Assembly: GCA_029548865.1 (NCBI GenBank)
Contig: JAKPMO010000015.1
Location: 80,445 to 144,444, forward strand
Direction: 5' to 3'
DNA: 64,000 nt
From: Caldisericota bacterium
GTDB lineage: Bacteria; Caldisericota; Caldisericia; JAAYUI01
Part shown: piece after piece, positions 1-64,000 of the stretch
Position numbering within the stretch: the first letter of the stretch is position 1
How the letters are laid out: the number at the start of each line of letters is the position of its first letter
Made by a program: the position numbers and the translations under genes
Notes under the pieces: model-generated
The model's database searches: none
Seen by the model: the letters and a program-made list of their open reading frames with translations, nothing else
Told to the model about the DNA's origin: nothing

Positions 1-190
1 GCACAAATCCAAAACCTTTTATGGAAGCATTCAATCCTGCAGGGCCATTTGTCACCATCGCTGGGGTATGCCTGGTAAATCCCAAATAGACTTCCCTTTC
101 GTCCATCTTTTGATTGTCCATCATTTTTTTGATGAAATTCGCCCTCTGGACAAAGGCCCATTCCCAAAAAGCTTGAGGCATTTTACTCAT
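1..190 (-). CDS. Hypothetical protein, N-terminal part only (gene runs off window start)
   Basis: Minus-strand ATG at 190..188 overlaps the stop of the next gene (ATGA). Open frame to position 1, translating MSKMPQAFWEWAFVQRANFIKKMMDNQ... No family recognised. Confidence 0.35.
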   Translation of the reverse strand, partial: MSKMPQAFWEWAFVQRANFIKKMMDNQKMDEREVYLGFTRHTPAMVTNGPAGLNASIKGFGFV

Positions 191-747
191 TTTTCTGGAG
201 ACACCCTGGCTGAATCAAAAAGCTCCTGAAGTTGTGGTATAAACTTTTCTATTTTCGCTGCAGAATCAACCACTCTGACCTGAAGGATGGCATCATTTGA
301 AATAAGAACTCTGGTCATTCCAATCGAAAGTTCCTTGCTTCCTTTTTGGTAGCCGGTAATCGTTATTCTTACCTCTTCTGCTCCACCAGATGATGATCTA
401 TCAGCAATATTATTGGTTATTTTTTTAAATGAATCTTCAAACTCGATCTTTGCCTGATCAAGAAGGTCCGATACCAAAACACCTTCAGAAAGCTTGAAAT
501 CTGGAACAGCAATTATTTTGATTATAGGGCTATCCTTTACATCCAATATGTTGAGCTGCAATTCGTCATTTGCTTCGGAAACAACCCCAAAAAAATTCTT
601 GTCATAAGAAACATAATAGCTCTCCCCACCCCACTTGATTACAGACTGCCCGGAGCAGGAGATCAAAAACAGTGCAAAAAAAGTTGCCAATAAAACACAA
701 AGGCCCCACTTTCGCGGGGCCTTTGAAGATTTCGAAACAATCATCAC
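187..747 (-). CDS. Putative secreted lipoprotein, paralog 1 of 3
   Basis: 186-aa ORF. N-terminal hydrophobic signal with Cys (LISCSG). C-terminal region resembles the two upstream lipoproteins. 4-nt overlap with neighbours suggests an operon. Confidence 0.55.
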   Translation of the reverse strand: MMIVSKSSKAPRKWGLCVLLATFFALFLISCSGQSVIKWGGESYYVSYDKNFFGVVSEANDELQLNILDVKDSPIIKIIAVPDFKLSEGVLVSDLLDQAKIEFEDSFKKITNNIADRSSSGGAEEVRITITGYQKGSKELSIGMTRVLISNDAILQVRVVDSAAKIEKFIPQLQELFDSARVSPEK

Positions 748-1484
748 TCAGAAACCTGGGTGATCATTACCTGCTGGATCATGTAATCCATTGTGTCTTT
801 CACTGCTTCATCATAGGCTGCTGACGGGCCTTCGCCGATGATCTTGAGGAAGGTTCCTGGGCCAAATTCGGTCTCTGAAACCCTGATTCCCCTGAGTGAG
901 TAAGCAAGGACTTTGCCCTTATAATCGGCCCCGTCTTTTTTGTAGGAATAGGACTGCCAAATGCCCTTTATGAGGGACTGGGTGTGCTTAAATTCGCCAT
1001 CTTTGTCTTTTGTGGCCTGGATCGAGGCTATGTAGTTCTCAAGCTGCGGCTTTATTGTCGCCGGGTCTGAGTTCGTCACTGCCTTGTCCTTTGATGCAAC
1101 GACCTTAAATGTTACCTTCGGGTTTTTGTCCCAGGTGAACATCTTGTAAGTTCCGCTATCATACATTTCCTTTGTAAGCGGGACTTCTGTCCAGCCCTGA
1201 TACTGCTCTCCTGCAACCTCAAGCCCTTCAAAAGCATACAGGGTCCAGATTAGAACTGGGTGTGGCGGGATCTTCATTTCGCCAACAAGCTCTTTGTCCT
1301 TTGCCGGTTTAAGGGCGTTTGGATCGGTGCTTGTGCTGCTGATGATTTTTCCCTCATTAGGGTTCTTGTCACCGTAATCAATCTTCCCACCGTTGCCGTT
1401 TCCACCAGATTCGCCGCCGCATCCGCAGCCGACCGCAGTCAAAGATATGCTCAGAAGAAGCGCGACAATTAACAGCTTGCGCAT
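744..1484 (-). CDS. Putative secreted lipoprotein, paralog 2 of 3
   Basis: 246-aa ORF. Signal peptide plus lipobox-like LTAVGCGCGG, Gly/Asn-rich linker. C-terminal motif DEAVKDTMDYMIQQV is similar to the neighbour's DEALANQIKDTMESFV. Confidence 0.55.
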   Translation of the reverse strand: MRKLLIVALLLSISLTAVGCGCGGESGGNGNGGKIDYGDKNPNEGKIISSTSTDPNALKPAKDKELVGEMKIPPHPVLIWTLYAFEGLEVAGEQYQGWTEVPLTKEMYDSGTYKMFTWDKNPKVTFKVVASKDKAVTNSDPATIKPQLENYIASIQATKDKDGEFKHTQSLIKGIWQSYSYKKDGADYKGKVLAYSLRGIRVSETEFGPGTFLKIIGEGPSAAYDEAVKDTMDYMIQQVMITQVSE

Positions 1485-1557
1485 ATTGCTACTCCTTTCA
1501 AATAAAAAAGGTGTATCTAACCTTTTTGGAGTATATTTAATAAATTCTTATTGTCAA

Positions 1558-2097
1558 TTACTTTTTAGGCGCTACAACGAAGCTTTCCATTGTGTCTTTG
1601 ATCTGGTTTGCAAGTGCTTCGTCGCCTTCCGGGTAGGTGCCTGTGACATATAACACTTTGCCGATTATTGCATAAATATGTTGAATAATTGTATATGACT
1701 GTCCGCCCTCTATTGCCGAGAAGACAAGTTCAAGTCTTTCATCGCCAAGTGCATTAGGGACATTTTTGTACTCATGGGAAACAAGGGTGTAGCCCGGGAC
1801 TTTCTTTTCAGCGTCTTTCGCATATTCTGCAGTGACTTCCCTGATATGACCCTGCTGAATATCAAGTCTCGTCTGGCTGGCTACCTTGACGCCAATAAAC
1901 GAAGGGAGATCTTCCCTTACAAAAACTACCTCAAGGTTGTCGGTGTTTGGCTGTTTGAACTCAGTTACCGGTTTCCAGCCCCTGAAGTAAGATATTGTAT
2001 ATTCGTCCTTGGCTGATTTGACTGTTCCAATAGGGCCACCACAAGATATGGCCAAGATTAGCGAAAAAAGCGCCAGAATAGCAAGGGGTTTTCTCAA
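1558..2097 (-). CDS. Putative secreted lipoprotein, paralog 3 of 3
   Basis: 179-aa ORF. Signal peptide plus LAISCGG lipobox. Shares the C-terminal motif with the 744..1484 product. Confidence 0.55.
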   Translation of the reverse strand: MRKPLAILALFSLILAISCGGPIGTVKSAKDEYTISYFRGWKPVTEFKQPNTDNLEVVFVREDLPSFIGVKVASQTRLDIQQGHIREVTAEYAKDAEKKVPGYTLVSHEYKNVPNALGDERLELVFSAIEGGQSYTIIQHIYAIIGKVLYVTGTYPEGDEALANQIKDTMESFVVAPKK

Positions 2098-2106
2098 TTT
2101 TTCCTC

Positions 2107-2190
2107 CGGAAGGAGGGGGATTTGAACCCCCGCGGGCTTTCACCCTCTGCATTTCAAGTGCAGCGCCATAGACCGCTCGGCCATCCTTCC
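2107..2190 (-). tRNA. tRNA-Ser (anticodon UGA), type II with long variable arm
   Basis: The reverse complement reads GGAAGGAUGGCCGAGCGGUCUAUGGCGCUGCACUUGAAAUGCAG...GGGGGUUCAAAUCCCCCUCCUUCCG. There is a 7-bp acceptor stem and a GCC/GGC D stem. The anticodon loop is CUUGAAA with UGA at positions 34-36. The T arm is GGGGG-UUCAAAU-CCCCC. No CCA is encoded. Confidence 0.85.
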
Positions 2191-2254
2191 GGGAATGGAG
2201 TTTATGAAAAACATCTTGATTTTCAAGGACAAGGCGGTCAATCATAATAGAGAA

Positions 2255-4108
2255 ATGGAAAACTACGATGTTATTGTGGTTGGTGCCGGACATGCAGGAA
2301 TGGAAGCCTCTCTTGCTTCCTGTCGCATTGGTGCCAAAACACTTCTTCTGACAATAAATACTGACCAGATGGCATACATGCCATGTAACCCAGCAATGGG
2401 TGGACCGGGTAAAACCCAGGTTTTATGCGAGCTGCATGCCCTTGGTGGCGCCTCTGCCATTCTTTCTGAAGAATCGGCAACATCCATAAGGTTGCTCAAT
2501 CGTTCCAAAGGCCCATCGGTACAATCGGTAAGAATACAGGCAGATAGACATTTTTATTCACTTCTGGCTGCCAAATTGATAGGGGAGACAAAAAATCTCA
2601 CCCTTTTACAGGGGATAGTGTCTAGCCTCCTGATCGAAGACGAAAAAATTGTCGGTGTTGTCCTTCTTGACGGACGGAAATTCTATTCAAAAACTGTCGT
2701 TCTGTCCTGCGGTACATACATGTCCGGAAAAGTACACTACGCTGATACAAGCACTCCAGGGGGAAGGATGGGACAGCCCTCAGTCAACGGACTCTCAGAA
2801 CAACTAAAAGAGCTTGGGCTTCCAATCAGGAGATTCAACACCGGCACCACACCCAGAATAGATGCAAAATCAATTGATTATTCAGAGTTGGCAAGACAGG
2901 ACGGGGACACTGAGCCGATAGCTCTTGTCTCTGAGCCAAGGATATTCAAGAACCAGCTTCCAAGCTGGCTTGGGCACACAAACAGCAACACCATGAACGT
3001 AATCAAAAAATACGTCCACCTAGCACCATCAGTCAAAGGCATGATGGTAAGGACAGGCCCCAGGTCTTGCCCTTCACTTGAAGAGAAGGCCAGATGGTAT
3101 GCTGACCGAACAGAGCACCTCTTCTTTGTGGAGCCAGAAAGCAGGTTTACAAACGAGTGCTATCTTCAGGGACTTTACATGAGCATTCCACCCCAGTACC
3201 AGCTCGAGGCACTCAAAACCCTTCCGGGACTTTCAAATGTCAGAATGGTAAAATCCGGATACGCCATTGATTACGATTTTGTAGATCCCACTGAATTGAA
3301 TCCTGACCTTTCCACAAAACATGACGATAACCTTTTCCTAGCAGGGCAAGTTGACGGAACAACCGGTTATGACGAGGCGGCGGCACTGGGGCTTGTCGCC
3401 GGTGCAAATGCCGCACTCAAATCCATGTCACTCCCTCCACTCATATTGGGACGCATGGATGGATACATCGGAGTAATGATTGATGATCTCGCACACAAGG
3501 GTATAACAGAGCCGTACAGGATAACACCCTCCCATGTTGAATTCAGGATGTCTCTGAGGGCCGACAATGCCATCTTTAGGCTTGGTCCAATAGCAAAAAA
3601 AATTGGCCTTCTTGACCCGGAACGGTCCGCCGATCTTTTAAAACTTGAGTCAGACAAAGCGGAATTCGTAAGAGAATCCGGGGGTCTGATTTACTATCCC
3701 GACAAGGACACAAAGGCCTGGTTCCAGGACATTGGCATTGGCGACATAAATGAGCCCGTCAAACTCGCGCAGTTGATTAGAAGACCGCATTTCGATTACA
3801 CAAAACTGATTGCTGTTGCCGCTATGTTCAAATCACTCTCAAGGAGGGCTGTCACTTCCGCAATGACTGATATTGCTATTGAAGCCTATTGTCAGCGAGA
3901 GCAGACAAGGATGAGAGATCTTGAGAGATGGGAGAAATTGTCACTCCCCGAAGACATAGATTATGCCGGAAATATGTTCCTCTCAAAACTGGCACGTCTC
4001 CGTCTTGCGGCAATCAAGCCAAAGACTCTTGGAGAGGCCATGAGGGTGGATGGTGTTACTCCATCAGATATCCAAATTCTTGGTCAGTATGTTTCACGTG
4101 AAACATAA
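2255..4108 (+). CDS. mnmG: tRNA uridine 5-carboxymethylaminomethyl modification enzyme MnmG (GidA)
   Basis: Contains the FAD-binding N-terminus MENYDVIVVGAGHAGMEA typical of GidA, and the length fits. The ORF track starts at 2195, only 4 nt from the tRNA. The internal ATG at 2255 matches the canonical MnmG N-terminus and leaves room for the tRNA promoter. Confidence 0.9.
   Translation: MENYDVIVVGAGHAGMEASLASCRIGAKTLLLTINTDQMAYMPCNPAMGGPGKTQVLCELHALGGASAILSEESATSIRLLNRSKGPSVQSVRIQADRHFYSLLAAKLIGETKNLTLLQGIVSSLLIEDEKIVGVVLLDGRKFYSKTVVLSCGTYMSGKVHYADTSTPGGRMGQPSVNGLSEQLKELGLPIRRFNTGTTPRIDAKSIDYSELARQDGDTEPIALVSEPRIFKNQLPSWLGHTNSNTMNVIKKYVHLAPSVKGMMVRTGPRSCPSLEEKARWYADRTEHLFFVEPESRFTNECYLQGLYMSIPPQYQLEALKTLPGLSNVRMVKSGYAIDYDFVDPTELNPDLSTKHDDNLFLAGQVDGTTGYDEAAALGLVAGANAALKSMSLPPLILGRMDGYIGVMIDDLAHKGITEPYRITPSHVEFRMSLRADNAIFRLGPIAKKIGLLDPERSADLLKLESDKAEFVRESGGLIYYPDKDTKAWFQDIGIGDINEPVKLAQLIRRPHFDYTKLIAVAAMFKSLSRRAVTSAMTDIAIEAYCQREQTRMRDLERWEKLSLPEDIDYAGNMFLSKLARLRLAAIKPKTLGEAMRVDGVTPSDIQILGQYVSRET
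4089..4108. promoter_or_regulatory. Perfect 20-bp palindrome TATGTTTCAC|GTGAAACATA overlapping the mnmG stop codon
   Basis: Read directly: positions 4089-4108 are self-complementary. They contain the GTGAAACA motif that recurs at 25.4-25.8 kb. No T-run follows, so an operator is more likely than a terminator. Confidence 0.4.
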
Positions 4109-4174
4109 TCAAGATTCTTATTAGTATTTATTACTATTCTCTCTTTTTAACAAAGTTTTATTACTCACTTGGCA

Positions 4175-4203
4175 TTGATATAACCAATAGATTTGTTTAT
4201 ACT
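4175..4203 (+). promoter_or_regulatory. Candidate sigma70-type promoter of the hydrogenase operon
   Basis: TTGATA (4175-4180), 17-bp spacer, TATACT (4198-4203), about 30 bp upstream of the hydB start at 4236. Confidence 0.35.
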
Positions 4204-4235
4204 ATCACAGCCAAATTCCATGAAAGGAAAACCCT

Positions 4236-5273
4236 ATGGAACAACGTGTGATGGAGAAGAAGGATGTAAAATCCTTCATCGCTGAGCTGATTAAGCTCTA
4301 TCCCGCCGTTTATGGCCCTATTGCCAAGGGAAAGAGCGTTGTATTCGACAGGCTCAAGGATGCAGGCGAGGCAAAGTTTAACTACACCAGATCAATCCTC
4401 CCCCCAAAAAAGTACCTGATGCCTCAGCAAGAGTGCATAATGAAATTCGATATGCCTCCAAGTCCAAAGGCTGAATCGGTTGTCGAATTTGAAGACCAGG
4501 TGATTGTTGGTGTCCACCCATGCGACATCAGGGCAATAAAACTCCTGGACATGATCATGAAGGGTGGAAATCCAGATGACAACTACAACAAGAGAAGAGA
4601 ACACACCGTAATAATCGGTATTGACTGCGTTCCTGATCAGTATTGCTATTGTAGTTCTGTCATGGACCTGAGATGTACCGATGGTTTTGATATCTTCCTT
4701 ACGGACCTAGGAGACCAGGTGCTTGTTGACGTCCTTACTGAAAAAGGCAAGGAAGTAATCTCAAAGATTGAGACCAAACCAGCCTCCAGCACCCACCTTA
4801 AAAAACAGGATGAGCTTCTTGAAGCAAAAAAGAAACTCTTTACGGCAAAGTTCACTGGCCCTGCTCAGCTCCTTCCGCTTGAGCTCGAAGGCCAGTGGGA
4901 AGCACCAGTTTGGGAAGACATGGGCAAAAAATGCCTTTCCTGCGGGCAGTGCGTCCTTGTCTGTCCGACATGCTATTGCTTCGATGTCACTGATGAACTC
5001 GCCCTTTCAATGAAAAAGGGTGATAGGGTGAGGAAATGGGATGGTTGCCAGCTTGCAGGTTTTGCCTATGTTGGCTCTGGAGAGAACTTCAGGGAAGAGC
5101 CAGGCGCAAGGGTCCGCCACCGCTACCACAGGAAATTCAAATATCATGTTGACTCACACTCAATGACCTTCTGCACCGGTTGTGGAAGGTGCTGGGTCCA
5201 CTGCCCAGTAGAAATCAATCTCGTTGAAATTTCCAACAGGATATTCAAAAGGGAGGCCGAATGCAAAGCCTGA
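4236..5273 (+). CDS. hydB: [NiFe] hydrogenase group 3b-type beta subunit (sulfhydrogenase HydB / AsrA-like 4Fe-4S protein)
   Basis: Cys motifs CLSCGQCVLVCPTCYCF and CTGCGRCWVHCP are typical of HydB/AsrA ferredoxin-like subunits. It is the first gene of a beta-gamma-delta-alpha cluster. Confidence 0.75.
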   Translation: MEQRVMEKKDVKSFIAELIKLYPAVYGPIAKGKSVVFDRLKDAGEAKFNYTRSILPPKKYLMPQQECIMKFDMPPSPKAESVVEFEDQVIVGVHPCDIRAIKLLDMIMKGGNPDDNYNKRREHTVIIGIDCVPDQYCYCSSVMDLRCTDGFDIFLTDLGDQVLVDVLTEKGKEVISKIETKPASSTHLKKQDELLEAKKKLFTAKFTGPAQLLPLELEGQWEAPVWEDMGKKCLSCGQCVLVCPTCYCFDVTDELALSMKKGDRVRKWDGCQLAGFAYVGSGENFREEPGARVRHRYHRKFKYHVDSHSMTFCTGCGRCWVHCPVEINLVEISNRIFKREAECKA

Positions 5274-6088
5274 ACCTTTATGAACCAATGATCGCAACAA
5301 TCAAGTCCGTGAAAGAGCTCACGCCAACCGAGAAAATGTTTGAGGTCGAGCTCCCGGATGGAAAGCGCCTTGGCCATGGCCCGGGACAGTTTGTAGAAAT
5401 GACGGTTTTTGGTGTTGGCGAAGCTCCAATCTCCATTTGTTCTTCTCCAACTGATGGAAACAATTTCCATCTCACCATCCGCAAGGTTGGAGACGTCACC
5501 GGCGTTGTCCACACCATGAAACCTGGTGACAAGCTCGGAATCAGGGGACCGTTTGGCTATGGTTTCCCTGTGGACCAGCTCAAAGGCCACGACATCATAA
5601 TAGTTGCGGGTGGAATCGGGCTTGCCCCGCTCCGTTCTGTCATTAACTACATCTTCCACAATCGCTCCGATTTTGGCCAGTTCACAATAATCCACGGCGC
5701 AAAAACGCCGTCGGACATGCTCTTCAAGGATGAACTTGAAGGCTGGCGTAAAAATCCCAATGTTACCTACCTTGAAACAGTTGACAGGCCCACCCCGGAG
5801 TGGAAGGGCAATGCCGGCGTCATCACAACACTCTTCAAGAAAGTCGGCAAGATCAACCCTGATAACACCTATGCGCTCGTTTGTGGCCCGCCGGTAATGT
5901 ACAAGTACGTCATCCTCGAATGCGGCGTCCTTGGCATCCCGGACAGCCACATTCTTGCATCTCTTGAAAGAAGAATGAAGTGCGGCCTTGGCAAATGTGG
6001 TCATTGCCAGATCAATGGCCTCTATTGCTGCCAGCACGGACCTGTCTTCACATATACTCAAATCAAGCACCTTGAGGAGGCCCTATGA
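5261..6088 (+). CDS. hydG: [NiFe] hydrogenase gamma subunit (HydG / AsrB-like FAD-NAD(P) oxidoreductase with 2Fe-2S)
   Basis: Ferredoxin-NADP reductase-like fold signature GPFGYGF, with the C-terminal CGLGKCGHCQ cluster motif. 13-nt overlap with hydB. Confidence 0.75.
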   Translation: MQSLNLYEPMIATIKSVKELTPTEKMFEVELPDGKRLGHGPGQFVEMTVFGVGEAPISICSSPTDGNNFHLTIRKVGDVTGVVHTMKPGDKLGIRGPFGYGFPVDQLKGHDIIIVAGGIGLAPLRSVINYIFHNRSDFGQFTIIHGAKTPSDMLFKDELEGWRKNPNVTYLETVDRPTPEWKGNAGVITTLFKKVGKINPDNTYALVCGPPVMYKYVILECGVLGIPDSHILASLERRMKCGLGKCGHCQINGLYCCQHGPVFTYTQIKHLEEAL

Positions 6089-6831
6089 GCAAACCCAGGA
6101 TAGCTTTTTTTGACTTTTCATGCTGCGAAGGCTGCCAGCTCCAGGTCCTGAATTGCGAAGATGAGCTCCTTGATCTTCTCGCCCTCGTCGACATTGTCCA
6201 GTTCCGCGAGGCAATGACAGAGGCAGACTGGAACTTTGACATCGCATTCGTCGAGGGTTCCATAACCAGGGAACAGGATGAGCCAAGGCTCAAAAAAATC
6301 AGGGAAGCGGCAAAGCTCGTCATCGCCATCGGAGCCTGTTCAGGAATGGCCGGAATCAACGCCATCAGGAACGCAATGCCGATTGACAAAGCAAAAGAGA
6401 TAGTCTATGGCAACAAGAAAGATGCTTTTGAATCTACCTTTGCCCGCCCAATTGACACAGTGATCAAGGTTGATGGCTACATCCCAGGCTGTCCGATTGA
6501 CCGCAAAGACTTCCTGCGCACAGTCCAGGCCCTCCTGGTTGGCAAAAAGCCACCGGACCACGATTATCCTGTCTGCCAGGAATGCAGGCTCAGGGAAAAC
6601 GAGTGCCTTCTCACAGTCGGCATTCCATGCATGGGCCCAATCACAAGGGGCGGCTGTGATGCAATCGAACCAACCTTTGGTTCACCCTGCATCGGGTGCA
6701 GAGGTCTTGTTTCTGAAGCCAATATCGAGTCATGCAAGCAGATGCTTGAAAAGCACGGCCTTACAATAGAAGACATCAGCAAGTACATGACCATTTTCAA
6801 TTCCTTCCAAAAGGAGGAAAAACATGCCTGA
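6085..6831 (+). CDS. hydD: [NiFe] hydrogenase small (delta) subunit
   Basis: N-terminal FFDFSCCEGCQLQ and GIPCMGP...GCDA motifs match the NuoB-like hydrogenase small subunit. 4-nt overlap with hydG. Confidence 0.8.
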   Translation: MSKPRIAFFDFSCCEGCQLQVLNCEDELLDLLALVDIVQFREAMTEADWNFDIAFVEGSITREQDEPRLKKIREAAKLVIAIGACSGMAGINAIRNAMPIDKAKEIVYGNKKDAFESTFARPIDTVIKVDGYIPGCPIDRKDFLRTVQALLVGKKPPDHDYPVCQECRLRENECLLTVGIPCMGPITRGGCDAIEPTFGSPCIGCRGLVSEANIESCKQMLEKHGLTIEDISKYMTIFNSFQKEEKHA

Positions 6832-8119
6832 TCATGACATCCATGTGCATTATGTGACCAGGGTCGAAGGCCATGGCGACATCGTATGCAAGACAAACAA
6901 CGGTGTTGTTGAGAAAGCCGAATTCAATGTTGTCGAAGCCCCAAGGTTTTTTGAGGCCGCCTGCGTTGGAAGGGCCCATTATGAAATAAAGGACATCGTT
7001 ACAAGGATCTGTGGCATCTGTGCTTGCGGACACGCCCTCGCTTCCCTAAGGGCAAGCGAAGCTGCAATGTCCATCGAACCATCAGAGCAAACCATTGATC
7101 TTCGCAAGATTGTCCTCCACGGCGAAACCATCCAGTCCCATTTTCTCCATGCCTATTTTCTCGCCGCCCCAGACTTCCTTGGTGTTGGCTCAGTAATCCC
7201 GCTCGCCTCGTCTCACAAAGACGTCGTTGTCCGCGCTCTCAAACTCAAAAAACTCGGCAATGACATCAGTGAAACAATCGTTGGAAGACATGTCCATCCG
7301 ATAACCCTCAAGATCAACGGCTTTTCAAAGCTTCCAGACCCAGCCGCATTAAAGGCAATCCAGAAGCGGGTCATTGATGCATTGCCGGACATTGAGGCAA
7401 CTGTAGACCTTTTCTCGACCATCAAGGTCCCAGAACTCTACAGGGAAACCGAGTACATCTCCCTTGGGCCAACTGGTGGAGATAAAGAATACCCGTTCTA
7501 TGATGGTGACATCATCTCCTCCCTTGGCCAGTCATACAGACCATCCAATTATCAGCAGGTTTGCAATGAAGAAGTTGATCCAAAACACACTGCAAAGCTT
7601 TGCAGGCACAAAGCCCCATCATATCAGGTTGGTGCCCTCGCAAGGTTCAACAACAACTATAACCTTTTGAGGCCAGAGGCCAAAAAAGCTGCCGAAAAGC
7701 TAAACCTTAAGGCCCCGAACCACAACCCGTACAATATCACAATGGCCCAGGTTGTCGAAGCTGTGCATGTTGCATACGACCTCATTGATCTTATCGACAA
7801 AGTGCTCACAAAAGGAATCAAGGAAGAAAACAACAAGTACCAGCCAAAGGCAGGAACAGGCGCTGGTGCTGTTGAAGTCCCAAGGGGAATACTGTTCCAC
7901 AGCTACAAGTACGATTCCAATGGGATCTGCCAGTGGGCCGATTGCGTCATACCAACAACCCAGAACGTTCGCAATATCAATGAAGATATGAAGGCCCTCG
8001 TTCCAACCATCATCGGAAAATCACAAGAGGAAGTTTCCCTTCTTCTGCAGATGCTCCTCAGGGCATACGACCCATGCATCTCCTGCTCCACTCACCTTAT
8101 CAATGTGAGGTTTGAGTAA
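6824..8119 (+). CDS. hydA: [NiFe] hydrogenase large (alpha) subunit
   Basis: N-terminal RICGICACGH and C-terminal DPCISCSTH NiFe-ligating Cys pairs are present. Confidence 0.85.
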   Translation: MPDHDIHVHYVTRVEGHGDIVCKTNNGVVEKAEFNVVEAPRFFEAACVGRAHYEIKDIVTRICGICACGHALASLRASEAAMSIEPSEQTIDLRKIVLHGETIQSHFLHAYFLAAPDFLGVGSVIPLASSHKDVVVRALKLKKLGNDISETIVGRHVHPITLKINGFSKLPDPAALKAIQKRVIDALPDIEATVDLFSTIKVPELYRETEYISLGPTGGDKEYPFYDGDIISSLGQSYRPSNYQQVCNEEVDPKHTAKLCRHKAPSYQVGALARFNNNYNLLRPEAKKAAEKLNLKAPNHNPYNITMAQVVEAVHVAYDLIDLIDKVLTKGIKEENNKYQPKAGTGAGAVEVPRGILFHSYKYDSNGICQWADCVIPTTQNVRNINEDMKALVPTIIGKSQEEVSLLLQMLLRAYDPCISCSTHLINVRFE

Positions 8120-8587
8120 GTGAACACTCTCGTGGTCGGGCTCGGAAACACCCTTCTGGGTGATGAGGGGGTTGGTGTCCATATTGTCAATATTCTCAAG
8201 GACCAGCCCCTTCCTCAAAGCGTCGTCCTAAAAGACGGCGGGGTTTCAGGTTTTGATATTCTCCCTGACATTCTGGAGTCCGACCGCGTTGTTATTATTG
8301 ATGCCGCCAAGATGGGGCTTGTTCCAGGATCTGTGAGGTCTTTTACTCTCGACAACGTCCAGATGCCTGACGGCCCCGAGTTCTCCCTCCATGACCTTGG
8401 TCTCCCACAGGTGCTAAAGCTGGGTTCCACCATCTCCAGTCTCCCCCCGATGCTGCTTATCGGGATCGAGCCCAAAAAGATCGCTCCCGGCGCTTCACTC
8501 TCCGAAGAGGTCACAGGTCAGATGGGGAACATCCTTGAGTACGTTTATTCCGCCATTCTCGACTTCACCAAGGAGGTAGTCAATTGA
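8120..8587 (+). CDS. Hydrogenase maturation endopeptidase (HycI/HybD family)
   Basis: 155 aa. The N-terminus LVVGLGNTLLGDEGVGVHIV is typical of hydrogenase C-terminal processing proteases. It lies immediately after the large subunit. Confidence 0.75.
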   Translation: MNTLVVGLGNTLLGDEGVGVHIVNILKDQPLPQSVVLKDGGVSGFDILPDILESDRVVIIDAAKMGLVPGSVRSFTLDNVQMPDGPEFSLHDLGLPQVLKLGSTISSLPPMLLIGIEPKKIAPGASLSEEVTGQMGNILEYVYSAILDFTKEVVN

Positions 8588-8982
8588 AGAAGATACTTAT
8601 TATTGATGATGACACCGATATGGTTGAGGCGATGAGGATCGCCTTAGAGGCCGTTGGTTACAAAGTTTCTTCCGCCCCCAATGGCACACAGGGGCTCAAG
8701 ACCCTTCTTGAGTTCGCCCCTGACCTTATCATCCTCGATGTCATGATGGACACCGACACTGAAGGCTTCAATGTCGCTTGGGCCATCAGATCAGACGAGG
8801 ATTCCTCCGTCTACAAGAAATTCAAAAACATTCCAATCCTGATGGTCACATCTGTCTCATCTGAGAAGAAGATGAAGTTTGACCCAAAGAAGGACCAGGA
8901 GTTCCTTCCGGTCAACGATTTCATCGAAAAACCAATCAGGCCACAGCAACTGCTTCAAAAGGTGTCACAGTACTTAGGCTAA
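8584..8982 (+). CDS. Single-domain response regulator (CheY-like receiver)
   Basis: KILIIDDD...DLIILDVMM receiver motifs. TTG start overlapping the upstream stop. Confidence 0.75.
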   Translation: MKKILIIDDDTDMVEAMRIALEAVGYKVSSAPNGTQGLKTLLEFAPDLIILDVMMDTDTEGFNVAWAIRSDEDSSVYKKFKNIPILMVTSVSSEKKMKFDPKKDQEFLPVNDFIEKPIRPQQLLQKVSQYLG

Positions 8983-8983
8983 A

Positions 8984-10771
8984 GTGCCAAAAGAACAATT
9001 CCAAAGGTTTGACCTAAGGGAATGTTCTCAGTTTCTCTCAGGGAGCGATGCCCTGATAAATCTTCGCTGGATTGCGGCAGGGGCCCTTTTCATAGCTTCT
9101 GCCGCAATATGGGTTTTCCTACCCAGCTTGTGGCCATTCCCGCTCTTAATAATTTCAGCTCTTATTGTATTTTTTAATATTTTTCTCATTTATCTGAGGT
9201 CTTCTTGCCCGGATGGGAACAGATTTTTCACACTTCAAGTTGCCTGCGACTGGATTTTCCTTTTTCTTGTGTGTTTCTGGACCGGCTCTATTTCAAGCCC
9301 TGCTGTGTTTTTATTCCCGATCTATTCCATTCTTGTAGGTTTTTTTCTGCCAAAAAAACTTGCATACCTAATTGCAGGTTTTGGCTCCCTTCTTATCGGG
9401 CTTCTCTCTCTATGGGTCACTTCATCTCCACTGGCCTATGTTATTGGTCAAGCATTTTTCTACATAATAGTTCTGTTTTTCTGCACAACCATTGGCATCT
9501 GGGCATCAGGACAGCTCAGGGAACAGCTTGATCTTTCAGATTTTTTGCGCAAGTCGCTTGAAAAAGAAAACAGCAGGCTTGGCCAGGTGTACAAATCAGC
9601 GCTCGCAATGAACTCTGGCCTTGATCTTCCGAATGTGCTTGCGATCATAACAAAATGCTTCAATGAAACAGGTCTTTCAAATGCCACAGTGATAAGGTTG
9701 TTGTCGGAAGATGGGCTGACCCTTAACATCGCCAGTGCTGAAGGAATCTCGTCCGAATACGCCCAAAGGGGCTCTGTGGCCCTGAAAGATGACGAGATTG
9801 ATTCCGAGGCAATCAAATGCAAATGCCCTGTTTTTGTGAGTGATGTGGCAAAGGACGAGAGATTTCTTTACAAATCAGAAGCAGAGCGTGAAAATCTCAG
9901 ATCCCTGCTGTGCATCCCTTTGTTTAGCAATGAAAAAGCCATTGGCATTATAAGGTGCTACACTTCAGATTACCACGAATTTTCTGATGAAGATGTCGAA
10001 TTTTTAAGTCTTCTTGCCGCCCAGGCAAGCCTTGCCATTTCAAATGCAGTCTCTTATGACAAGATGGTCAAACTCGACAATTCCAGGAACGCTTTTATAA
10101 GAATGGCCACCCACGAGTTGAGGGCGCCCATGGCGGCTGTCCAATCCGTTTTGCAGATAATTCTGGACGGATATGTTGGCGATGTGCCAGAAAACCAGAA
10201 GCAACTTCTTTCCAGGTCAAATAACAGGATAACCCAACTTCTGAGGCTGGTTTCAGAGCTCCTTGAGCTTGAGAAGACAACAAAGACCCAGGACAGCTTC
10301 GAGCCAATAAATCTGAAGGAGCTCCTCTCAAGGATCATCTCAGAAATCGCCCCAAAAGCTGACAGTAAAAAAGTCAGGCTTATAATGTTTACTTGTGGAG
10401 ACAATGTAATCATAAAAGGTATCGAAGAAGCAATTTTCAGGATTTTTGAAAACCTTGTGGACAATGCTGTGAAATATACCCACAGCAGTGGTCAGGTGAC
10501 AATCAGACTTCTTGAGGATGATGGCACAGCAACAATTCAGATTGTCGATAATGGCATTGGGATTCCAGCTGAGTCAATACCAAAACTCTTCTCCGAATTT
10601 TACAGGGCCCCGAATGCAAAGCAAGAACAGGTGCAAGGCACCGGTCTTGGTTTATCAATAGTCAAAAAATTTGTCATCATGCATGGTGGGAGCATATCAG
10701 TATCTTCACAGGTAGATGTCGGGACAACTTTTACTGTAACACTCCCTAAAGATCCCCAGCTGACAATTTAA
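8984..10771 (+). CDS. Membrane sensor histidine kinase with GAF domain
   Basis: About 5 N-terminal TM helices. A GAF-like block (LLCIPLFSNEKAIGIIRCY). HisKA H-box HELRAPMAAV. HATPase_c G-boxes (DNGIGIP, GTGLGLSIV). GTG start. Confidence 0.8.
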   Translation: MPKEQFQRFDLRECSQFLSGSDALINLRWIAAGALFIASAAIWVFLPSLWPFPLLIISALIVFFNIFLIYLRSSCPDGNRFFTLQVACDWIFLFLVCFWTGSISSPAVFLFPIYSILVGFFLPKKLAYLIAGFGSLLIGLLSLWVTSSPLAYVIGQAFFYIIVLFFCTTIGIWASGQLREQLDLSDFLRKSLEKENSRLGQVYKSALAMNSGLDLPNVLAIITKCFNETGLSNATVIRLLSEDGLTLNIASAEGISSEYAQRGSVALKDDEIDSEAIKCKCPVFVSDVAKDERFLYKSEAERENLRSLLCIPLFSNEKAIGIIRCYTSDYHEFSDEDVEFLSLLAAQASLAISNAVSYDKMVKLDNSRNAFIRMATHELRAPMAAVQSVLQIILDGYVGDVPENQKQLLSRSNNRITQLLRLVSELLELEKTTKTQDSFEPINLKELLSRIISEIAPKADSKKVRLIMFTCGDNVIIKGIEEAIFRIFENLVDNAVKYTHSSGQVTIRLLEDDGTATIQIVDNGIGIPAESIPKLFSEFYRAPNAKQEQVQGTGLGLSIVKKFVIMHGGSISVSSQVDVGTTFTVTLPKDPQLTI

Positions 10772-10860
10772 TAATAAAATTCCGATTCAATCAGGTGCGA
10801 ACCGCTTGACATTGTACAAATGTTATTTTAGGATAAACTTACTTGTTAACAGGAGGTAAT

Positions 10861-12225
10861 ATGCGTCACTTACCACGTGGAATGCCCCTTTATGAGGATT
10901 TGCCAACGGTTTTTCTCAACTGGGAGGAAATGGCACAAAAACTCAGAAGTGACCATTTCTCCGGATATATTAATGTTTCCAGCGATTCAAAAACAGGACT
11001 CATTCTCTTTAGGGAAGGGCGCGTCACCGGTTCCTTGTTCTCGTCTGAAGCAGGAGATATTTCAAGAGGCCAGGATGCACTGACAAAAACAACGCTTGCC
11101 ATTCAGGAAAGAAAAGGTACTCTGTCTATATACCAAACCTCTGCAGATGTCTGCACAATGGTTGAATGGTATTTTGAGGGCAATCAGCTCTACTCGCCAA
11201 TGGAATCTTACTTCATTGATTTCCCCAAATTTATGGAGACCCTTGGGGAAAAGAAGCTGAATGGCCTTGTAAGGATACAATCAGGCGATTTTTCTGAGTT
11301 TATATATGTTGATTCGGGTTCGGTGAGGGGCCATTTTGTTGATGGCCACCCGGAGCTCCAGCCAGCCTCCGAACGTCTCAATGAAACACTCTCTAAAAAA
11401 GGCACATCGGTCGAAATCTTCAAAAGCTCGAGTGGTTCTCAACAAAATCTGGAGCAGGTTTTGACTGTTGTCTCAAAAGTTGTCGAACCAAAACCAGCTC
11501 CCAGGATAGAAACACCGCCACCACCAAAGCAGGCTACACCCGTCATAGAGACAAAGAAGCCGGAGGCTCCAAAACCAGAACCTGTTGTTTCTGCAGCTCC
11601 AAAGGTGGAGGAAGCCCCGCCAAAAGTCGAGTACAAGCCACCCCAAGCTCCAGCAGCAACTCCCACACCTACCCCTGTGGAACCGCCAGTAAAAAAAGTT
11701 GAGCCATCACCAACACCATCAGGAAGGCCAAGGCTTGATTTCTCCAATGAGGATATAGACCCATTCAGGCCACACGGAGAATTCGACGACGAGGTAAAAA
11801 AACCACCCCAGCACGAAGAACCACCAAAGACACCGTCTTTTGCTGCCACCCAGCCGCCACAGCAACAGCCACAAAATATCATGGACCCACCAACCACCCG
11901 CATTCCAGTCAAACCACCAGCCCCGTCCCCATCTTCACCGCAGGCAACTGTTGTAACAGGTCCTTCAGGCAAAGTGGCTTTTTTGCTTGACGGCATAAAA
12001 AAGGTTGCCCAAAGCAATGTTGGAGAGGACATCATTCCATGGCTTGATGGCCAGATATCCAGGATGCAGCAGATTCAGCCTAATCTTGGAAAAAGAGACC
12101 TCCTGTTGCTGGTTGACGAGATTGAAAGATATGTAAGGACTGTAAGGCAGAACCCGGCAAAGGCGACAAAACTCGCCTCCCAGCTCCGTCATATTATTGA
12201 TAGTTTTGCGGCAAATCTTGGGTAG
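10861..12225 (+). CDS. Hypothetical protein with a globular N-terminal domain (DUF4388-like?) and a long Pro/Ala/Lys-rich linker
   Basis: AGGAGG RBS at 10851-10856 precedes the ATG at 10861. The middle of the protein is low-complexity PEAPKPEPVVSAAPKVEEAPPKV...PTPTPVEPP. Confidence 0.55.
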   Translation: MRHLPRGMPLYEDLPTVFLNWEEMAQKLRSDHFSGYINVSSDSKTGLILFREGRVTGSLFSSEAGDISRGQDALTKTTLAIQERKGTLSIYQTSADVCTMVEWYFEGNQLYSPMESYFIDFPKFMETLGEKKLNGLVRIQSGDFSEFIYVDSGSVRGHFVDGHPELQPASERLNETLSKKGTSVEIFKSSSGSQQNLEQVLTVVSKVVEPKPAPRIETPPPPKQATPVIETKKPEAPKPEPVVSAAPKVEEAPPKVEYKPPQAPAATPTPTPVEPPVKKVEPSPTPSGRPRLDFSNEDIDPFRPHGEFDDEVKKPPQHEEPPKTPSFAATQPPQQQPQNIMDPPTTRIPVKPPAPSPSSPQATVVTGPSGKVAFLLDGIKKVAQSNVGEDIIPWLDGQISRMQQIQPNLGKRDLLLLVDEIERYVRTVRQNPAKATKLASQLRHIIDSFAANLG

Positions 12226-12243
12226 TTCCGAAACAAACAAAAA

Positions 12244-12270
12244 GGCCCGGCCTGGACCGGGCCTTTTTTT
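12244..12270. terminator. Bidirectional rho-independent terminator between convergent genes
   Basis: GGCCCGG-cctgga-CCGGGCC stem followed by T7, flanked by an A-run on the other side. Confidence 0.6.
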
Positions 12271-14830
12271 ATTTCTCAGGTTCTTCCTGAGTGCTCTCTT
12301 TGGGTATCATTGACTCATCAATGCCAATTCCAAGGTTCTCAACTATTTGCTCAATCCTATCAACAGCAATCACTACCGGGAGGTTCTTGCCTACCTCTTC
12401 CTGAGAGGCCTCGACAGATTCCATTTCATGGGTTGTATCCTTGAGCAACATGTCAAGATAATCCCATTTGTTTTCTTTCGGAATAAATATTTTGTCGATG
12501 CCTTTCCCATATGTTGCCTCGACTTTTTCCTTTATTCCGCCGACTGGCATCACTTTTCCATGCATTGATATCTCGCCAGTCATGGTGACATTTTTGGGTA
12601 TCGTTTTGCCTGTGAATGCGGAGATCATTGAGCAGGCAAGAGCGACTCCAGCCGAAGGGCCATCATACTTCGGGAGCCAGCCAGGAACATCAACGTGTAT
12701 GTCCATATCAGGATTTTGAACAAGACCATGGCTCTCAAGGTGCCTCTTGAAGAAGGCATAGGCCACTTCAATGCTGTTTTGGAAAGATTCGCCAAGGTTG
12801 CCGGTCACAAGTAATCCGCCACCACCTGGGATGTAGGAGACTTCAAGCGTTCCAAGAGACCCTCTTGAGAAAAGCCTCTCCGGCGGTTTTGCAGGATCAG
12901 GGCTTCTCACTATCTGGGGAGCATACACTGCAAGCACCCTGCATTCTCCAGGGTTTTCAGATTCTAGAGCCACAAAATCTTTTTTTCTGAGTCTCCCCTG
13001 TATTGACGAGACAAGCGCCTGCGACTCGTTCTTTCTGTTTGCCTCTTCATAAAGTTCAGCCAAATATTCCAGCGCTTCAGGTACTTTCTCCCCCATCACC
13101 CTGAGGTATTCGGCATACTTTATTGCAGAAGTCAGGAAGTCTTCCGAGGAGAAAAGAAGGTTTTTGTAGAGCTGGTGGTATGACCTGGATATCCAGAAAT
13201 CGCAAAGTATTGAAACAGTCTGGAATTTCTGGGCCGTGTCATTGAACTGTCTGATCGCATCAAGATACTGGTGGTTTATATAGAAGACGTGGCCAAGATA
13301 ATAAGAGGCTTCCATGTTCCTTGGGTTAATAGATATGGCCTGCATGAAATACCTCATGGCTTGCTCGAGGGCATAATCAGAACCAATTATCTTTGCTTCT
13401 TTGAGGTAAATCTTTGCAAGCATTGTAACGACCCTGGGGTCAGATGGCAAAATAGTCCTTGCCTTCTCCAGCATTTCCTCTGCTTCTTCTATCCACCCAT
13501 ATTTTATCGCTATCTCTGAAGCCCTCATCATCGCATCTACAGCAATGCTTGGGTCTACAACCACCATGTTCACAATTTTTCTGTATCTCTCGTAGGCTTC
13601 GATGTCGTTTTGCTCATCATCATTTATCTTTGCGATCTGGAACTGGGCATAAACATGATCCGGCCTTATTTCTAAGGCCTTCATGTAATACTGGTACGCC
13701 CTCTCGTCTTTGAATCCCTGCAATAGCACGCCCATCTGGTAATACGCATCCGGGTTTCCGGGCGCCTGCGCTATGAGCCTCTGCATGCAACTTATTGAAT
13801 TTTCCTTCAAGAATTTCTTTAGCTCGTCAAGTTTGTCTTTGTTGTCCGAAAGCGAAATTCCAACCCTGCTTTCAATTGACGATATGAGGTCATTATTTAT
13901 CTGCGCAAGTGAAGCGCTGAAGTCAGGGCCGTCACCTTGTGGATCAAGCCACATTCTCATGACGTTTCTCGCAAGACCAATATTGTCAAAATAGCAACAG
14001 AGAGCATGTATTGTATTTATTACCGGTTTCTCTGTCTCTGACAGCAAAGCGATGAGTTTTTCGAAAACCTCCTTGTTGTGGAGAGGGATCGTATATTCGA
14101 GGTGAAGGCGCATTATTTCAACAAAAATGAAGGGTTCAGTGATATTGGCCTTTATTGACGCATCAACAATCTTGCTCATGGATTCTGCTGATGGCGCAAA
14201 TTTAGCCGACCCAAGGAAAAATACCCTGTAGGCTAGCATGTTGGAGGGGTCTTTTTTGAGGGATTGGGTTATGAGCTTTTGTGCTTCCTCCCAATTTTCT
14301 TTTTGGTCGCCCTTTGTTGCCATAGTCAGGGCTGCTATGGCTATTTCAGCATTTGGCTGGTCTTTTAAAACCTTCAAATCTTCTATTACTTTCAGGAGTT
14401 TTTCCTGGTTGTCAGTGGTTGCATAAAGATCGCCTGCCATCCAGAGTGTTTCGACTGTCCGGCCCTTGTCTTTCTCATAGCTTTCAATCTCTTCACTGGC
14501 TTTGTCAGGCTGGTCTTTTTCTTTAAAAATAAGCAGTTTGCGTCTCAGGTCTTGCAGGTCTTCCGGTTTGATGTCCAAAAGTATTTTTTCAAATTGTGCA
14601 GCTTTTTCCTTGTCTCCCATCTCTTTGTAGGAACGATATGATATTTCTGCAATTTTAAACGAGCCAGGAAACTTTTGCTGTATCTGGGCAAGGAAATTCA
14701 AAAGGGCCCCCCTGCCTTCGGGAAGCCCTTTAAGGAACTCGGCCAGGTCAATCGCCCGGCTGACATCCTGCTGATTTTCTTCAAAACGGCTCTCTAGTCT
14801 GCCAAGCAATCTCCACTGTTCTGCGTTCAT
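12269..14830 (-). CDS. TPR-repeat protein fused to a C-terminal Lon-protease (S16) proteolytic domain, with no AAA+ module
   Basis: The C-terminal 200 aa carry the Lon_C Ser-Lys dyad context (KYDGPSAGVALACSMISAFTG...PVGGIKEKV). The N-terminal 600 aa are TPR-like helical repeats. No Walker A/B motifs are present. Confidence 0.7.
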   Translation of the reverse strand: MNAEQWRLLGRLESRFEENQQDVSRAIDLAEFLKGLPEGRGALLNFLAQIQQKFPGSFKIAEISYRSYKEMGDKEKAAQFEKILLDIKPEDLQDLRRKLLIFKEKDQPDKASEEIESYEKDKGRTVETLWMAGDLYATTDNQEKLLKVIEDLKVLKDQPNAEIAIAALTMATKGDQKENWEEAQKLITQSLKKDPSNMLAYRVFFLGSAKFAPSAESMSKIVDASIKANITEPFIFVEIMRLHLEYTIPLHNKEVFEKLIALLSETEKPVINTIHALCCYFDNIGLARNVMRMWLDPQGDGPDFSASLAQINNDLISSIESRVGISLSDNKDKLDELKKFLKENSISCMQRLIAQAPGNPDAYYQMGVLLQGFKDERAYQYYMKALEIRPDHVYAQFQIAKINDDEQNDIEAYERYRKIVNMVVVDPSIAVDAMMRASEIAIKYGWIEEAEEMLEKARTILPSDPRVVTMLAKIYLKEAKIIGSDYALEQAMRYFMQAISINPRNMEASYYLGHVFYINHQYLDAIRQFNDTAQKFQTVSILCDFWISRSYHQLYKNLLFSSEDFLTSAIKYAEYLRVMGEKVPEALEYLAELYEEANRKNESQALVSSIQGRLRKKDFVALESENPGECRVLAVYAPQIVRSPDPAKPPERLFSRGSLGTLEVSYIPGGGGLLVTGNLGESFQNSIEVAYAFFKRHLESHGLVQNPDMDIHVDVPGWLPKYDGPSAGVALACSMISAFTGKTIPKNVTMTGEISMHGKVMPVGGIKEKVEATYGKGIDKIFIPKENKWDYLDMLLKDTTHEMESVEASQEEVGKNLPVVIAVDRIEQIVENLGIGIDESMIPKESTQEEPEK

Positions 14831-15603
14831 TGTGTTATTTTCACCTTTATTATTTTGGCCTGTTCAATATTTTTTGGCCTTGATTTCTCAGTTGGATCAA
14901 TATTGTATTTGTTCTTTTCACCCTGCTCCACTGTCTCGAGCTTTGCCAACTCCTCCACGACATTTGCACCATCAATAATTTTACCAAAAACTGTGTCTTT
15001 GCCATCCAGAGATTTCTGGTCAGAAAGGAGCATATAGAACTGGGTTTTTGACAAACCAGATTTTGTCACATTGCCCTTGCTGTCTTTCTCTTCCATGGCA
15101 GGAGCGCACACGGAATACTTTGCATGAGTAACTTCATTGCTTACATATTCTATTACATCATAGGCGCCAACACCCTGTGGTCTCTTGTCAGTTTCAGGGT
15201 ATCCGCCCTGTATCTTCATGCCCGGCAGGATTTCGTGGAAATAGGAATTATCATAAAGCCCTGCTTCGGCATTCTTTACAAAATTGTTCACAACAGAAAG
15301 CGCATTGTCATAGTCCAGCTGTATTGTAAAGGACCCTTTTGTGGTTTCTACAACAGCCTTTGTCTTTTTCTCTTCTTCTTTTGTGGTGTTGCCATTTGAA
15401 GAGCATGAAGAAATGAGTATTGCAACCAAAACAACGACGGCCACTGCCGCAAGAGAAATGCCACCAATTGTAAAAATTTTCTTTCTGAGCAACTTGTCTT
15501 TTTGGGCTCTTGCCTGTTTTTCCTGCTTTACGATCTTCTCCAGTTCAGCTTTCGATTTGACTTTTTTCGATTTTTCAAGGATTTCTCTGCTTTTCTTGTC
15601 CAT
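14827..15603 (-). CDS. Cyclophilin-type peptidyl-prolyl cis-trans isomerase, membrane-anchored
   Basis: FHEILPGMKIQGGYP and FGKIIDG cyclophilin motifs. N-terminal Lys-rich segment plus a TM helix. Confidence 0.75.
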   Translation of the reverse strand: MDKKSREILEKSKKVKSKAELEKIVKQEKQARAQKDKLLRKKIFTIGGISLAAVAVVVLVAILISSCSSNGNTTKEEEKKTKAVVETTKGSFTIQLDYDNALSVVNNFVKNAEAGLYDNSYFHEILPGMKIQGGYPETDKRPQGVGAYDVIEYVSNEVTHAKYSVCAPAMEEKDSKGNVTKSGLSKTQFYMLLSDQKSLDGKDTVFGKIIDGANVVEELAKLETVEQGEKNKYNIDPTEKSRPKNIEQAKIIKVKITQ

Positions 15604-16429
15604 CTGGCTCCTCCAGTATTGTAGTAACTACTCTGTAAAAATACTCACCAAGTCCCATTTTTGCAAGGAACTTGAAAATCCCCGGATATGGCACCCCTTC
15701 ATACAGGAGTACCCTTAACCCTGAGGCAGAAATTATCTTTTTCGCTTTCTTAAAAGACATGTGGTTCACATATTCAATCTTTTTTGAGTCCAGCGAACCG
15801 GCCCTGAAAATATACCTTTCATCATCTACCAATGTCCTGTATGCACCAAGGAGTGTCTTTTCGCTAAAGAACAGGTGTGCGAAGGGGAACCTTATTGCAT
15901 CGGTAAGGTGGTGGCCACCGGGTCTGCCCCAGGTTGTGAATGACATTACAACTTTTCCACCGGGTCTGAGCACCCTTCTGGCTTCTTTTAACATCAATAC
16001 CGGATCTTTCACATGTTCGAAAGCATCAAACGCAAAAACCAGGTCAAAAGATTTGTCCGGGAAAGGCAATGACATTGCGTCCCCTGCCACAAACTTGCAA
16101 TTTTTGGCTCTCCTTATTGCTGCAAAGTCATCTGCCATTGCTACAAATTCCTGGCCAATATCAACACCGGTTACGGATTTTGCGCCAAGATCGAGGAGAT
16201 AGACAGCTTTCCCTCCGGCGCCACAACAATCATCAAGGATGTCTTTGTCCTTAACAAGCTCCTCGACTGCAAAATCTGATGGAAAATATCCGATTGTCTT
16301 CTTTGCCAGATCGTACTCCCAGGCCGCGTATGAACCCTTGTTTTCTTTTTCGAGGTCCAAGGGGTGTTTCTGTCCTTTTGGAAACAGCTTGTTGATGCCA
16401 AGTAGAAGCTTTACGGGGAGGCTTGCCAT
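15575..16429 (-). CDS. Class I SAM-dependent methyltransferase (type 11)
   Basis: LDLGAK...VTGVDIG motif I, and FDLVFAFDAFEHV...LRPGGKVV post-I/II motifs. Confidence 0.7.
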   Translation of the reverse strand: MASLPVKLLLGINKLFPKGQKHPLDLEKENKGSYAAWEYDLAKKTIGYFPSDFAVEELVKDKDILDDCCGAGGKAVYLLDLGAKSVTGVDIGQEFVAMADDFAAIRRAKNCKFVAGDAMSLPFPDKSFDLVFAFDAFEHVKDPVLMLKEARRVLRPGGKVVMSFTTWGRPGGHHLTDAIRFPFAHLFFSEKTLLGAYRTLVDDERYIFRAGSLDSKKIEYVNHMSFKKAKKIISASGLRVLLYEGVPYPGIFKFLAKMGLGEYFYRVVTTILEEPDGQEKQRNP

Positions 16430-16443
16430 TCTCTGGATTCTAA

Positions 16444-17166
16444 CTACAGTCCGATTACATGTAAAGTAGAATGAAGGTTTTTTTCAAACTTTCTTTCCAG
16501 TGCTCTTGCAAGAAGTGTGCACACACCCTTGACCAGTTTTTCGTCCATCTCCCAGTTTTTCCAGTCTGCATATTGCATTCTTCTCAATGCTCCTATCGCA
16601 AACCCGGGAACGCTTGGCATGCCAGGTTTTGCGCACTCACCACATAGAAAGGATGTTGACCCATAGTCAAAAAAAGCCCCTCCATCTATACTCTCGGAGC
16701 AAAGCGAGCAATACTGTGTGTCAATCGGGTATCCCAAAAGCGCAAAAAAACCTGATAGAAAAAGGCCCATTGAATAAAGCGGATTCTTTGATGTGTCTAG
16801 GCACTCAAAGCTGTTCAGAAGCAATTCATATATGCCACTTTCTTCTATATTCTGGGGCACAAAAAAGCAAACGGCCTCTGAAATAAACTCGCTTACAGCA
16901 GATTTTTCAAATGATGTACCAAAACTTGAATAGTATTTTTGGAGCGACAGCGATGTTATCGTGAATCTCTGCGATCTTTCGTAAAGCTCGCAGTCAACAA
17001 TGGAAACGGGCTCTGTTACACAGGCCCACCTTGTTTTTGTGTCCTTTGCCTTACGTATTTTTGCCTCAATAACGGTGTCAGAATCAGTTACAAGCACAAG
17101 CTGCTTGTCTGCATCGCCAAAGGTCTTCTTGGCAAGTATTATCGCCTCGGACTTGATATACGGCAC
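16444..17166 (-). CDS. recO: DNA repair protein RecO
   Basis: N-terminal OB-fold start (MPYIKSEAIILAKKTFGDAD) and C-terminal Zn-finger CSLCSE...CGEC, at typical RecO length. Confidence 0.7.
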   Translation of the reverse strand: MPYIKSEAIILAKKTFGDADKQLVLVTDSDTVIEAKIRKAKDTKTRWACVTEPVSIVDCELYERSQRFTITSLSLQKYYSSFGTSFEKSAVSEFISEAVCFFVPQNIEESGIYELLLNSFECLDTSKNPLYSMGLFLSGFFALLGYPIDTQYCSLCSESIDGGAFFDYGSTSFLCGECAKPGMPSVPGFAIGALRRMQYADWKNWEMDEKLVKGVCTLLARALERKFEKNLHSTLHVIGL

Positions 17167-17233
17167 GTTTCGATGATAAACCCTGTTTAAAAAATGGACA
17201 AGAGATGTATAATGGTTTTTAAGGAGGCCTCAA

Positions 17234-17527
17234 ATGGACAAGTTTTCAAAAAAACTCACCGATGACGAGATAAGGCTGAAATTTATCAGGATCCCAAAGG
17301 GCAAAGAAAAACTCTTTAAAAAAGACGACTTTAAAACCAGTTTCAATGAGGGTGAATTTATTGCCTATATTTACCCGGTAGAATCCAAAAGCATGGGCCC
17401 AAACATGAAAACCTACGAATACCAGCTCAAATTCAGGGACCCGCAACCGCCGATTTTTATATTCAACGAAACGCTGGAGTTCACAACCTTTGATTCAGGG
17501 GAAACGTGGCTCATAAGCTTTGCGTGA
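17234..17527 (+). CDS. Hypothetical small protein
   Basis: 97-aa ORF in an otherwise empty gap. No recognisable motif. Confidence 0.35.
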   Translation: MDKFSKKLTDDEIRLKFIRIPKGKEKLFKKDDFKTSFNEGEFIAYIYPVESKSMGPNMKTYEYQLKFRDPQPPIFIFNETLEFTTFDSGETWLISFA

Positions 17528-17587
17528 CAATTGTTGACGATTTGTTTCCAAATTGTTTATATCTACTGTGAGTATGTGGAGAACTAT

Positions 17588-18658
17588 TTATTTTCTAAGT
17601 CCATAAATGGTTCTTGGGCTCCAAGTTATTACATGTCCTTGTGAAAAACTCACCCCGAGCAAGCTGTCACCTTGCACTTCTTCGAATGTTCCCTTTACTT
17701 TACCGGTGCAATCAACACAAAACAGCATTTTCCCTTTTGTTAGATAAAGGGAGCTGCCCTCGGTTGTGAAAGTTTCCGGCTCCTCCGGCAAGTCAAACGA
17801 TGTCTCTTCCTTGCCAGTGGCAGAATCAAAAAGGGTCGCCTTTTTACCCTCTAAAACCACCACCTTGCCCTGGCAGACAAGCGGGTGGAACTTTAGGGGT
17901 GCCTTGCTTGTGGATAGTTTCCCTGAAGTCCACACAAGCTCGCCAGAATTGTGTCTTATGGCGGAAACAAAGGGTCCTGGCATTGCAAGATAGAGGTTCT
18001 TGTCATCGATTGTAAATCTTCCATCAGGAAGCACCCATCTCTCGTTTTTCCAGACGAGCTTGCCTGTGCTCTTGTTGTAGGCTTCAATCCTTGAGCCAAG
18101 CGTCCTGACAAGAACCTTGTCATACATGTTGACTGTTTCACCAAAACCCTCGTACCTGCTCTTTTGCTTCCAGTTGCCTATGCCCGAACCAGCATTGATG
18201 CAATACAAAAAACCTGAGGCAGTTCCGGCATAAATCTGGTTGTAATCGTATGATGGCTCAAAAAAACTCGCCGGGCCAAGATTGGTTTGTTCAGTTTGGA
18301 ACTTCCACACCTCATATCCTGAAACCAGCTCAAACGCCTTGAGGGAGTCAGAACAATAAACGATTAGTCTGGATCCTGCGAATACTGGAGGGAAATTGGT
18401 CTCATTCGTTGGTTTTTCGTCTTGCTCAATATGCCAGACCGGTACACCATCGGCCTCATTCAGAAGGGCCACTTCGACACCATTGAGACCGCAGCAAGCA
18501 ACATATTTTCCATTTCCCCTCACGGTCGTGGAGAGAGGTTCTGCAAGGTCGCTCCAAGCCCAGGAGAGCGAGAGGAATGGCAAATTGTCACCATTTTCCC
18601 CACCCGAACATGACGCAAAAAGGCATACGATGGCCATTAATGCAAGGATTTTTTTCAT
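17588..18658 (-). CDS. PQQ-like beta-propeller lipoprotein
   Basis: Signal peptide plus LFASCSGG lipobox. Repeated hydrophobic-W-hydrophobic propeller blades. Confidence 0.6.
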   Translation of the reverse strand: MKKILALMAIVCLFASCSGGENGDNLPFLSLSWAWSDLAEPLSTTVRGNGKYVACCGLNGVEVALLNEADGVPVWHIEQDEKPTNETNFPPVFAGSRLIVYCSDSLKAFELVSGYEVWKFQTEQTNLGPASFFEPSYDYNQIYAGTASGFLYCINAGSGIGNWKQKSRYEGFGETVNMYDKVLVRTLGSRIEAYNKSTGKLVWKNERWVLPDGRFTIDDKNLYLAMPGPFVSAIRHNSGELVWTSGKLSTSKAPLKFHPLVCQGKVVVLEGKKATLFDSATGKEETSFDLPEEPETFTTEGSSLYLTKGKMLFCVDCTGKVKGTFEEVQGDSLLGVSFSQGHVITWSPRTIYGLRK

Positions 18659-18740
18659 TTATACGCAATATTATTTTACTTAACGTCTTATGTAAACCCT
18701 AATTGTATTTAGCCTGCCCAACCAATATGATGAACTGGAT

Positions 18741-20246
18741 ATGAGAAAAATCGAACTTGTAGACCTTACACTAAGAGATGGACAGCAGAGCCTTGTTGCA
18801 ACAAGGATGACAACCGAACAGGCGCTTTCAGCCTTTCCAGATCTGCTTGATGCAGGTTTCAAGGAGCTGGAGCTGTGGGGAGGGGCCACAATCGATGCTC
18901 CACTGAGGTTTCTGAATGAAAATCCATGGGGAAGACTTGACGAATTCTACAGACTGGCCAAAGGAAGAGCAAATATAAGAGCCCTGATAAGGGGCCAAAA
19001 CCTTTTTGCATATTCTCCTTATCCGGACAACCTTGTCATAGCTTTCTGCAAGGCTGCAATAAGATCTGGCGTTTCGACCATGAGAGCATTTGATGCCCTC
19101 AATGACAAACGAAATGTCATGATTTCACTCATCGCTTCAAAAGCGTTTGGTGGAAAAGCTGAATGCTGCATCAGCTATACAACCTCCCCGATACACACCA
19201 CAGAAAAGTTCGTCCAGCTTGCCGCCGACTACGCATCAGAAGGCGCTGACATCATAGCAATCAAAGACATGGCTGGTCTCCTCAATCCCAAGGACGCCGC
19301 AATAATAATACCAGCAATCAAAAAAGAGATTTCCGTTCCATTGACGGTCCACAGCCATTCAACGGTTGGCTATGGCGAAACAACCGCACTGGTTGGTTTG
19401 ATGTTTGGTGCCGACAGGATAGACGTCGCGGTTGGTCCGTTTGCTGGAGGTTCGAGCCATCCACCAGTGGAGCTTGTTGCAGTAATGGCAGAGAGACTCG
19501 GCATTGACCACAGGCTCAACCACGAAGCGATCCAGAGGGCCCAGAAGAAGCTCTTTGAGGTGAGAAAAGCCCTGGCAAAGTTTGATTCCAGTGCCAACAA
19601 TCTCCCGAAGCCAATTCCCAATCCGCTCCCACAGACAGACATAGACAAAATTGACAAAGCAATCGAACTAGTCAGAAAAGGCGATTTCGACGAGGCAAGG
19701 AGAACTATTGTTGACCTGATGACCTCCTATGGCTACCCAAAACCGGACGAGGCCCAGCTTGACGCACAGGTGCCAGGCGGAATGCTCTCGAACCTTCGCA
19801 ACCAGCTCAAGGAAGTTAACCAACTCCAGCTCCTGCCTCAAATTCTCGAGGAAGTTGCCAGAGTAAGGGCGGATTCAGGATACCCTCCGCTTGTCACTCC
19901 AACATCCCAAATTGTCGGCTCCCAGGCAGCTTTCAATGTACAAACAGGTCAGCGTTACAAGATCGTCTCACGGGAATTCAAGGACATGGTTAGGGGAAGG
20001 TATGGCAGACCAGGCCCGATATCTGAAGAATTCCTGAAAATGGTGACCGGAAGCACTGAAAGATATACTCAGCGTTCAGGCCATTATGTGGATGACGTCC
20101 CGCTCACTTCCGAAAATGGCTTCAATCCACCACCATTCATCAATAATCATAGGGATCTTCTGCTTTATTACATGCTCCCAGGGCCTACAAAAGACTTTTT
20201 CGAGAAACAAGACTCAAAAGCAAAATCACCGGAACAGCCTCACTGA
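18741..20246 (+). CDS. Carboxyltransferase 5S-type subunit (oxaloacetate decarboxylase alpha / pyruvate carboxylase subunit B-like), lacking a biotinyl domain
   Basis: LTLRDGQQSL TIM-barrel carboxyltransferase N-terminus, and FDALND. No AMKM biotin attachment motif at the C-terminus. Confidence 0.75.
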   Translation: MRKIELVDLTLRDGQQSLVATRMTTEQALSAFPDLLDAGFKELELWGGATIDAPLRFLNENPWGRLDEFYRLAKGRANIRALIRGQNLFAYSPYPDNLVIAFCKAAIRSGVSTMRAFDALNDKRNVMISLIASKAFGGKAECCISYTTSPIHTTEKFVQLAADYASEGADIIAIKDMAGLLNPKDAAIIIPAIKKEISVPLTVHSHSTVGYGETTALVGLMFGADRIDVAVGPFAGGSSHPPVELVAVMAERLGIDHRLNHEAIQRAQKKLFEVRKALAKFDSSANNLPKPIPNPLPQTDIDKIDKAIELVRKGDFDEARRTIVDLMTSYGYPKPDEAQLDAQVPGGMLSNLRNQLKEVNQLQLLPQILEEVARVRADSGYPPLVTPTSQIVGSQAAFNVQTGQRYKIVSREFKDMVRGRYGRPGPISEEFLKMVTGSTERYTQRSGHYVDDVPLTSENGFNPPPFINNHRDLLLYYMLPGPTKDFFEKQDSKAKSPEQPH

Positions 20247-20254
20247 CCCCGTTT

Positions 20255-21387
20255 CTACTTCAACAAAGTGACCGCTTCCTGGGATTGGATTACAAGCCCT
20301 TTGCAGAGGGCCATTCCAAGTATGGTCCTTTTGCCTTCAATTTTCCTTGCTGGCAGGCCGGTTTTCATATCAAAAACATAGAGCATCGGATCACCGTTTA
20401 ATGCAACAAAGAGGGCGTCTCTTGATGCAACAATGCCCCTCATCTGAAGGGTGTTCGGAACTATGATTCTCGACTCTTCAATTCCCGTCTTCAAACCAAT
20501 TTTTGCGATTTTCGATTTTGACGGCACAAGGACGTAATCGCCATATATACAGGGATTGCAACCTAATATACTCGGCTGGCCATCAAGACTGGTTATGGCA
20601 TAGTGCCATATCTCTTCTCTGCTCCTGGTGTCATAGGCATACATCCTGGCCCTTGAGTTAACAAGTATCGTATAGGCTGATGCCTGTGGTGGATAGTCAG
20701 GGGGACCGTCAAACTCCAGGTGCCACAAAATGCTGCCATCCATAAATGAAAGTGCGAATATATGGGTATAGTCAAACCCTTTTGGGCCACCTGTTACAAA
20801 CAGCTCGCGCTCGCCAAGTGTGACCCATCTGAAAACATAATCCTTTGCAATATCGGTTTTCCACTTAAAAACGCCTGTTTCCTTGTGGATGCAAAAAGCT
20901 GTACCAATATTTGTTACGCCATAGAGCGAATCCTTGTGTTCAAACATCGAGACCACTTCTTCGTCATCAAACTCCATGGTCCAGTTTTCCAGCATTGTTC
21001 TTTTGTAGAAACATTTGAGACTGCTGCCGCTTGTTACAAAAAGGTAATTTTGATCAAGTGCAAGCTCATAGGTAAAAGCTTCATCAAGAAGCACCGGAGC
21101 AATTGCCTGCTTTCCGCTGTGTTCATCCAGAACAACAACTCCCGGACCATTTTCGGTCGTTGTGACAATGTATATACCTTCGCCATCAGATACTGGTGAC
21201 GTGAGCGCGAGGGTTTCATAACCGATGTCCCATACCAGAGCAACGTTATTACTGGTGCCCTCGTTGGCCGAATACCACCTTTGGGGTATACCACCCTTTG
21301 TGCCCCAGACAGTAATTCCCCCGCAACCAGAAACCAGCACAAGTAAAACGGTGATTTGTGCAAAAATCAGAAACTTTTTGATCATTG
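20255..21387 (-). CDS. PQQ-like beta-propeller lipoprotein
   Basis: The likely true start is MIKKFLIFAQITVLLVLVSGCGG (ATG at 21387). The ORF track extends it to 21484. Confidence 0.55.
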
Positions 21388-21616
21388 GCCCTAATAATAG
21401 AAAATTATACTCTCTGGTAAAGAACAATTTGGTTTTGTGCAGTGTGTGGAAAACCCTGTGGACAAATTCATGCCATTTTGCCAAGTGTCTTTGGTTTTAT
21501 GAGACAATTGTCGGTTTCTGTCAATTTAACAATCAAAGGAAAAATAATCTGCAAGAAGAATCATTGCAAAAAAAGTTATCAACATGTGGAAATCTATGTG
21601 GATATCAAAAATGTGA

Positions 21617-23383
21617 TCAGGGTAATCTTGTGTTCTCTTCAGGCATCCAGATGTTTAGCAATGCCGGTTTTGGGTTGACAGCAATCGCACAATTGAGTCC
21701 AAAAACTTCTCCCAGGACGACTACCTTGTCACTCCCTGAAACTGATCTTTGTATTATTGAGCGCGGTTCAAAATATTTCTCCCAAAAACTGCCGTTTCCT
21801 ATCGATGAAAACTTTGTGACTCTCATTGAAGCTATATCCCACAACAGCGAGAGTTTTCCAGAATTTGACACGGCCAGAATGTTGTCTGTGATTGGCACAA
21901 GAACACCAAAACTCTGGCAGGCTGCGCTTTCAACCTGCCCGGCCACGCAAGAGATTTTGCTCATAAGTCCGCCGGAAAGCACCATCAAGTACGTTGAATC
22001 CTGGGTGAATGAGAACTCTGGATTTTTTGCCTGCACTGTCTTGATTATTGAACCTTGCTTGAGATCGAAGAGTTTTACTTGTCCTGGCTGATAGCAGGCC
22101 ATGTACTTTTCGTCCCAAGACACAATGATGTCGTTCTTGTCTATGTTCTGACCAATATTTATTTTCTTGCTTGGGTTGTCCCTGTCTACAAAAGAGCCTC
22201 CAACAACTATGTATCTTGGGTTCATATCAAGAGTGCCGGGCCGCCTTGTTTTTTCGTTTATGAGGGACGGATAGCTTATGCTTGAAAGGTCCTGGCCTAT
22301 GATGTCCATTGAAGAGTAACCTGGAAAAGTCAAAATCACGTCGTTTGTTAGTATTGATCCGGATTCATCCATTGGCAACGAGGAAACAGTTGCGCCATAT
22401 GTTGGGTGATTGGAGAACACAAGCCCATATGGTGGCATCTTTTCATTGCCGGTCAAATATATGCCGATTGTGTTTGCGCTTGCAACCAGCGGTGTGGAAC
22501 CAAGAAAAAGTGGTGGTATGGCTTTGTTTATTGTCTCCCCATTTGGGATGCAGATATAGATTTTTGCACCAGGTGCAGAGTCGTTGTCCACCTGTGAATC
22601 AAACGATATGTCCTTGGATTCAAAAGAATAATTTATTTGAGAATCGTCGGTTATGACGACCTCTCTCTTTATCATTCTGTGGCCTTCCATGGCCAGTCTG
22701 ATCTTTTTTGTTCCTGTTTCAATCTGGCCTTCCCATGGGGTCTTTCCATAATGCTCTTCGTCGATGTACAGTTCTGCGCCCTGTGGCTCGGAGCCAATCT
22801 TGAGGTTTACCCTCTTCTTCTGGAGGTCAAAATATACGCTCGGATCAGTGTCGAAATCAACTTCTTGCTCTTTTGTTGCAAACCCTGGCAAAACAGCTTT
22901 TATCACATGCTTCCCCTTAAACTCTTCCTTTAGTTGCAAGGGAGTTAGGCCAAGAAACTCATTATCAATATATATTCTCGCCTGATCCGGATATGAGAGA
23001 ATAGTTGTTCCTCCAGTGGATTTGGCAAGCTTATAGTTTATGGTCTGGTTGTTTTCATTAATTGTGGCTACAGACTTCAGTGGTGCATAACCGGCCAGCG
23101 AGAGCTCGATTTCTACATCGCCTTTTTTTAGTCTGGTTATCAGTGGTGTTGTGCCCTTTGAAATGCCATCCAGTATAACCTCAGCACCTTTTGGTTCTGA
23201 GGTTATCTTGACCTTCAGAATATCACTCTTTGGGATGTTGAGTGCCACCAGGAGAAAAATGCCAACGATGATTACAGATGCGAGTGCTATCGTAAAATAC
23301 CTGAACTTGGAGTTTTTTGAAGAGAACCTTTGGATGCCCTTTATTTTCTCGCCATCCGATATCAGTGTTGGTCTATCATTCAT
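21617..23383 (-). CDS. PEGA-domain membrane protein
   Basis: N-terminal TM helix, then three PEGA-type repeats (VKITSEPKGAEVILDG, ARIYIDNEFLG, LKIGSEPQGAELYIDEEHYG), then a beta-rich C-terminal region. Confidence 0.6.
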   Translation of the reverse strand: MNDRPTLISDGEKIKGIQRFSSKNSKFRYFTIALASVIIVGIFLLVALNIPKSDILKVKITSEPKGAEVILDGISKGTTPLITRLKKGDVEIELSLAGYAPLKSVATINENNQTINYKLAKSTGGTTILSYPDQARIYIDNEFLGLTPLQLKEEFKGKHVIKAVLPGFATKEQEVDFDTDPSVYFDLQKKRVNLKIGSEPQGAELYIDEEHYGKTPWEGQIETGTKKIRLAMEGHRMIKREVVITDDSQINYSFESKDISFDSQVDNDSAPGAKIYICIPNGETINKAIPPLFLGSTPLVASANTIGIYLTGNEKMPPYGLVFSNHPTYGATVSSLPMDESGSILTNDVILTFPGYSSMDIIGQDLSSISYPSLINEKTRRPGTLDMNPRYIVVGGSFVDRDNPSKKINIGQNIDKNDIIVSWDEKYMACYQPGQVKLFDLKQGSIIKTVQAKNPEFSFTQDSTYLMVLSGGLMSKISCVAGQVESAACQSFGVLVPITDNILAVSNSGKLSLLWDIASMRVTKFSSIGNGSFWEKYFEPRSIIQRSVSGSDKVVVLGEVFGLNCAIAVNPKPALLNIWMPEENTRLP

Positions 23384-24213
23384 TTTGCAATGACCTCACA
23401 TATTCTTTCCAGGTCTTCCCTACCATAATACTCAATCTCTATCTTGTCTTTTAAGACCCTTACCTTGGTCCCCAAGGTTTCCCTGAGTGCAGTTTCTGCA
23501 AGGACTGCTTCATGGGTTTTCTCTTCCTCCCGCGGCTGGGGTTTCTTTGCCGGGGTTTCTTCCTGTATTTTCTTTACAGCCTTTTCTGTTTCCCTTACAG
23601 ACATCTGGCCAGTAACGATCCTTTGCATCATGCCCAGCATGAGCCCATCATTTTTGAGGGAGAGGAGCGTTCTTCCATGGCCCTCTGATATTGTTCCCTT
23701 GAGTATTGCGTCCTGGACGATATCGGGAAGATCGAGGAGCCTCAAAAGATTTGCAACGTAAGGTCTGCTCTTCTTGATGCCGTCTGCGATCGACTCCTGT
23801 GTGTAGCCAAATTCCTCGCGGAGCCTCTTCATGGCCCTGGCTATATCGATCGGATTGAGATCCTCCCTCTGGATGTTTTCCACAAGGGCAAACTCTGCCG
23901 CATCGATGTCCGATATCTCCCTTATGACAACGGGGATTTTCTCAAAACCCGCCAGTCTTGCAGCCCTAAGCCTTCTTTCACCTGCAATGAGCTCAAAGCC
24001 GTTCCTGATCCTTCTGACGACAATAGGCTGGATTACGCCAGATTTCTTTATCGACTGCGCCAGCTCCTGCAGTGCCGCTTCGTCAAGCGCGGTTCTTGGC
24101 TGGTATGGTGAATAAGTTATTGCGTCAGTTGAGAGCTCTACAACACCGCTTGAAACCTCTTCGCTCGGGAGCAAGGCCCCGAGACCTTTTCCCAGTCCAA
24201 ACTTACCTGCCAC
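23380..24213 (-). CDS. parB: Chromosome partitioning protein ParB/Spo0J
   Basis: GLGKGLGALL and GERRLRAARLAG ParB motifs. The ORF track extends to 24321, overlapping parA by 119 nt. A GTG at 24213..24211 preceded by AGGAGG (24226-24221) gives the canonical MxxKxGLGKGL start. Confidence 0.75.
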   Translation of the reverse strand: MAGKFGLGKGLGALLPSEEVSSGVVELSTDAITYSPYQPRTALDEAALQELAQSIKKSGVIQPIVVRRIRNGFELIAGERRLRAARLAGFEKIPVVIREISDIDAAEFALVENIQREDLNPIDIARAMKRLREEFGYTQESIADGIKKSRPYVANLLRLLDLPDIVQDAILKGTISEGHGRTLLSLKNDGLMLGMMQRIVTGQMSVRETEKAVKKIQEETPAKKPQPREEEKTHEAVLAETALRETLGTKVRVLKDKIEIEYYGREDLERICEVIAK

Positions 24214-24967
24214 CTTTGAGCACCTCCTCGGCCAGTTGTTCATATGATGATGCCCCTTTTGAGGTAGGGTCATAGACTGAGATTGGCTGGCCATAGGAAG
24301 GGGCTTCGGATACTCTGACATTCCTTGGGATTACTGACTGGAAAAGCTGGTCACCGAAATATTTTTTTACTTCAGAGGCGACCTGCCTGGAGAGGGTTGT
24401 CCTCTCGTCGTACATGGTGAGGAGAACCCCGAATATTGAAAGCGTGGGGTTAAGTGTCCTGTGGATAAGGTTTACGGTTGAAAGGAGCTGGGACAACCCT
24501 TCCAGCGCGTAATATTCGGTCTGTATTGGGATAAGCACCTGGTCCGATGCAACAAGGGCATTTATTGTCAAAAGTCCAAGTGATGGTGGGCAATCAATGA
24601 GAGTGAACTCAAATTTTTCCTTTGCGGTCTTCAAGCCCTCTTTTAGTCTGTGTTCTCTCTGCTCCAGGTCGACAAGCTCCACTTCTGCGCCAGCCAGATC
24701 GACCTTTGAAGGGACTATATAAAGATTTTGGTACTGGGTCTGGATTGTTATTTCATCGAGTGTGCCATGGCCTATCAAAAGATCATAAGTGGACTTTTTA
24801 ACATCCATCCGGTCAACACCAACACCGGTTGTTGCGTTGCCTTGGGGATCAATATCGCAAATAAGGCACTTTACGCCCCTTTTTGCAAGAGCATAGCCGA
24901 GGTTTACGGCGGTAGTTGTTTTTCCAACTCCGCCCTTCTGGTTTGAAAGCGCAAGGATCTTGCCCAT
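24203..24967 (-). CDS. parA: Chromosome partitioning ATPase ParA/Soj
   Basis: The deviant Walker A motif (KGGVGKTT) is present. Confidence 0.9.
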   Translation of the reverse strand: MGKILALSNQKGGVGKTTTAVNLGYALAKRGVKCLICDIDPQGNATTGVGVDRMDVKKSTYDLLIGHGTLDEITIQTQYQNLYIVPSKVDLAGAEVELVDLEQREHRLKEGLKTAKEKFEFTLIDCPPSLGLLTINALVASDQVLIPIQTEYYALEGLSQLLSTVNLIHRTLNPTLSIFGVLLTMYDERTTLSRQVASEVKKYFGDQLFQSVIPRNVRVSEAPSYGQPISVYDPTSKGASSYEQLAEEVLKGGR

Positions 24968-24981
24968 TTTTCACCTTTTTT

Positions 24982-25327
24982 TGGTGGAGGTGACGGGATT
25001 CGAACCCGTGTCCAACTTGCCTTTCGAAAGACAGGGATTACAAGCTTTGCAAGCCGTTTACCCTCTTAGCCTATGGCTTGCCCTTTGGCAGAGGGTTGCC
25101 CAGATTGTACCATGGGCCATCCGCCCGGGCGGCAGATGACTTGGGGGCACTTGTGCGTCGGCTTCCGGTTACCAGCGCCACTCTCACCGGTTGCCGTGTC
25201 GCCTAATTAGGCGGCGAGTGCGTAATTATTTGTGGCAGTTATGCCGTGGTCCATTTTTTACGAGGCCCTGGACCAACCTCGGCTTGCCTGTTCCTTCAAT
25301 TGTCAAGTGTCGAGACCTTTCACCCCC
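24982..25327 (-). ncRNA. ssrA: tmRNA (ssrA), tag peptide ATNNYALAA
   Basis: The reverse complement begins GGGGGUGAAAGGUCUCGACA... and ends ...CACGGGUUCGAAUCCCGUCACCUCCACCA, a tRNA-Ala-like acceptor/T arm. It contains the resume ORF GCC ACA AAU AAU UAC GCA CUC GCC GCC UAA. Confidence 0.8.
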
Positions 25328-25374
25328 ATGATGTTATTATTGGCTTTTGCACAAAAAAGTTCATTCATGCTATT

Positions 25375-25786
25375 GTGAAACGCCGTGAAACATTTTATAC
25401 CAGTAATGTTCATAATGTCAAGGAGGCTTGGTTTTTTCAAATTCTTATCAACATATCCACAAAATGTGTGAAACATTGTGAAACATTTTTCATCCGGTCT
25501 CCAAATGGATGTCCGCATAAAGTTTTTCTCCACGTGCCCCAAAACAACCTAGTAAACTGTTCACAATTTTATCCAGAATCATGCAAATACTTTTAGGTTG
25601 CCTGGCAGCTTGTTTTGAGTAATGGTCAAAAATACTCTCCTAAAAAGGCGTGAAACACTGTGAAACATTTTGACTGACTTTGATGATATTGGCGTGAAAT
25701 TCTTTCTAATACATATTTTTTTAAAAATTATGGATTTAGTCCGTGAAACACCGTGAAACATTAACTGCCGGCAAACCGGTGTTTCA
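25375..25786. promoter_or_regulatory. Array of four tandem-doublet GTGAAACA repeats plus a terminal inverted copy, in an AT-rich 490-bp intergenic region
   Basis: Doublets of the form GTGAAACAyyGTGAAACATT at 25375-25396, 25466-25490, 25648-25672 and 25741-25766. A half copy at 25691-25700. An inverted TGTTTCA at 25780-25786 follows a CCGG-caaa-CCGG palindrome. Confidence 0.4.
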
Positions 25787-25820
25787 TTGACAAAACCAAT
25801 CTAATCCCTAAACCTTTTCG

Positions 25821-27392
25821 TTGGAGGTAACCTTGAGAAACATCAATCTTGGTGAAAATCTTGATTTCAGGTCTTTCCTTGACCTGTCACACGGACACGC
25901 AAAATCAGCAATTGGCAAGGAATCCATGGAAAAGATGTCCGATTGCAGAAAAATGGTTGATAAGGTTACCAGGGGAGACGCGGCAGTTTACGGCCTCAAT
26001 ACCGGTTTTGGGAGTCTTGCAAGGGTAAAAATTCCATCAGGCGACCTGGAGAAACTCCAGGAGAACCTCATTCGCTCCCATTCATGCGCGGTGGGCGAGC
26101 CACTTCCGATGGACGTTGTCAGGGGCGCAATGATCCTGAGGGCAAACACGCTTTGCCTCGGGCATTCCGGCATAAGGCCAGAGGTTGTCGAGCTGCTCGT
26201 GCAGATGGTCAATAAGGAGATCATACCCAAAGTCCCGCTTTATGGCTCGGTTGGTGCCTCTGGCGACCTCGCACTTCTCTCCACCATTGCTTGTTGCCTC
26301 ATCGACAACAGCGACCCGGAATTCATGGTCTTCTGCCATGAAAATGGCTCCTGGACAGAAAAACATTCCAGGAAAGCCCTTGATGATGCCGGACTAAAAC
26401 CAGTCAAACTTACATCAAAGGAAGGTCTGGCACTCAACAATGGCTGCCAGGTTTCTACATCGCTTGGCTTGCTTGCCATAGAGAGGGGTATACTCTCGCT
26501 TCAGGCATGGGACATAGCCCTTGCCACATCAGCCCAGGCCTTGCTTGCAAAATCAAGCCCTTTTGACGAGCGTGTCTCGATTGCAAGGCCCCACAAGGGG
26601 CACAAGAAGCAGGCCGAAATCATAAGAAATCTACTCAAGGATTCGGCTCTCATTGACTTTGACAAAGAAAAAGTGCAGGACGCATATTCAGTAAGGTGTG
26701 CTCCACAGGTTGGTGGCGCTGTAAGGGACGCAATTGCTTTTGCACTTGAACAGCTCTCGATAGAGATGAACTCGGTGACCGACAATCCGCTCATCTATGG
26801 TGATGTGCTCTCCGGTGGAAACTTCCACGGAGCACCGGTTGCCCAGGCCTGCGATCTCCTTTGCATGTCGTTTACGGACCTTGGTTCGATGTCCGAAAGG
26901 CGCACGTTCAGACTCATCAATTCTCATTTATCAGGCCTTCCATCATTCCTCACCGACAACCCTGGCCTTTCATCAGGCTTCATGATTCCACAATACACCG
27001 CAGCTTCGCTTGTTTCTGCATGCAAAGCACTTTCACATCCAGCTTGTGTCGATTCCATTCCCACCTGCGAGGACCAGGAGGATCATGTTTCCATGGCCCC
27101 GATTTCCGCCTGGAAACTGTGGAAGATTGTGGACAACCTGTCATGGATTGTGAGCATTGAATTGCTTACAGCCTTCCAGGCCCTTGAAATGAGGCTTTCC
27201 TCGCTTGGATTGTCCATTAATGATATTTCATATCCAACAAGGACCATTCTTGGTAAAGTAAGGCAGAAAGTTCCATATATACAGGCTGATCAGCCACTGT
27301 CATCAAAAATTGGCCTCATGCGTGACATGGTTTTAGATAAAACACTCATCAATCCAATATCTGATATTTGGAGCAGCGATGTTGTGGATTAA
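25821..27392 (+). CDS. hutH: Histidine ammonia-lyase family enzyme (HAL/PAL, MIO cofactor)
   Basis: MIO-forming Ala-Ser-Gly within SVGASGDLALLS, and overall HAL length. TTG start. No hutU or hutI adjacent. Confidence 0.8.
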   Translation: MEVTLRNINLGENLDFRSFLDLSHGHAKSAIGKESMEKMSDCRKMVDKVTRGDAAVYGLNTGFGSLARVKIPSGDLEKLQENLIRSHSCAVGEPLPMDVVRGAMILRANTLCLGHSGIRPEVVELLVQMVNKEIIPKVPLYGSVGASGDLALLSTIACCLIDNSDPEFMVFCHENGSWTEKHSRKALDDAGLKPVKLTSKEGLALNNGCQVSTSLGLLAIERGILSLQAWDIALATSAQALLAKSSPFDERVSIARPHKGHKKQAEIIRNLLKDSALIDFDKEKVQDAYSVRCAPQVGGAVRDAIAFALEQLSIEMNSVTDNPLIYGDVLSGGNFHGAPVAQACDLLCMSFTDLGSMSERRTFRLINSHLSGLPSFLTDNPGLSSGFMIPQYTAASLVSACKALSHPACVDSIPTCEDQEDHVSMAPISAWKLWKIVDNLSWIVSIELLTAFQALEMRLSSLGLSINDISYPTRTILGKVRQKVPYIQADQPLSSKIGLMRDMVLDKTLINPISDIWSSDVVD

Positions 27393-27787
27393 TTTTGTGG
27401 ATATGTGGAAACTTTACCGAAACCTTGGATGCAAGATTCTTTCGATTATGTAAATAAGTGTTAAACAATCATAAGTGAAATTTTGCCATATATTTACAAA
27501 TTACATAGGTTGTTTTTTGATTTCAAATGTTTGATATTTACTGCTGAAACCTATTTTTTTGTCGATTTACTTCAAATTTCCAGATGAAAATGGCAAAACT
27601 AAATTTTCCCCCACATCGCATAGAAATCAGTTTTTAAATCAGTGTTTCGAACCATATAACATTTTTAACATTTATCCACTTATTTTCCAAAGCATGTTCC
27701 GACAATAGTTCTTGCCGGTTTAAAAAATAACCGGTGTTATAAATTATCTGGAACAAACTGGAGAGCCATCAGGGTTGTTTAAAGCTC
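27393..27787. promoter_or_regulatory. AT-rich 395-bp non-coding gap between convergent genes; candidate oriC segment or sRNA locus
   Basis: No ORF. Cluster of DnaA-box-like 9-mers: TGTGGATTA (27384-27392), TGTGGATAT (27398-27406), TGTGGAAAC (27407-27415), and an inverted TTATCCACT (27672-27680). Homopolymer A/T tracts. Confidence 0.3.
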
Positions 27788-29077
27788 TCAGACCAGCTGG
27801 CTGGCAACCTCCCCAAGCTTTGAAAATTCAACCTTCTCCTGTTCTCCTGTTTCCATATTTTTTATCAGTACTGTCGATGATTTTGCCTCGTCTTCGCCGA
27901 TTATTACAATGTATGGGACACCCTTTTTCGAGGCATATTTTATCTGTTTCCTGATGTCGCCATCGCCACAATATAGATCACACGGAATACCTGATTCACG
28001 GATGGTTTTTGCACATTCAAGTGCAAGGGATAGGGAACCTTCGCCAAAGTGGCAGATTTGGATTTTTGCTATGGTCTTTGTGTCACTTATCATGCCTATT
28101 TCCCTCATGGCCGCCATGATCCTGTCTATTCCAAGCGAAGCCCCGGTTGCACACACCTGGTTCCCGGAGAATATGCCTATCAGGTTGTCATACCTGCCAC
28201 CGCCAGCAACTGAGCCGATCTTTGGCGTCTCAAGCCTTGCTTCAAAAACCGGGCCAGTGTAGTATGATTGCCCTCTTGCAAGGGATGGGTCAAATTTCAC
28301 CCTTGCACTCATTGCACCGGCAAGCTCAATGATTTGTCTGATGTTGTCCAGCGCCTGGACGGCCTCCCCATCACTAGCAAGCATTCCTTTAAGTTTTGAA
28401 ATCACATTGCTGGTGTCGCCCTGGACAGATATCATCTCCACTATTCTCCCAGCCGACGGTATACCCTTTGCCTCAAGCTCTTTGGCCACTCCATCTGGCC
28501 CCACCTTGTCAAGTTTGTCCACAATGATTATCGATTCTTTGAGTATTTCCTTGGGTACACCACAAGCTCTCATTATTCCTTGCATTACTCCCCTGTGATT
28601 GACCAGAATGTTGAAATCCTTGAAACCCATTCTGAAAAGAGAATCAGACAGTATCGAAACTATTTCCGCGTCAGAAAGTGGCGAGGCGGTCCCAAAAATG
28701 TCCACGTCGCACTGGTAGAATTCCCTGAACCTTCCCTTTTGCGGGCGTTCGGCCCTATAGACGCGTTGTATCTGGTACCTCTTGAACGGTTTTGGTATGT
28801 CCTGGTAAGTTGCCATTACCCTCGAGATCGGAACAGTCAAATCATAGATGAGTCCAACATGTCTATCGCCATGGTCAGTGAAATCGTACATGAGCATCTC
28901 GGATTCGCCACCCTCTTTTCCGGTAAGCGTTTCATAGTACTCAAGGGAAGGGGTCTCGATAGGTTCAAAACCATGGGACTCGAAAACGGCTTTTATCATG
29001 GACATCACCTTGTTACGGGCTATCATGTCGCCAGGAAGCAAGTCTTGGAAACCTGACAAAATCTGTGGTGCTTTCAT
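27788..29077 (-). CDS. hisS: Histidine--tRNA ligase
   Basis: Class II aaRS motifs. N-terminus MKAPQILSGFQDLLPGD is typical of HisRS. Confidence 0.9.
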   Translation of the reverse strand: MKAPQILSGFQDLLPGDMIARNKVMSMIKAVFESHGFEPIETPSLEYYETLTGKEGGESEMLMYDFTDHGDRHVGLIYDLTVPISRVMATYQDIPKPFKRYQIQRVYRAERPQKGRFREFYQCDVDIFGTASPLSDAEIVSILSDSLFRMGFKDFNILVNHRGVMQGIMRACGVPKEILKESIIIVDKLDKVGPDGVAKELEAKGIPSAGRIVEMISVQGDTSNVISKLKGMLASDGEAVQALDNIRQIIELAGAMSARVKFDPSLARGQSYYTGPVFEARLETPKIGSVAGGGRYDNLIGIFSGNQVCATGASLGIDRIMAAMREIGMISDTKTIAKIQICHFGEGSLSLALECAKTIRESGIPCDLYCGDGDIRKQIKYASKKGVPYIVIIGEDEAKSSTVLIKNMETGEQEKVEFSKLGEVASQLV

Positions 29078-29655
29078 TACATCTCCTTGATGTGCTCTCT
29101 GACTATCCCTAATATCTCGGAGCTGAATTCTTCTATTGTCTTTTTGTTAGCACCCTCAACCTGCAGGAGGTTTTCGAGGCTTGTTGGCATTTTTCTTGCT
29201 ATGTCTTCTATCGTCTTATTATAGAGGATAATGTAGGCTGGCCATCCTCTGCTCTTCGCCTCTTTTGATCGCCAGGCCCTGAGCTTCTCCGCCAGGCTTT
29301 CGTCATAGTCCAGCTTTGATGGCGTTTCAGCTCTTTCGTCTAGGATCTCCTCAGTTTTTTGTGGGTTGCCGCCATTTTGTCTACCGTGCTCAACGTCGTA
29401 ATAAATAACGAACACAAGCCAGTGGTCTACCTTTGATGGTACAAACTGTGGTTGTACCAAAAGAATAGTCCTAGAGGACAAGAAATCATTCAGTGCTTCC
29501 ATGTCTTTTGTTTCGTCTCCTGGAAGCATGTTTATTCTAAATATCTTGCAGGCAGGCCTTATACCATAGCCTCCCGCAATGTTCCACTTTTCCCACATGT
29601 TCCCAACTGTCCCCGTATTCATAACCTCCCCTTTCTTCTCCTGCATTTCTTCCAA
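29077..29655 (-). CDS. Hypothetical protein with C-terminal HRDC domain
   Basis: The C-terminal segment AEKLRAWRSKEAKSRGWPAYIILYNKTIEDIARKMPTSLENLLQVEG resembles the RecQ/RNase D HRDC fold. The N-terminal 110 aa are unassigned. 1-nt overlap with hisS (TAATG). Confidence 0.5.
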   Translation of the reverse strand: MEEMQEKKGEVMNTGTVGNMWEKWNIAGGYGIRPACKIFRINMLPGDETKDMEALNDFLSSRTILLVQPQFVPSKVDHWLVFVIYYDVEHGRQNGGNPQKTEEILDERAETPSKLDYDESLAEKLRAWRSKEAKSRGWPAYIILYNKTIEDIARKMPTSLENLLQVEGANKKTIEEFSSEILGIVREHIKEM

Positions 29656-29817
29656 TTTTCCACAGTGTTAACACCTTTATTATGAATTATGTTCTTGGAT
29701 GCAAAAACTTCATAATCATAATAAGTATGTTGATAAGGTGCATAAGTTGCCTTATGCAACAAACCTACTGCAAATTGTCCTAAGAAAAATTTTCTCATAA
29801 CTTGTCTAAAGTGTGGA

Positions 29818-31113
29818 TTACCTTTCAAGAATGGAAAGGATCTCATGTATCGCAGCATCAAGCGTCTGGTCCGACCGCCTCTCCTGAGTGATTTTGTCAT
29901 AGGCGTACATTACGGTGGTGTGATCCCTGCCCCCAAACTGCTCACCAATGGCTATGAGGCTGTCATCTGTATACTCTCTTGCAAGATACATGGCTATTTG
30001 CCTTGGTATGGCTATATCGTGAGTGCGCCTGCGTGCAGTGAGGTCCTTGACGTCAAGTTTGAAGAATCTTGCAACTTCCTCCATGATCCTTGTTATAGTT
30101 ATTCTGCGGTTTCCCTTTGGGACAATGTCTCTTAACACCTCTCTTGCAACCTCAAGGGTCAGTTCCCTGTTCTGGAGTGAAGCCACCGCAACCAGCCTGA
30201 CGAGCGACCCCTCGAGCTCTCGTATGTTCGAGAAGCTGTGCCCCGCGACATAATTGATTACTTCCTGGGGGATATCCACATGCTCTAAACTGGCCTTCTT
30301 CTGGAGGATTGCTATCCTCGTTTCGAGGTCAGGTGGCTGGATGTCTGCAAGGAGACCCATTTCAAACCTGGATCTTAATCTGTCCGCAATCCCCTGGAGT
30401 TCTTTGGGCGGCCTGTCCGAGGTTACAACTATCTGACGGCTCCTGTCATAAAGGGCATTGAATGCGTGGAAGAACTCTTCCTGAGTCCTTTCCTTGCCGG
30501 TGAGGAACTGGATGTCATCAATGAGCAGTACTTCGACGGTTCTGTAGTACTCGTGAAACTCTGGTATCCTGTTTTGCTGGATCGCATAGACCACTTCGTT
30601 TGTAAACTTCTCTGTCGTCGTATAGATAAGATCTGCGGCGGGTTTTCTTGCCAGAATCTCATGCCCTATTGCTTGTAAAAGGTGGGTTTTCCCCAAACCG
30701 ACGCCACCGTATATGAAGAGTGGGTTGTAAGCCCTTCCCGGGTCCCTGGCGGCAGCAAGACAGGCCGCATGGGCAAACTTGTTTGAATTGCCCACGACAA
30801 AGGACGAAAAGGTATACTTGGGGTTTAGGGTATGGTCGTTTGTTTGCGGTTCTTCCATTTCTGGAACGTGTTCCATGCTTCTCTGCACCACAAACGTGAT
30901 ATCAATGTCCTTGCCGGTCAGGTCATGAAGGATGTTTTGGATGGTGTTGTAATATTTTGACTGGAGCCAATCCTTAGCGAATTCGGAGGGGACAGAGACA
31001 ACCAATCTGTCGTAGGTCTCCGAGAGGAGCTCGGAAGTTGCAAACCACATTTCAAAAGTTGGTTTTGTTACGTCCTGCTGTATAACCTGAAGGACCTGTT
31101 GCCAAATGTTCAT
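29818..31113 (-). CDS. dnaA: Chromosomal replication initiator DnaA
   Basis: AAA+ Walker A FIYGGVGLGKTHLL. C-terminal DnaA-box binding domain (IAIGEQFGGRDHTTVMYA). TGTGGATTA 9-mers overlap both its start (31113-31121) and stop (29812-29820). Confidence 0.9.
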   Translation of the reverse strand: MNIWQQVLQVIQQDVTKPTFEMWFATSELLSETYDRLVVSVPSEFAKDWLQSKYYNTIQNILHDLTGKDIDITFVVQRSMEHVPEMEEPQTNDHTLNPKYTFSSFVVGNSNKFAHAACLAAARDPGRAYNPLFIYGGVGLGKTHLLQAIGHEILARKPAADLIYTTTEKFTNEVVYAIQQNRIPEFHEYYRTVEVLLIDDIQFLTGKERTQEEFFHAFNALYDRSRQIVVTSDRPPKELQGIADRLRSRFEMGLLADIQPPDLETRIAILQKKASLEHVDIPQEVINYVAGHSFSNIRELEGSLVRLVAVASLQNRELTLEVAREVLRDIVPKGNRRITITRIMEEVARFFKLDVKDLTARRRTHDIAIPRQIAMYLAREYTDDSLIAIGEQFGGRDHTTVMYAYDKITQERRSDQTLDAAIHEILSILER

Positions 31114-31556
31114 GTGGATTATATTAGCAAACCAGATGGCCCGGTCAACGTTAACCTTATATATACACTTTTGTAACCTTTATATCCCCATTGTGTTGCA
31201 TTCAACCCTCAAGTGCGATATAGTCTCAAATAATACCGTATCAAATGATTTAAATGGCAGGACCCATTTGTCCGGTCAGCGAGAAAAAGGCCTAAAAATG
31301 CAACACATCAACCGTGGCATGGGAATTGCATGATAACAAAACGGTGATGATCAATAGGTGTGAGAAAACATCTTTTGATTGTCATGTTGTTTTTATAAGG
31401 AGTTGGATTTATATGGTGCTTTGATGAAGTCACAGATTCATGGTGTGGCTTCGTTTGGTTTTGCGCACTTTGATTCATTCCTTGTGCGTCCATGCGTTGG
31501 TGGCTTTGCGAACGCCGCAAGCCGCTTTTGCAACAAATTGAAAGGAGAGTTTGGTG

Positions 31557-34500
31557 ATGAAAAAGACGATCAGCATTCTGATTGCGACTCTCATGCTGAT
31601 GACGGTTCTGCCCGTCTTTGGCAATGCCTCAATGGCTAGAGCCGAGAACTCTAATGCCAATGGTGTTTTCGTGGCTGTGAGATTCGAAGCTTCCGGTTGG
31701 AGATTCAGCGGTAATAGCCATGTGACTATGCCAAACCAGGAAATCATCTGGGGAAGACCACCGCAGTATCCAATGCCGGCCAATATCCATGCCTGGACCG
31801 AGTTTTATCTCGATGTAGTTCCAGCTGCTGGCATGTCAACTGAGTCTAATCACTGGTATGCAGTAATTGACACAGATGGCAACCTCTGGTTTGACTCGGA
31901 CGGAAACTTCCATGACTGCAGGTATTATAAATATGCAGACCCGGAAGACCCGGATTACGGAACCGACGCAGCCTCAACAATAGATAACTGCCAAACAAAC
32001 CCGCATGCCAGGTTTGACCCGACCTCTGCCAATAATACACAGGGACCATATCAGGTACCGAGGGGCAACAACATCTCCGGTGCCATCGGTGCCATCACCC
32101 CATTCAGTAAAAGTGCCAACCCGACTTATTTTATGGACCCAAAGACTGGCAGAACGTTCAGGATTGGAATAGCAGACCTTGTTGCCCGTAACTCGGGTGT
32201 GGTAGGCACTTCTTGGATCAATCCGGCAACTGGAAACCCATTGGTCAGCAACCCAGCACCAGAGTGGGACCAGGGAATGGCCCTGGAGCGTTTCCTTGAT
32301 GGTTATGGTCCTGGTGCACCGCCGGTTCCGCCGGCCGAGCCAGTGCCGAATGTCTACTATAACATAGGTGGCTATTTCTACCTCAATAACCTTGACTCAT
32401 GGAATTTTGGCGAAGAATGGCACGCCGTCAATGCTACCGGAAACAGGGAAATGGGTCCTTTCGATGGCATACACGACAACCAGCAGACCTACGTCGAAGG
32501 TGACTGGATTTACAGAAGGGGAGCCAACGGCGCCAACAATCTGGTTTCAGGTTATGATTACACCCAGACTGGTGCAGGTGGCCAGGCTTCTTTCCCGCAC
32601 TATTACGGCGACACCCGTCTTGTTCCGGTAGTTACCCAGAACGTACTTGGTCGCGTGATCAGGTATCCAGCCGGTTCAGCCGTAAGGGACAGAGCTCCTT
32701 TCAGCACCCGTGATGCAGGTGACGATTTCGACGTTGGGACCCCATGCTATCGTTTCCCGCTTTCAGACACCAACTTCAGTGCTTTTGGAAATCCACCAGT
32801 TTCACTCAGCGGAAATGCATGGCCGGGCTCGACTGTTGGCGATACCGTTCACCTCCAGCTCACATGGGGTGTCAATGGCATGTTTGACTACACCACAGTC
32901 ATCTCACCTTCGGGCACAATAAGCATTGCAGAAGGCATCTATGAAAAAGGCCTAGATGGCATGAGGGCCAACACCGTAGAACAGTATGATTTAAGACTCT
33001 CTCACTGGTCCACAGGTGCCGAAGCTTTTTTAACAAACCCGACAGCATACATCCAGCCAGGCGATGCCCTCATTATGTCCGAAGTTCTCACTGGTGGATG
33101 TGCCTCCCCGGTATACAATATCTCTATAGAAACTGATCTCTGGCAGGGTGTTGTTCCTTCCAAGACCATGGCAGCCATCAGAACCCCAAATGGAGAGGTA
33201 ACTTTCCAGGCCCAGAACATACAAAAAGCCACCGTCCTTGGACCAAATTCCCAGACATTCGCTGTTCCAGCTTGTTCCTTTGAAAACATAAAGCTGGATT
33301 ACAGAGAATATCTTGGTGTTGAGATATGGTATGATGATGGTGTGGACAACAACATTGGGGCCGATGGCGTCAATAGGTGTCTCCCCAATAACGGTTCTGA
33401 TGATTACGTTCCAGGCTCTGTTGGAGAACTCTTCCTTGGATGCCAGGATAATATCGCAGATACCGATATTGGTCTTGGAATGGATGCCATCTTCGGTCGT
33501 GTAACTGACCAGGCCGTTCTTCCAATGTCCGATTTCTACCAGCAGGATCCAGTTGGCAACCCGAACTTTGGTGCACCGGTGCGTTTCTTTGACACCAACA
33601 ATGCCCAGGGTGGTGGTTATGGCATAATCAACTATTATGGTTGTGGAGAGGCCCTCTATCGCGATATTGACTATCTCCTTGCCGCCACAACTGGTGGACT
33701 TGGTGCTTTCGAAATCTCCCCAGGTGACGTTCGTCTTTCTGATGTCACAGTTGTCCGCCGTGACCCGATTACTGGTGCACAAACAATCATTTCTTATGAG
33801 GCAGGTTCAACAGTTGCCCAAGGTGATGCTGATGTCAACCTCAGGCCTGGAACCGGACCAAACGTACTTTACCATCCTGGTGTTGTAGCAGATTATGTTG
33901 GTGGAAATGATCTTTCTGCCTTCTACGACAAATATTATGACATCCAGGAATACAATGCTTATGTTGCTGGCTGGAGCTTCCCGAATCCATACGAGCCAGT
34001 TTTCCTCGACTGGAAACACCTGGATCCATCTGATGCAACAAAGTGGATCCCACTCAACAACCAGTATGACCTTGGCGAGTTTATTTATGATGCCGGCCCA
34101 AACATTGAAACAAATGGCTGGACCTACGCTGGTTCAATTGTTACTGCATATGGGAACGTTCAGGATGGATTCATCCGTCTGACCAATGTTTCTTATGCTG
34201 GCCAGTATTACAAGTGTGGAACAGTATGCTCAATCTATGACCAGTGGAGAACCAATGCCCCGGTCTATGGAATCACTTTTGGCAACAATGGCGACAAGAG
34301 GTTTATGGACATGGAAGTCATTCCAGGTTCGGCCGGCGCCACCATGACAGTGTCAAAGCCATTCCAGGTAGAGCAAACCTCACACGTCAAAATTACACTT
34401 GATCCAGCACCAAAAGCAGGACATTGGGATGGAAACACCTGGATTCCTGATGAGAGAGGATATGTCCTCTTCCAGGGAATCGGCAAATATGAAATGGGTA

Positions 34501-37500
34501 AGGGTGAACCACGCAATCTCAACAACATGCTCTTCGAGATCACTCCAAACCGCCCAACAGCCGAATTTGAATTTACACCTTACAGGGGTTCATGTGACGA
34601 GACCGGCAGGGCCGATCGTCCAGGTTCCTCTTATGGTCTTATTACCACCTACGTCATCAGAGACAACGGTGGCCAGAGACCAGCACCACCAGATGGTTAT
34701 TATGGTGACTACTTCTGGGATCTCCATGGCATGTCATCCAACCAATTCGTCGGAAAAACCTTCAAGGAGCGCGTAAAAGGTCGCTTTGTTCCGTGGGCAC
34801 AGGACAACTTCTACCATCCAGAAGGAAATCTCCCATATCCTCCACTTCCTGCAGACCTCCAGAACAACTATGATTGCTTCGACGTGTTCTATGACAAAGT
34901 AAATCCAGAAAAGCTCGTTCTAACAGCCAACAGACTTTGTATTACCACACTTGACCAGCGTTTCCCGAACGTCTCAATCAAGCTCACCGATGCTGATAAT
35001 GAGAATGATGTCAATGATCCAGCAGGTGTTCCGTTCTCCATCCCGTTTGATCTTACCGCAAGGCAGTATGAAGGTTTTCATGCCAACATAGTTAATTATA
35101 ACTGCAATGGCGGTGGAATTGCTTGGATGGCAGTAGCAGTTCCAGCAAACACCTCAGCGCAGCACAAATTTATTGTTCAGTACAACACTGATGGCACTTA
35201 CTATTATTGGTACTGGTACGAGCCACCGCAAAACCCGATAGATACTCAGTATCCACAGGTACCGTGGGCACTCGACCCCAATGATTACCTTCTTGGTGAA
35301 GAGTACACCGGAACCTTCCCGATACCAAATACCACTGCAATCAAGAAAACCCCAGTCTTCGTTGACAACAGGGTATCACTCGAGGACATTGATTGCTCCC
35401 AGGGAACTGGAAACTGTGATGTTTGCGAGGTTCCAGGACTGAGGAAGCTTGGCGACATCACTGGTTATGTTGGGTATCCACTCCGTTCAGACCGCATTGG
35501 AATCTTTGATGGTACATTCGGATACATTGTTAAGTATGGTGTCCCAACCTATGTTACTGGCTATGGTCAGGTAACACCGTCTGATACAGGCGGAGAGTGC
35601 CTCCTTGCAGTCAAGCCGAAAGATGGTTCAACACACCTCAATATCCGTATCTACTCCAACATGACAACCTTTGACTACAACTCGACCATTGCACATCCAG
35701 CAATCACCAATGGTGGACCATTCTTTGTGTACGACAAGATGATCAATGGTTCATATCATGAGGGCATTGATTATTGCGGAACCCTCGATATGAAGGTTTA
35801 CCCACCAGATCCATACGTCAACTTTGCAGAGTTTACAATTGTTGACCACGCACTCCAGTTCTCTGATGTTCATTACACCGCTGGAACAACAACTGCTAGA
35901 TATCTTGGACCGCTTTCACCACTCAATATTCCAACTCCACAGATCCAGGCCCCGTATGATCCAATCCTTCGCTATGTCTCAACCGAATTCAGGTGCTATC
36001 CTGGTGGACAGACCCACGCCGGCCGTGTTACTGGTCAGGTTTGGGGTGGAAGAGGCGGACCATTTGGATGGAACGCATACCCAGCAATATGGAGCAAGAA
36101 GATGAATGAAAGGCTTACCAACGAACAGTTTGGCAAGCTTGGAACAGAGTTCTTCCCGCTCACTGATTATGGTTTCTACTTTATCGTTAAAGATGGCGAA
36201 GGCCGCCACCTCTCCTTTAATCCTGACTGGGAAATTGACAGAAGAATGGTCAGGATGGAGATCGTTGGACCATTTGCACGTCCAAAAGTTATAGACAGAA
36301 CCACTGGCTCTGTTACCACCCAGTATGAATACAATGGCCTCAAACAAGTCCCGATCTCGTATGATTGGACAGGGAAGATCGTTATCGACCAGACCAACTA
36401 CAAGGACTTTGAATATCAGGAAGTCAGGGCAGACTGGAATGGTGATGCAGGATCAGATCCGTTCACACCATATCAAGGAATCCCGAACGAAAACCGTCAG
36501 TACAGGAAATCAAATGATCTTATAAAGAAGCTCCATAACCTCAATTTCTCATCAGTAGGCTATGGAACACCAGTTGGCCCAGGCATGGTTGAGAACACCG
36601 ACAATGTTATCGTTGTTGACGAACTTATTCCATGGCAGCCAGGCAAGATACTCATCTATGTCACCTTGGCAGATGGTACCTTCAAGATGTATCAGGATTG
36701 CTGCACTGCACCGCCGGTTGATGGTGTTGATGTGCACGCTCTTGGCATTAATTATGTCATCTCCGATGACCCGGCAATAAGGAATGCACCGCTTGGAATA
36801 GACAACAAGGTTGAAGTCACACTCTCAGAGAACCAGCCGATCCAGACCAATAAAGAGTGCAATGATGCAGTTGTCTATATTTGGCAGGACAGGGGTGTCC
36901 AGAGAGCTGGTAAGGATCTTATGTTTGGTGCTGGCGATGGCTGGATCACCAACCCACCAGGATCAACAAGGTTCTACTATGGCAGATCAGATGGAAGCAG
37001 CTCCCAGTATGACACAACATGGGACAATGAACCGATAGATGTTAACGGAGACTCAAAGGTAACATTCAAAGATTGGGAAACCGAAATCTGCGGAAGCTAT
37101 GATATGGCAACAAATACCTGGAATGCTGGTATCATCGATGCTCGTACATTCCAGCGCAACAATGGCATCTATGTGTTTGAACTCACCGATTCCAACAGGT
37201 GTCGCGTTGAAACCTCAGGTCTTGATTTTGGTGGTGAGGAAGGCATTGGCGATCCACCAGACCATATCATTTCTGATAAAGAACTTCTCCCGCTCTATGT
37301 AACAGCATACAAGTATGGCGATGATAACAACGACAGGGCATTCTCACCATTCTGGGATCCGTCTCCTATGCAGGACACATACCAGCAGTCGAACCCATCA
37401 GCCAACAGAATGAGATACAGTCACGAAGTTTATCTTGCCGGCCAGATTGCAATTCCGGTCGAGCCGCTTGATGACCTCATTGTCACTGTTGCTTCACCAA

Positions 37501-40500
37501 AACTTCTTACAGCAGGTATCACCCCTGAACTCATCTCCCCAGACACACCACTCACATTCGAAGTCAAGAATGCAGAGGGTGGAAATGTTGACCTCTCACA
37601 AGGCATCAAGGACGTCTACAATGAAAACCTGGTCAAGGAAGACCACATCTGGAATTACCTCTTCAAAGACCCATACATTGATGACTTCTATTACTATGGA
37701 CCAGGCTCGTCACTACCACAGTACTTCTTTGTCAGAACCAACCTGCACAATAGAGACCTCGGTGTTGACAATAACGAAGAGCTCTTCTCTGTCAGGACCC
37801 TTAATACCAGCACATGTGATGAAACAATCTCCATACCATTCCGCCCGATCAAGGTTGATTTCTCACAGGCAAAGAATGGCAAGTATATCTTCAGAGGTTT
37901 CTGTGCCAACGACGTCACCACATGGAAGGGTGAAGAAGGCTCGCCAGACGAAGAGAAGTGGCTCAAAGACCACCAGTTCATCGTCCATGTTTATACACCG
38001 GACCGCAAGCACAGAGGAACTGTTGTAGTACCAATTGAATCACCAAAGGTATCATATGAAATCGTCAACGCCGAAGACCCGAATCTCACGTTCTACTCTT
38101 CACCTGGAGACCCGGACTTCGTAATGACCGCTGGCGACAACCGCATGTACAAAATCAGAGTCACAATCACTGATGCAGAAGGTCGCCTTGTAAAGGGCGT
38201 CACAAAGGGCGTCTCGGTTTGTGGTGGCGGTGTCAAGAACACAGCAAGGTTCACTCCATTTGTAACCAGGCCGGACAGCTTCGACTTCGATTTCAACCCG
38301 TGCCAGGGAACACCATGTGGAACAAAGATCTACCCACATGTTGGATTTGATTTTGATGCTTCAGAAAAGAAAGACGGAATCACAAACGCAATTGACCCAG
38401 GTAATAAGGAACTCTACCAGTTTGGTGGATTCACACTCAACACAAGGCTTGAGTATCAGAAGTGCCGTGACAGAGTTGAGAGTGGATATGTTGAGTACAA
38501 CTCAACCTGCTATTGGTACAGAGACAAGAACGAATGGGAAGTTGACTATGTGAACCCGAAAGACCCGACCCTTAAGGGCTGGGCAATCAACAAGAGAATC
38601 CCACCAAACCTCGAGTTCTCGCTCACTGGAGCATCCGAGCCACTCGCAAGAGGTTGGGGACTTGGAAATATCTACAACTATCCATACTGGGGTGGTGCAC
38701 TGTTTGCAGACATCGACTCCAATGGCGAGCTTGACTATCACGATGCACTTGGTCTTGATGTCAATGCACAAACAGAGTTCTTCCTCTTCGCAGAGGACGC
38801 ATGCTTCGTTGGCGGACTTGTCGGTTCCAACACTTACGTCAACAGCCGCAATGAGGCTGACGTGGCCGGATATCCACCAAGGTTCAGGACTGATCCAAGG
38901 GAAATCCAGAGAAGATTCAAGTACACAGTATCCAATGACCAGACGTTCTATCTTGACTGGGAAGCTTGGCCAGACCATGTTGCTCAGGTTGCCCCGCCAA
39001 AGGTCAAGGTGCTTGATGCATCAACCGGAAACAGGGAAGAAATCGGCAAGGAATTCCTCAACGGCGACAACTATGATCTTATTTACAACTGGGCCAACCA
39101 GCTGATCTGCGAGATTAGGCCAGCCGATGAGAGAGACGTCCCGATGCACCCAGATGGGTACATCATGATGGTTGGCAACCAGCATGAGCAGGCAGTCTAC
39201 GGCAGGACAAAACCATCGGCCGAAGACGAAAAAGTCATGGAAACCACAATTGAATTCACACCAACAGGTCTTGGTGAAGCAACCATCAATATGTTCTATC
39301 TCCAGAAGAACAAGTATTTCTGCGCAGGTTCAGATGTTTGCAACCAGGTCATAAAGATGGTTAAGCCTGAGTTCTATGGCGTGAAGGTGCAGAAGTTTGA
39401 TGTTGGCAAGGGACTTGAGATTACAGCAGAGACAATCGAAGATCTTACACCAAAAGCCAATGGCAAGATCTTCATCACAGTCAAGGAATATGGTGCCGGT
39501 GCACCAGTTGCAGGCGCAAAGGTAAAAGTTTCTGGCCTTGGCGTTGATCAAACCAAAACAACAAACGGCAAAGGCGAAGTTGAGATCGAAGTTGCTCCAA
39601 ATGCAACAGGGTTCCTCAAGATTGAAGCAACTGCAGACAACTTCAAGGGATCATCAACAAAGATCATGGTTGGTTCAGACAAGACCCCACCAATGCTCGA
39701 AATCGATCCAGTTGTTCCGATAACCAACAAAGACGAAGTGCAGATCACTGGTACTACTGAAAGTGGTTCCACAGTCACAATCAATGGCAAGCCAGCAACC
39801 ACAAAGGGCGACAAGTTCACTGGAACTGCAAAGCTCCAGAATGGCAAAAACACAATCGTAGTCGTCGCAACTGATGGTTCGGGCAATACCACAACAAAGA
39901 TGGTCTACGTAACCCTTGACAAAGAGGGTCCGGCCATCATGGTTGATGCAGTTGGTGAAAACAATACCGTATATGGAAAAGACTCAATCAAGCTCAAAGG
40001 CAGAGTTGATGCTGATTCCAAGGTTACCGTAAAAGACATGTCAGGTGCAGTTGTTGGCGAAGCCACCGTTGTGCACGATATGTGGATCCTTGACAATGTA
40101 AAGCTCGCTCCAGCCCCAAGCAAGAACGAGTTCAAGATTGAAGCCACAGATCTCGCTGGCAACACCAGCTCGGTCATGGTCACAATCACCAACATTGACA
40201 GGGTCATCATGACACTCAAGCAGGGTGACGTGAACGCAATGGTTGGCAACACACCAAATGCTCTCCCACTTGCTCCAAAAGGTACAGAGTTCTCGACACC
40301 AGTCGATTTCATCAAGCTCCTTGGTGGAACAGTGGATTTCAATCCGGCAACAAATACTGTCCAGATACAAATCAACAGCCATACACTCATTGCAACAATC
40401 GGATCAAACAAGGTCCAGATTGATGGCAACGAGAAGACAATCCAGTCAGCCCCAACGCTTTCCGGCAGCCTGGTGGTTGTCCCGGCAGTTGACATCTGCG

Positions 40501-40574
40501 CCAAAATGGGTCTTGTAACCCAGGTAAATGATGCAGACAAGACAGTCATGATAATCCTCGACAGGAAACCCTGA
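31557..40574 (+). CDS. Giant secreted protein (about 3005 aa), paralog A: Cys/Trp/Tyr-rich body, EF-hand-like Ca loops, C-terminal Ig-like repeats and a copper-amine-oxidase-N-terminal-type (stalk) domain
   Basis: ATG at 31557 after the RBS AAAGGAGAG; the track's TTG is at 31551. Signal peptide MKKTISILIATLMLMTVLPVFGNASMARA. The C-terminal 110 aa match the Cu_amine_oxidN1 fold pattern. Ig-like repeats TVTINGKPATTKGDKFTGTAKL..ATDGSGNTT. Long collinear blocks are shared with 45846..55082. Confidence 0.8.
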   Translation: MKKTISILIATLMLMTVLPVFGNASMARAENSNANGVFVAVRFEASGWRFSGNSHVTMPNQEIIWGRPPQYPMPANIHAWTEFYLDVVPAAGMSTESNHWYAVIDTDGNLWFDSDGNFHDCRYYKYADPEDPDYGTDAASTIDNCQTNPHARFDPTSANNTQGPYQVPRGNNISGAIGAITPFSKSANPTYFMDPKTGRTFRIGIADLVARNSGVVGTSWINPATGNPLVSNPAPEWDQGMALERFLDGYGPGAPPVPPAEPVPNVYYNIGGYFYLNNLDSWNFGEEWHAVNATGNREMGPFDGIHDNQQTYVEGDWIYRRGANGANNLVSGYDYTQTGAGGQASFPHYYGDTRLVPVVTQNVLGRVIRYPAGSAVRDRAPFSTRDAGDDFDVGTPCYRFPLSDTNFSAFGNPPVSLSGNAWPGSTVGDTVHLQLTWGVNGMFDYTTVISPSGTISIAEGIYEKGLDGMRANTVEQYDLRLSHWSTGAEAFLTNPTAYIQPGDALIMSEVLTGGCASPVYNISIETDLWQGVVPSKTMAAIRTPNGEVTFQAQNIQKATVLGPNSQTFAVPACSFENIKLDYREYLGVEIWYDDGVDNNIGADGVNRCLPNNGSDDYVPGSVGELFLGCQDNIADTDIGLGMDAIFGRVTDQAVLPMSDFYQQDPVGNPNFGAPVRFFDTNNAQGGGYGIINYYGCGEALYRDIDYLLAATTGGLGAFEISPGDVRLSDVTVVRRDPITGAQTIISYEAGSTVAQGDADVNLRPGTGPNVLYHPGVVADYVGGNDLSAFYDKYYDIQEYNAYVAGWSFPNPYEPVFLDWKHLDPSDATKWIPLNNQYDLGEFIYDAGPNIETNGWTYAGSIVTAYGNVQDGFIRLTNVSYAGQYYKCGTVCSIYDQWRTNAPVYGITFGNNGDKRFMDMEVIPGSAGATMTVSKPFQVEQTSHVKITLDPAPKAGHWDGNTWIPDERGYVLFQGIGKYEMGKGEPRNLNNMLFEITPNRPTAEFEFTPYRGSCDETGRADRPGSSYGLITTYVIRDNGGQRPAPPDGYYGDYFWDLHGMSSNQFVGKTFKERVKGRFVPWAQDNFYHPEGNLPYPPLPADLQNNYDCFDVFYDKVNPEKLVLTANRLCITTLDQRFPNVSIKLTDADNENDVNDPAGVPFSIPFDLTARQYEGFHANIVNYNCNGGGIAWMAVAVPANTSAQHKFIVQYNTDGTYYYWYWYEPPQNPIDTQYPQVPWALDPNDYLLGEEYTGTFPIPNTTAIKKTPVFVDNRVSLEDIDCSQGTGNCDVCEVPGLRKLGDITGYVGYPLRSDRIGIFDGTFGYIVKYGVPTYVTGYGQVTPSDTGGECLLAVKPKDGSTHLNIRIYSNMTTFDYNSTIAHPAITNGGPFFVYDKMINGSYHEGIDYCGTLDMKVYPPDPYVNFAEFTIVDHALQFSDVHYTAGTTTARYLGPLSPLNIPTPQIQAPYDPILRYVSTEFRCYPGGQTHAGRVTGQVWGGRGGPFGWNAYPAIWSKKMNERLTNEQFGKLGTEFFPLTDYGFYFIVKDGEGRHLSFNPDWEIDRRMVRMEIVGPFARPKVIDRTTGSVTTQYEYNGLKQVPISYDWTGKIVIDQTNYKDFEYQEVRADWNGDAGSDPFTPYQGIPNENRQYRKSNDLIKKLHNLNFSSVGYGTPVGPGMVENTDNVIVVDELIPWQPGKILIYVTLADGTFKMYQDCCTAPPVDGVDVHALGINYVISDDPAIRNAPLGIDNKVEVTLSENQPIQTNKECNDAVVYIWQDRGVQRAGKDLMFGAGDGWITNPPGSTRFYYGRSDGSSSQYDTTWDNEPIDVNGDSKVTFKDWETEICGSYDMATNTWNAGIIDARTFQRNNGIYVFELTDSNRCRVETSGLDFGGEEGIGDPPDHIISDKELLPLYVTAYKYGDDNNDRAFSPFWDPSPMQDTYQQSNPSANRMRYSHEVYLAGQIAIPVEPLDDLIVTVASPKLLTAGITPELISPDTPLTFEVKNAEGGNVDLSQGIKDVYNENLVKEDHIWNYLFKDPYIDDFYYYGPGSSLPQYFFVRTNLHNRDLGVDNNEELFSVRTLNTSTCDETISIPFRPIKVDFSQAKNGKYIFRGFCANDVTTWKGEEGSPDEEKWLKDHQFIVHVYTPDRKHRGTVVVPIESPKVSYEIVNAEDPNLTFYSSPGDPDFVMTAGDNRMYKIRVTITDAEGRLVKGVTKGVSVCGGGVKNTARFTPFVTRPDSFDFDFNPCQGTPCGTKIYPHVGFDFDASEKKDGITNAIDPGNKELYQFGGFTLNTRLEYQKCRDRVESGYVEYNSTCYWYRDKNEWEVDYVNPKDPTLKGWAINKRIPPNLEFSLTGASEPLARGWGLGNIYNYPYWGGALFADIDSNGELDYHDALGLDVNAQTEFFLFAEDACFVGGLVGSNTYVNSRNEADVAGYPPRFRTDPREIQRRFKYTVSNDQTFYLDWEAWPDHVAQVAPPKVKVLDASTGNREEIGKEFLNGDNYDLIYNWANQLICEIRPADERDVPMHPDGYIMMVGNQHEQAVYGRTKPSAEDEKVMETTIEFTPTGLGEATINMFYLQKNKYFCAGSDVCNQVIKMVKPEFYGVKVQKFDVGKGLEITAETIEDLTPKANGKIFITVKEYGAGAPVAGAKVKVSGLGVDQTKTTNGKGEVEIEVAPNATGFLKIEATADNFKGSSTKIMVGSDKTPPMLEIDPVVPITNKDEVQITGTTESGSTVTINGKPATTKGDKFTGTAKLQNGKNTIVVVATDGSGNTTTKMVYVTLDKEGPAIMVDAVGENNTVYGKDSIKLKGRVDADSKVTVKDMSGAVVGEATVVHDMWILDNVKLAPAPSKNEFKIEATDLAGNTSSVMVTITNIDRVIMTLKQGDVNAMVGNTPNALPLAPKGTEFSTPVDFIKLLGGTVDFNPATNTVQIQINSHTLIATIGSNKVQIDGNEKTIQSAPTLSGSLVVVPAVDICAKMGLVTQVNDADKTVMIILDRKP

Positions 40575-40600
40575 TAGAAGAGAGATTGTAACAACCAACA

Positions 40601-40632
40601 AAAAAAGCCCCCGGAAACGGGGGCTTTTTTAT
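40601..40632 (+). terminator. Rho-independent terminator of giant gene A
   Basis: AAAAAAAGCCCCCGGAAACGGGGGCTTTTTTATTT. Confidence 0.7.
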
Positions 40633-40792
40633 TTCATGGCGCATCCATAAAAAGGAGCGGTCAATAGCGGAAAATTATATTGGATCCAGGAATTAAATAT
40701 AATTGAAGTGAAAGCTTTTCCATCAAAGCTGATGAATTTGTAGCTGAACGCTTGAAGAAAAATTTGTTTTTAGAAAGCTTTTTTGAATAGGA

Positions 40793-41869
40793 TTATGATT
40801 TTTTTGGACAGCCGGTTGCAAAATGGCTGCATTTTGGTTTGCACCCCAAACACTTTATGATTGGAGCTTCAATTTCACCAAGCACTTTTCTTGTCCAGAG
40901 TGGATCGGAGAGAGTGGCACGACACACACAAACAAGATCAGCGATGCCTTGCTCGAGGACAACTTCGCAATCTTCTTTTGTTGTTATCCTTCCAGCAATG
41001 GCAACAGGACAGACGCCAGCATTTTTTATTGCCCTGGCAAGAGGGGCAAAATTCAGCCTTCTTGAAGTCTGGCTTCCACCAAGCTTCGAAGGAGCTACGC
41101 CCACCGAGACATTAATCAGGTCTGCACCAACCTCTTTGAAAAGCTTTGCCGCTTTCACACCATCGTTGATATTGAGGCCACCTTTTACCATGTCACATGC
41201 GCCGAGGCGCACTGACAGGATTTTTTCTGGCCCAATTATTTTTCTGGTTTCAGACACTATTTCTTTTGCAAGCCTCGATCTATTTTCAAAAGAGCCGCCA
41301 TAAGCGTCATTTCTTGCATTTGATGACGGCGAGAGAAATTGGGAGAGGAGATAGCCATGGGCGTTGTGGATTTCCACACCATCAAAACCGGCCTCAATGG
41401 CCATTCTGGCAGAATTTACAAAGCACTCTTTGACAAAACTGATATCATCAAGCGTCATCTCCCTTGGTGTCAGGCCGTTCTCGAAGGGAATGGCTGACGG
41501 GGCGATGCAGTCCGGATTCAGGCTCATCCTTCCTGAATGAACGAGCTGGATGATTGCCGGTATGCCAAAGGATTTTATTGAACTGGCCACTTGTCTGAGG
41601 CTGTCGAGATGTAAACTGCTGATTGCACCAAGCTGTTTGAAACCGAATATTCTGCCTAGTTCGTGGACGTATGTTGCTTCAACAATGACAATCGAGGCCC
41701 CGGAAAGCGCGCTTTGCCTGTATGAATCAAGCAACTTTTCTGTTGCCATGCCATCATCTGTTGCAAGATTTCTGACAAATGGAGGAACAACTATCCTGTT
41801 TTTGAGTGCAAAGTTTTTTATCTGGAAGAAGCTCTCTACCATAAAAGAAATGATAGCATGCGAGTTCAT
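40793..41869 (-). CDS. NADH:flavin oxidoreductase (Old Yellow Enzyme family) with C-terminal Cys cluster
   Basis: TIM-barrel OYE motifs (HNAHGYLLSQFLSP). C-terminal CLGCKPKCSHFATGCP. The track ORF extends to 42031 across a terminator hairpin and into the permease gene. The ATG at 41869 (MNSHAIISFMVESFFQIKN...) is more plausible; the ATG at 41842 is an alternative. Confidence 0.65.
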   Translation of the reverse strand: MNSHAIISFMVESFFQIKNFALKNRIVVPPFVRNLATDDGMATEKLLDSYRQSALSGASIVIVEATYVHELGRIFGFKQLGAISSLHLDSLRQVASSIKSFGIPAIIQLVHSGRMSLNPDCIAPSAIPFENGLTPREMTLDDISFVKECFVNSARMAIEAGFDGVEIHNAHGYLLSQFLSPSSNARNDAYGGSFENRSRLAKEIVSETRKIIGPEKILSVRLGACDMVKGGLNINDGVKAAKLFKEVGADLINVSVGVAPSKLGGSQTSRRLNFAPLARAIKNAGVCPVAIAGRITTKEDCEVVLEQGIADLVCVCRATLSDPLWTRKVLGEIEAPIIKCLGCKPKCSHFATGCPKKS

Positions 41870-41892
41870 TTTTTGAAGTGGTGGAAAACAAA

Positions 41893-41935
41893 AAAAGAGA
41901 CCTTTCCACTTTTTTATGAAAAGGTCTCTTTTTTG
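41893..41935. terminator. Bidirectional terminator hairpin
   Basis: AAGAGACCTTTC-(12-nt loop)-GAAAAGGTCTCTT, with T-runs on both strands. Confidence 0.5.
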
Positions 41936-41951
41936 GCGAATTGCTTTTTCT

Positions 41952-42659
41952 TTATCTGAGGACCATCTTCTCCCTTGAGAACATGCCGATTGTTGCAAGG
42001 AATATGGCAATGCCCAGAATGGCGAGGCCAACGCCGATTATTGTGTAGGAAAGCATCAGTGGGATATTGAGCGGGTTTCCAAAAATAACCCATGCGACAA
42101 GGCCTATGAATGGCAGTTCCGGGAGGGTCGAAAGACCCGCGCCCATTTTGGTGTTTTTGACCTTGGTAGAGATCAGCATGCCTATCGATGTGGAAAACAG
42201 ACAAAAAGCCATTGGCATTAGCAGATAAACCAAAAGAAGCGGAAGGTTGTCCTGAAAGAGAAATATTGGTGAGCCTGCCGGTCTTGCAAGAAGGTTGTAT
42301 GAGATGATGTATATGAGGATTGTTGATATGTAGGATATTGCACCAAGCATAACGGCAAACAGTGATTTGCCAAGGACCAGTGCCGAGTCAGAGAGTCTTG
42401 TTGTCAGAAGCGTTGGTAGTGTGTTGGTCTCTTTTTCACCGGCAAAAGCATAGACAGTTTCAATACTTGAGATAAGCGCTGCAACAAGCATCAAAAGGAG
42501 CGGAAGTGCAGGGTTTTTGTCTGGGGACAGCATCGGTGCCGTCAGTGGGAACATTATCCCATAAATAACAGGGAGTATTACAACACCTATCATTATTTCC
42601 TTGTTGGCCATGGTCTGAAGTCTTTCCTTCCACGCCACAAGCCTGATGTCACGCCACAT
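41952..42659 (-). CDS. ABC-2 family transporter permease
   Basis: 235 aa with six predicted TM helices. 11-nt overlap with the upstream ATPase gene. Confidence 0.6.
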   Translation of the reverse strand: MWRDIRLVAWKERLQTMANKEIMIGVVILPVIYGIMFPLTAPMLSPDKNPALPLLLMLVAALISSIETVYAFAGEKETNTLPTLLTTRLSDSALVLGKSLFAVMLGAISYISTILIYIISYNLLARPAGSPIFLFQDNLPLLLVYLLMPMAFCLFSTSIGMLISTKVKNTKMGAGLSTLPELPFIGLVAWVIFGNPLNIPLMLSYTIIGVGLAILGIAIFLATIGMFSREKMVLR

Positions 42660-43587
42660 TGTTTTCCTCCACCAGCTCTATAAAGATATCTTCAAGCGAG
42701 AGCTTTTCCTGCCTCACTTCATATATCAGTGCACCCTCGGCCACGAGCTTCTGGATTAGGATTGGTATTCTCTCTTCAGAACTAAGTTCGTAGTACAAAA
42801 AATCGCCATCAGTCCTGGAAAGCCTGCCAAGGTCGCCAGTGACTTTTGATGCGATTTCTTTGCTAATGTTTTTTGCTGTGACTACAACCGAATGTTTGCC
42901 AGAATTTTTCCTTAGCTCCTCAACAGTGCCGCAGGCAAGTATCTTGCCGCTTTTTATGATGGCAACGCTGTCACAGACCCTTTGTGCCTCGTCCAGCCTG
43001 TGGGTGTTGAGAAAAACCGTTGTCCCTCTTTTTCTGGCCAGTTCCAGTATCAGGTCCCTGAATCCGGCAGACGAGACCGGATCAAGGTTTGCTGTTGGCT
43101 CATCAAGAAACAGGATTTCAGGTTCGCAGAGCATTGCGCGTGCAAGTGCGGCTTTTTGCCTCATCCCCTTCGAGAGCGTCGCACATCTTTTTTTGGAGTA
43201 ATCAGAGAGAGAAAAGAATTCAAGCTCATCCTTTATCCTCTCCCTGATCTTTTTTTCGTTCATGTTTTGCGCTCTTCCAAAGAACAAGAGATTTTCGTAG
43301 AGCGTCATGGTGTCGTAAATACCTGGCTCTTCAAGCAAACACCCTATCCTTGAACGGAGTTCACTGCCGTCACTTCCAGGATCGAGGCCAAGAACCTTTA
43401 CACTTCCAGCATTTGGTTTCAGCAAACCGGTAAGAACATACAGGGTGGTAGTTTTTCCTGCACCATTTGGGCCAAGAAAACCAAATACAGACCCTTTTTT
43501 GACATTAAAGGTAATGCCGCTGACAGCCTCAAATTTCCCATAGAAACGCTTGAGGTTTTCAACGCTTATTGCGATTTCGTTTGTCAT
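42649..43587 (-). CDS. ABC transporter ATP-binding protein
   Basis: Walker A GPNGAGKTT, signature LSKGMRQK, Walker B ILFLDEPT. Confidence 0.85.
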   Translation of the reverse strand: MTNEIAISVENLKRFYGKFEAVSGITFNVKKGSVFGFLGPNGAGKTTTLYVLTGLLKPNAGSVKVLGLDPGSDGSELRSRIGCLLEEPGIYDTMTLYENLLFFGRAQNMNEKKIRERIKDELEFFSLSDYSKKRCATLSKGMRQKAALARAMLCEPEILFLDEPTANLDPVSSAGFRDLILELARKRGTTVFLNTHRLDEAQRVCDSVAIIKSGKILACGTVEELRKNSGKHSVVVTAKNISKEIASKVTGDLGRLSRTDGDFLYYELSSEERIPILIQKLVAEGALIYEVRQEKLSLEDIFIELVEENNVA

Positions 43588-44435
43588 TTCCCGCTCTTTA
43601 AGTCTCCGAGGTTTAGTATGACTCCGCCGCCATCACCAGACATTACCTGGGGCAGGGTTCCGTTCCATTTTTCAATCCATCTGTTCTGGAGTATGGCTTG
43701 CGTGAGCGATTGGTTGACAAGCTGTTGTTCAATCTTTTTTGCCTCTGCATTGACCTGGGCAATTTCTTTGTTTTTCATAGCTTCTTGTCTTTTGTATTCG
43801 GCCCTGAGCGCGTCCTGTTCGGCAACCTGTTTGCGCTCAATGGCATCTGTATACTCTTTCGAGAATGTTATGTTGACGAGGTTAACATCTTCAAAAATAA
43901 CACCTATTCTCTTGCTCGGGTCTTTGTCTTCACGGTCCATCCTGATATTAAGCTCTTTTATTATTGAGTCTCTTATTTTGAGTCTGTTCAGATGAATCTG
44001 GTCAGTGACGTAGTCTGGGATTATTTCCTTGACCACTTGGGACACACTTGGCTCGACGACCCTGGCCGATATGTTATCGAGGGAATTAAACCTTCTGATC
44101 ATGTCCTGAACCATTATTGGGTCAAGCCTGTAATTTACAGTGATGTCAATAATGACATCCTGTTGCTGTTTTGAAAAAGTCTCCAGTTTGCCCTGGTACA
44201 TCTGGGTTTGCACACTGACCAGCTTTGCCTGGTCAACGAACGGAATAAGGAAATTGAGTCCTTCGCCCCTTTGACCCGTGATTGCGCCAAACCTCTGGAC
44301 AACGCCGACGCTACCCGCTGGGATGACAACAAAACCGTTCCAGATAATAATCACTGCAAGAACTATTGCAGCAATCAAAAGAATATTCTTTGTATTGTTC
44401 TTGCGCGGATTCCCTTCAACATATCTTTCAGCCAT
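43584..44435 (-). CDS. SPFH/band-7 (prohibitin/HflC-like) membrane protein
   Basis: N-terminal TM helix, SPFH core (VIPAGSVGVVQRFG...), and a C-terminal coiled coil (EAMKNKEIAQVNAEAKKIEQQL). Confidence 0.75.
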   Translation of the reverse strand: MAERYVEGNPRKNNTKNILLIAAIVLAVIIIWNGFVVIPAGSVGVVQRFGAITGQRGEGLNFLIPFVDQAKLVSVQTQMYQGKLETFSKQQQDVIIDITVNYRLDPIMVQDMIRRFNSLDNISARVVEPSVSQVVKEIIPDYVTDQIHLNRLKIRDSIIKELNIRMDREDKDPSKRIGVIFEDVNLVNITFSKEYTDAIERKQVAEQDALRAEYKRQEAMKNKEIAQVNAEAKKIEQQLVNQSLTQAILQNRWIEKWNGTLPQVMSGDGGGVILNLGDLKSGK

Positions 44436-44516
44436 TTTTAATTCCTCCTTTGTCTCTTTGAAACATTATACATTGACACCAAACAAAGGAAATGGTTTTA
44501 GGTCTAGTTAAATCTT

Positions 44517-44957
44517 CTAGTTTGTACGTTTTTGGCTCTGGTATGTGACCTTTGTCTGGCCGTATTCGGAATATATTTTTACCGAGAGCCATAACCCCTC
44601 TCTGAAAGCAACCAGTTGCGCCATACCAAACTCTTTGTTTATGAATGAGCTTTGGACCTCAATTTTCCAGCCCATTGTTTTTAGCTCACGATTGAGGGCC
44701 ATATATACATTACTATAGTCATCTTGCGTTTTGAGGCTCCCATTGAAGGTTGGAGGGTATGAGTTTTCAATATATATCCCGGCTACGGGATCAATCTCCG
44801 GGTTACTTGGTACAGGATAAATTGATGGAATATCGTCTATACTTTTGGTTATTGACAGGGATTTTTGGTATATTTCCTCATTGTTTATTTGCTGAATGCA
44901 AGATACCAATGATAGTATTGATAACAATATTATTATTGCAAAAGTAATGCGTTTCAT
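44517..44957 (-). CDS. Small lipoprotein
   Basis: The likely start MKRITFAIIILLSILSLVSCIQQ (signal plus lipobox) is at 44957. The track extends upstream to 45059 without support. Confidence 0.45.
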   Translation of the reverse strand: MKRITFAIIILLSILSLVSCIQQINNEEIYQKSLSITKSIDDIPSIYPVPSNPEIDPVAGIYIENSYPPTFNGSLKTQDDYSNVYMALNRELKTMGWKIEVQSSFINKEFGMAQLVAFREGLWLSVKIYSEYGQTKVTYQSQKRTN

Positions 44958-45130
44958 TACTGGTATTAAAATGCAGTAAAGCTGATCTGTCAATATGATT
45001 AAAATATACAAATATGTATATTTATTACCAATTTCATGGTTTTTATAAATCGTTCCCACTAATGCAAAGGTTGCTCATAGTCAATCAAATGCTGTCTTGT
45101 AGATGATTATTTTGATTGTGAAAAATATTC

Positions 45131-45201
45131 TTATGTGTCATATATGCACATAAGAAAAATATGCCCGGCAGTTGACATGTCTTTACCCTAAATGCTATAA
45201 A
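45131..45201 (+). promoter_or_regulatory. Promoter of the Fis-like gene with an upstream operator-like palindrome
   Basis: Perfect inverted repeat TTATGTG-N9-CACATAA (45131-45153). TTGACA (45172-45177), 18-bp spacer, TATAAA (45196-45201). The ATG is at 45219. Confidence 0.4.
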
Positions 45202-45218
45202 ACCCTTTGAGGTGATAT

Positions 45219-45512
45219 ATGGAAATTCAATCCGACGTTCTCAGTGACACTCTGAAGGCCAGCCTTATAAGTGAAATAGCAAAACATGTTGGTGTCGAGG
45301 AGACCGAAGTAATGCTAAAATCTGTTTCTTTCGATTTTTCAAATGAAACACTTAATCTCAAGGATGTAACAAGAAAGACCATCATAAGGGCAATAGCCAG
45401 GTCCGGTGGCAAAATATCTCATGCTGCAAAACAGTTGGGCATCACCAGAAAAACGCTTTATGCAATGATCAAAAAATACGAACTTGGTTCTATATTACAC
45501 ATACATGAGTAG
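45219..45512 (+). CDS. Fis-family small DNA-binding protein (standalone HTH_8)
   Basis: 97 aa. The C-terminus TRKTIIRAIARSGGKISHAAKQLGITRKTLYAMIKKY is collinear with the Fis / sigma54-activator C-terminal HTH (...[26 protein letters not shown]). It sits 334 bp upstream of giant gene B. Confidence 0.6.
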   Translation: MEIQSDVLSDTLKASLISEIAKHVGVEETEVMLKSVSFDFSNETLNLKDVTRKTIIRAIARSGGKISHAAKQLGITRKTLYAMIKKYELGSILHIHE

Positions 45513-45547
45513 TTGATGCATAATATGTGTTTCATATACTCATTACG

Positions 45548-45572
45548 TGGAGCATTTACTCAAAATGCTCCA
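45548..45572. promoter_or_regulatory. Perfect 10-bp inverted repeat TGGAGCATTT-actca-AAATGCTCCA downstream of the Fis-like gene
   Basis: Read directly. Followed by TTTGCTTG. Could be a terminator of the Fis-like gene or an operator in the giant-gene B leader. Confidence 0.3.
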
Positions 45573-45845
45573 TTTGCTTGATAACCTCCCCTATGGACCC
45601 AAAACGAGAACCTTAATACAAAGTATCGTTGATTGCTAGGTTTTTTCCTGTGGCATGATAATTGCATAATATGACATCGGAGAACCAAACCCTCCAGTCA
45701 TTCTTATTTTTGGTTCTGCTCGTTTCATTTGTAGTAGATATGGACAGTGAGTAATCTTGCTGTTTACTACGCCGCTAGTATTTTTTGCGGCGTTCCGGTT
45801 GCTAGTATTGATGCTACAACCGGTGAATTGAAAGGAGACATTGTG

Positions 45846-48800
45846 ATGAAGAAACTGTTGAGTATTGTGATCGCTACGATCATGGTATTGGGATTCGTCC
45901 CCTTCATGGGCAATCTCAGTACCGCAGCGAACGTAAGCGCTGCCGATGCCACCAACACACCAGCAATCTTCATCGCCAACCGCTGGCAGCCCGTCGGCAC
46001 CAGGTGGAACGGCACAACGCTGGTGGAGGATCGCAACCGTTATTTTAACGGCGTTGGCACTGCTTGGGGCAGGTCGGAATACAAGATGCCAGGCCCAGGC
46101 GCTTACATTGACATCGCTGTTATCGATCCGGCCCGTCCGCTCAGGATTAATGCTACTCCTGACGAAGTAGCCAAGAGGGAACCAACAGGTGTCCAGCTTC
46201 AGCAGCTCACCTCACAACCCCTCTACTGGACCGAGTTCTATCTCACAGTAATACCGGATAAAGGCGCTTCACAGCTTTATGACCACTGGTATGCTGTTGT
46301 TGACAACATGGGACAGCTCTGGTTCGACCCGGATGGCCGTTTCAATGACAGCCGCTATTATGCAGCCGCTGATCCAGAAACCGAGGCCTACAGGGCAATA
46401 ACCGGTGGTTCTGGTTCTGACAACTGCAAGAACAACCCATACATGAAGGTTGACTCGTCCGTCGCCAACAATACTCAGGGCCCATACATCTACATGCCCA
46501 CCGACATCTATGGCAACTTCATCATGAATGGTATTACCAGAAAAGAAGAGTATCCGCTTTTCAACTCAACAGGCCTCTTCTTCCGCACCTCACAGGGCAG
46601 GGTTTTCCAGGTCGGTTTTGTCGACATGCCAGACTTCCCGCTTATCAGGGGCGGCGCATCGCCAATCCAGCTCCAGGGTGTTTCAAGACCCAATATTGAG
46701 CAGATTGGAACCAATCTTGTTGATACAACTGTTGGTCAGACTAACGTAATAACTGACACCACAGTTCTTCCATACACAACCCGCCCAATCCTTGATTGGG
46801 ACCGTGATGATGTTGGCAATGGAATCACTGGACTTCCACTCGTCCGCTTCTTGGATGGTTGGGAAGGTGCTGTTATAAATGCACTTCCACCAGCCCCAAT
46901 TCCATACACCAACCCACCAACAATTACTGTCGGTGCATACTTCCAGACAGACAACGACATCTTTAACTACGGCGAAGAATGGCACTCCGCAAATGTAGTT
47001 ATTGATCCTCCAGACACAACCCAGTTCCCATCACCGGCAATGGACATCTATGATCCAGGTGAATATATCTATCGCGCCGGATTTAATGCCCATAACCTGA
47101 ACAGCCGTTATCCAGCCGGTTACGACTATATGCTCCAGCAGGACATCCAGTGGTACCAGTATTATGGCACCACCCGTCTTACCCCGGTCACAATGTTCTT
47201 TAATGGCCTCTTCTTTAACTATGCACCTGGCACAATCGTTCGTGACAGAGGCCCGGCCAATGGTGGCCAGTATGGATATTATGATGCTGGTGATGACGTT
47301 GATCTCAATGATCCAGCTACTCCAACACAGCAGCACACCCTTTATCGTTTCCCAGTTTCTATGGCGAACTTCTCTGGTGTTCCAGGACAAGTTGCACCGA
47401 TCAATGTTACCCAGTACTGCCAGCTCCATGCTGACAACGTAAACTACAACTCCAATCCACGCTGCGCTTCTGGCGATGACATCTATGACCCATACGAAGG
47501 CATTTATATGAAGTCAGAGACAACTGCAAACGTAGTCTCTGGTGACTATCGTATGACAAACCTTAATGGTAATTCTTATGGTCTTGAGTCATGGCTTGGC
47601 CTTGGTGGTGGCGTTGCTTCCTCACTCTATCCATTGATCATGAAGGTCGGTGGAATGTGGTCTGGTGACGTCCTTATCCTTTCAGAGCTTGTTACTGGCG
47701 GCTGCTCTGCCCCGAAATACAACCTCTCAGTCCAGACTGACCTCTGGCAGGGTGTCATCCCGTCCGAAACCGTTGCTGCACTTCGTTCACCAAACAAAGA
47801 GTTTGACAGGACCGCACAGAATATCCAGAAAAATGCTGTTCTTGACCCAACCGGGACAAAATTTGAATATCCGTCCACAGTCTTCCAGGACATGAAATTT
47901 GGATACAGAGAGTATGTTGGAGTTGAAGTCTTCCGTGACGACAACAAGGACTGCAACTGGGGATATCAGTATGCAGGCCCAGTTCCGCCAGGAGAAAACC
48001 TCTTCATGCTCAACCTCTCCGACGATTATCGCCAGGGACATACTGGTGAAATGCATATCGGTATGAAAGATGGATATGCAGCAAAAGACGTTGGTAGAAT
48101 GCTCACACAGTTCTGGCCGGCAAATGCCGACCCACTCCCGCCAAATGGCCCGGCAACACCAAATGAAATAGGTCCACGCTTCTATGACACAACAAACCCA
48201 GGCGGATGGGGCATTGAGAACTATTACGGTGTTGGTGAATCAATTTATCTTGACAACAATGGCAACTACGAGATCGACGCTGGCGACCTTCGTATGTCAG
48301 ACGTCACCGTTCAGCGTGGCGCTATGGGTTTTGCCGAAATAGTCAAGTATGAAAAGGGTTCATATGTCACCGCCGGTGATGCAGACATTGATCTCTGGGG
48401 AGGCGCGAATAATGACCTCTCAGATTTCGTTCCGATATTGACCAATGGTCGTGTTGTTTATTGGCCAGCATTCTATGATGAGCTCATCGAAGATGTGCTC
48501 AATCCTGGTCATTATCTCCCGCCAAATGGCAAGTATGACATCAATGAAGTTATCTATGATTGCTCTTACAATGGCAGCTCCATTGTTGGCCCTGGATTCC
48601 AGAGGCTCATGGATGTTACCCTTGGTGGAATAGTCTACAAAGCTGGTTCGATTGTTCCAGATCCAGACCTCTGGGTTTACCAGATGCCGATCTATGGACT
48701 TTCGATGGGCTATAACTGCGACTACAACTATGCTGATATGATGGCGCTCCCGGGCAAAACCGGAATGAAAGTCACAATTGACAAACCACTCAAGGTTGAA

Positions 48801-51800
48801 CAGACCTCTGAGATCACAATTGATTTTGATCCGCCACCAAAGAAAGAATATTATGATGACCAGGGCGTTTATCACCCAGAGGAAGTCATTTATGTATTCA
48901 TTCGTAACCTCGGACTTTCCATCCCGAATAACAATGCAACAATAAACGAAATTTACCGCGTAGTTTCAGGCCGTCAGGCACAGGCAAAGTTCCAGTTCAC
49001 ACCATATCGTGGTTCCTGCACCAATGGTGGAAACAACGACAAGCTCAACTACCTCGAAGATTCCAACGAATATCGTGTTAGAATCCGTTCTTTCAGGGAT
49101 CTTGGTGGAACAAACAATCCAGCCCCGCTTGACAGAGACTACAACGATCCATGGTTTGTGCAGAGAAATTCAACTAGCACAGATGCAAGATGGGGACGTC
49201 CATATAAACTAGCCTCTTATGGCGTAAGGGTTAGAAAACCAGAACTTACCCCACCAATGCCATACAATCTTGCAAATGGCTATGACTGCTATCAGGAAGC
49301 CAAGTATGATATTGCACCAGAAGAACTCGACATTGAGCCGTCAGTGGCCTGCTTGCAGACACTTGATCAGCGCTTCCCGAACTTCTCGGTGAAACTCCGT
49401 GATGATGACAACCCAGACGATGTAAATGATCCAAACGGAATCATGGTTTCAGTGCCACTTACTGGCGACACCAACGTTGACCCGATCTATGGTCGTGAGC
49501 AGTATCTCATCTCAACATACAATGCCCATGGCGGCGGTGTTGATTGGATCGGTACAGCAATTGATGACAACCCAGGCCAGGCACGCAGACAGTACATTGT
49601 CCAGGTCAACACAGACGGTTCATACCTCTACTGGTACTGGCTCGAGCCGGTTAACCCAGCAGGCAATGACAGATCAAGGCCACAGATTGAAGGAGCCCTT
49701 GATTCAAACGATATCCTTATTGGCCAGGACTTCACTGGAACATTTAACTGGCGTCCAAATGGTGGACCATACATCCCACCAGACCAGAGAACCTGCAGGA
49801 CACCAGTCATCATTAAAGACAAAGCAACATGGTATGATACTGATTGCTCTTCAGCCACAGTTGAAGGCAGGAAGTACTCAAATTGCCAGTCATGCAAGAT
49901 TGATGGCATGAAAGAAATGGGCGATGTCAACGGTCTCCATGTGATGTGGAACGCAGCACGCACCATGACCTCAACAGTTCCAGCAAGACTTTCGTCAGAC
50001 TACTACGGAAGATTTGATGGAGTTGGACCACTTAATTCAACAACAACAGTTGCAGCCTGGATAGCTGGTATCAACCCACCATGGCCAGGCAACCAGATGT
50101 ATCCAAACAGCCAGCTTTGGACAGGCCCATGGGCCACAGGTTATGGCGTGCAGACAGTGGTTACCTCTTATGGCCAGCGTGATGCAAATGATGCTGGTGG
50201 TGAGGCACTCGTCGCAATTCTTCCACGTGATGGATCAAGCCATCTCCTCCTCCAGATGTACACTGTAAACGCACTCTTTGACTACAACTCCTCGATACCA
50301 CATCCATCGACTGGTTCACCATACTTTGTCCTCGATCCAGTCAGGAACCAGGGCATCGATTATTGTGGAACAGTTGACATTAAGGTTTATCAGCCAGACC
50401 CATACGTGAACTTTGCAGAGTGGTCCATTGTTGATCATGGTCTCCAGTATTCCTCACTTAACTACACATCCGGCAATGATCCACTTTCAAGGCTTTCAAT
50501 ACCAACCCCACAGATCCAGACCCCGTACAACCCAGTGCTTAGGACTTCTAAGGGCGAGTTCAGATGTTATCCTGGTGGCCAGACCCACACCGGCCGCGTT
50601 CTTGGCGGTTCCTTCGGAGTAGGTGGAGCCTCAGGCTGGAACTCTTACCCAGCAGTCTGGAAAGAGAAATATTACAAGCTTGGAACTGAATTCTTCCCAC
50701 TCACTGACTATGGTGTGTTCTTCATCCTCAAAGACGGCGAAGGCAACCATCTCTCGTTCGATCCATGCTGGCCAGTTGACCAGAGGATCAAGAGAATCGA
50801 AGTTGTTGGACCATTTGCCCGTCCAAGGGAATGGGATGCAACAACCCACACGGTACTTCCAAAATACAAAGCATGGGGCCTCGAAAACGTTCCGATACAG
50901 TATGATTGGTCAGGAAAGATCGTAATCGACTCCACAAACTGGAAACAGTATGAGTACAGCGGTGTTGACCAGAACGGCAACGGCGTCACCCTTGACTTCA
51001 CAAGGAGATCAGGACTTGTTGGCGATGTCGTTCTTCCGCCAGAAAACGGCCAGCTCCAGTATTCAGGTAGACTCGACTACACAATGGTCGGTGCCTGCTC
51101 GCAACCAGGTGGAAAAGACAACCTCTTTGTAGTTGACGAACTCATCCCATGGAACTGGGGCAAGATCCTCATCTACGTCACCCTCTGGGATGGAACATTC
51201 AAGATGTATCAGGATTGCTGCGTTGCGCCGCCAGTTGACGGAATTGACGTAATAGCCCTTGATATCAAGAATGAAATTGCAGAGGACGTAGAGCGTAAAG
51301 TTGCATACCTCGACAAGCCACAGACCTTCAATGTCAAGCTCCTTGAGCACCACATTGGCGACAAGAAGCACGAAGGCGAATGGTTTGATGCTGAAGGCAA
51401 CGAGATAACATATTGCAATGACGCACTCGTTTATGTGTGGCAGGACAGGGGAACAAAGCATCGCGGAACCGCCAACCTGCTCTTCGGAGCTGGCGATGGC
51501 TGGGCAACCGGAACACCAACTTCCTCAAGGAAGACCAATCTTGCACCACAGTATGAAGACTTCAATGACATCACTGGCCCGAAGGGCGAGCCAGATGGAA
51601 AGATCCGTTTCAATGACTGGGAAACCGAAATTATCGGAACCTATGACATGGCCACCAATACATGGGCAGGCGGTCTCATTGATGGCAGAACCTTCCAGCG
51701 TAACAACGGACACTATCAGTTCAAGCTCGATTCAAGCACCGGTCTTGTTGATACAGTCGGTCTTGATTTCGGTGGCGAGATCATAAATGACAGGGCGGAC

Positions 51801-54800
51801 CACGTAATCGCAAAGAACGAGGTTCTTCCACTTTACATCACCGCCTACAAGTATGGCGATGATAACAACGACAGAGCATTCTCACCATTCTGGGACTACG
51901 ATGCACAGGCACAGCAGAATGCAAACCTGAGAAGGTACAGCCACGAAGTTTATCTTGCTGCCCAGATGGCAGTCCCGGTAGAACCGGATCTTGACCTCAC
52001 AGTTCTTACAACACCAGAGAAACTTACCGCTGGTGTCACACCAGAACTTGTTGATGTCCAGAAACCACTCACCTTCACAGTCACCAAGGGCTCCGAGCCA
52101 GTCAACCTCCTTGACGGAATAGCTGACGACTGGGGCAACAAGAAAGCCGAAGAAGAAGTAGTTTGGAACAACCTCATCCTTGACCCACATCCAGACAACA
52201 CCGACTTCTACGGATTTGATGCAACACTTCCACAGTATTACTGGATCAGAACTGACCTCCAGAACAATGATGGTTCAGCAGTCTGCAATACCCAGCTTTA
52301 CGGTCTCCGCAACACACCAGACACGCCACCAATCATTGCATTCAACCCAATCACCATTGACTTCTCACAGGCTACAAATGGCCGCTACATCTTCAGGGGC
52401 TTCTGCGCCAACGACAACAACCAGTACATGGAGAACTGGGACAAGGGCACCATGAATCCGAACAACTCAAGTGAGGATCTCTGGAAGAGCCAGCACCAGT
52501 TCTACGTAAGGGTTTACACACCAGACCGCAAGCACTCAGGTGAGGCATGGATCAATGTCTACTCACCAAATGTTGAGTACAAGGTCACAAACACTGAAGA
52601 CCCGAACAAGGTAGCCTATGATTCACCAGGCGATCCAGAGTTCATCATGACAGCAGCTGACAACAGAATCTACAAGGTTCAGGTCACCTGCCGCGATGCT
52701 CTCGGCGTCCTCATTAAGGGCGTCACAAAGGGCGTCTCCGTCTGCGGTGGCGGTGTCAAGAACACTGCAAGGTTTACACCATTCTCCACCAGGCCGAAAT
52801 CATTCGACTTCGCCCTCGAAGAGTGCATGAAACCACCATGCTGCACACAGATTGAGCTTCACATTGGTTATGACTTCACTCCAGACGAGAAGATCAGAAG
52901 AGATGATCACGAGCTCTTCCTCCTCTCAGGTTTCAACATGAACCGTTCAGCCAACACCTCATCCTGCTCAGGCTCAACAGCCTCCGCAAGCATGGGCTTC
53001 ATCAGATACAACACCACCAACAAGTGGTATTGGGGCGGACCGAACCCGAATACTTGGGATGTGACCAAGGAAGACGGCGACGAAGTTATCCCATGGGTTG
53101 CTTGGGACCTTCCACCACCAGTCGAAGGCTGGGGCGCTGGTGCCATCTATAACCACCAGTGGTATGGCGGATTCCTCTTCGCCGACATCGACCAGAATGG
53201 CGTCCTCAACTATCACGATGCACTTGGTCTTGATGTTAACGCTCAGACTGAGTTCTACATCTTCGCAGAAGACGTGGCTTACATCGGTGGTCTCATTGGC
53301 GACAACACATACTGCAACGTTCCAGCAAACGCTGACCTTGCAGGCTTCCCGCCATACAATGACAAGACCGATCCAAGATACACCCACAAGAGATTCCGCC
53401 AGGCTTACACCAACGACCAGGTGTTCTATCTTGACTGGGATGCACCGCCAGACAATGTTGCAACAATTGACAGCCCAAGGATCGAGCTCCTCTATGCCGA
53501 TACCAGGGACAAAGTATCAAGAGATTTCCTCAACCCGAACAACTATGATCTTATCTACGGCATCCAGAACCACCTTGTTGCAGTAGTCAGGCCAGCAGAT
53601 GACCGCGACGTTGCCATGAAGGAAGACTCAAGAGTCTATATGTCAGGCAACCAGCATGAAAAAGCAGTCTACGGACACACCAAGAGATCGGCAGAAGACG
53701 CAAAGGCAGTCGAGACGACAATCGAGTTCCTCCCGACCGGTCTTGGCGAGCACACCGCCGAAGTAACCTTCATGTCACCGAACAAGTGGTACCTCAAGGA
53801 TCCATATCAGTTCGTTGTTCCAGAATGGTATTCAATCAGGGGCGGCGGAATGAAGGACAGGAAGAACCGTCCAGCAGAAGAATGGAACCCATGGTATCTT
53901 GATGTAGGCAAGGGACTCGTACTCAGCCTCCAGACAGAGGGAGACCTCTATCCACAGGTGAAGGGTAAAGTTCTTGCCCAGGTCAAAGAAGCAGGAACCA
54001 ATGCACCAGTTGCTGGCGCAAAGGTCACTCTCTCCGGTGCAGGCGTCAATGTTGAAATGACCACCGATGCAAAGGGTGAGGCAACATTCGAAGTTAAGCC
54101 AACCGAGATGGGATTCATCAAGGGTGATGCCACAGCAAAGGACTTCCTCAGGGCAGCCTCTAACAAGGTGAAGGTGTCCAAGGATGCCACAGCCCCGGCA
54201 CTCACAGTTGACAATCCACAGACCCCAACCAACAAGAACAAGACTTCAATTACTGGAACTACAGAGCCAGGTTCAAAGATTTACGTCAATGGCAAAGAAG
54301 TCCAGGTTGGAGCAGACGGCAAGTACAAAGCTGATGTCGAACTCAAAGAAGGCCAGAACGTTATCAATGTTGTTGCCAAGGACGCAGCAGGCAATACAAC
54401 GTCGCAGGTAGTCACCATCGTCCTCGACACCACACCGCCAACAGTCATCCTTGACCCGATTAAGCCAGTTATCATGGAGAAGACTTATGAACTCACAGGC
54501 CGCGTTGAGCCAGGTTCAAAGGTCATCGTTAACGGCAAGGAAGCAACAGTTGTCAATGATTACTTCACAGTGATCGTTGACCTCAAGGACGCTTCTGCAG
54601 CAGCAACAAAGACCCCGGTCAATATTGAAGCAACCGACAAAGCTGGTAACAAGACAACACTTCCAGTCTTCGAGATCATCAATAAGAAGAGGAAAGTTGT
54701 TAAGCTCCAGGTTATGAGCCCAACAATGTATGTTGACGACAAGGAAGTCAATATCAATCCTGCACCATACATCAAAAATGGTGGAACTCTCGTTCCAGTC

Positions 54801-55082
54801 AGGGCCATATCCGAAGCTTTTGGCGCAGCAGTCAGCTATGATGGACCAACAAAGACTGTAACAATTACTCTTGGCCAGATCACAATCCAGATCCAGATCG
54901 GCAACAAGAAGGCAGTTGTGAACGGTCAGGAAGTTGATGTAAACCCACCAGCTGAAATTTCGGGTGGAAGCACAATGGTACCGTTCAGGTTCATTGCCCA
55001 GTCACTCGGTGTTCCATCTGATGGAATACTCTATGATTCTGCAACCAGGACCATCACCCTCATCAAGATCGAAGAACCGTGA
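45846..55082 (+). CDS. Giant secreted protein (about 3078 aa), paralog B of 31557..40574
   Basis: ATG at 45846 after the RBS AAAGGAGAC, with the same AATTGAAAGGAGA context as paralog A. Signal peptide MKKLLSIVIATIMVLGFVPFMGNLSTAANVSA. Identical or near-identical blocks shared with A. C-terminal Ig-like repeats plus a Cu_amine_oxidN1-type domain. Confidence 0.8.
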   Translation: MKKLLSIVIATIMVLGFVPFMGNLSTAANVSAADATNTPAIFIANRWQPVGTRWNGTTLVEDRNRYFNGVGTAWGRSEYKMPGPGAYIDIAVIDPARPLRINATPDEVAKREPTGVQLQQLTSQPLYWTEFYLTVIPDKGASQLYDHWYAVVDNMGQLWFDPDGRFNDSRYYAAADPETEAYRAITGGSGSDNCKNNPYMKVDSSVANNTQGPYIYMPTDIYGNFIMNGITRKEEYPLFNSTGLFFRTSQGRVFQVGFVDMPDFPLIRGGASPIQLQGVSRPNIEQIGTNLVDTTVGQTNVITDTTVLPYTTRPILDWDRDDVGNGITGLPLVRFLDGWEGAVINALPPAPIPYTNPPTITVGAYFQTDNDIFNYGEEWHSANVVIDPPDTTQFPSPAMDIYDPGEYIYRAGFNAHNLNSRYPAGYDYMLQQDIQWYQYYGTTRLTPVTMFFNGLFFNYAPGTIVRDRGPANGGQYGYYDAGDDVDLNDPATPTQQHTLYRFPVSMANFSGVPGQVAPINVTQYCQLHADNVNYNSNPRCASGDDIYDPYEGIYMKSETTANVVSGDYRMTNLNGNSYGLESWLGLGGGVASSLYPLIMKVGGMWSGDVLILSELVTGGCSAPKYNLSVQTDLWQGVIPSETVAALRSPNKEFDRTAQNIQKNAVLDPTGTKFEYPSTVFQDMKFGYREYVGVEVFRDDNKDCNWGYQYAGPVPPGENLFMLNLSDDYRQGHTGEMHIGMKDGYAAKDVGRMLTQFWPANADPLPPNGPATPNEIGPRFYDTTNPGGWGIENYYGVGESIYLDNNGNYEIDAGDLRMSDVTVQRGAMGFAEIVKYEKGSYVTAGDADIDLWGGANNDLSDFVPILTNGRVVYWPAFYDELIEDVLNPGHYLPPNGKYDINEVIYDCSYNGSSIVGPGFQRLMDVTLGGIVYKAGSIVPDPDLWVYQMPIYGLSMGYNCDYNYADMMALPGKTGMKVTIDKPLKVEQTSEITIDFDPPPKKEYYDDQGVYHPEEVIYVFIRNLGLSIPNNNATINEIYRVVSGRQAQAKFQFTPYRGSCTNGGNNDKLNYLEDSNEYRVRIRSFRDLGGTNNPAPLDRDYNDPWFVQRNSTSTDARWGRPYKLASYGVRVRKPELTPPMPYNLANGYDCYQEAKYDIAPEELDIEPSVACLQTLDQRFPNFSVKLRDDDNPDDVNDPNGIMVSVPLTGDTNVDPIYGREQYLISTYNAHGGGVDWIGTAIDDNPGQARRQYIVQVNTDGSYLYWYWLEPVNPAGNDRSRPQIEGALDSNDILIGQDFTGTFNWRPNGGPYIPPDQRTCRTPVIIKDKATWYDTDCSSATVEGRKYSNCQSCKIDGMKEMGDVNGLHVMWNAARTMTSTVPARLSSDYYGRFDGVGPLNSTTTVAAWIAGINPPWPGNQMYPNSQLWTGPWATGYGVQTVVTSYGQRDANDAGGEALVAILPRDGSSHLLLQMYTVNALFDYNSSIPHPSTGSPYFVLDPVRNQGIDYCGTVDIKVYQPDPYVNFAEWSIVDHGLQYSSLNYTSGNDPLSRLSIPTPQIQTPYNPVLRTSKGEFRCYPGGQTHTGRVLGGSFGVGGASGWNSYPAVWKEKYYKLGTEFFPLTDYGVFFILKDGEGNHLSFDPCWPVDQRIKRIEVVGPFARPREWDATTHTVLPKYKAWGLENVPIQYDWSGKIVIDSTNWKQYEYSGVDQNGNGVTLDFTRRSGLVGDVVLPPENGQLQYSGRLDYTMVGACSQPGGKDNLFVVDELIPWNWGKILIYVTLWDGTFKMYQDCCVAPPVDGIDVIALDIKNEIAEDVERKVAYLDKPQTFNVKLLEHHIGDKKHEGEWFDAEGNEITYCNDALVYVWQDRGTKHRGTANLLFGAGDGWATGTPTSSRKTNLAPQYEDFNDITGPKGEPDGKIRFNDWETEIIGTYDMATNTWAGGLIDGRTFQRNNGHYQFKLDSSTGLVDTVGLDFGGEIINDRADHVIAKNEVLPLYITAYKYGDDNNDRAFSPFWDYDAQAQQNANLRRYSHEVYLAAQMAVPVEPDLDLTVLTTPEKLTAGVTPELVDVQKPLTFTVTKGSEPVNLLDGIADDWGNKKAEEEVVWNNLILDPHPDNTDFYGFDATLPQYYWIRTDLQNNDGSAVCNTQLYGLRNTPDTPPIIAFNPITIDFSQATNGRYIFRGFCANDNNQYMENWDKGTMNPNNSSEDLWKSQHQFYVRVYTPDRKHSGEAWINVYSPNVEYKVTNTEDPNKVAYDSPGDPEFIMTAADNRIYKVQVTCRDALGVLIKGVTKGVSVCGGGVKNTARFTPFSTRPKSFDFALEECMKPPCCTQIELHIGYDFTPDEKIRRDDHELFLLSGFNMNRSANTSSCSGSTASASMGFIRYNTTNKWYWGGPNPNTWDVTKEDGDEVIPWVAWDLPPPVEGWGAGAIYNHQWYGGFLFADIDQNGVLNYHDALGLDVNAQTEFYIFAEDVAYIGGLIGDNTYCNVPANADLAGFPPYNDKTDPRYTHKRFRQAYTNDQVFYLDWDAPPDNVATIDSPRIELLYADTRDKVSRDFLNPNNYDLIYGIQNHLVAVVRPADDRDVAMKEDSRVYMSGNQHEKAVYGHTKRSAEDAKAVETTIEFLPTGLGEHTAEVTFMSPNKWYLKDPYQFVVPEWYSIRGGGMKDRKNRPAEEWNPWYLDVGKGLVLSLQTEGDLYPQVKGKVLAQVKEAGTNAPVAGAKVTLSGAGVNVEMTTDAKGEATFEVKPTEMGFIKGDATAKDFLRAASNKVKVSKDATAPALTVDNPQTPTNKNKTSITGTTEPGSKIYVNGKEVQVGADGKYKADVELKEGQNVINVVAKDAAGNTTSQVVTIVLDTTPPTVILDPIKPVIMEKTYELTGRVEPGSKVIVNGKEATVVNDYFTVIVDLKDASAAATKTPVNIEATDKAGNKTTLPVFEIINKKRKVVKLQVMSPTMYVDDKEVNINPAPYIKNGGTLVPVRAISEAFGAAVSYDGPTKTVTITLGQITIQIQIGNKKAVVNGQEVDVNPPAEISGGSTMVPFRFIAQSLGVPSDGILYDSATRTITLIKIEEP

Positions 55083-55123
55083 CCTTGATGATCATCGGTA
55101 AGTAGTAACAAGTAACACCAAAA

Positions 55124-55153
55124 AGCCCCCGCTTTATGGCGGGGGCTTTTTTA
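55124..55153 (+). terminator. Rho-independent terminator of giant gene B
   Basis: AGCCCCCGC-tttatg-GCGGGGGCT followed by T6. Confidence 0.7.
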
Positions 55154-55234
55154 TTTGCGATAACTGTGTTTATCGGGATTTCTCAGGTCATCCTTCATTG
55201 ACACTTAGGATTTGAGGGGTGTATAATCCAGTTT

Positions 55235-56443
55235 GTGAATAGGAAGAAACTGGAGAAGACAAAGAGATATCTTTATATTGCCGGCTCGATACTTTTGGCC
55301 ATTGTGCTTGCATTTACAATTTTTTATTTTATTGCCAGGCCTTCAGGACGACTTGACGTGGTTTTTTCAAAGGATGTTGATTACCACATACAGACAACAG
55401 ATATTGACCCAAGTGGTTCATATATATTCTTTGGGACTGCAGAGGGTAAGCTTGCAATACTTAATCAGTCAGGAGTGGAAATTGCCACCCTGGATGTTGG
55501 CCTACCTGTTCTCCAGCTTTACCTTTTCCCAACAAGGCAACAGGTTCTTGTTAGAACATCGTCTTTTTCAGTTTGTTACACATATGATGGGAAGCTTGTG
55601 TGGAAACACGAAATTGATGAGTATTATCCGGAAAAAATCCAGAAGCTGCCAAAAGACAAGCTTGGTCTTTATTTGAGATCAAAGAGGGGCGAAAAACCCA
55701 TAATGGCTATCCTTGATGCAAAAACAGGGAAAGAGATCAAGAATTTAAAGCTGGATATCGACAAGTTTGATTTCAATCCGGTTTTTATGCCGGACGGAAA
55801 TTCATTTATTTTTGAAGTTCAAACAGCGATGATTGCCCAGGTGCTTTTGCAGCCGCAAATGCCGATGGTTTGGAAGGCCAATCTGGACACCAGATCGGGC
55901 CAATTCTCCTCGCTTGAAATAAAAGTAACAAACTCGAACCTTGTGATCTGCTACTTCACAAAAGATGCCAATATCTCACAAGACAATCTTGCAGTGCATG
56001 ACCTGTTTGTGTTTGATGCAGACAGATTGCCAAAAAAATCTACACAAACCCAGGATTTACCGTTATTCTGGCAGGCCCAGGTAAATGGCGCAATAGAGGA
56101 CGTCCAGATTGATGGAAAAACGGACACAATTCTTGTCAGGGCTGGGACTGTTTATCTTTATGACAGAAACGGGGACAGCCTTGCAAAAGAACCTGAAGGG
56201 TCCAAATATTTTTATTCACTTATTGGGGACAAGAGGTATGTTTCAGCATTCTTCCTGGAAAATAGCTCCCCAGAAAATGCCTCCGTCCAATTTGTGGCAA
56301 GAGGCATTGGCAGAGAGGGTGTCTTGTGGAGATATACGGATACAAGGCAGTACCTTCTTCCTGCGATAACGCCAAGCTGTGATGCAATGGTAATTGCTGC
56401 ACTTAATCAAAAAAGGATAACCTATCTGAGGCTTTCTCAATGA
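55235..56443 (+). CDS. Membrane-anchored beta-propeller-like hypothetical protein
   Basis: GTG start. N-terminal TM helix (YLYIAGSILLAIVLAFTIFYFIA). Repeat-like beta-rich body. Confidence 0.45.
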   Translation: MNRKKLEKTKRYLYIAGSILLAIVLAFTIFYFIARPSGRLDVVFSKDVDYHIQTTDIDPSGSYIFFGTAEGKLAILNQSGVEIATLDVGLPVLQLYLFPTRQQVLVRTSSFSVCYTYDGKLVWKHEIDEYYPEKIQKLPKDKLGLYLRSKRGEKPIMAILDAKTGKEIKNLKLDIDKFDFNPVFMPDGNSFIFEVQTAMIAQVLLQPQMPMVWKANLDTRSGQFSSLEIKVTNSNLVICYFTKDANISQDNLAVHDLFVFDADRLPKKSTQTQDLPLFWQAQVNGAIEDVQIDGKTDTILVRAGTVYLYDRNGDSLAKEPEGSKYFYSLIGDKRYVSAFFLENSSPENASVQFVARGIGREGVLWRYTDTRQYLLPAITPSCDAMVIAALNQKRITYLRLSQ

Positions 56444-57036
56444 GAAAAGTAGTTGCTCTTTTGGTGGCGCTTTCTGCTTTTACGACGGGTGCTTCAATTG
56501 CTGCGCCACAAGAAGAAAAAACTATTCAAGTGGACAAAACATATCATGTTATTGTCCTCCAGGATGAGATGGGGAAACCTGTAAAAGTTTATCCAATTGG
56601 AACCGGAAGAGTGGACAAGCCAACAAAAGAAGGTCTGCTTAAGATAATTCGCAAAATTGTTGATCCATCATGGATGCCGTTGAACACGTGGGATTTCGAG
56701 GACGCTTATGGTAAAACATGGCCCTTCCCGCCGTACAGTGAAAACAGAAGAAATCCCCTTGGTTCCAGGTTTATGCATCTTTCATGGGAAGACTATGGCA
56801 TTCACGGAACAAAAGAGCCGCTTCTTATAGGCAGGAACGTGTCTTCAGGGTGCGTAAGGATGAACATAACCGATGTGGAAGAGCTTTTTGTGATGGTTCC
56901 TGTCGGAACATACGTAAATATCAAGCCAGTCGAGGATGTACCGGACAAGTTGAAAGAATCGTTCTCTTCAACTTGGGGAATATATGACATTTTGAACCTT
57001 GCCCAAAGGAAACGGGCACAGAAAGGGGAAAATTGA
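56440..57036 (+). CDS. L,D-transpeptidase (YkuD domain)
   Basis: Signal peptide. Catalytic motif HGT...SSGCVRM. ATGA overlap with the upstream gene. Confidence 0.8.
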   Translation: MRKVVALLVALSAFTTGASIAAPQEEKTIQVDKTYHVIVLQDEMGKPVKVYPIGTGRVDKPTKEGLLKIIRKIVDPSWMPLNTWDFEDAYGKTWPFPPYSENRRNPLGSRFMHLSWEDYGIHGTKEPLLIGRNVSSGCVRMNITDVEELFVMVPVGTYVNIKPVEDVPDKLKESFSSTWGIYDILNLAQRKRAQKGEN

Positions 57037-58230
57037 ATGGATTGGAATTTTGCATCTAGAACAAACAGAATGAAAGGTTCTGTCATCAGAGAGCTATTGG
57101 CTTTGACACAAAAGCCTGAAATTATCTCATTTGCGGGTGGTCTTCCAGATCCGACCATGTTCCCGGTTGAGCAATTCAATGAGTGCATGTCGCATGTCAT
57201 CAAGACAATCCCGAGCGTTGTTTTCCAGTATGGTGAAACACCAGGCTACAAACCGCTTCGTGAGATTGTTGTTGAGATGACGAAAAAAGAAGGTATAAAA
57301 GATTGCACAATAGACAATGTTTGCATTACAACAGCTTCCCAGCAGGGCATTGAGCTTGTCGGAAAAATCATGGTTGATGAAGGTGATGTTGTCATAGTCG
57401 AAGGACCAACTTACCTTGCCACATTGCAGGCATGGAGTGTTTATGGTGCGAAGTATGTTACTGTAGACCTCGATGATGAAGGCATGAAGGTTGATGAACT
57501 GGAAGAGAGGCTTGAAGCAATGAAAAAAGTTGGTGTCAGGCCGAAGATGATATACACAATCCCAACCTTCCAGAACCCGGCCGGCGTTACCATGACCCTT
57601 GCCAGAAGGAAAAAACTCCTTGAGTTGGCATACAAGTACAATGTTCCGATAATTGAGGATAATCCTTATGGTGATCTCAGATTCACAGGCACACCGACCC
57701 CATCGCTCTACTCACTCGACACAAAGGGAATGGTTGTATCGCTCAAGACCTTCTCCAAAATCCTTGCACCAGGACTCAGGCTTGGCTGGATCGTTGCAAA
57801 CAAAGATTTTATCGCAAAAATTTGCATGGCAAAACAGTCAGCAGACCTCAACTCGCCAGTTATAACCCAAGCTGCAGTTGTAGAATTTGCAAAGAGAGGC
57901 TATATAGACCAGCATGTTCCAAAAATCTGCGAAGCTTATGGCAAAAAGAGACAGGCGATGGAAGTGGCCATGAAGCAGTATCTCCCGCAGGGTGTAAAGT
58001 GGACAAATGCTGAGGGTGGAATGTTCATCTGGGTTACACTTTCAAATAATATCGATACAACAGCCCTTTTCCCGAAAGCCATCGAGCATAAGGTCGCCTA
58101 TATTGTGGGATCGGCCTTCTACCCATACGGTGGTGGAGAAAGCTCCATGAGGCTGAACTTCTCATTCCCGTCATTGCCGCAGATTGATGAGGGAATCAAG
58201 AGGCTCGGAGACTTGATAAAGTCAATTTAA
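57037..58230 (+). CDS. PLP-dependent aminotransferase, class I/II (ARO8/LysN/MocR-catalytic-domain-like)
   Basis: N-terminal RMKGSVIRELLALT...ISFAGGLPDP is typical of this family. Lys-containing SFSKILAPGLRLGW. Confidence 0.75.
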   Translation: MDWNFASRTNRMKGSVIRELLALTQKPEIISFAGGLPDPTMFPVEQFNECMSHVIKTIPSVVFQYGETPGYKPLREIVVEMTKKEGIKDCTIDNVCITTASQQGIELVGKIMVDEGDVVIVEGPTYLATLQAWSVYGAKYVTVDLDDEGMKVDELEERLEAMKKVGVRPKMIYTIPTFQNPAGVTMTLARRKKLLELAYKYNVPIIEDNPYGDLRFTGTPTPSLYSLDTKGMVVSLKTFSKILAPGLRLGWIVANKDFIAKICMAKQSADLNSPVITQAAVVEFAKRGYIDQHVPKICEAYGKKRQAMEVAMKQYLPQGVKWTNAEGGMFIWVTLSNNIDTTALFPKAIEHKVAYIVGSAFYPYGGGESSMRLNFSFPSLPQIDEGIKRLGDLIKSI

Positions 58231-58235
58231 TATAA

Positions 58236-59351
58236 TTGGAGGAGACAGTGTCCAAAAAAAGCTACAAACCAGTGCAGCAAGCAGAAGAAGCCGTCAAATC
58301 AGCAGAGACAAAGCCAGCAAGAGCAACCGCAAATCACGGCCACAGTCAGCAGGTTAAAAACCCGTTCAAGATCATTGCATACACATTCATGTCCACGACC
58401 TTGGTTCTCCTGATCATCCTGACTGCAACGCTCTTTTCGTGTTCTTCTGGCGGGGCCTCATCCTCTGATTCAAGCATTGCATCGGTGCTTGGTAAGTCTT
58501 ATGTAACACTGGGCAGAAAAGAAGTTGCTGCAAACCCAGATGACAAGAGCCAGGAAATCACTTTTTGGACATGGCAGGACAGAAACAATGCCTGGGGATA
58601 TTGCACTGTTATGGACGTCCCGAATTACCCATCAATCCTCCTCATAGTGGATGCAAACTTCAAGATTGAAAAATTGCAGGAAATGTCAGAGTTCCCGATA
58701 GCCGGCGCAGACAAGAGGGCTGAGTACAGGGACATCCTTGGCAGATACGAAGGAAGAACACTCGTTGATTTTACCTCCCTAGAGCTCAATGTTGCCGAGG
58801 GTGATACGAGGATTTTCAGGGAGATGCTCAGGGACCAGGTTGCAAGGTCACTGATGACAATGTATGTGAAGATCAACGGGGACGAGCAATTCAACACCCT
58901 GTTTCCACAGGGCATCAAGTTTGCCAAGGTTGGCACGAAGCTCAACGCCTGGTCAGTTTCTGATGCAGATGGTAAGGAAATTTCCAGCAATTATTATGCT
59001 GGAAGGAAGTATGCAATATTTACAACCACTTCGTGCGGCTCATGCATAAACACCTGCATTGGTCTTGCACAGAGACTTATTACCGAAGGCAGCATGTCTC
59101 CTGATCAGATTTCAATCGTTTTCACATCGGCAAAAGACAAGGTTGACTACCTGAAGAACCAGATGAAGGGCGAGCATCTTGTGTATGATGAAAACATGAG
59201 GGGATTTGCAAAATCCCTGAACCTTTTTGAAGGTCCTTCGATGATGCTTGTCAACTCAGAAGGTATTGTTATTGCCAAGGAACCGAGCCAGAGGCTCTCT
59301 GACCAGGTCAATGTTGACAAGGTTCTCCAGATATTCTTCAAAGAAAAATAG
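58236..59351 (+). CDS. Membrane-anchored hypothetical protein with possible thioredoxin-like CxxC motif
   Basis: N-terminal TM helix. The C-terminal region KYAIFTTTSCGSCINTC resembles a redoxin WCxxC site. Confidence 0.45.
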   Translation: MEETVSKKSYKPVQQAEEAVKSAETKPARATANHGHSQQVKNPFKIIAYTFMSTTLVLLIILTATLFSCSSGGASSSDSSIASVLGKSYVTLGRKEVAANPDDKSQEITFWTWQDRNNAWGYCTVMDVPNYPSILLIVDANFKIEKLQEMSEFPIAGADKRAEYRDILGRYEGRTLVDFTSLELNVAEGDTRIFREMLRDQVARSLMTMYVKINGDEQFNTLFPQGIKFAKVGTKLNAWSVSDADGKEISSNYYAGRKYAIFTTTSCGSCINTCIGLAQRLITEGSMSPDQISIVFTSAKDKVDYLKNQMKGEHLVYDENMRGFAKSLNLFEGPSMMLVNSEGIVIAKEPSQRLSDQVNVDKVLQIFFKEK

Positions 59352-59375
59352 ATCGTAACAGAACTGGATTATAAA

Positions 59376-59403
59376 AGCCCACCCAGAAGGGTGGGCTTTT
59401 TGT
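59376..59403 (+). terminator. Rho-independent terminator
   Basis: AGCCCACCC-agaa-GGGTGGGCT followed by T-run. Confidence 0.65.
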
Positions 59404-59589
59404 TTGTGGGGGTGTTTATATCTTTAAAGACGTACAGAATGCCCTTATTTTTGATTTCTAGTTTTTGGTCGAGAAATTGTGAGTGTAAGACACCAAAATC
59501 AAAAAATTGGCCCTCCAGATGGCACATAATGATAATCTGAAGGACTGGGTATCAAGAAAATTGTCATATTATGGCTGTTTGTTGTAAGA

Positions 59590-59633
59590 AATAAAAAAGA
59601 CCCTGTTCATTTTTGAACAGGGTCTTTTTTATT
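59590..59633. terminator. Bidirectional terminator (serves the minus-strand ECF operon)
   Basis: AAGACCCTGTTCA-ttttt-TGAACAGGGTCTT flanked by A6 and T6. Confidence 0.6.
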
Positions 59634-59671
59634 ACAAACACAATCTTGGATTGTTTCGGGCAATTTTTTGG

Positions 59672-60679
59672 TCAGCTCTGTGCGCCTGGTCTCTTGCGGC
59701 TGGCCTTCACTATGAAATAGACGAGAAGGGTAATAATTCCGAATGGAATCAAAACTGCAATGATCATCAGGAGCCACAGTATTGCTTTCTGGAATGCTAC
59801 CCATATTTTTCCCAGGCCATCCACAAAACCTGAAGGACTATCGGTTGAAATGAGTCCATCTTTTGGCGAGATATCAACGGTTATTCTTGAGTATGAGGTC
59901 ATTCCTTCGAGGTATTGCATCTGACCCTTTATGCTCTCAATTTCCTGTTCCACATCGGCAATTCTGTCGTGAATCGATAGCAGATCGCCTATCTTGTCAG
60001 CTTTTGTGAGCATTGTAAGCAGGGCTTCCCTTTTCCTTGTCCTGCTGTCCAATCTTGATTTCATGTCAATGTATTCTCCAGTCACGTCTTCGGATGATGT
60101 TGTGACTGAGGCCTTGTCACCGAGTTTCAGCACTTCCTGCATTGCGTTGTCAAACTTCTGGGATGGCACCCGTATGGTTATGTTGAAATATTGTGAAGTT
60201 TTCTCCCCGGAAGATTGCATGCTGAGCACATCCCCACCGAACTTGGTGGCTATGCTGATGATGGCATTCGCAGCTTCCTGCGGTTTATCGGCCTTGAGGG
60301 ACACATTGCCATCTTTTTTCATCATCTGTTTGATGCCAATGGGTTTTGCTGTGTTGCCGGGTATCGATGCGGTTGGCACTGGTGAAGGAGCGCTTCCGGC
60401 GTATTCTGCCGTGGCGGCCATGTCGGTGGCCTTCTGTTCCATTGCTCCTCTGCCTATGCCCTGGGTGGATGATGCCGGCAATATTGCTTTTGTTTTTGCT
60501 GTGTTTTTTGAAAGGGCACCATCCGACTCATACCAATGTTCCCCTGCATCGTCGACAACATAAGCACCATTGTTTGCACCTTCATCCCTCTTGTTTTCTG
60601 GAGCTACAAGAGCAACACATGTGAGAACAACAAGCAATGCCGCAACTGAAGCAATTACAATAAATACCTTGTTTTTCAT
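59672..60679 (-). CDS. DUF4349-like protein (signal-anchor, coiled-coil, C-terminal TM)
   Basis: N-terminal hydrophobic anchor. Central coiled coil (DRIADVEQEIESIKGQMQYLEG). C-terminal TM helix and basic tail. This architecture is commonly found downstream of anti-sigma factors. Confidence 0.5.
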   Translation of the reverse strand: MKNKVFIVIASVAALLVVLTCVALVAPENKRDEGANNGAYVVDDAGEHWYESDGALSKNTAKTKAILPASSTQGIGRGAMEQKATDMAATAEYAGSAPSPVPTASIPGNTAKPIGIKQMMKKDGNVSLKADKPQEAANAIISIATKFGGDVLSMQSSGEKTSQYFNITIRVPSQKFDNAMQEVLKLGDKASVTTSSEDVTGEYIDMKSRLDSRTRKREALLTMLTKADKIGDLLSIHDRIADVEQEIESIKGQMQYLEGMTSYSRITVDISPKDGLISTDSPSGFVDGLGKIWVAFQKAILWLLMIIAVLIPFGIITLLVYFIVKASRKRPGAQS

Positions 60680-60725
60680 GATTTTCTCCCAAAAAGTTGA
60701 ATTTTTTGTTTCTACAAAATGTTTT

Positions 60726-61379
60726 TTAATTACTGAGACTTATCAGCACTCTTGTTCTGCCATCTGGGGGTGTGTCCTGGAGTTTTGCAATCTGGTAGAG
60801 TGCCCTTCCTTGTGAAGCTGTGACTATGGCGTTGAAAATTGGGATGATGTTTTCACCATTTATAATCAATGCCAGGGACGGGAGACCATTGTCGGTAAAC
60901 TCGGTTGGCGAATATGAAACAAGCTGAGATTTGAGGGAGAGGATCATGGCGTAAGGGTCCTGATATTTTATCCTGATGATTGTGAACCCCTCCTGGTATT
61001 GCTGTGCAGTGTCGCATGGTCCATCATTTCCGTAAGATGCCATCACTGCTGTTCCTGCTGCCTCGTCCTGGACAGGTGCCGGTGGTGGTGCGCTCTTTGC
61101 GGCAAAACCGCGATTATCAAATGTTGGTATATTTTGGGCTATCTCTAGGTTGTTTTGGGGTTGTCCTCCAAAAGGAATAGAGAAGGCAATTGCCAGCGTG
61201 GCCACGGCCGCCATGCCTATCCCGATTCCCAGTGTCCAGAAGAGTTTTGTTCTACCAGGTTGATGGAGTCTGACTTTTTGCATGACGTCAAAAGCGAACA
61301 CTGGGGGTGGTTCCTGGTGGAGTCCCCTTAAAAGTCCGGTTAGCTCTCTGTCGTCAATCTTTTTCATTTCATCCTCCAT
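60726..61379 (-). CDS. Putative anti-sigma factor (single-pass membrane protein)
   Basis: Cytoplasmic N-terminus, a TM helix (LFWTLGIGIGMAAVATLAIAF), and a periplasmic domain. Located immediately downstream of the ECF sigma gene. Confidence 0.45.
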   Translation of the reverse strand: MEDEMKKIDDRELTGLLRGLHQEPPPVFAFDVMQKVRLHQPGRTKLFWTLGIGIGMAAVATLAIAFSIPFGGQPQNNLEIAQNIPTFDNRGFAAKSAPPPAPVQDEAAGTAVMASYGNDGPCDTAQQYQEGFTIIRIKYQDPYAMILSLKSQLVSYSPTEFTDNGLPSLALIINGENIIPIFNAIVTASQGRALYQIAKLQDTPPDGRTRVLISLSN

Positions 61380-61391
61380 ACAAATCTGCGG

Positions 61392-61949
61392 TCATAATGT
61401 TCCATCAAGGGACTCCTTGAGGGCCGATCTTGCCCTGGACAGTCTTGATCTGACAGTTCCAGTTGGAATGCCAAGTATCGATGCGGCCTCTTCGTAGGAC
61501 ACCCCTTCGATGTCGCAAAGCGTTATGATTGCCCTGAAGTCCGGTTTCAAGTTGTTTAGAGCTTTTGAGACGTCCTCTTTGGTGAATTTTTGTATCACTT
61601 CTTCTTCAGGTGTCGGTGAATCGTCTGGCACCTGGAAAGGAACGTCTTCCTGCAAATCTTCTATCTGTATGGTTTCGCGTTTTTTTCTGATGTAGTTGAG
61701 TCCAGTTGTGTATGTGACCCTTCCAAGCCATGATTTAAAGGGATATTCCGGCTTGTATTTGGAAATCTGGGTGAGCACCCTCAAAAAAACCTCGGAAGAG
61801 AGATCGTAAGCGGAATCCCTGTTTCCCCTGACCAGCCTCAGCGAAAAACTGTATACAAAACCCTGATACTCATCAATAATTTCGGAGAAGGGTTCCCTGT
61901 CTCCCTTTCTGATGCACTCGGCTATTTCCAAAACCCGCTCGGGACTCAC
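61392..61949 (-). CDS. ECF-type RNA polymerase sigma factor (sigma-70 family, group 4)
   Basis: Region 2 (FLRVLTQISKYKPEYPFKSWL) and region 4 HTH (SYEEAASILGIPTGTVRSRLSRAR). Confidence 0.8.
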   Translation of the reverse strand: MSPERVLEIAECIRKGDREPFSEIIDEYQGFVYSFSLRLVRGNRDSAYDLSSEVFLRVLTQISKYKPEYPFKSWLGRVTYTTGLNYIRKKRETIQIEDLQEDVPFQVPDDSPTPEEEVIQKFTKEDVSKALNNLKPDFRAIITLCDIEGVSYEEAASILGIPTGTVRSRLSRARSALKESLDGTL

Positions 61950-62045
61950 GCAAGAGATTATATTAAATGGTTAACAAAGGGCAAGCAAAAATCAGAGAGG
62001 CTTTTTCAAATTGATTTTGGCCTGGCAGACAATACAATATCTGTC

Positions 62046-62900
62046 ATGGAAGATAACATAGAAAATAAAGAAGAGATTACCTCGGATGAACTGTGGAGAA
62101 TGGCCAATCTTGACCAGAAAGCAAGGCTTCTGGTGCAGATGGACAAATCAGTAAAACCGATCTGGATTGCTTCATTTTTTCTGGTTGCCCTTGCGATCCT
62201 TCTCTATTTTGTTGTTCCCTCCCCGGACCCTGCCATTTCAGCACTCTCTATCAATAAAAGCACTGTCGCATGCAAGTCTGATAGCAAAGCTTTTTTGATA
62301 AGGGACGGCAAGCCCATTGGAAATTTTGAGGTAGAACCGCAAACCAACATTATTGCAATTGGTGATACCAGAGTGTGTCTTGGAACGAGGACCACAGGCA
62401 AACTTACCGAGTACTCTTTTGATGGAAAAATAATAAAAAAACACCAGATTGATGAAAACGTTTTCAATATTGTCTATGAAGGGGATGAACTCTGGGTAGT
62501 AACTGCCTCTTCACTTACAAAAATTTCGGACGGCAAAAAAATCATTGCTCCTGAATATAGTGTGGCCCAGAATGTGTCTTTCTCACCGTTCCCTTCCATT
62601 ACCGATATAGATGGAATCTGGATTTATGTTGATGGGGAATGGCTGTCTTTCAAATCAAAGGATCCGATTGTCTGTGCTTTTGCTGGCGAAACTGAAATTT
62701 CACTCGTTGGAGAGGATGGCCAGGTACAAGTGTTTTCTTTTGAAGACCGCAAGATTTTGAAAAAAGAATTTGTGTCCTGGGTCAAGAGACCAGTTGTTAT
62801 GTGGGATGGTGCCATTTTTTGTGCAGATGGCGGTGAACTGGTTTCTGGTCAAATAACCGACAAGGTACCAGTTAGGCTGAAAATTTGGGAGGAGAAATGA
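62046..62900 (+). CDS. Membrane-anchored hypothetical protein
   Basis: TM helix (IWIASFFLVALAILLYFVV), then a beta-rich domain. Divergent from the ECF operon. Confidence 0.45.
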   Translation: MEDNIENKEEITSDELWRMANLDQKARLLVQMDKSVKPIWIASFFLVALAILLYFVVPSPDPAISALSINKSTVACKSDSKAFLIRDGKPIGNFEVEPQTNIIAIGDTRVCLGTRTTGKLTEYSFDGKIIKKHQIDENVFNIVYEGDELWVVTASSLTKISDGKKIIAPEYSVAQNVSFSPFPSITDIDGIWIYVDGEWLSFKSKDPIVCAFAGETEISLVGEDGQVQVFSFEDRKILKKEFVSWVKRPVVMWDGAIFCADGGELVSGQITDKVPVRLKIWEEK

Positions 62901-64000
62901 GAAGGCAAACTCTAACGCTGGTTTTTCTTTTTATTTTTTTTGCCTGTTGCGGGTGTTCGGTACCAGGTGTGCAAAAGATCTGGGGATCGGTCAGGAGAGC
63001 GCAGGTTGCCCCGGTCTCTTTTGGCAAGACAATGTTTGTTGACCAGGAAATATTCGGGTTAGTCGGGGCTGATGGAACACCAGTCTGGACTTCTACAATC
63101 AAAGGTGCAAAGAGGGTTTTTTGCAGGGCAATAGGCGATTACCTGTTTGCGTTCGGAGACTCGAGGATAATAGAAAAAGTCAGCATTGACGGAAAATCAG
63201 CCTGGAGGTTTGAGGCGCCACAGGGGAGCGGCGTCTGGCTTTTGTCTTCGAGCAAAAAAGTATGTGTCCTGGCCTATGACAGTGATACGGACTATGATCT
63301 GAACCCGATCCAGCTCATCGGGCTCTCGGCAGCTGACGGACAGGAGTCCTGGAGACTTGATGACAGGGATTACCAGGCATGCCTCATGGTTCCGGACTCG
63401 AATTTTTTTACAGATATTTTTGTGGCCCCGTTCTCAAGGGGCGAGACTGTATGGTTTGATGGCATCAACTCTGCCGATGGCAATCAGGTCTGGAGGACTT
63501 CGTGGGGTATTCCAAGACCGGGCCATCCGCTTGTCCTTGCACAGGATGAAACAAAATTTTGGGCATGGAAGGCAGAAGGGGAAGGTGTGAGGGTGGCTGT
63601 TTTTTCAAGAACTGACGGCCATGAGATTGGCTCCTCTGCCGGCCCTTCAGGATTCCTTGCTGACACCTCTTTTGTTGGAGAGAACGTTTTTATTGGTTTC
63701 AAAGATGGGAAATACAAAATCAATGCCCTTGGGAAATATGAAAAATTTGGCATGGAATATTTCCCGATTTGCCAGGTGCCAGACTATAAAAACCTCGCTG
63801 TATGCATCTCTGATGATTGCAGTTCCTTTGTTGTGATGAATATTGAAAACGGGAAGATCTTTAACGGTTTCAAGATAAATGCCTGCTACAGCGCAGTTCC
63901 AGGATACTCTTTTGGTGAATTCTACCTTGTGCCGGAGGTCTCTCCGTATGACCACCAAACTTTCAGATGTCAGTTCATTGGGGACAGGGAAATCGCAGCA
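62897..64000 (+). CDS. PQQ-like beta-propeller lipoprotein, C-terminally truncated by window end
   Basis: Not in the ORF track because there is no stop. ATG at 62897 (ATGA overlap) with RBS GGGAGGAG. MRRQTLTLVFLFIFFACCGCS lipobox. Open frame to 64000. Confidence 0.55.
   Translation, partial: MRRQTLTLVFLFIFFACCGCSVPGVQKIWGSVRRAQVAPVSFGKTMFVDQEIFGLVGADGTPVWTSTIKGAKRVFCRAIGDYLFAFGDSRIIEKVSIDGKSAWRFEAPQGSGVWLLSSSKKVCVLAYDSDTDYDLNPIQLIGLSAADGQESWRLDDRDYQACLMVPDSNFFTDIFVAPFSRGETVWFDGINSADGNQVWRTSWGIPRPGHPLVLAQDETKFWAWKAEGEGVRVAVFSRTDGHEIGSSAGPSGFLADTSFVGENVFIGFKDGKYKINALGKYEKFGMEYFPICQVPDYKNLAVCISDDCSSFVVMNIENGKIFNGFKINACYSAVPGYSFGEFYLVPEVSPYDHQTFRCQFIGDREIAA

Follow-up and report, generated by a model that had tools for sequence, protein, structure and literature searches.

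Classical ParB recognises a dyad: at parS, and with CTP, a ParB dimer binds and is then loaded as a sliding clamp, and many parS sites are embedded in a conserved gene. Other arrangements exist, since the parS of plasmid P1 carries non-palindromic ATTTCAC A-boxes and shows that a ParB-type HTH is able to read heptamers that do not form a dyad. In Pseudomonas aeruginosa, the half-parS heptamers GTTCCAC and GTTTCAC are bound by ParB genome-wide (PMC10419367, PMC5961200), and this in vivo binding requires neither the CTP motif nor dimerisation (PMC10419367). [quoted passage not shown] Direct-repeat centromere/origin elements, cisII and cisMP, are located upstream of parAB in Deinococcus radiodurans (PMC7671480), and oriCII of P. 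aeruginosa is a DnaA-box cluster upstream of gidAB-parAB (PMC13438810).

Here we analysed a stretch of 64,000 nucleotides from a Caldisericia (Caldisericales) bacterium, referred to as the window. A sequence-only reading had proposed that a 20-bp palindrome and four doublets in this window form one motif family, read by a dimeric regulator of hydrogenase and ammonia-lyase genes. We confirmed the perfect palindrome and the four doublets, which occur above chance. They do belong to one family, the doublet unit being the parS half-site, and a dimeric DNA-binding protein is the likely reader; the target genes, by contrast, had to be given up. Judged from sequence, it is somewhat more probable than the opposite that palindrome and doublets are both ParB binding sites of this organism. 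The features are collected in Table 1.

Table 1. Positions of sites and genes in the window.
Feature	Coordinates	Strand	Details
mnmG (gidA)	2195..4108	+	Pfam GIDA, E 6.9e-123
Canonical parS	4089..4108	.	core 4090-4105 = TGTTTCACGTGAAACA, extended into 20-bp palindrome
Second conserved DnaA-box cluster	21445..21605	.	downstream of PEGA gene; tandem boxes, 3-4 nt spacers
PEGA-domain gene	21617..23383	-	conserved final member of the ssrA-parA-parB-PEGA row
parB (spo0J)	23380..24213	-	Pfam ParB_N, HTH_ParB
parA (soj)	24203..24967	-	Pfam AAA_31, CbiA, ParA
ssrA (tmRNA)	24982..25327	-	ARAGORN; Rfam RF00023, 117 bits; first gene downstream of array
Doublet 1, ssrA-proximal	25375..25392	-	GTGAAACGccGTGAAACA, one mismatch; minus strand = TGTTTCACggCGTTTCAC
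DnaA-box-like 9-mers within array	25445..25577	.	TTATCAACA at 25445, ATATCCACA at 25453, TTATCCAGA at 25569
Doublet 2	25468..25485	-	TGTTTCACaaTGTTTCAC; adjoins DnaA-box-like ATATCCACA at 25453-25461
Doublet 3	25650..25667	-	TGTTTCACagTGTTTCAC
Doublet 4, ammonia-lyase side	25743..25760	-	TGTTTCACggTGTTTCAC
dnaA	29818..31113	-	Pfam Bac_DnaA, Bac_DnaA_C, DnaA_N; 4 kb from array

The palindrome at the end of mnmG

The palindrome, TATGTTTCACGTGAAACATA, is perfect over its 20 bp, and its core shows no mismatch to TGTTNCACGTGAAACA, the consensus of chromosomal parS/ParB (Spo0J) systems. It supplies the last codons of mnmG (V-S-R-E-T-stop). At this 3' end, ATGTTTCACGTGAAACAT is perfectly conserved in three relatives (L157, L158 and L159) whose MnmG proteins are 61-73% identical and whose downstream genes differ. 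A (Y/F/H)VSRET tail ends MnmG in all relatives at or above 60% identity, and it was not found in more distant MnmG homologues. Like known chromosomal parS, the site is origin-proximal and part of a conserved gene, with a canonical ParB encoded 19 kb away, and nothing notable sets it apart. On this sequence evidence, the palindrome is very probably the canonical parS centromere site of the genome, unrelated to the hydrogenase operon.

The window ParB itself is canonical. Its best match among solved structures was Bacillus subtilis Spo0J (6SDK, E 3.5e-52), it keeps GERRxRA and the recognition helix, KSRPxxANxLRLL, and it is the sole ParB-like ORF in the window. Translation probably starts at the GTG at 24213, which gives a protein of 277 aa, as in the relatives.

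Half-site doublets upstream of ssrA-parA-parB

Each doublet of the array (25375-25760) contains two copies of the parS half-site, (A)TGTTTCAC-R, set head-to-tail one helical turn apart with an exact period of 10 bp; the copies are direct repeats, where parS has inverted ones. The start-to-start distances of the doublets are 93, 182 and 93 bp, and the two resulting modules have little in common except the motifs. On one side the array faces the tmRNA 5' end, 47 nt from the end of doublet 1, and on the other an aromatic ammonia-lyase gene (25821-27392); it is immediately upstream of the ssrA promoter. Since no terminator-like site was found between ssrA and parA on the coding (minus) strand, where the parA ATG follows 14 nt past the tmRNA 3' end, parA, parB and the PEGA gene are probably co-transcribed with ssrA.

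In the window GTGAAACA occurs 12 times versus 3.65 expected, a count that 0 of 100 shuffles reached. Ten of the 16 GTTTCAC heptamers fall within palindrome and array, and the remaining six do not exceed the chance level of 11.5; the motif is therefore concentrated and not spread through coding DNA at similar density. As to the inverted copy in which the array was said to end, a candidate (TGTTTCAT at ~25780) is present, but it matches at 7 of 8 bases and is kept only in the near-identical L001 and L160. There is an additional GTGAAAttc at 25693, which not even L001 shares.

DnaA-box-like 9-mers are interspersed with the doublets, and relatives carry perfect TTATCCACA or TGTGGATAA boxes at the equivalent places. 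Between 20 and 32 kb lie 20 of the 33 near-consensus DnaA boxes of the window. The array region is probably an origin or origin-like control region; because cumulative GC skew across the window is lowest near 54 kb and not at 25 kb, the label of active oriC is tentative only.

Conservation and comparison with described systems

Ten non-redundant Caldisericia genomes (the window and nine others, with ParB 61-96% identical) hold 34 doublets, two or four per genome. All 34 point towards ssrA and have an exact 10-bp period, and none is reversed. In 12 loci, 47-53 nt separate the end of the proximal doublet from the tmRNA 5' end downstream of it, and in most relatives this doublet directly precedes the predicted -35. 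In the 28 doublets that were tabulated, the G, T, T, C and A of GTTNCAC are invariant, position 7 is C in 27/28 first units and in all 28 second units, and a purine always follows the heptamer. First units are preceded by T in 27/28 cases and, one base further, by A in 24/28, an A-T flank that matches the extended palindrome ATGTTTCAC of the genome. One GTTTCAT (L081) aside, the heptamers vary only at the parS 'N' position, where T is replaced by C or A. The module layout is a doublet, one or more DnaA boxes, a spacer of ~50 bp and another doublet, in one or two modules. Canonical DnaA boxes are found between the doublets while the surrounding DNA drifts. L001 illustrates this: all doublet units are exact, with changes only in the two bases between the units of two doublets, and doublet 2 is kept together with its adjoining ATATCCACA, whereas the DNA separating doublets 2 and 3 is ~55% identical. 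The locus of the array is shared by all ten genomes. The gene order dnaA-hisS-(lyase)-array-ssrA-parAB recurs among the relatives, and the only conserved DNA-binding neighbours of the array are ParB and DnaA.

A survey of 79 ParB loci from outside the phylum (874 kb) found no 10-bp direct doublet. Conversely, 27 of these 79 loci have a palindromic parS no more than 6 kb from parB, which none of the Caldisericia loci has. GTTTCACnnn satellites with a 10-bp period do occur in other metagenomic DNA and made up the majority of 69 pattern-scan matches. Half-parS doublets among DnaA sites ahead of tmRNA and parAB are an unusual conserved set in Caldisericia.

The heptamers are identical to the P. 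aeruginosa half-sites, and the binding seen there without dimerisation or an intact CTP motif makes occupancy of a non-dyad site plausible. The P. aeruginosa half-sites, however, are single, scattered in their hundreds and of little local effect, whereas Caldisericia has phased pairs at one conserved locus and heptamers elsewhere in the window are at or below chance. The V. cholerae half-site also lies in replication-control DNA, where ParB could affect initiation by competing with the initiator, but it is a single site on a secondary chromosome with RctB, as opposed to multiple tandem pairs with DnaA boxes on a primary one. In cisII, cisMP and P1, direct-repeat arrays upstream of parAB overlap DnaA boxes and combine origin-like with centromere-like roles. 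The units there are 18-bp iterons that bear no relation to canonical parS, and the replicons are secondary ones or plasmids having ParB types of their own; in Caldisericia the unit is the canonical chromosomal half-parS. The oriCII of P. aeruginosa likewise places a DnaA-box cluster directly upstream of the parAB-operon promoter and near dnaA, but no half-parS doublets are described there, and its first gene is gidA instead of ssrA.

Candidate readers of the doublets

A symmetric ParB dimer does not predict the single polarity of the 34 doublets, which is seen more typically in DnaA arrays or with response regulators that bind direct repeats; in addition, the doublets are located among real DnaA boxes. 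We considered that they might be non-canonical, low-affinity DnaA boxes (TGTTTCACR), whose same-orientation pairs extend DnaA oligomers from strong neighbours, comparable to the low-affinity arrays or the basal-unwinding tandem pair of Escherichia coli, with the resemblance to half-parS being incidental. The density of boxes around the array, dnaA at 4 kb, canonical boxes 2-13 bp from the distal doublet in every relative, and a polarity suited to a directional filament all agree with this, and TGTTTCACA is one mismatch from the relaxed box TTWTNCACA. Tandem pairs are also the commonest arrangement of DnaA boxes at origins (PMC8287927). The units and the adjoining TTATCCACA share one 10-bp register in L083, L156 and L140, but other relatives do not keep this register, and gaps range over 2-13 bp. 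Moreover, the units are 3-4 mismatches from the strict box, which is abundant and often perfect in these genomes, and genuine tandem DnaA boxes in them are 12-13 bp apart, not 10. Position 3 is fixed as T although DnaA accepts A or T, and 56/56 units carry the non-consensus G at position 2, unlike drifting weak sites. Furthermore, the DnaA-box clusters outside the array, one past the end of the PEGA gene and the others around dnaA, lack TGTTTCAC, and canonical boxes have degenerated in the lineage of the window, where the doublets stayed perfect. We consider this explanation unlikely. Operators of another direct-repeat-binding transcription factor, for instance of the OmpR/PhoB type and acting on the ssrA promoter and/or initiation, would fit the direct repeats, their period and polarity, and the position of the proximal doublet before the predicted -35. 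Members of this class act at some origins, the response regulators MtrA, CtrA and HP1021 bind within origins, and the HP1021 box TGTT[TA]C[TA] resembles the doublet unit. Such a factor is nonetheless distinctly improbable: the 8/8 match to the parS half-site of the genome, the A-T flank and the parS-type N-position variants would all be coincidences, and the relatives show no regulator gene in consistent linkage with the array.

A single dimer that controls the hydrogenase operon from the palindrome and the ammonia-lyase from the doublets, the model of the sequence-only reading and taken here as of Rex, CRP or FNR type, draws on proximity, since the palindrome is 128 bp upstream of the first hydrogenase-type ORF (Fer4_22 subunit, at 4236) and doublet 4 is 60-80 bp upstream of the lyase start. 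The gene order of relatives contradicts it. The palindrome is mnmG coding sequence and stays with mnmG in L157, where no hydrogenase operon follows, and in L159, where another gene intervenes. The array in turn travels with ssrA-parA-parB: in L083 and L156 the doublets adjoin ssrA without an adjacent lyase (the neighbour in L083 is hisS), and in L155 and L161 additional genes separate the lyase from the doublets on the ssrA side. Sites for Rex, CRP and FNR consist of inverted repeats around a spacer, whereas neither element has this form and the doublets are strictly direct. Such a shared regulator is thus very improbable. Still less can be said for the decayed, functionless remains of a mobile element or repeat (MITE remnant or satellite), to which we assign a nearly negligible probability: comparable satellites exist in other metagenomic DNA, but here motifs stay invariant at one locus in ten genomes as the DNA between them diverges, the two modules of the window share only the motifs, and neither terminal inverted repeats nor further array copies were seen in the window.

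The match to the parS half of the same genome, the period, polarity and position of the doublets, and their conservation amid flanking drift lead us to favour ParB as the reader. We give about an even chance to the more specific proposal that ParB binds the tandem half-sites and is tethered both at the DnaA-box cluster and at the promoter driving its own operon. Two ParB DNA-binding domains would then occupy each doublet on the same face of the helix. Because the half-sites are not dyad-symmetric, they would retain ParB in place instead of loading sliding clamps. At the promoter of the ParB operon, such a fixed platform may allow autoregulation, and DnaA boxes would be interleaved with it across a probable origin or origin-like region close to dnaA. 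From these sequence features we infer ParB occupancy of the doublets, an effect on transcription or initiation, and a possible status of the region as an active origin. If this is true, the interleaving would couple ParB, and via ParB also ParA/Soj, to DnaA.

A parS palindrome in the last codons of mnmG

The sequence-only reading had tied a palindrome at 4089-4108 to the hydrogenase operon and four doublets to an ammonia-lyase gene, as possible sites of one regulator shared by redox and catabolic genes. The palindrome is real and perfect: it reads TATGTTTCACGTGAAACATA, and its core at 4090-4105 (TGTTTCACGTGAAACA) has zero mismatches to the 16-bp chromosomal parS dyad consensus TGTTNCACGTGAAACA. 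As expected of parS, it is origin-proximal (the DnaA-box cluster and parAB are 21 kb away, dnaA 26 kb) and evolutionarily conserved, and the genome encodes a cognate canonical ParB. This ParB, the single canonical one encoded in the window, carries the ParB_N and HTH_ParB domains and, among solved structures, matches B. subtilis Spo0J best (6SDK; E 3.5e-52); both the GERRxRA CTP motif and the KSRPxxANxLRLL recognition helix are conserved.

The C-terminus (Y/F/H)VSRET, which is the translation of GTTTCACGTGAAACA, was present in all MnmG relatives of 60-99% identity and absent in more distant homologues (P0121-P0143, the proteins cited for this tail). At the DNA level, ATGTTTCACGTGAAACAT was identical in the mnmG loci of three relatives (L157, L158 and L159), with different genes downstream: the hydrogenase operon is missing there in one, preceded by an extra gene in another and directly adjacent in the third. 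Since the site stays with mnmG whatever genes follow, its assignment to the hydrogenase operon had to be given up. On sequence grounds, the palindrome falls within the parS family as a predicted ParB site, of a kind already known from textbooks, and it belongs with mnmG and the partition system rather than with the hydrogenase operon. It is apparently the embedded parS DNA, and not protein function, that fixes the MnmG tail, and the value of the palindrome lies in annotation and in this apparent example of a protein tail (VSRET) set by a DNA site.

Tandem doublets upstream of ssrA

The window holds 12 copies of the doublet 8-mer where 3.65 would be expected, and none of 100 shuffles reached 12. 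Ten of the 16 GTTTCAC heptamers in the window fall in the palindrome and the array, the other six not exceeding the 11.5 expected by chance; the motif is thus concentrated and not spread over coding DNA, as it would have been under the random distribution that the sequence-only reading had proposed to check for.

Coordinates of features in the window and, where indicated, in other Caldisericia parB/ssrA loci (L numbers)
Feature	Position	Strand	Remark
mnmG (gidA)	2195-4108	+	Pfam GIDA; palindrome forms the last codons
DnaA-box cluster downstream of PEGA gene	21445-21605; L082 8628-8783; L083 8694-8866; L154 8596-8759; L155 8578-8741
ssrA (tmRNA)	24982-25327	-	array adjoins the 5' end
Doublets 1-4, GTGAAAC(A/G)nnGTGAAACA	starts 25375, 25468, 25650, 25743		spacings 93, 182, 93 bp
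Aromatic ammonia-lyase gene	25821-27392	+	other flank of the array
HRDC-domain protein gene	29077-29655; L081 534-767; L153 280-738; L160 764-1300	- (window)	directly downstream of dnaA
dnaA	29818-31113
Giant ORF	31551-40574	+	3007 aa
Small ORF	45220-45513		AT-rich intergenic region
Giant ORF	45747-55082	+	3111 aa

The window comes from a Caldisericales bacterium whose closest genome record is MAG UR.bin110 (ParB 96% identical). We compared it with the parB neighbourhoods of nine other non-redundant Caldisericia genomes, with ParB proteins 61-96% identical. A ParB scan of the genome collection yielded one close relative only (L001), the intermediate relatives were obtained from protein searches and contig look-ups, and the metagenome scan gave redundant copies. 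Among these ten genomes there are 34 doublets, two or four per genome and always upstream of ssrA. Unit statistics were taken from 28 tabulated doublets (56 units); six further doublets, those of L160 and L161, fit the same pattern. The tabulated doublets follow A-T-GTT(T)CAC-R-n-y-GTT(T/C)CAC-R, in which G, T, T, C and A are invariant, position 7 is C in 27 of 28 first units and in all 28 second units, and a purine follows every unit. All but one of the 56 units read GTT[T/C/A]CAC, and apart from that one (GTTTCAT) the heptamers vary internally only at the parS "N" position, where T is replaced by C or A. The doublets thereby carry the heptamers (GTTTCAC or GTTCCAC) by which half-parS sites are recognized. 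Their period is exactly 10 bp, and all of them point to ssrA, with none reversed.

In all 12 loci, 47-53 nt separate the proximal doublet from the tmRNA 5' end downstream of it; in most, this doublet lies directly upstream of the predicted -35. The distal doublet lies 77-93 bp farther upstream. Canonical DnaA boxes stand 2-13 bp from the distal doublet, often as an inverted pair TTATCCACA-(a)-TGTGGATAA; a fixed 10-bp register between doublet and strong DnaA box was true in three loci and failed elsewhere, given that range of gaps. A second such module, directly adjoining the ammonia-lyase gene, is present in 7 of the 10 genomes. One or two unrelated genes sit between both modules in L154 and L155, so the modules are separable; these genes (L155 1018-4266, 522 and 519 aa; L154 3952-4326, 124 aa) have no Pfam match. 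A duplication origin of the window's two modules was rejected, because little is common to both beyond the motifs. We also dropped TTGACA-18-TAAAAT, which abuts doublet 1, as a general ssrA promoter despite its strong match, since it is confined to the window lineage. An Rfam scan of 24800-26000 matched the tmRNA gene only, with no RNA element in the array.

Phylogenetic footprinting bore the doublets out: in the 96% relative every unit is exact and only the dinucleotide between the units changes, in two doublets, whereas the DNA between doublets 2 and 3 is only roughly 55% identical. The inverted copy said to end the array does exist at ~25780, but it matches at 7 of 8 positions and is kept only in near-identical relatives; an extra GTGAAAttc at 25693 is not conserved. 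The link to the ammonia-lyase was not borne out, because the doublets remain beside ssrA where no lyase adjoins the array (L083 and L156) and where two other genes separate the two (L161). Rex, CRP and FNR operators consist of inverted TGTGA/TTGAT-type halves with a 4-6 bp spacer, whereas the doublets are direct repeats and the palindrome has its halves in opposite order with no spacer. A MITE or repeat remnant, the alternative offered earlier, would show terminal inverted repeats and dispersed copies; the window holds no further copy, and the locus is fixed across the ten genomes.

In 79 ParB loci of other phyla (874 kb) we counted 56 palindromic parS in 27 loci and no 10-bp direct doublet, and palindromic parS was absent from the Caldisericia loci up to 6 kb from parB. 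When metagenomes were scanned for pairs of doublets separated by 55-85 bp, 69 loci were returned, mostly 10-bp satellites or unrelated tandem repeats; only five were Caldisericia arrays (L110, L114, L121, L123 and L140), and the architecture was not found in any other lineage. One metagenome series (Ga0126342/Ga0126343: L084, L090, L093, L100 and many others) is rich in long (GTTTCACnnn)n satellites of 10-bp period, which have no relation to the bacterial arrays. A PEGA-protein search for more distant Caldisericota gave almost nothing new. As a possible precedent we considered L086, which holds ~20 direct and inverted copies of TGTTTCACGG at 4900-5250, upstream of a putative small-terminase ORF; it was rejected as a phage contig by its terminase gene (large terminase at 5844-7157), with no ParB homologue in the 13 kb examined, and its cluster could be a pac or centromere-like site. 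In the literature we found no report of phased tandem half-parS pairs inside a DnaA-box cluster. Judged by these comparisons, the doublets are a conserved, lineage-specific element, and they are not a described family.

Candidate readers of the doublets

Three candidates were weighed as the protein that reads the doublets, and ParB is the preferred one. The doublet unit is identical to half of the genome's own parS, A-T flank and permitted variants included, and the doublets stand in front of the operon that encodes ParB itself. In P. aeruginosa, the binding of ParB to exactly these heptamers in vivo needs neither dimerisation nor an intact CTP motif (PMC10419367), and V. cholerae ParB2 competes with the initiator via a half-site within the chromosome II origin region (PMC3688505). 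A different protein that binds direct repeats would account for the polarity and the fixed promoter distance, but the exact match to parS would then have to be coincidental, and the array has no linked gene of this kind.

DnaA would have to read the units as near-DnaA boxes, and the context of the array and the uniform polarity of the doublets are consistent with this, as is TGTTTCACA, which is one mismatch from the relaxed box TTWTNCACA (units one to two mismatches). However, the units are three to four mismatches from the strict box TTATCCACA, which these genomes use freely, and the invariant bases at positions 2 (G) and 3 (T) are those of parS and not those of the DnaA-box consensus. Bona fide tandem boxes in these genomes are 12-13 bp apart, against a period of 10 bp in all 28 tabulated doublets, and the motif is absent from other DnaA-box clusters. 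In the window lineage, moreover, the canonical boxes decayed whereas the doublets stayed perfect. In their working the doublets would be most like half-parS ParB sites; in arrangement they resemble the direct-repeat origin-plus-centromere elements upstream of parAB on D. radiodurans secondary replicons (PMC7671480).

The array region as a probable origin or par control region

As in an oriC, the array region has a DnaA-box cluster near dnaA, 4 kb away. Near-consensus boxes are concentrated at 20-32 kb (20 of the window's 33), and every relative carries, within 350-750 bp, 2-6 boxes that deviate by no more than one base, against ~0.1-0.2 expected by our own estimate under equal base frequencies. 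AT-rich stretches are present (e.g. 25713-25735), and no clear DnaA-trios were seen by eye. Against an active origin stands the cumulative GC skew (2-kb bins, whole window), which falls to ~54 kb and then rises, with its minimum there rather than near 25 kb and no switch at 20-32 kb, although 64 kb is too short for skew analysis and the two giant ORFs may dominate the local skew. Another conserved group of DnaA boxes, found downstream of the PEGA gene, also argues against it: two boxes in tandem, 3-4 nt apart, one inverted box and a further box ~130-150 bp away. The two clusters flank the par operon, which might make a bipartite origin. In P. aeruginosa, the DnaA-box cluster upstream of gidAB-parAB acts in transcriptional control (PMC13438810), a further point against an active origin here. 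We take the array region to be a probable origin or par control region. An AT-rich intergenic region at 45.1-45.7 kb was rejected as an alternative origin; it has no DnaA boxes and holds a small HTH gene, which ends in Fis-type HTH-like sequence (…AAKQLGITRKTLYAMIKKY…) and contains a weak parS-like match (3 mismatches) at 45335. We found no origin description for the phylum Caldisericota in the literature.

The gene for a small HRDC-domain protein lies downstream of dnaA in four genomes, and the window's dnaA-HRDC spacer (29656-29812) holds DnaA-box-like 9-mers. On the other side of the array, parA starts 14 nt past the tmRNA 3' end and is followed by parB and the PEGA-domain gene; this row, conserved across Caldisericia, implies a putative tmRNA-par polycistronic precursor. 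No terminator-like site was found on the coding strand of the window's ssrA-parA gap (24967-24982), and the same was seen in gaps of ~14-40 nt in L081, L082, L153-L156, L160 and L161. L083 has a RhuM-family gene inserted between ssrA and parA, exactly at the 3' end of ssrA.

ParB is thought to need a dyad-symmetric parS for closing its CTP-dependent clamp. Two ParB DNA-binding domains could sit head to tail on each doublet, and because the doublet lacks dyad symmetry, the established ParB-CTP-parS mechanism leads us to expect that it would hold ParB instead of loading clamps. Such a fixed platform at the promoter of ssrA-parA-parB-PEGA would allow autoregulation, as in plasmid and Vibrio Par systems, and among the DnaA boxes it could let ParB, and through ParB also ParA/Soj, influence DnaA. 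Since TGTTTCACR is also a near-DnaA box, ParB and DnaA might compete or cooperate on the same DNA. We raise, tentatively and with more doubt than confidence, the idea that Caldisericia evolved a second, non-dyad class of ParB site, namely phased tandem half-parS pairs in the DnaA-box cluster by ssrA-parAB, which would keep ParB static at the origin and load no sliding clamps.

What half-site binding means is a question raised by the Pseudomonas work, and the array offers a natural, deeply conserved case of half-sites in head-to-tail pairs, phased and polar, among DnaA boxes before parAB. It would provide a defined substrate for ParB behaviour on non-dyad DNA and for a direct meeting of segregation and initiation proteins on origin DNA, and, in a phylum that has been little studied, it marks a probable origin or par control region. 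If the idea is true, chromosome segregation, replication initiation and par operon expression would be coupled in a hard-wired manner.

Follow-up and report, generated by a model that had tools for sequence, protein, structure and literature searches.

The window analysed here, 64 kb of DNA from an uncultured Caldisericales bacterium, carries two paralogous 9-kb genes that adjoin the replication origin and read away from dnaA, and their products are most likely components of a cell-surface layer. With modest confidence, we favour a reading in which both are acidic, wall-anchored structural proteins of the surface-layer type, under enhancer-dependent control by sigma-54, and in which a small HTH protein would act as co-regulator. 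The initial annotation of this DNA had proposed a surface system that is uncharacterised and secreted; this is supported by our analysis, as the proteins are paralogous and conserved and a Fis-type HTH gene is linked to one of them.

Both giant genes are present as described, as long open reading frames on the + strand. Gene A (31557..40574, +) encodes 3005 aa and gene B (45846..55082, +) 3078 aa from its ATG, with both starts set by the conserved Shine-Dalgarno (SD)/ATG. Signal peptides span aa 1–30 in A and approximately aa 1–35 in B, leaving mature proteins of ~329 kDa and ~339 kDa, each with a pI of 4.7. The two are 40% identical end to end (BLASTP, E = 0), and the collinear peptide blocks cited as signs of paralogy were found in both, except that a 24-mer called identical is one residue off (LPLYV.. 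in A, LPLYI.. in B). Cysteine accounts for just 1.0–1.2% of residues, therefore the proteins are not Cys-rich as had been stated. Ig-like and copper-amine-oxidase-N-type C-termini were correctly recognised: the tail of A (39477..40553, +), a putative wall anchor, comprises CarboxypepD_reg-like, Glucodextran_B/Big, Big_6 and Cu_amine_oxidN1 (stalk) domains, and that of B (53979..55058, +) CarboxypepD_reg-like, Glucodextran_B/Big_6 and Cu_amine_oxidN1 (E = 2e-30). Cu_amine_oxidN1 (PF07833) has been treated as a wall-associated module (PMC4137172; bioRxiv 10.64898/2026.09.23.753664), and the giants are probably anchored to the wall. No transmembrane segment, LPXTG motif, SLH domain or other canonical S-layer anchor was found in A or B. 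NiFe-hydrogenase genes at 4236-8587 agree with the hydrogenase-bearing lineage suggested earlier.

Searches of Pfam and NCBIfam returned zero matches for the first ~2600 aa of A and B, and sequence searches of Pfam, NCBIfam and PDB were all empty for the body, as expected from its description as motif-less. Conservation runs the full length of the family, D/G/P/Y/W residues being invariant at hundreds of positions and a unique domain order being kept end to end across 30–75% identity, and it peaks in the body core rather than in a tip domain. The most conserved core of A (35586..39320, +) is the counterpart of the B core (50193..53792, +; aa 1451–2650), which was modelled and is predicted to be mostly beta. 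The AlphaFold model of the core is of moderate confidence (pLDDT 66), ~30% of this part being unmodelled; that of the N-terminal half is poor (pLDDT 49), with more than half of it unmodelled. In these models, likeness was confined to strings of Ig/MG-like beta-sandwiches, and the confidently modelled parts held no catalytic fold. With TM-scores of only 0.08–0.12, the feature shared with the structural matches is the “chain of sandwiches” character alone. The idea that the bodies are known adhesin repeats is partly upheld, in that only Ig/MG-like sandwiches and no novel fold were seen in the confidently modelled parts, but a repeat check found no tandem repeats in A or B, and the bodies are not made of repeats from a known adhesin family.

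The giant family is nearly restricted to Caldisericota. Among 1.84 billion representative proteins, exhaustive searching with an HMM found 86 matches only; the full-length relatives (n = 48) are Caldisericia without exception, and all 174 family stretches in GTDB genomes come from Caldisericota-type MAGs, with 4–6 paralogs per genome. The stalk domain is missing in the C paralog group. No family member was traced in Caldisericum exile, the sole cultured species, so that its “outer-membrane-like envelope without BamA” (PMC4104836) offers a phylum-level analogy only. A remote homolog of the core, P0126 (hhalign probability 99.4%), has archaeal relatives and ends in a PGF-CTERM-like surface-sorting signal. 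Gene B has the lowest Nc (41.0) among 41 window genes, and the giants may be highly expressed; the invariant SD, the terminators behind both genes and their place near the origin, facing away from dnaA, are read in the same way.

Upstream of each gene lies a sigma-54-type -24/-12 promoter, at 31315..31330 (+) for A (TGGCATGGGAATTGCA, invariant in orthologs) and at 45651..45666 (+) for B (TGGCATGATAATTGCA). The motif TGGCAY-N5-TTGCA is found three times in the window, where 0.27 occurrences would be expected, and is invariant among A, B and C orthologs while its flanks drift. Strict matches number 26 within ~1 Mb of loci from Caldisericota, and 23 of these immediately precede the start of a giant gene; the distance to the ATG is 136–271 nt across three paralog groups, of which two do not adjoin the HTH gene. 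The promoter is missing in approximately 25 of 40 more divergent paralogs. A promoter unit of this kind implies that transcription would require sigma-54 and an AAA+ enhancer-binding activator, and the giants would thus be sigma-54-dependent in vivo. Neither rpoN nor an AAA+ activator gene was found in the window or in the ~1 Mb of loci, which cover giant-gene neighbourhoods only. Sigma-54 regulons are generally connected with the cell exterior (PMC3162934).

Further upstream, a palindrome-like site of A (31162..31177; this and the other upstream sites and terminators are given without strand) lies at about -155 from the promoter (TATACACTTTTGTAAC) and is a candidate enhancer/UAS. Its consensus, TATACA-N4-TGTATA, was recovered by a Gibbs motif search at -158 to -141 in 16/16 A/B/C loci, 14 of which have it at -153 to -158; at two or fewer mismatches the window holds two matches, A’s upstream site among them. 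A perfect palindrome, TATACAAATATGTATA (45005..45020), is found 214 nt 5' of the HTH gene and is a candidate operator; in loci L006 and L010 related sites occur 85 nt upstream of this gene. The degenerate palindrome of B (45494..45515, ~-155 from its promoter) overlaps the stop and final codons of the HTH gene, hence its conservation could stem from the protein. A second, weaker element of A (31213..31231, GTGCGATATAGTCTCAAAT, ~-100) showed up in alignments A6 and A2 as well as in the promoter-anchored listing; it is a degenerate copy of the family consensus GTGT-N8-TACYCAT, and the second element of B is GTGTTTCATATACTCATTA (45527..45545).

The Fis-like HTH gene reported 5' of B was confirmed by its PF02954 match (E = 1e-11) and by linkage: it accompanies every B ortholog with upstream sequence, and is linked only to B. 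It encodes a stand-alone Fis-type HTH_8 protein of 97 aa (45219..45512, +), ending 334 nt before the B ATG; 16 of the 17 clusters in its family are also 97 aa, and one is 120 aa. It best matches the DNA-binding domains found at the C-terminus of sigma-54 activators, AAA+ and receiver domains are absent, and no NCBIfam Fis model was matched. A sigma-70-like promoter, TTGACA-18-TATAAA (45172..45201, +), was read by eye, the scanner having missed it because its sixth base is A. We infer that the protein most likely binds TATACA-N4-TGTATA at the promoters of the giants as well as at its own gene, where it would be an architectural or modulating co-regulator, not the activator.

Structured 5' leaders follow the promoters of A (31343..31556, +; MFE -75.8 kcal/mol, z = -4.6) and B (45679..45845, +; MFE -55.4 kcal/mol, z = -4.1). 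They contain a strong SD, GAAAGGAGA (31540-31548, + in A; 45830-45838, + in B), invariant across aligned orthologs, and the common initiation context noted previously, AATTGAAAGGAGA, has exactly two occurrences in 64 kb, both of them at these starts (0.02 expected). The initial annotation pointed to a shared upstream 10-mer, AACGCCGCAA, and missed the sigma-54 promoters, the upstream palindrome and the terminators. Its rarity stands, with occurrences only at 31511 (+) and 45785 (-) in 64 kb (0.09 expected), but it is not conserved in orthologous leaders and is missing from more distant orthologs. It is thus no conserved regulatory site; 31511-31520 is a hairpin arm in the A leader, and the inverted copy (45785-45794) lies within the B-leader hairpin ACGCCGC...GCGGCGT. 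Intrinsic terminators follow A (bidirectional, 40601..40630, AAAAAAGCCCCCGGAAACGGGGGCTTTTTT) and B (55120..55152, AAAAAGCCCCCGC-TTTATG-GCGGGGGCTTTTTT). Each giant gene would thus be monocistronic, made up of enhancer-like palindromes, sigma-54 promoter, long folded leader, strong SD, 9-kb ORF and strong terminator.

In the mechanism we propose, the giants leave the cell by the Sec pathway, and their C-terminal Ig-like/Cu_amine_oxidN1 “stalk” tail would fix them to the cell wall. The ~2600-aa body, a predicted non-repetitive chain of divergent beta-sandwich domains, would be shown on the surface as a major structural part of an S-layer or sheath type coat. A less probable but credible reading is that the giants are adhesins or fibrils that form no continuous coat, attaching to particles or partner cells or binding filaments and granules in anaerobic digesters, and made conditionally, hence the sigma-54 control. 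Their Ig-like strings match the RTX adhesin 5irb/4p99, SiiE, PrgB and antigen I/II, the tail has a weak Ca_tandemer match, genomes carry several diverged paralogs, with N-terminal repeat expansions, and the MAGs come from digesters and bioreactors. Enhancer-dependent promoters also imply that synthesis is regulated and not constitutive; constitutive, sigma-70-driven expression, not dependence on sigma-54, is the usual state of S-layer genes. However, near-identical tandem repeats are absent, the unique domain order is kept from end to end, conservation peaks in the body core and not in a tip domain, the export signal is of the Sec type while T1SS and sortase signals are missing, and codon bias and the origin-proximal position suit abundant proteins.

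It is very unlikely that the giants are binders or traps, such as alpha-2-macroglobulin-like protease traps or polymer-capturing/degrading machines. Some of the best structural matches are MG-domain proteins (alpha-2-macroglobulin, CD109, complement C3/C4/C5), many D/E/H positions are invariant (e.g. SHEVY and AYKYGDDNNDR), and an active domain could lie in the unmodelled parts; however, the thioester CxEQ motif is absent, Pfam, NCBIfam and PDB sequence searches found no catalytic or carbohydrate-active family, and the low TM-scores reflect sandwich chains alone. We also think it unlikely that sigma-54 makes no use of TGGCA...TTGCA, the motif being instead an operator or a sigma-70-related element, and that the HTH protein acts only on B, as a conventional repressor or activator. 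The failure to find rpoN and AAA+ activator genes in the available sequence, the HTH protein’s lack of the domain required for sigma-54 activation and its linkage to B only would fit, but both elements and their spacing match the sigma-54 consensus, the motif is invariant amid drifting flanks and nearly exclusive to giant-gene upstream regions, including two paralog groups away from the HTH gene, and sigma-54 activators typically carry HTH_8 domains.

Among known systems, the Thermotogae “toga” sheath (Omp-alpha/Omp-beta) is a possible analogy only; the giant family was not detected in C. exile. The Ca2+-stabilised adhesins MpIBP, SiiE and Bap are likewise very large Ig-like surface proteins, resembling the giants in structural matches and the Ca_tandemer hit, but have many near-identical tandem repeats and T1SS or sortase signals, whereas the domain order of A and B is unique and conserved, and their signal peptides are of the Sec type. 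The promoters recall NtrC-type systems with Fis/IHF-assisted looping (e.g. glnAp2) in their -24 GG, -12 GC, canonical spacing, dyad-symmetric sites 100–160 bp upstream and an HTH_8 protein of Fis size (97 aa), although this protein lacks the receiver and AAA+ domains of NtrC-type activators and any NCBIfam Fis match. Geobacillus SbsC and Bacillus Sap/EA1 share Sec export, acidity, a wall-binding module with a beta-sandwich chain, a long leader, strong SD, terminator and several paralogs per genome; they differ in size (~800–1200 aa against ~3000 aa) and in their strong sigma-70 promoters, and the giants have no SLH domains and a C-terminal anchor. The archaeal Ig-chain S-layer proteins (Haloferax volcanii csg, 7PTP; Nitrosopumilus maritimus SLP, 8C8M) are 2–4x shorter than the bacterial proteins of the window, which end in Big + Cu_amine_oxidN1 instead of PGF-CTERM, and with TM-scores of ~0.1 the domain arrangement is not common to both. 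Judged from sequence and models, however, both groups are large, acidic, secreted chains of consecutive beta-sandwiches, and the PGF-CTERM-like tail of csg-type proteins is also found on the remote homolog of the giants’ core.

Genes A and B are very long open reading frames on the forward strand, at 31557–40574 (3005 aa) and 45846–55082 (3078 aa), with both starts set by the conserved ribosome-binding site and ATG; residue numbers for B are counted from the GTG at 45843 and hence run one higher. The two proteins are 40% identical end to end, in agreement with the initial annotation of a giant paralogous pair, and the shared peptide blocks quoted there occur in both, with one 24-mer differing by a single residue rather than being identical. 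Each begins with a typical Sec signal peptide and neither contains an LPXTG motif. The mature proteins are 329 kDa (A) and 339 kDa (B) with a pI of 4.7; cysteine content is average (1.0–1.2%), hence their earlier description as Cys-rich was wrong. Pfam matches are confined to the final ~400 residues (CarboxypepD_reg-like, Glucodextran_B/Big_6 and the stalk domain Cu_amine_oxidN1, E = 2e-30 in B), as anticipated for the Ig-like and stalk domains at both C-terminal ends, and NCBIfam contributes just a weak Ca_tandemer match, also in the tail. The large central bodies had been described as free of recognisable motifs, and indeed no Pfam or NCBIfam match was found outside the tail, nor any match in a sequence search of the PDB. 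Neither gene contains tandem DNA repeats. Among the genes of the window, Nc is lowest for B, at 41.0 (median ~49).

Aligning the family, as had been suggested for separating conserved from variable blocks, placed peak conservation at B residues ~1450–2650 (the core), with a more variable N-terminal half. Within the latter, a ~70-aa module (Y..GE.IY...GD.RLT.V....Y.AGS.V..GD.D.G) recurs, and longer paralogs show an expansion of it. Structure models were built from shallow alignments of 21 and 15 rows. The AlphaFold2 model of the core (21 rows; pLDDT 66, pTM 0.65) is nearly all beta, and its Foldseek matches are long chains of beta domains, including mastigoneme proteins, CD109/complement and the Nitrosopumilus S-layer protein 8c8m, at TM-scores of merely ~0.1. 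For the N-terminal half, the model was of poor quality (pLDDT 49), with Foldseek matches of the same kind. Segment modelling, proposed earlier as a check, revealed no known adhesin repeats, and what it did return in the confidently modelled parts was chains of beta-sandwich domains with no novel fold among them. Going by these models, the body can best be viewed as a string of beta-sandwich domains, unique and non-repetitive, that have diverged strongly; its unmodelled parts may leave space for another kind of domain.

Database searches recovered 48 full-length relatives of 2700–3630 aa, and all those with a named source came from Caldisericia metagenome-assembled genomes (MAGs), annotated merely as "hypothetical" or "stalk domain-containing". 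The search for homologs and their neighbours recommended in the initial annotation was productive: scanning a single genome from each GTDB species detected 174 encoding stretches, and a Fis-type helix-turn-helix (HTH) gene proved a conserved neighbour of B. All 68 retained loci came from MAGs, most labelled Caldisericota, Caldisericia or Caldisericales, the remainder being a few labelled just "bacterium" and one "Calditrichota". Genomes carry 4–6 paralogs, sometimes in tandem, and related MAGs devote ~2% of the genome to this family of 3000-aa secreted proteins. In the complete chromosome OY771555.1 (2.23 Mb), four paralogs fall in a ~200-kb region surrounding dnaA, all oriented away from it. 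MAG UR.bin110 (JAKIZT01) is 99% identical to the window; one of its loci (contig JAKIZT010000003.1, 76553–91351) holds a paralog of a third related ortholog group, C, which is 43% identical to B, has a sigma-54-type promoter and lacks the stalk domain. This paralog is on the same contig, ~4–13 kb past the window's left end and on the opposite strand. No family member was traceable in the cultured Caldisericum exile in database searches, and the plasmid collection gave no match to the family.

When the core profile was run exhaustively against 1.84 billion representative proteins, just 86 matched, nearly all of them family members or their fragments. Among the remote ones, P0126 (1616 aa) aligned to the core over 434 columns (hhalign probability 99.4%, E = 2e-21) and ends in a PGF-CTERM-like sorting signal scoring 22.1 bits, below the cut-off of 24.5. 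Its nearest relatives are proteins from "archaeon SCG-AAA382B04" and Candidatus Methanohalarchaeum. The P0126 gene (259–5109 of its locus, L072) is followed by one for a CARDB-like surface protein; P0159 and P0160 are further archaeal remote homologs of the core. Another match, P0142 (1994 aa), has both the N-terminal repeat module and the core blocks common to the giant family. The P0126 and P0142 matches indicate that the core belongs to a wider, very sparse group of cell-surface proteins extending into archaea.

The window covers the chromosomal origin neighbourhood, with gidA, parA, parB, tmRNA (24982–25327, reverse strand) and dnaA (29818–31113, reverse strand), the last divergent from A. 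This neighbourhood (gidA/mnmG, parB, parA, tmRNA, dnaA) spans 2195–31113 and contains 33 DnaA-box-like 9-mers against 17 expected, clustered near 21.4–21.6, 25.4–25.6, 27.4 and 29.7–29.8 kb; the genes around dnaA stand in an atypical order, an HRDC protein and HisRS being encoded downstream of it. A 588-aa protein with three PEGA stretches (21617–23383, reverse strand) adjoins parB, a synteny shared by a second Caldisericia genome (L002); PEGA domains typically occur in envelope and surface proteins. Elsewhere, a NiFe-hydrogenase cluster (4236–8587, forward strand) encodes Fe-S, FAD/NAD, small and large subunits and a HycI-type maturation protease, and an ECF sigma factor gene (61392–61949), with a 217-aa ORF lacking annotation and a DUF4349 protein gene after it (59672–61949 in all, reverse strand), could form a sigma/anti-sigma envelope-stress module. 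Between A and B lie an OYE flavin oxidoreductase, an ABC-2 transporter, an SPFH protein and a 180-aa ORF of unknown function, all on the reverse strand, and then the HTH gene on the forward strand. Downstream of B (55235–57036, forward strand) are a 402-aa ORF with weak beta-propeller matches only and a YkuD L,D-transpeptidase, a neighbourhood not kept in the more distant genome L001.

Sigma-54 promoters are marked by −24 GG and −12 GC elements (TGGCAC-N5-TTGCW) at fixed spacing on the same strand. Exact matches precede both giant genes, TGGCATGGGAATTGCA at 31315 for A and TGGCATGATAATTGCA at 45651 for B (both forward strand), and the window holds three matches against 0.27 expected. The third, TGGCATTTTTCTTGCT (29185–29200, forward strand), is inside an HRDC-domain ORF of the opposite strand with no gene downstream, and is hence probably a chance match. 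The motif is invariant in 15 of 40 orthologous or paralogous loci, which make up groups A, B and C, while the flanks diverge; more divergent paralogs lack it, including those at three loci (L026, L028 and L064) where two giant paralogs stand in tandem. In the ~1 Mb of Caldisericota DNA retrieved, 23 of 26 strict motif matches were directly upstream of a giant-gene start.

Activator enhancer sites of sigma-54 promoters usually lie ~80–200 bp upstream. All 16 non-redundant loci have a palindrome, TATACA-N4-TGTATA, 141–158 nt upstream of the promoter TGGCA (14 of them at −153 to −158), and a second block, GTGT-N8-TACYCAT, lies near −100. Allowing up to two mismatches, the window has just two copies, one at −155 of A and a perfect one 214 nt upstream of the HTH gene, where related sites are also found in other genomes; in group B loci the −155 position falls on the last codons of the HTH gene. 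The leaders are long (136–271 nt) and mostly fold more stably than shuffled controls (z = −4.6 for A and −4.1 for B; negative in 14 of 16 loci), and an Rfam scan detected no known RNA element in them, only tmRNA and tRNA elsewhere. The shared ribosome-binding context reported earlier was borne out, its Shine-Dalgarno sequence GAAAGGAGA being invariant in all orthologs. The 10-mer AACGCCGCAA fared less well: it is unique to the two leaders within the window and missing from more distant orthologs. Its copies sit in opposite hairpin arms, which explains their inverted orientation, and as a non-conserved arm of a leader hairpin it was rejected as a regulatory site. Strong intrinsic terminators immediately follow both A and B.

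The HTH gene (45219–45512, forward strand) encodes 97 aa with an HTH_8 domain (PF02954, residues 48–87, E = 1e-11) and, consistent with the Fis-like gene noted beside B, is found ahead of every B ortholog with available upstream sequence. Its family comprises 17 lineage-specific clusters, 16 of 97 aa and one of 120 aa. The protein resembles Fis in size (97 vs ~98 aa) and in its C-terminal HTH_8 domain, but matches no NCBIfam Fis model; NCBIfam matches it only to DNA-binding domains at the C-terminal ends of sigma-54 activators, in each case well under the cut-off. NtrC-family enhancer-binding proteins have a central AAA+ domain (PF00158, with the GAFTGA loop) that the HTH protein lacks, and with HTH_8-type matches alone it is not an activator by itself. 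In the most plausible reading, it would bind the palindromes upstream of its own gene and of the giant genes, and would assist a putative AAA+ activator in an architectural or modulating capacity. No activator gene was found in the window, and no RpoN box or GAFTGA motif in the window or the ~1 Mb of fetched loci, which comprise giant-gene neighbourhoods only. This would also suit a promoter motif not used by sigma-54, an unlikely reading beside the motif's placement ahead of the giant genes. A GAF-domain histidine kinase gene in the window is followed by a 460-aa ORF with a weak DUF4388 match alone (8984–12225, forward strand), in the place expected of a response regulator.

We consider A and B somewhat more probably than otherwise to be Sec-exported, wall-anchored structural proteins of the surface-layer type. 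Cu_amine_oxidN1 has been treated as cell-wall-associated or wall-binding (PMC4137172; bioRxiv 10.64898/2026.09.23.753664), and sigma-54 regulons are typically connected with the cell exterior (PMC3162934). An abundant coat protein fits the acidic pI, beta-sandwich chains and several paralogs, the long leader, strong Shine-Dalgarno sequence and terminator and low Nc of B, and also the origin-proximal, co-directional placement. Judged from codon bias, Shine-Dalgarno sequences and terminators alone, both proteins would be abundant. The main rival, a conditionally expressed giant adhesin that forms no lattice, appears to us distinctly less probable. RTX-, Bap- and SiiE-like adhesins have many near-identical tandem repeats and T1SS or sortase signals, whereas A and B have a Sec signal peptide; the LPXTG and tandem-repeat models were ruled out, as neither feature was found. 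An alpha-2-macroglobulin-like or enzymatic role would draw on the CD109/complement matches, but these are just generic MG-like folds, and the thioester-protein model was ruled out by the absence of a C[GLIA]EQ motif from A and B. With no catalytic fold in the core or N-terminal models (of moderate and poor confidence, respectively), such a role is unlikely.

Anaerobic digesters and sediments commonly harbour Caldisericota. To our knowledge just one species has been cultured, and its envelope is of ambiguous type. For C. exile, an "outer-membrane-like envelope" has been reported together with a lack of BamA and of any other predicted outer-membrane protein (PMC4104836; PMC7203096), a suggestive report to which our analysis establishes no link from the giant family. 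Literature searches found nothing specific on giant proteins, sigma-54 or envelope imaging in Caldisericota. With its ~2% share of the genome and its tightly conserved sigma-54-type promoters beside the origin, the giant family stands out as the prime candidate for the main surface structure in these bacteria. The earlier proposal of an uncharacterised surface or adhesion system stands in part, as an unstudied, phylum-restricted giant surface family, shorn of its Cys-rich and 10-mer elements. Far more speculatively, and improbable as a whole, the giants might build a proteinaceous outer envelope replacing a classical outer membrane in Caldisericota, derive from the same ancient surface-layer module as the PGF-CTERM proteins of Methanonatronarchaeia-like archaea, and be controlled by a split enhancer system: the separate 97-aa HTH_8 protein would recruit or position, at TATACA-N4-TGTATA sites, an AAA+ activator without a DNA-binding domain. 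If its surface role is confirmed, the giant family would give envelope research on the phylum a protein to start from. It would also count as a new Ig-like-domain surface-protein family with remote archaeal relatives, and serve as an example of an enhancer-dependent cell coat with a stand-alone Fis-type HTH partner.

S-layer proteins self-assemble into a two-dimensional lattice covering the cell, and are secreted, acidic and abundant with a wall-binding module. A and B have a signal peptide, a pI of 4.7 and, as a putative wall-binding module, Cu_amine_oxidN1 in the tail instead of SLH. PGF-CTERM archaeal surface glycoproteins end in a sorting signal, seen in similar form in the remote homolog P0126 only, whereas the C-terminal end of both A and B is the stalk domain. 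The general kind, Ig-like-domain surface or S-layer proteins, is known, and what is distinctive in this family is its size, paralog number, sigma-54 promoter architecture and conserved stand-alone Fis-type HTH partner.

What the first reader, a model, noticed from the sequence alone, without database searches (positions are those of the whole stretch)
45060..45845. Standalone Fis-like nucleoid/regulatory protein outside its usual lineage, with a palindromic operator and repeated 11-mers
The 97-aa ORF is collinear with Fis, which is about 98 aa and whose C-terminal HTH matches almost residue class by residue class. Fis proper is best known from Gammaproteobacteria, and nothing else in this gene set looks proteobacterial. 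Its promoter (TTGACA-18-TATAAA) is preceded by a perfect TTATGTG-N9-CACATAA palindrome, suggesting autoregulation. The downstream leader contains a perfect 10-bp inverted repeat and two copies of TGCATAATATG (45517-45527 and 45664-45674). The gene sits about 14 kb from dnaA and directly upstream of giant gene B.
Basis: partly seen in the sequence, partly recalled or inferred. Interest (0 to 1): 0.55.

Follow-up and report, generated by a model that had tools for sequence, protein, structure and literature searches.

The report
Mini DNA-binder guarding sigma-54 giant genes
A 97-residue DNA-binding protein found only in Caldisericota, resembling the detached DNA-binding end of a sigma-54 activator rather than true Fis, always sits just upstream of a giant cell-envelope gene that here has a conserved sigma-54 promoter, so it is most likely that gene's dedicated regulator.

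Summary
The 97-aa ORF (45219-45512), the TTGACA-18-TATAAA promoter, the palindrome (really 10/10, 45128-45156), the 10-bp inverted repeat and the two 11-mers all exist. The second 11-mer is at 45663-45673, one base off.

The protein has an HTH_8 domain but fails the Fis model (14.7 bits, cut-off 99). It matches the C-terminal linker plus DNA-binding domain of sigma-54 activators better than it matches Fis. It is a small Caldisericota family of 97-98 aa under strong purifying selection (dN/dS about 0.05).

In all 18 close-family loci and in four loci of two distant members it lies directly upstream of a ~3,000-aa secreted giant gene.

The second 11-mer overlaps the -12 element of a canonical sigma-54 promoter (TGGCATGATAATTGCA, 45651-45666). 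That promoter is invariant in all 18 close-family loci, 135-139 nt after the stop codon. Giant gene A has one too (31315-31330). Both promoters have a similar tandem block about 90-125 nt upstream.

Best reading: a dedicated upstream-site-binding regulator of the giant envelope genes, working with an unidentified ATPase activator. No binding has been shown, and rpoN and the activator were not located.

The parts
45128..45156 (.). Perfect 10/10 palindrome TTCTTATGTG-N9-CACATAAGAA, centred about 66 bp upstream of the inferred sigma-70 start of the HTH_8 gene. Candidate autoregulatory operator of TGTG-N9-CACA type.
   Evidence: The core ATGTG-N9-CACAT is kept in L002 but the outer arms are not. 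It is not recognisable in the 54-66% relatives. Binding is inferred, not shown.
45172..45201 (+). Sigma-70-type promoter of the HTH_8 gene, TTGACA-18-TATAAA. Its spacer holds TTTACCCTAAATGCT (45182-45196), which is 87% identical to 45555-45569 in the downstream block.
   Evidence: repeat D2. The -35 and -10 elements are conserved across the family. The promoter with its spacer is 85-90% identical to L002, although dS is about 0.96.
45219..45512 (+). Gene for a 97-aa standalone HTH_8 protein with an acidic N-terminal half and a basic C-terminal HTH. It is homologous to the linker plus DNA-binding domain of sigma-54 activators.
   Evidence: Pfam HTH_8, 44.8 bits. 17 clusters of relatives, 16 of them 97 aa and one called at 120 aa. 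AF2 pLDDT 87.8 with four helices. hhalign to an EBP C-terminus E 7.8e-10. dN/dS 0.04-0.06.
45520..45568 (.). Conserved upstream block immediately after the stop codon, with two tandem ~18-bp units 20 bp apart: TGTGTTTCATATACTCAT at 45526-45543 and CGTGGAGCATTTACTCAA at 45546-45563. It lies about 90-125 nt upstream of the -24 element, in an enhancer/UAS-like position.
   Evidence: 90-95% identical to L002, while the next 40 nt drop to 45-65%. Conserved columns across 11 loci. 20-nt self-periodicity across lineages. A related block sits in the same register upstream of giant A, P = 0.002.
45548..45572 (+). 10-bp perfect inverted repeat TGGAGCATTT-N5-AAATGCTCCA followed by TTTGCTT. It overlaps unit 2. 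It may be a weak, lineage-specific terminator of the HTH_8 gene.
   Evidence: -15.3 kcal/mol, z = -5.85. The terminator scan did not call it. The right arm is degraded in L002.
45651..45666 (+). Canonical sigma-54 (-24 GG / -12 GC) promoter TGGCATGATAATTGCA of giant gene B. The inferred start is near 45677.
   Evidence: Pattern count of 3 in the window against 0.27 expected. Exactly one match in each of 18 close-family loci, always 135-139 nt after the HTH_8 stop codon. Invariant columns in the 11-locus alignment.
45677..45845 (+). About 169-nt structured 5' leader of giant gene B, ending in RBS GAAAGGAG.
   Evidence: -55.4 kcal/mol, z = -3.4. 85-100% identical to L002. Leader lengths are 133-172 nt in relatives. 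No consensus structure by RNAalifold. No Rfam match.
45846..55082 (+). Giant gene B, 3,078 aa, with a signal peptide. The C-terminus carries CarboxypepD_reg, Glucodextran_B/Big_6 and Cu_amine_oxidN1 domains. About 2,700 N-terminal residues have no family match. Presumed envelope protein and presumed regulatory target.
   Evidence: Synteny with the HTH_8 gene in every locus that reaches that far.
31192..31229 (.). Upstream block of giant gene A, with tandem units TGTGTTGCATTCAACCCTCAA and AGTGCGATATAGTCTCAA. It sits at the same distance from its sigma-54 promoter as the block at 45526-45563.
   Evidence: 25 of 45 identical in register, P = 0.002 by shuffling.
31315..31330 (+). Sigma-54 promoter TGGCATGGGAATTGCA of giant gene A. 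The inferred start is near 31341.
   Evidence: Together with 45651 it is one of the only two 10-of-11 matches in the window, and both lie in giant-gene leaders.
31557..40574 (+). Giant gene A, a ~3,005-aa paralogue of B with the same C-terminal domains. It diverges from dnaA (29818-31113, minus strand).

Best explanation
The ORF encodes a small Caldisericota-specific DNA-binding protein. It descends from the C-terminal linker plus HTH_8 DNA-binding domain of a sigma-54 enhancer-binding protein (EBP), the same origin that has been proposed for Fis.

I propose that it is the dedicated regulator of the giant envelope-protein genes. As a probable dimer, it would bind the two tandem, helically phased sites that start right after its own stop codon (45526-45563) and the related pair upstream of giant gene A (31192-31229). 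Both pairs lie about 90-125 nt upstream of the -24 element, which is the classical enhancer position.

From there it would promote sigma-54-dependent transcription of the giant genes. It could do this by tethering or positioning a separately encoded AAA+ activator, or by shaping the upstream DNA, much as Fis does at rrn P1 and as activator DNA-binding domains do at glnAp2. It would also set its own level through the TGTG-N9-CACA palindrome at 45128-45156 and perhaps through the related motif inside its sigma-70 promoter spacer.

Shown here:
- the domain and its homology;
- purifying selection;
- invariant gene order;
- the conserved sigma-54 promoters;
- the conserved upstream blocks.

Inferred, not shown:
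- that this protein binds those blocks;
- the sign of regulation;
- the existence and nature of the ATPase partner.
For: Domain and descent:
- HTH_8 at 44.8 bits.
- Residues 13-89 align with the last ~80 residues of a bona fide Sigma54_activat + HTH_8 protein: probability 96.5%, E 7.8e-10.
- ZraR is the best PDB sequence hit.
- Fis and NtrC-family DNA-binding domains are the best fold hits.

It is a functional gene:
- dN/dS is 0.04-0.06.
- Length is fixed at 97-98 aa down to 31% identity.
- The recognition helix TRKTLYAMIKK is invariant in the close family.

It is tied to the giant gene:
- The close-family loci that extend far enough share the order giant A, OYE, ABC transporter genes, Band_7, HTH_8, giant B; a few carry an extra small ORF.
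- In two distant members the order is dnaA, HTH_8, giant gene.

Sigma-54 promoter:
- 3 matches against 0.27 expected in the window. Two of them are the two giant-gene leaders.
- It is present once in each of 18 close-family loci, at a fixed 135-139 nt from the stop codon.

Upstream block:
- A footprint of 90-95% identity against a background with dS about 1.
- Conserved columns across 11 loci.
- 20-nt periodicity.
- The same block in the same register at giant A, P = 0.002.
- Motifs shared with the gene's own promoter region, repeats D1 and D2.

Established knowledge used:
- HTH_8 is the DNA-binding domain of most sigma-54 activators.
- Activators without a DNA-binding domain exist: CtcC, FlgR, FleT (PMC3162934).
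Against: - No binding data exist. The site model (TGTG-N9-CWCA units) was derived after looking at the data, and the degenerate pattern is not enriched window-wide: 11 against 11.1 expected, and 20 against 17.7.
- The upstream palindrome is not recognisable in the 54-66% relatives.
- The unit sequences drift between lineages although the recognition helix is invariant.
- No rpoN and no AAA+ activator was found in the 64-kb window, in about 10 kb on either side of the gene in the related loci where the contigs extend that far, or in the 10 kb beyond the window's end. The partner is therefore hypothetical.
- The two distant members keep the HTH_8-giant pairing but have no sigma-54-like motif in the leader. 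The protein's core job therefore cannot depend on sigma-54. This weakens the tethering version and leaves a plain upstream activator or architectural role.
Confidence: 0.5

Rival explanations
1. Negative regulator. The DNA-binding-domain-only protein occupies the enhancer sites and blocks a full-length activator that has the same specificity, acting as a natural dominant-negative. It also represses its own sigma-70 promoter through the spacer motif. This would keep a very costly giant gene off until a signal arrives.
For: - It has the DNA-binding module of an activator but no ATPase.
- Its candidate sites coincide with the enhancer position.
- A related motif lies between the -35 and -10 elements of its own promoter, which is a repressor-type position (D2).
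Against: - No paralogous full-length activator was found nearby.
- In the distant lineage the tandem repeats lie in the first ~60 nt after the stop codon, well upstream of the start codon, where no promoter could be assigned. Repressors usually overlap a promoter.
- The acidic N-terminal half is conserved across both promoter contexts. That suggests more than passive occupancy.
Confidence: 0.18
2. One reading: a general Fis-like nucleoid-associated protein that bends DNA genome-wide. On this view its position next to the giant gene, and next to dnaA in distant relatives, is incidental or reflects growth-phase coupling.
For: - Its size, its HTH_8 domain and its four helices are collinear with Fis helices A-D.
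- Fis chains are the top fold hits.
- The unit sequences are degenerate, like Fis sites.
- The gene is adjacent to dnaA in L019-L022.
- By established knowledge, Fis activates strong promoters from phased upstream sites.
Against: - It fails the Fis equivalog model, 14.7 against 99 bits.
- Fold matches are weak: E about 0.03, TM 0.42-0.58, rmsd above 8 A over the full length.
- It lacks the N-terminal arm region of Fis.
- Gene order with one target is invariant over deep divergence.
- The family is tiny: about five representatives at 50% identity among 1.84 billion proteins.
- No DnaA-box cluster lies near its candidate sites.
Confidence: 0.12
3. A decaying remnant: the detached C-terminus of an NtrC-type activator pseudogene, with no function of its own.
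For: It is collinear with the C-terminal ~80 residues of sigma-54 activators.
Against: - dN/dS is 0.04-0.06.
- It has its own conserved promoter and RBS.
- Upstream neighbours are divergently transcribed genes (Band_7, a lipoprotein-like ORF, or dnaA), with no AAA+ remnant.
- Full length is conserved at 97-98 aa down to 31% identity.
Confidence: 0.01

Closest known systems
Fis (factor for inversion stimulation) of Gammaproteobacteria
   Same: - About 98 aa and standalone, with a C-terminal HTH_8.
- Four helices roughly collinear with Fis helices A-D.
- A proposed origin from an activator's DNA-binding domain (established literature, Morett and Bork 1998; cited from memory).
- Candidate tandem phased sites upstream of a presumably strong promoter, as at rrn P1.
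   Different: - Fails the Fis equivalog model.
- Only 27% identity over 71 columns, with an 11-residue insertion, a 9-residue C-terminal tail, and no counterpart of Fis residues 1-26.
- Restricted to Caldisericota and locked to one neighbouring gene.
- No evidence of a nucleoid-wide role.
C-terminal DNA-binding domains of sigma-54 enhancer-binding proteins (NtrC, ZraR, NtrC1/NtrC4)
   Same: - The best sequence and profile matches.
- The HTH superposes at 1.0 A over 43 columns on the NtrC1 DNA-binding domain.
- It sits beside tandem sites about 90-125 nt upstream of a -24/-12 promoter, the classical enhancer geometry.
   Different: - It has no receiver domain and no AAA+ domain, so it cannot itself remodel the sigma-54 holoenzyme.
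- It is encoded as an independent gene with its own sigma-70 promoter.
Sigma-54 activators that lack a DNA-binding domain (FlgR of Helicobacter, CtcC of Chlamydia, FleT of Rhodobacter)
   Same: They show that ATPase and DNA-binding functions of the activator can be separated (PMC3162934). This protein would be the mirror image: the DNA-binding half alone.
   Different: - Those proteins work without enhancer binding.
- No case is known to me in which a separate HTH_8 protein supplies the enhancer contact.
- No such ATPase was found here.
Short 'Fis family transcriptional regulator' proteins (NCBIfam NF002517 / PRK01905, 77 aa) and other standalone HTH_8 proteins
   Same: A single HTH_8 domain in a small protein. 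These are common in sequence space: 63 of 149 top hits were 125 aa or less.
   Different: - Scores 14.1 bits against a cut-off of 122 for NF002517.
- Its N-terminal 47 residues are found only in the 97-98-aa Caldisericota family.

Membership tests
Pfam HTH_8 (PF02954, Fis-type helix-turn-helix) | Score above the gathering threshold of the HTH_8 profile | tested here: met
   44.8 bits against a cut-off of 22, residues 48-87 covering profile positions 3-42 of 42. Precomputed PF02954 on all 17 relatives.
Fis proper (NCBIfam NF001659 equivalog) | Whole-protein score above the curated equivalog cut-off | tested here: not met
   14.7 bits against a cut-off of 99; only residues 60-89 align.
Fis proper | N-terminal beta-hairpin arm region (Fis residues ~1-26) that contacts invertases | tested here: not met
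   hhalign covers Fis 27-97 only, and the query starts at the equivalent of Fis helix A. The AF2 model has only a 3-residue strand before helix 1.
Fis proper | Intertwined four-helix homodimer fold | tested here: inconclusive
   The monomer model has four helices. Fis chains are the top Foldseek hits, but at E about 0.03, TM 0.42-0.58 and rmsd 8-13 A. A dimer could not be modelled with these tools.
Nucleoid-associated protein | High abundance and genome-wide, low-specificity binding | not testable with these tools
   Needs proteomics and ChIP or DAP-seq.
Bacterial enhancer-binding protein (sigma-54 activator) | Sigma54_activat AAA+ domain with a GAFTGA loop | tested here: not met
   No such domain in the 97 aa. 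No GAFTGA or Walker A motif in any frame of the window or the loci.
Bacterial enhancer-binding protein (sigma-54 activator) | C-terminal linker plus HTH_8 DNA-binding module | tested here: met
   hhalign probability 96.5%, E 7.8e-10, 34% identity to residues 511-591 of a 597-aa Sigma54_activat + HTH_8 protein. Partial NCBIfam hits to the C-termini of PEP-CTERM regulator, DhaR, ZraR and LuxO.
Sigma-54-dependent promoter (for 45651-45666 and 31315-31330) | TGGCAC-N5-TTGCA consensus with GG and GC exactly 10 nt apart, upstream of a gene | tested here: met
   10 of 11 consensus positions at both sites. 3 matches against 0.27 expected. Conserved in 18 of 18 close-family loci, with 11 of 11 in L005 and L013.
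Sigma-54-dependent promoter | The genome encodes RpoN and at least one AAA+ activator | not testable with these tools
   Neither is in the window or the fetched flanks. Whole MAGs could not be scanned, and the literature search found nothing.

The most novel reading that the evidence does not exclude
A naturally split enhancer-binding system. The HTH_8 mini-protein would be the free-standing enhancer-recognition subunit, recruiting or positioning an AAA+ activator that has no DNA-binding domain at the sigma-54 promoters of the giant envelope genes. This would also be a second, independent birth of a Fis-like protein from an activator's DNA-binding domain, caught in a state where it still serves sigma-54 promoters. 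It would further tie sigma-54 to the main envelope (sheath or S-layer-like) proteins of a phylum whose cell envelope is unresolved.
Probability: 0.15. Interest if true: 0.75.

Novelty: new variant of a known kind. Interest (0 to 1): 0.5.

Why it matters
**A test of sigma-54 control of the cell exterior.** Caldisericota are barely studied. [quoted passage not shown] Two ~3,000-aa secreted paralogues with cell-wall-type anchoring domains are good candidates for that envelope. Finding canonical sigma-54 promoters in front of both gives a concrete, testable case for the idea that sigma-54 controls the bacterial exterior (PMC3162934).

**A model for how Fis-like proteins arise.** The mini HTH_8 protein is a clean natural example of an activator's DNA-binding module living on as its own gene, under strong selection and locked to one target. 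That makes it a tractable model for how Fis-like proteins arise. It also bears on whether enhancer recognition and ATPase activity can be supplied by separate polypeptides.

**Annotation.** The JGI name 'transcriptional regulator of acetoin/glycerol metabolism' attached to this family is almost certainly wrong.

Tried and rejected
- **Known RNA families.** Rfam at a permissive E-value over 44900-46000 gave no match.
- **Terminators.** The consensus scan found none. The 45548-45572 hairpin is stable but is not kept in L002, so I do not treat it as a conserved terminator.
- **Conserved 5' hairpin in the giant-B leader.** RNAalifold gave no consensus. Single-sequence folds are significant in only some lineages. 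I rejected it as a conserved element, although the whole leader is structured.
- **Repeated 11-mer as a motif.** It is not conserved in L002, so I rejected it.
- **Degenerate site patterns.** GTGNNNCATWTACTCAW with up to 3 mismatches gave 20 matches against 17.7 expected. GTG-N9-CWCAW gave 11 against 11.1 expected. Neither is enriched window-wide, so the site model stays tentative.
- **Search for the ATPase partner and rpoN.** I tried motif scans in six frames, Pfam on 43 window ORFs including the focal ORF, and the 10 kb beyond the window end. Nothing was found. The look-up at the other end of the window found no record.
- **Closest activator with a related C-terminus.** P0114 lies in a Firmicute-like origin region and has a degenerate AAA+ domain. 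It is not a Caldisericota partner.
- **Role at oriC.** DnaA boxes are enriched in the window but cluster at 21.4-31.1 kb, with none near the HTH_8 gene. GC skew is uninformative.
- **Promoter in the distant lineage.** There is no sigma-54-like motif, and the scanner found no sigma-70 promoter on the gene's strand in either leader. The promoter type there is unresolved.
- **An internal match.** The complementarity between the recognition-helix codons (45458-45471) and the sigma-54 promoter (I3) is not conserved in L003, so I treat it as coincidence.
- **Literature.** Searches for Caldisericota with sigma-54, rpoN or S-layer, and for standalone HTH_8 at sigma-54 promoters, found no precedent.
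Full report
**1. The observation**

- The ORF is 45219..45512 (+) and encodes 97 aa behind a GAGGTG ribosome-binding site.
- TTGACA (45172-45177), an 18-nt spacer and TATAAA (45196-45201) precede it.
- The palindrome is longer than reported. It is TTCTTATGTG-N9-CACATAAGAA, a perfect 10/10, at 45128-45156.
- The 10-bp inverted repeat is at 45548-45572. As RNA it folds at -15.3 kcal/mol, z = -5.85.
- The 11-mer TGCATAATATG occurs at 45517-45527 and 45663-45673. The second coordinate was one base off.
- dnaA is at 29818..31113 on the minus strand, 14.1 kb away.
- Giant gene B follows. Its real start is most likely ATG 45846, behind GAAAGGAG and before a signal peptide. This start is conserved in all relatives.

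**2. What the protein is**

*Domain and family membership.* Pfam finds an HTH_8 (Fis-type) domain at residues 48-87, scoring 44.8 bits against a threshold of 22. The curated Fis equivalog model gives only 14.7 bits against a cut-off of 99. The short Fis-family model NF002517 gives 14.1 against 122. The best partial NCBIfam hits are the extreme C-termini of sigma-54 activators: the PEP-CTERM regulator, DhaR, ZraR, PrdR and LuxO.

*Profile comparisons.*
- A profile of the family aligns residues 13-89 with the last 80 residues of a bona fide Sigma54_activat + HTH_8 protein. Probability is 96.5%, E 7.8e-10, identity 34%.
- Against E. coli Fis (sequence entered from memory) the same profile gives probability 64%, E 6.7e-5 and 27% identity over Fis 27-97. 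There is an 11-residue insertion, and nothing corresponds to Fis residues 1-26.
- Among solved structures ZraR is the best sequence hit, and Fis does not appear at E<=0.01.

*Structure.* The AlphaFold model has pLDDT 87.8. It has helices at 10-24, 47-61, 66-73 and 77-86, plus short strands. Foldseek ranks Fis and NtrC-family DNA-binding domains first, but weakly over the whole chain (E about 0.03, TM 0.42-0.58). The HTH alone superposes at 1.0 A on the NtrC1 domain.

*Conclusion.* This is a standalone 'linker plus DNA-binding domain' of the activator type. It is Fis-like in size and layout, but it is not Fis.

**3. It is a real, selected, lineage-specific gene**

- The word-indexed search found 17 clusters at 54-99% identity, 16 of them exactly 97 aa and one called at 120 aa.
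- The exhaustive profile search over 1.84 billion representatives added only three more distant full-length members of 97-98 aa, at about 31% identity.
- The five relatives found in the species-genome scan are all Caldisericales or Caldisericia MAGs.
- dN/dS is 0.04-0.06 for close pairs.
- The recognition helix and the preceding helix (GKIS.AAK.LGVTRKTLYAMIKK) are essentially invariant.
- A pseudogene remnant is therefore excluded.
- Standalone HTH_8 proteins as such are common. 63 of the 149 non-family hits among the 150 listed were 125 aa or shorter. Being outside the usual Fis lineage is not remarkable in itself.

**4. Context: a fixed partnership with a giant gene**

In the close-family loci that extend far enough the order is the same, apart from an occasional extra small ORF:
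- giant gene A (~3,000 aa);
- on the other strand, an old-yellow-enzyme gene, an ABC-2 permease, an ABC ATPase and a Band_7 gene;
- the HTH_8 gene;
- giant gene B (~3,100 aa);
- a ~400-aa protein of unknown family.

In the two distant members the order is dnaA (minus strand), HTH_8, giant gene of 3,081 aa. That is the position giant A occupies in the window. The pairing of the mini-protein with a giant gene is therefore old.

The giants are paralogues. Each has a signal peptide, about 2,600-2,700 residues with no family match, and a C-terminal series of CarboxypepD_reg, Glucodextran_B/Big_6 and Cu_amine_oxidN1 domains. This fits surface or envelope proteins. [quoted passage not shown] Assigning the giants to that envelope is my inference.

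**5.

- The second 11-mer overlaps TGGCATGATAATTGCA (45651-45666). This matches the sigma-54 -24/-12 consensus TGGCAC-N5-TTGCA at 10 of 11 positions.
- The pattern TGGCAYN5TTGCW occurs three times in the window against 0.27 expected. None of 100 shuffles reached three.
- One match is this site. One is at 31315-31330, in the leader of giant gene A. The third lies inside an ORF and is probably chance.
- In each of 18 close-family loci there is exactly one match, always 135-139 nt after the HTH_8 stop codon.
- L005 and L013 have the perfect 11/11 consensus.
- In the 11-locus alignment the two half-sites are invariant while the flanks average 55% column identity.
- The inferred starts, near 45677 and 31341, give 5' leaders of about 169 and 216 nt.
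- The B leader is structured (-55.4 kcal/mol, z = -3.4) and 85-100% identical to L002.

**6. Upstream blocks**

Between the window and L002, synonymous sites are nearly saturated (dS 0.96), so conserved non-coding DNA is informative.

- Identity is 90-95% over 45520-45568. It falls to 45-65% over 45570-45610 and rises again through the sigma-54 promoter and leader.
- The conserved block begins a few bases after the stop codon.
- It holds two ~18-bp units 20 bp apart: TGTGTTTCATATACTCAT and CGTGGAGCATTTACTCAA.
- Comparable tandem units are visible in the other lineages, including the distant ones. An example is L021, with TTGTGAATTTATTTTCAT / TTGTGAAAATTTATTCCCAT.
- Self-similarity at a 20-nt offset is the strongest signal across ten lineages, with mean z = 1.32.
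- Giant A has a related pair at 31192-31229 at the same distance from its promoter. 25 of 45 positions are identical in register, P = 0.002.
- These blocks lie about 90-125 nt upstream of the -24 element, the classical enhancer position. This positional comparison with glnAp2-type promoters rests on established knowledge.
- The window's own promoter region carries related motifs. TATGTGTCATATATGCACAT in the palindrome resembles TATGTGTTTCATATACTCAT. TTTACCCTAAATGCT in the sigma-70 spacer resembles TTTACTCAAAATGCT.

Caveats:
- I derived the unit model after seeing the data.
- The degenerate patterns are not enriched window-wide.
- The palindrome is recognisable only in the closest relative.

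**7. Mechanism**

The best-supported reading is that this protein is the dedicated regulator of the giant genes. It would bind the tandem upstream units and support transcription from the sigma-54 promoters. It would control its own gene through the palindrome and the spacer motif.

Sigma-54 holoenzyme needs an AAA+ ATPase (established knowledge), and this protein has none. A separately encoded activator must therefore exist. It may lack its own DNA-binding domain, as CtcC, FlgR and FleT do (PMC3162934), in which case the mini-protein could be the enhancer-recognition half. Alternatively the mini-protein may act architecturally, as Fis does upstream of rrn P1.

I found no activator or rpoN in the window or in the fetched flanks, and I could not scan whole genomes.

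The distant members keep the pairing but have no sigma-54-like motif and no clear sigma-70 promoter. The protein's core role therefore does not depend on sigma-54. That favours a general upstream activator or architectural role over a strict tether.

The main rival is a negative regulator that occludes the enhancer. A genome-wide Fis-like nucleoid protein is less likely, and a pseudogene is excluded.

**8. Comparison and novelty**

The protein works most like the DNA-binding domain of an NtrC-class activator, and it resembles Fis in format. It is a member of Pfam HTH_8 but not of Fis, and it is not an enhancer-binding protein.

I found no report of a free-standing HTH_8 protein dedicated to sigma-54 promoters, nor of sigma-54 control of giant envelope genes in Caldisericota. 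These were limited full-text searches.

I class it as a new variant of a known kind. The finding is moderately interesting, mainly because the conserved trio of mini-regulator, enhancer-like block and sigma-54 promoter in front of giant envelope genes is directly testable.

Noticed in passing
window 31557-40574 and 45846-55082: Two paralogous ~3,000-aa secreted proteins. About 2,600-2,700 N-terminal residues match no Pfam family. The C-termini carry CarboxypepD_reg, Glucodextran_B/Big_6 and Cu_amine_oxidN1 domains. Both have sigma-54 promoters and long leaders. They may be the main envelope or sheath proteins of Caldisericales.
   Followed up: partly
window 21400-31200: DnaA-box-like 9-mers are enriched in the window (33 against 17 expected). 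They cluster between a PEGA-domain gene, parB, hisS and dnaA, including one at the dnaA start codon (31113-31121). This is probably the origin region. GC skew gives no clear switch there; the cumulative minimum is near 55 kb.
   Followed up: partly
proteins P0018 (2,532 aa), P0019, P0020 (833 aa), P0022 (552 aa), P0023, P0025 from the representative search: Long proteins made of up to 23 tandem copies of an HTH_8-like module (repeats such as ...ALGKSGGDLEKAAQELGI...LI..Y.L...). This is an odd architecture for a DNA-binding domain. Their origin and function are unknown.
   Followed up: no
window 44517-45059 (-), probable true start near 44954: A lipoprotein-like ORF (MKRITFAIIILLSILSLVSC...) lies between Band_7 and the HTH_8 gene. 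Among the loci examined it occurs only in the window lineage and L002. It has no Pfam match and shares the divergent promoter region that holds the palindrome.
   Followed up: no
window 10843-12225 (+): A 460-aa ORF with a long proline-rich, low-complexity centre and no Pfam match, immediately after a GAF-HisKA-HATPase histidine kinase (8984-10771).
   Followed up: no
window 55235-56443 (+) and its counterparts in L011, L013, L015, L017: A ~400-aa protein with no Pfam family is conserved directly downstream of giant gene B. In the window it is followed by a YkuD L,D-transpeptidase, so it may be an envelope-assembly partner.
   Followed up: no
window 59672-61949 (-): An ECF-type sigma factor (Sigma70_r2/r4_2) followed by an unknown 213-217-aa protein and a DUF4349 protein. 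This looks like a sigma/anti-sigma module.
   Followed up: no
L019 10440-10560 and L021 10430-10520: The giant-gene leaders of the distant lineage share conserved stretches (ATACTGATGG..GACAGA.AAGCAAG and CTGTGGACTGC) but no recognisable sigma-54 or sigma-70 promoter. The promoter type there is unresolved.
   Followed up: partly
window 45458-45471 versus 45656-45669: The codons of the invariant recognition helix (TTATGCAATGATCA) are 93% complementary to the sigma-54 promoter core (TGATAATTGCATAA). This is not conserved in L003, so it is probably coincidence.
   Followed up: partly
family annotation (P0001, P0008, P0010, P0012, P0013): JGI names this 97-aa family 'transcriptional regulator of acetoin/glycerol metabolism'. 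The name is evidently transferred from AcoR-type activators through the shared HTH_8 domain and is misleading.
   Followed up: yes
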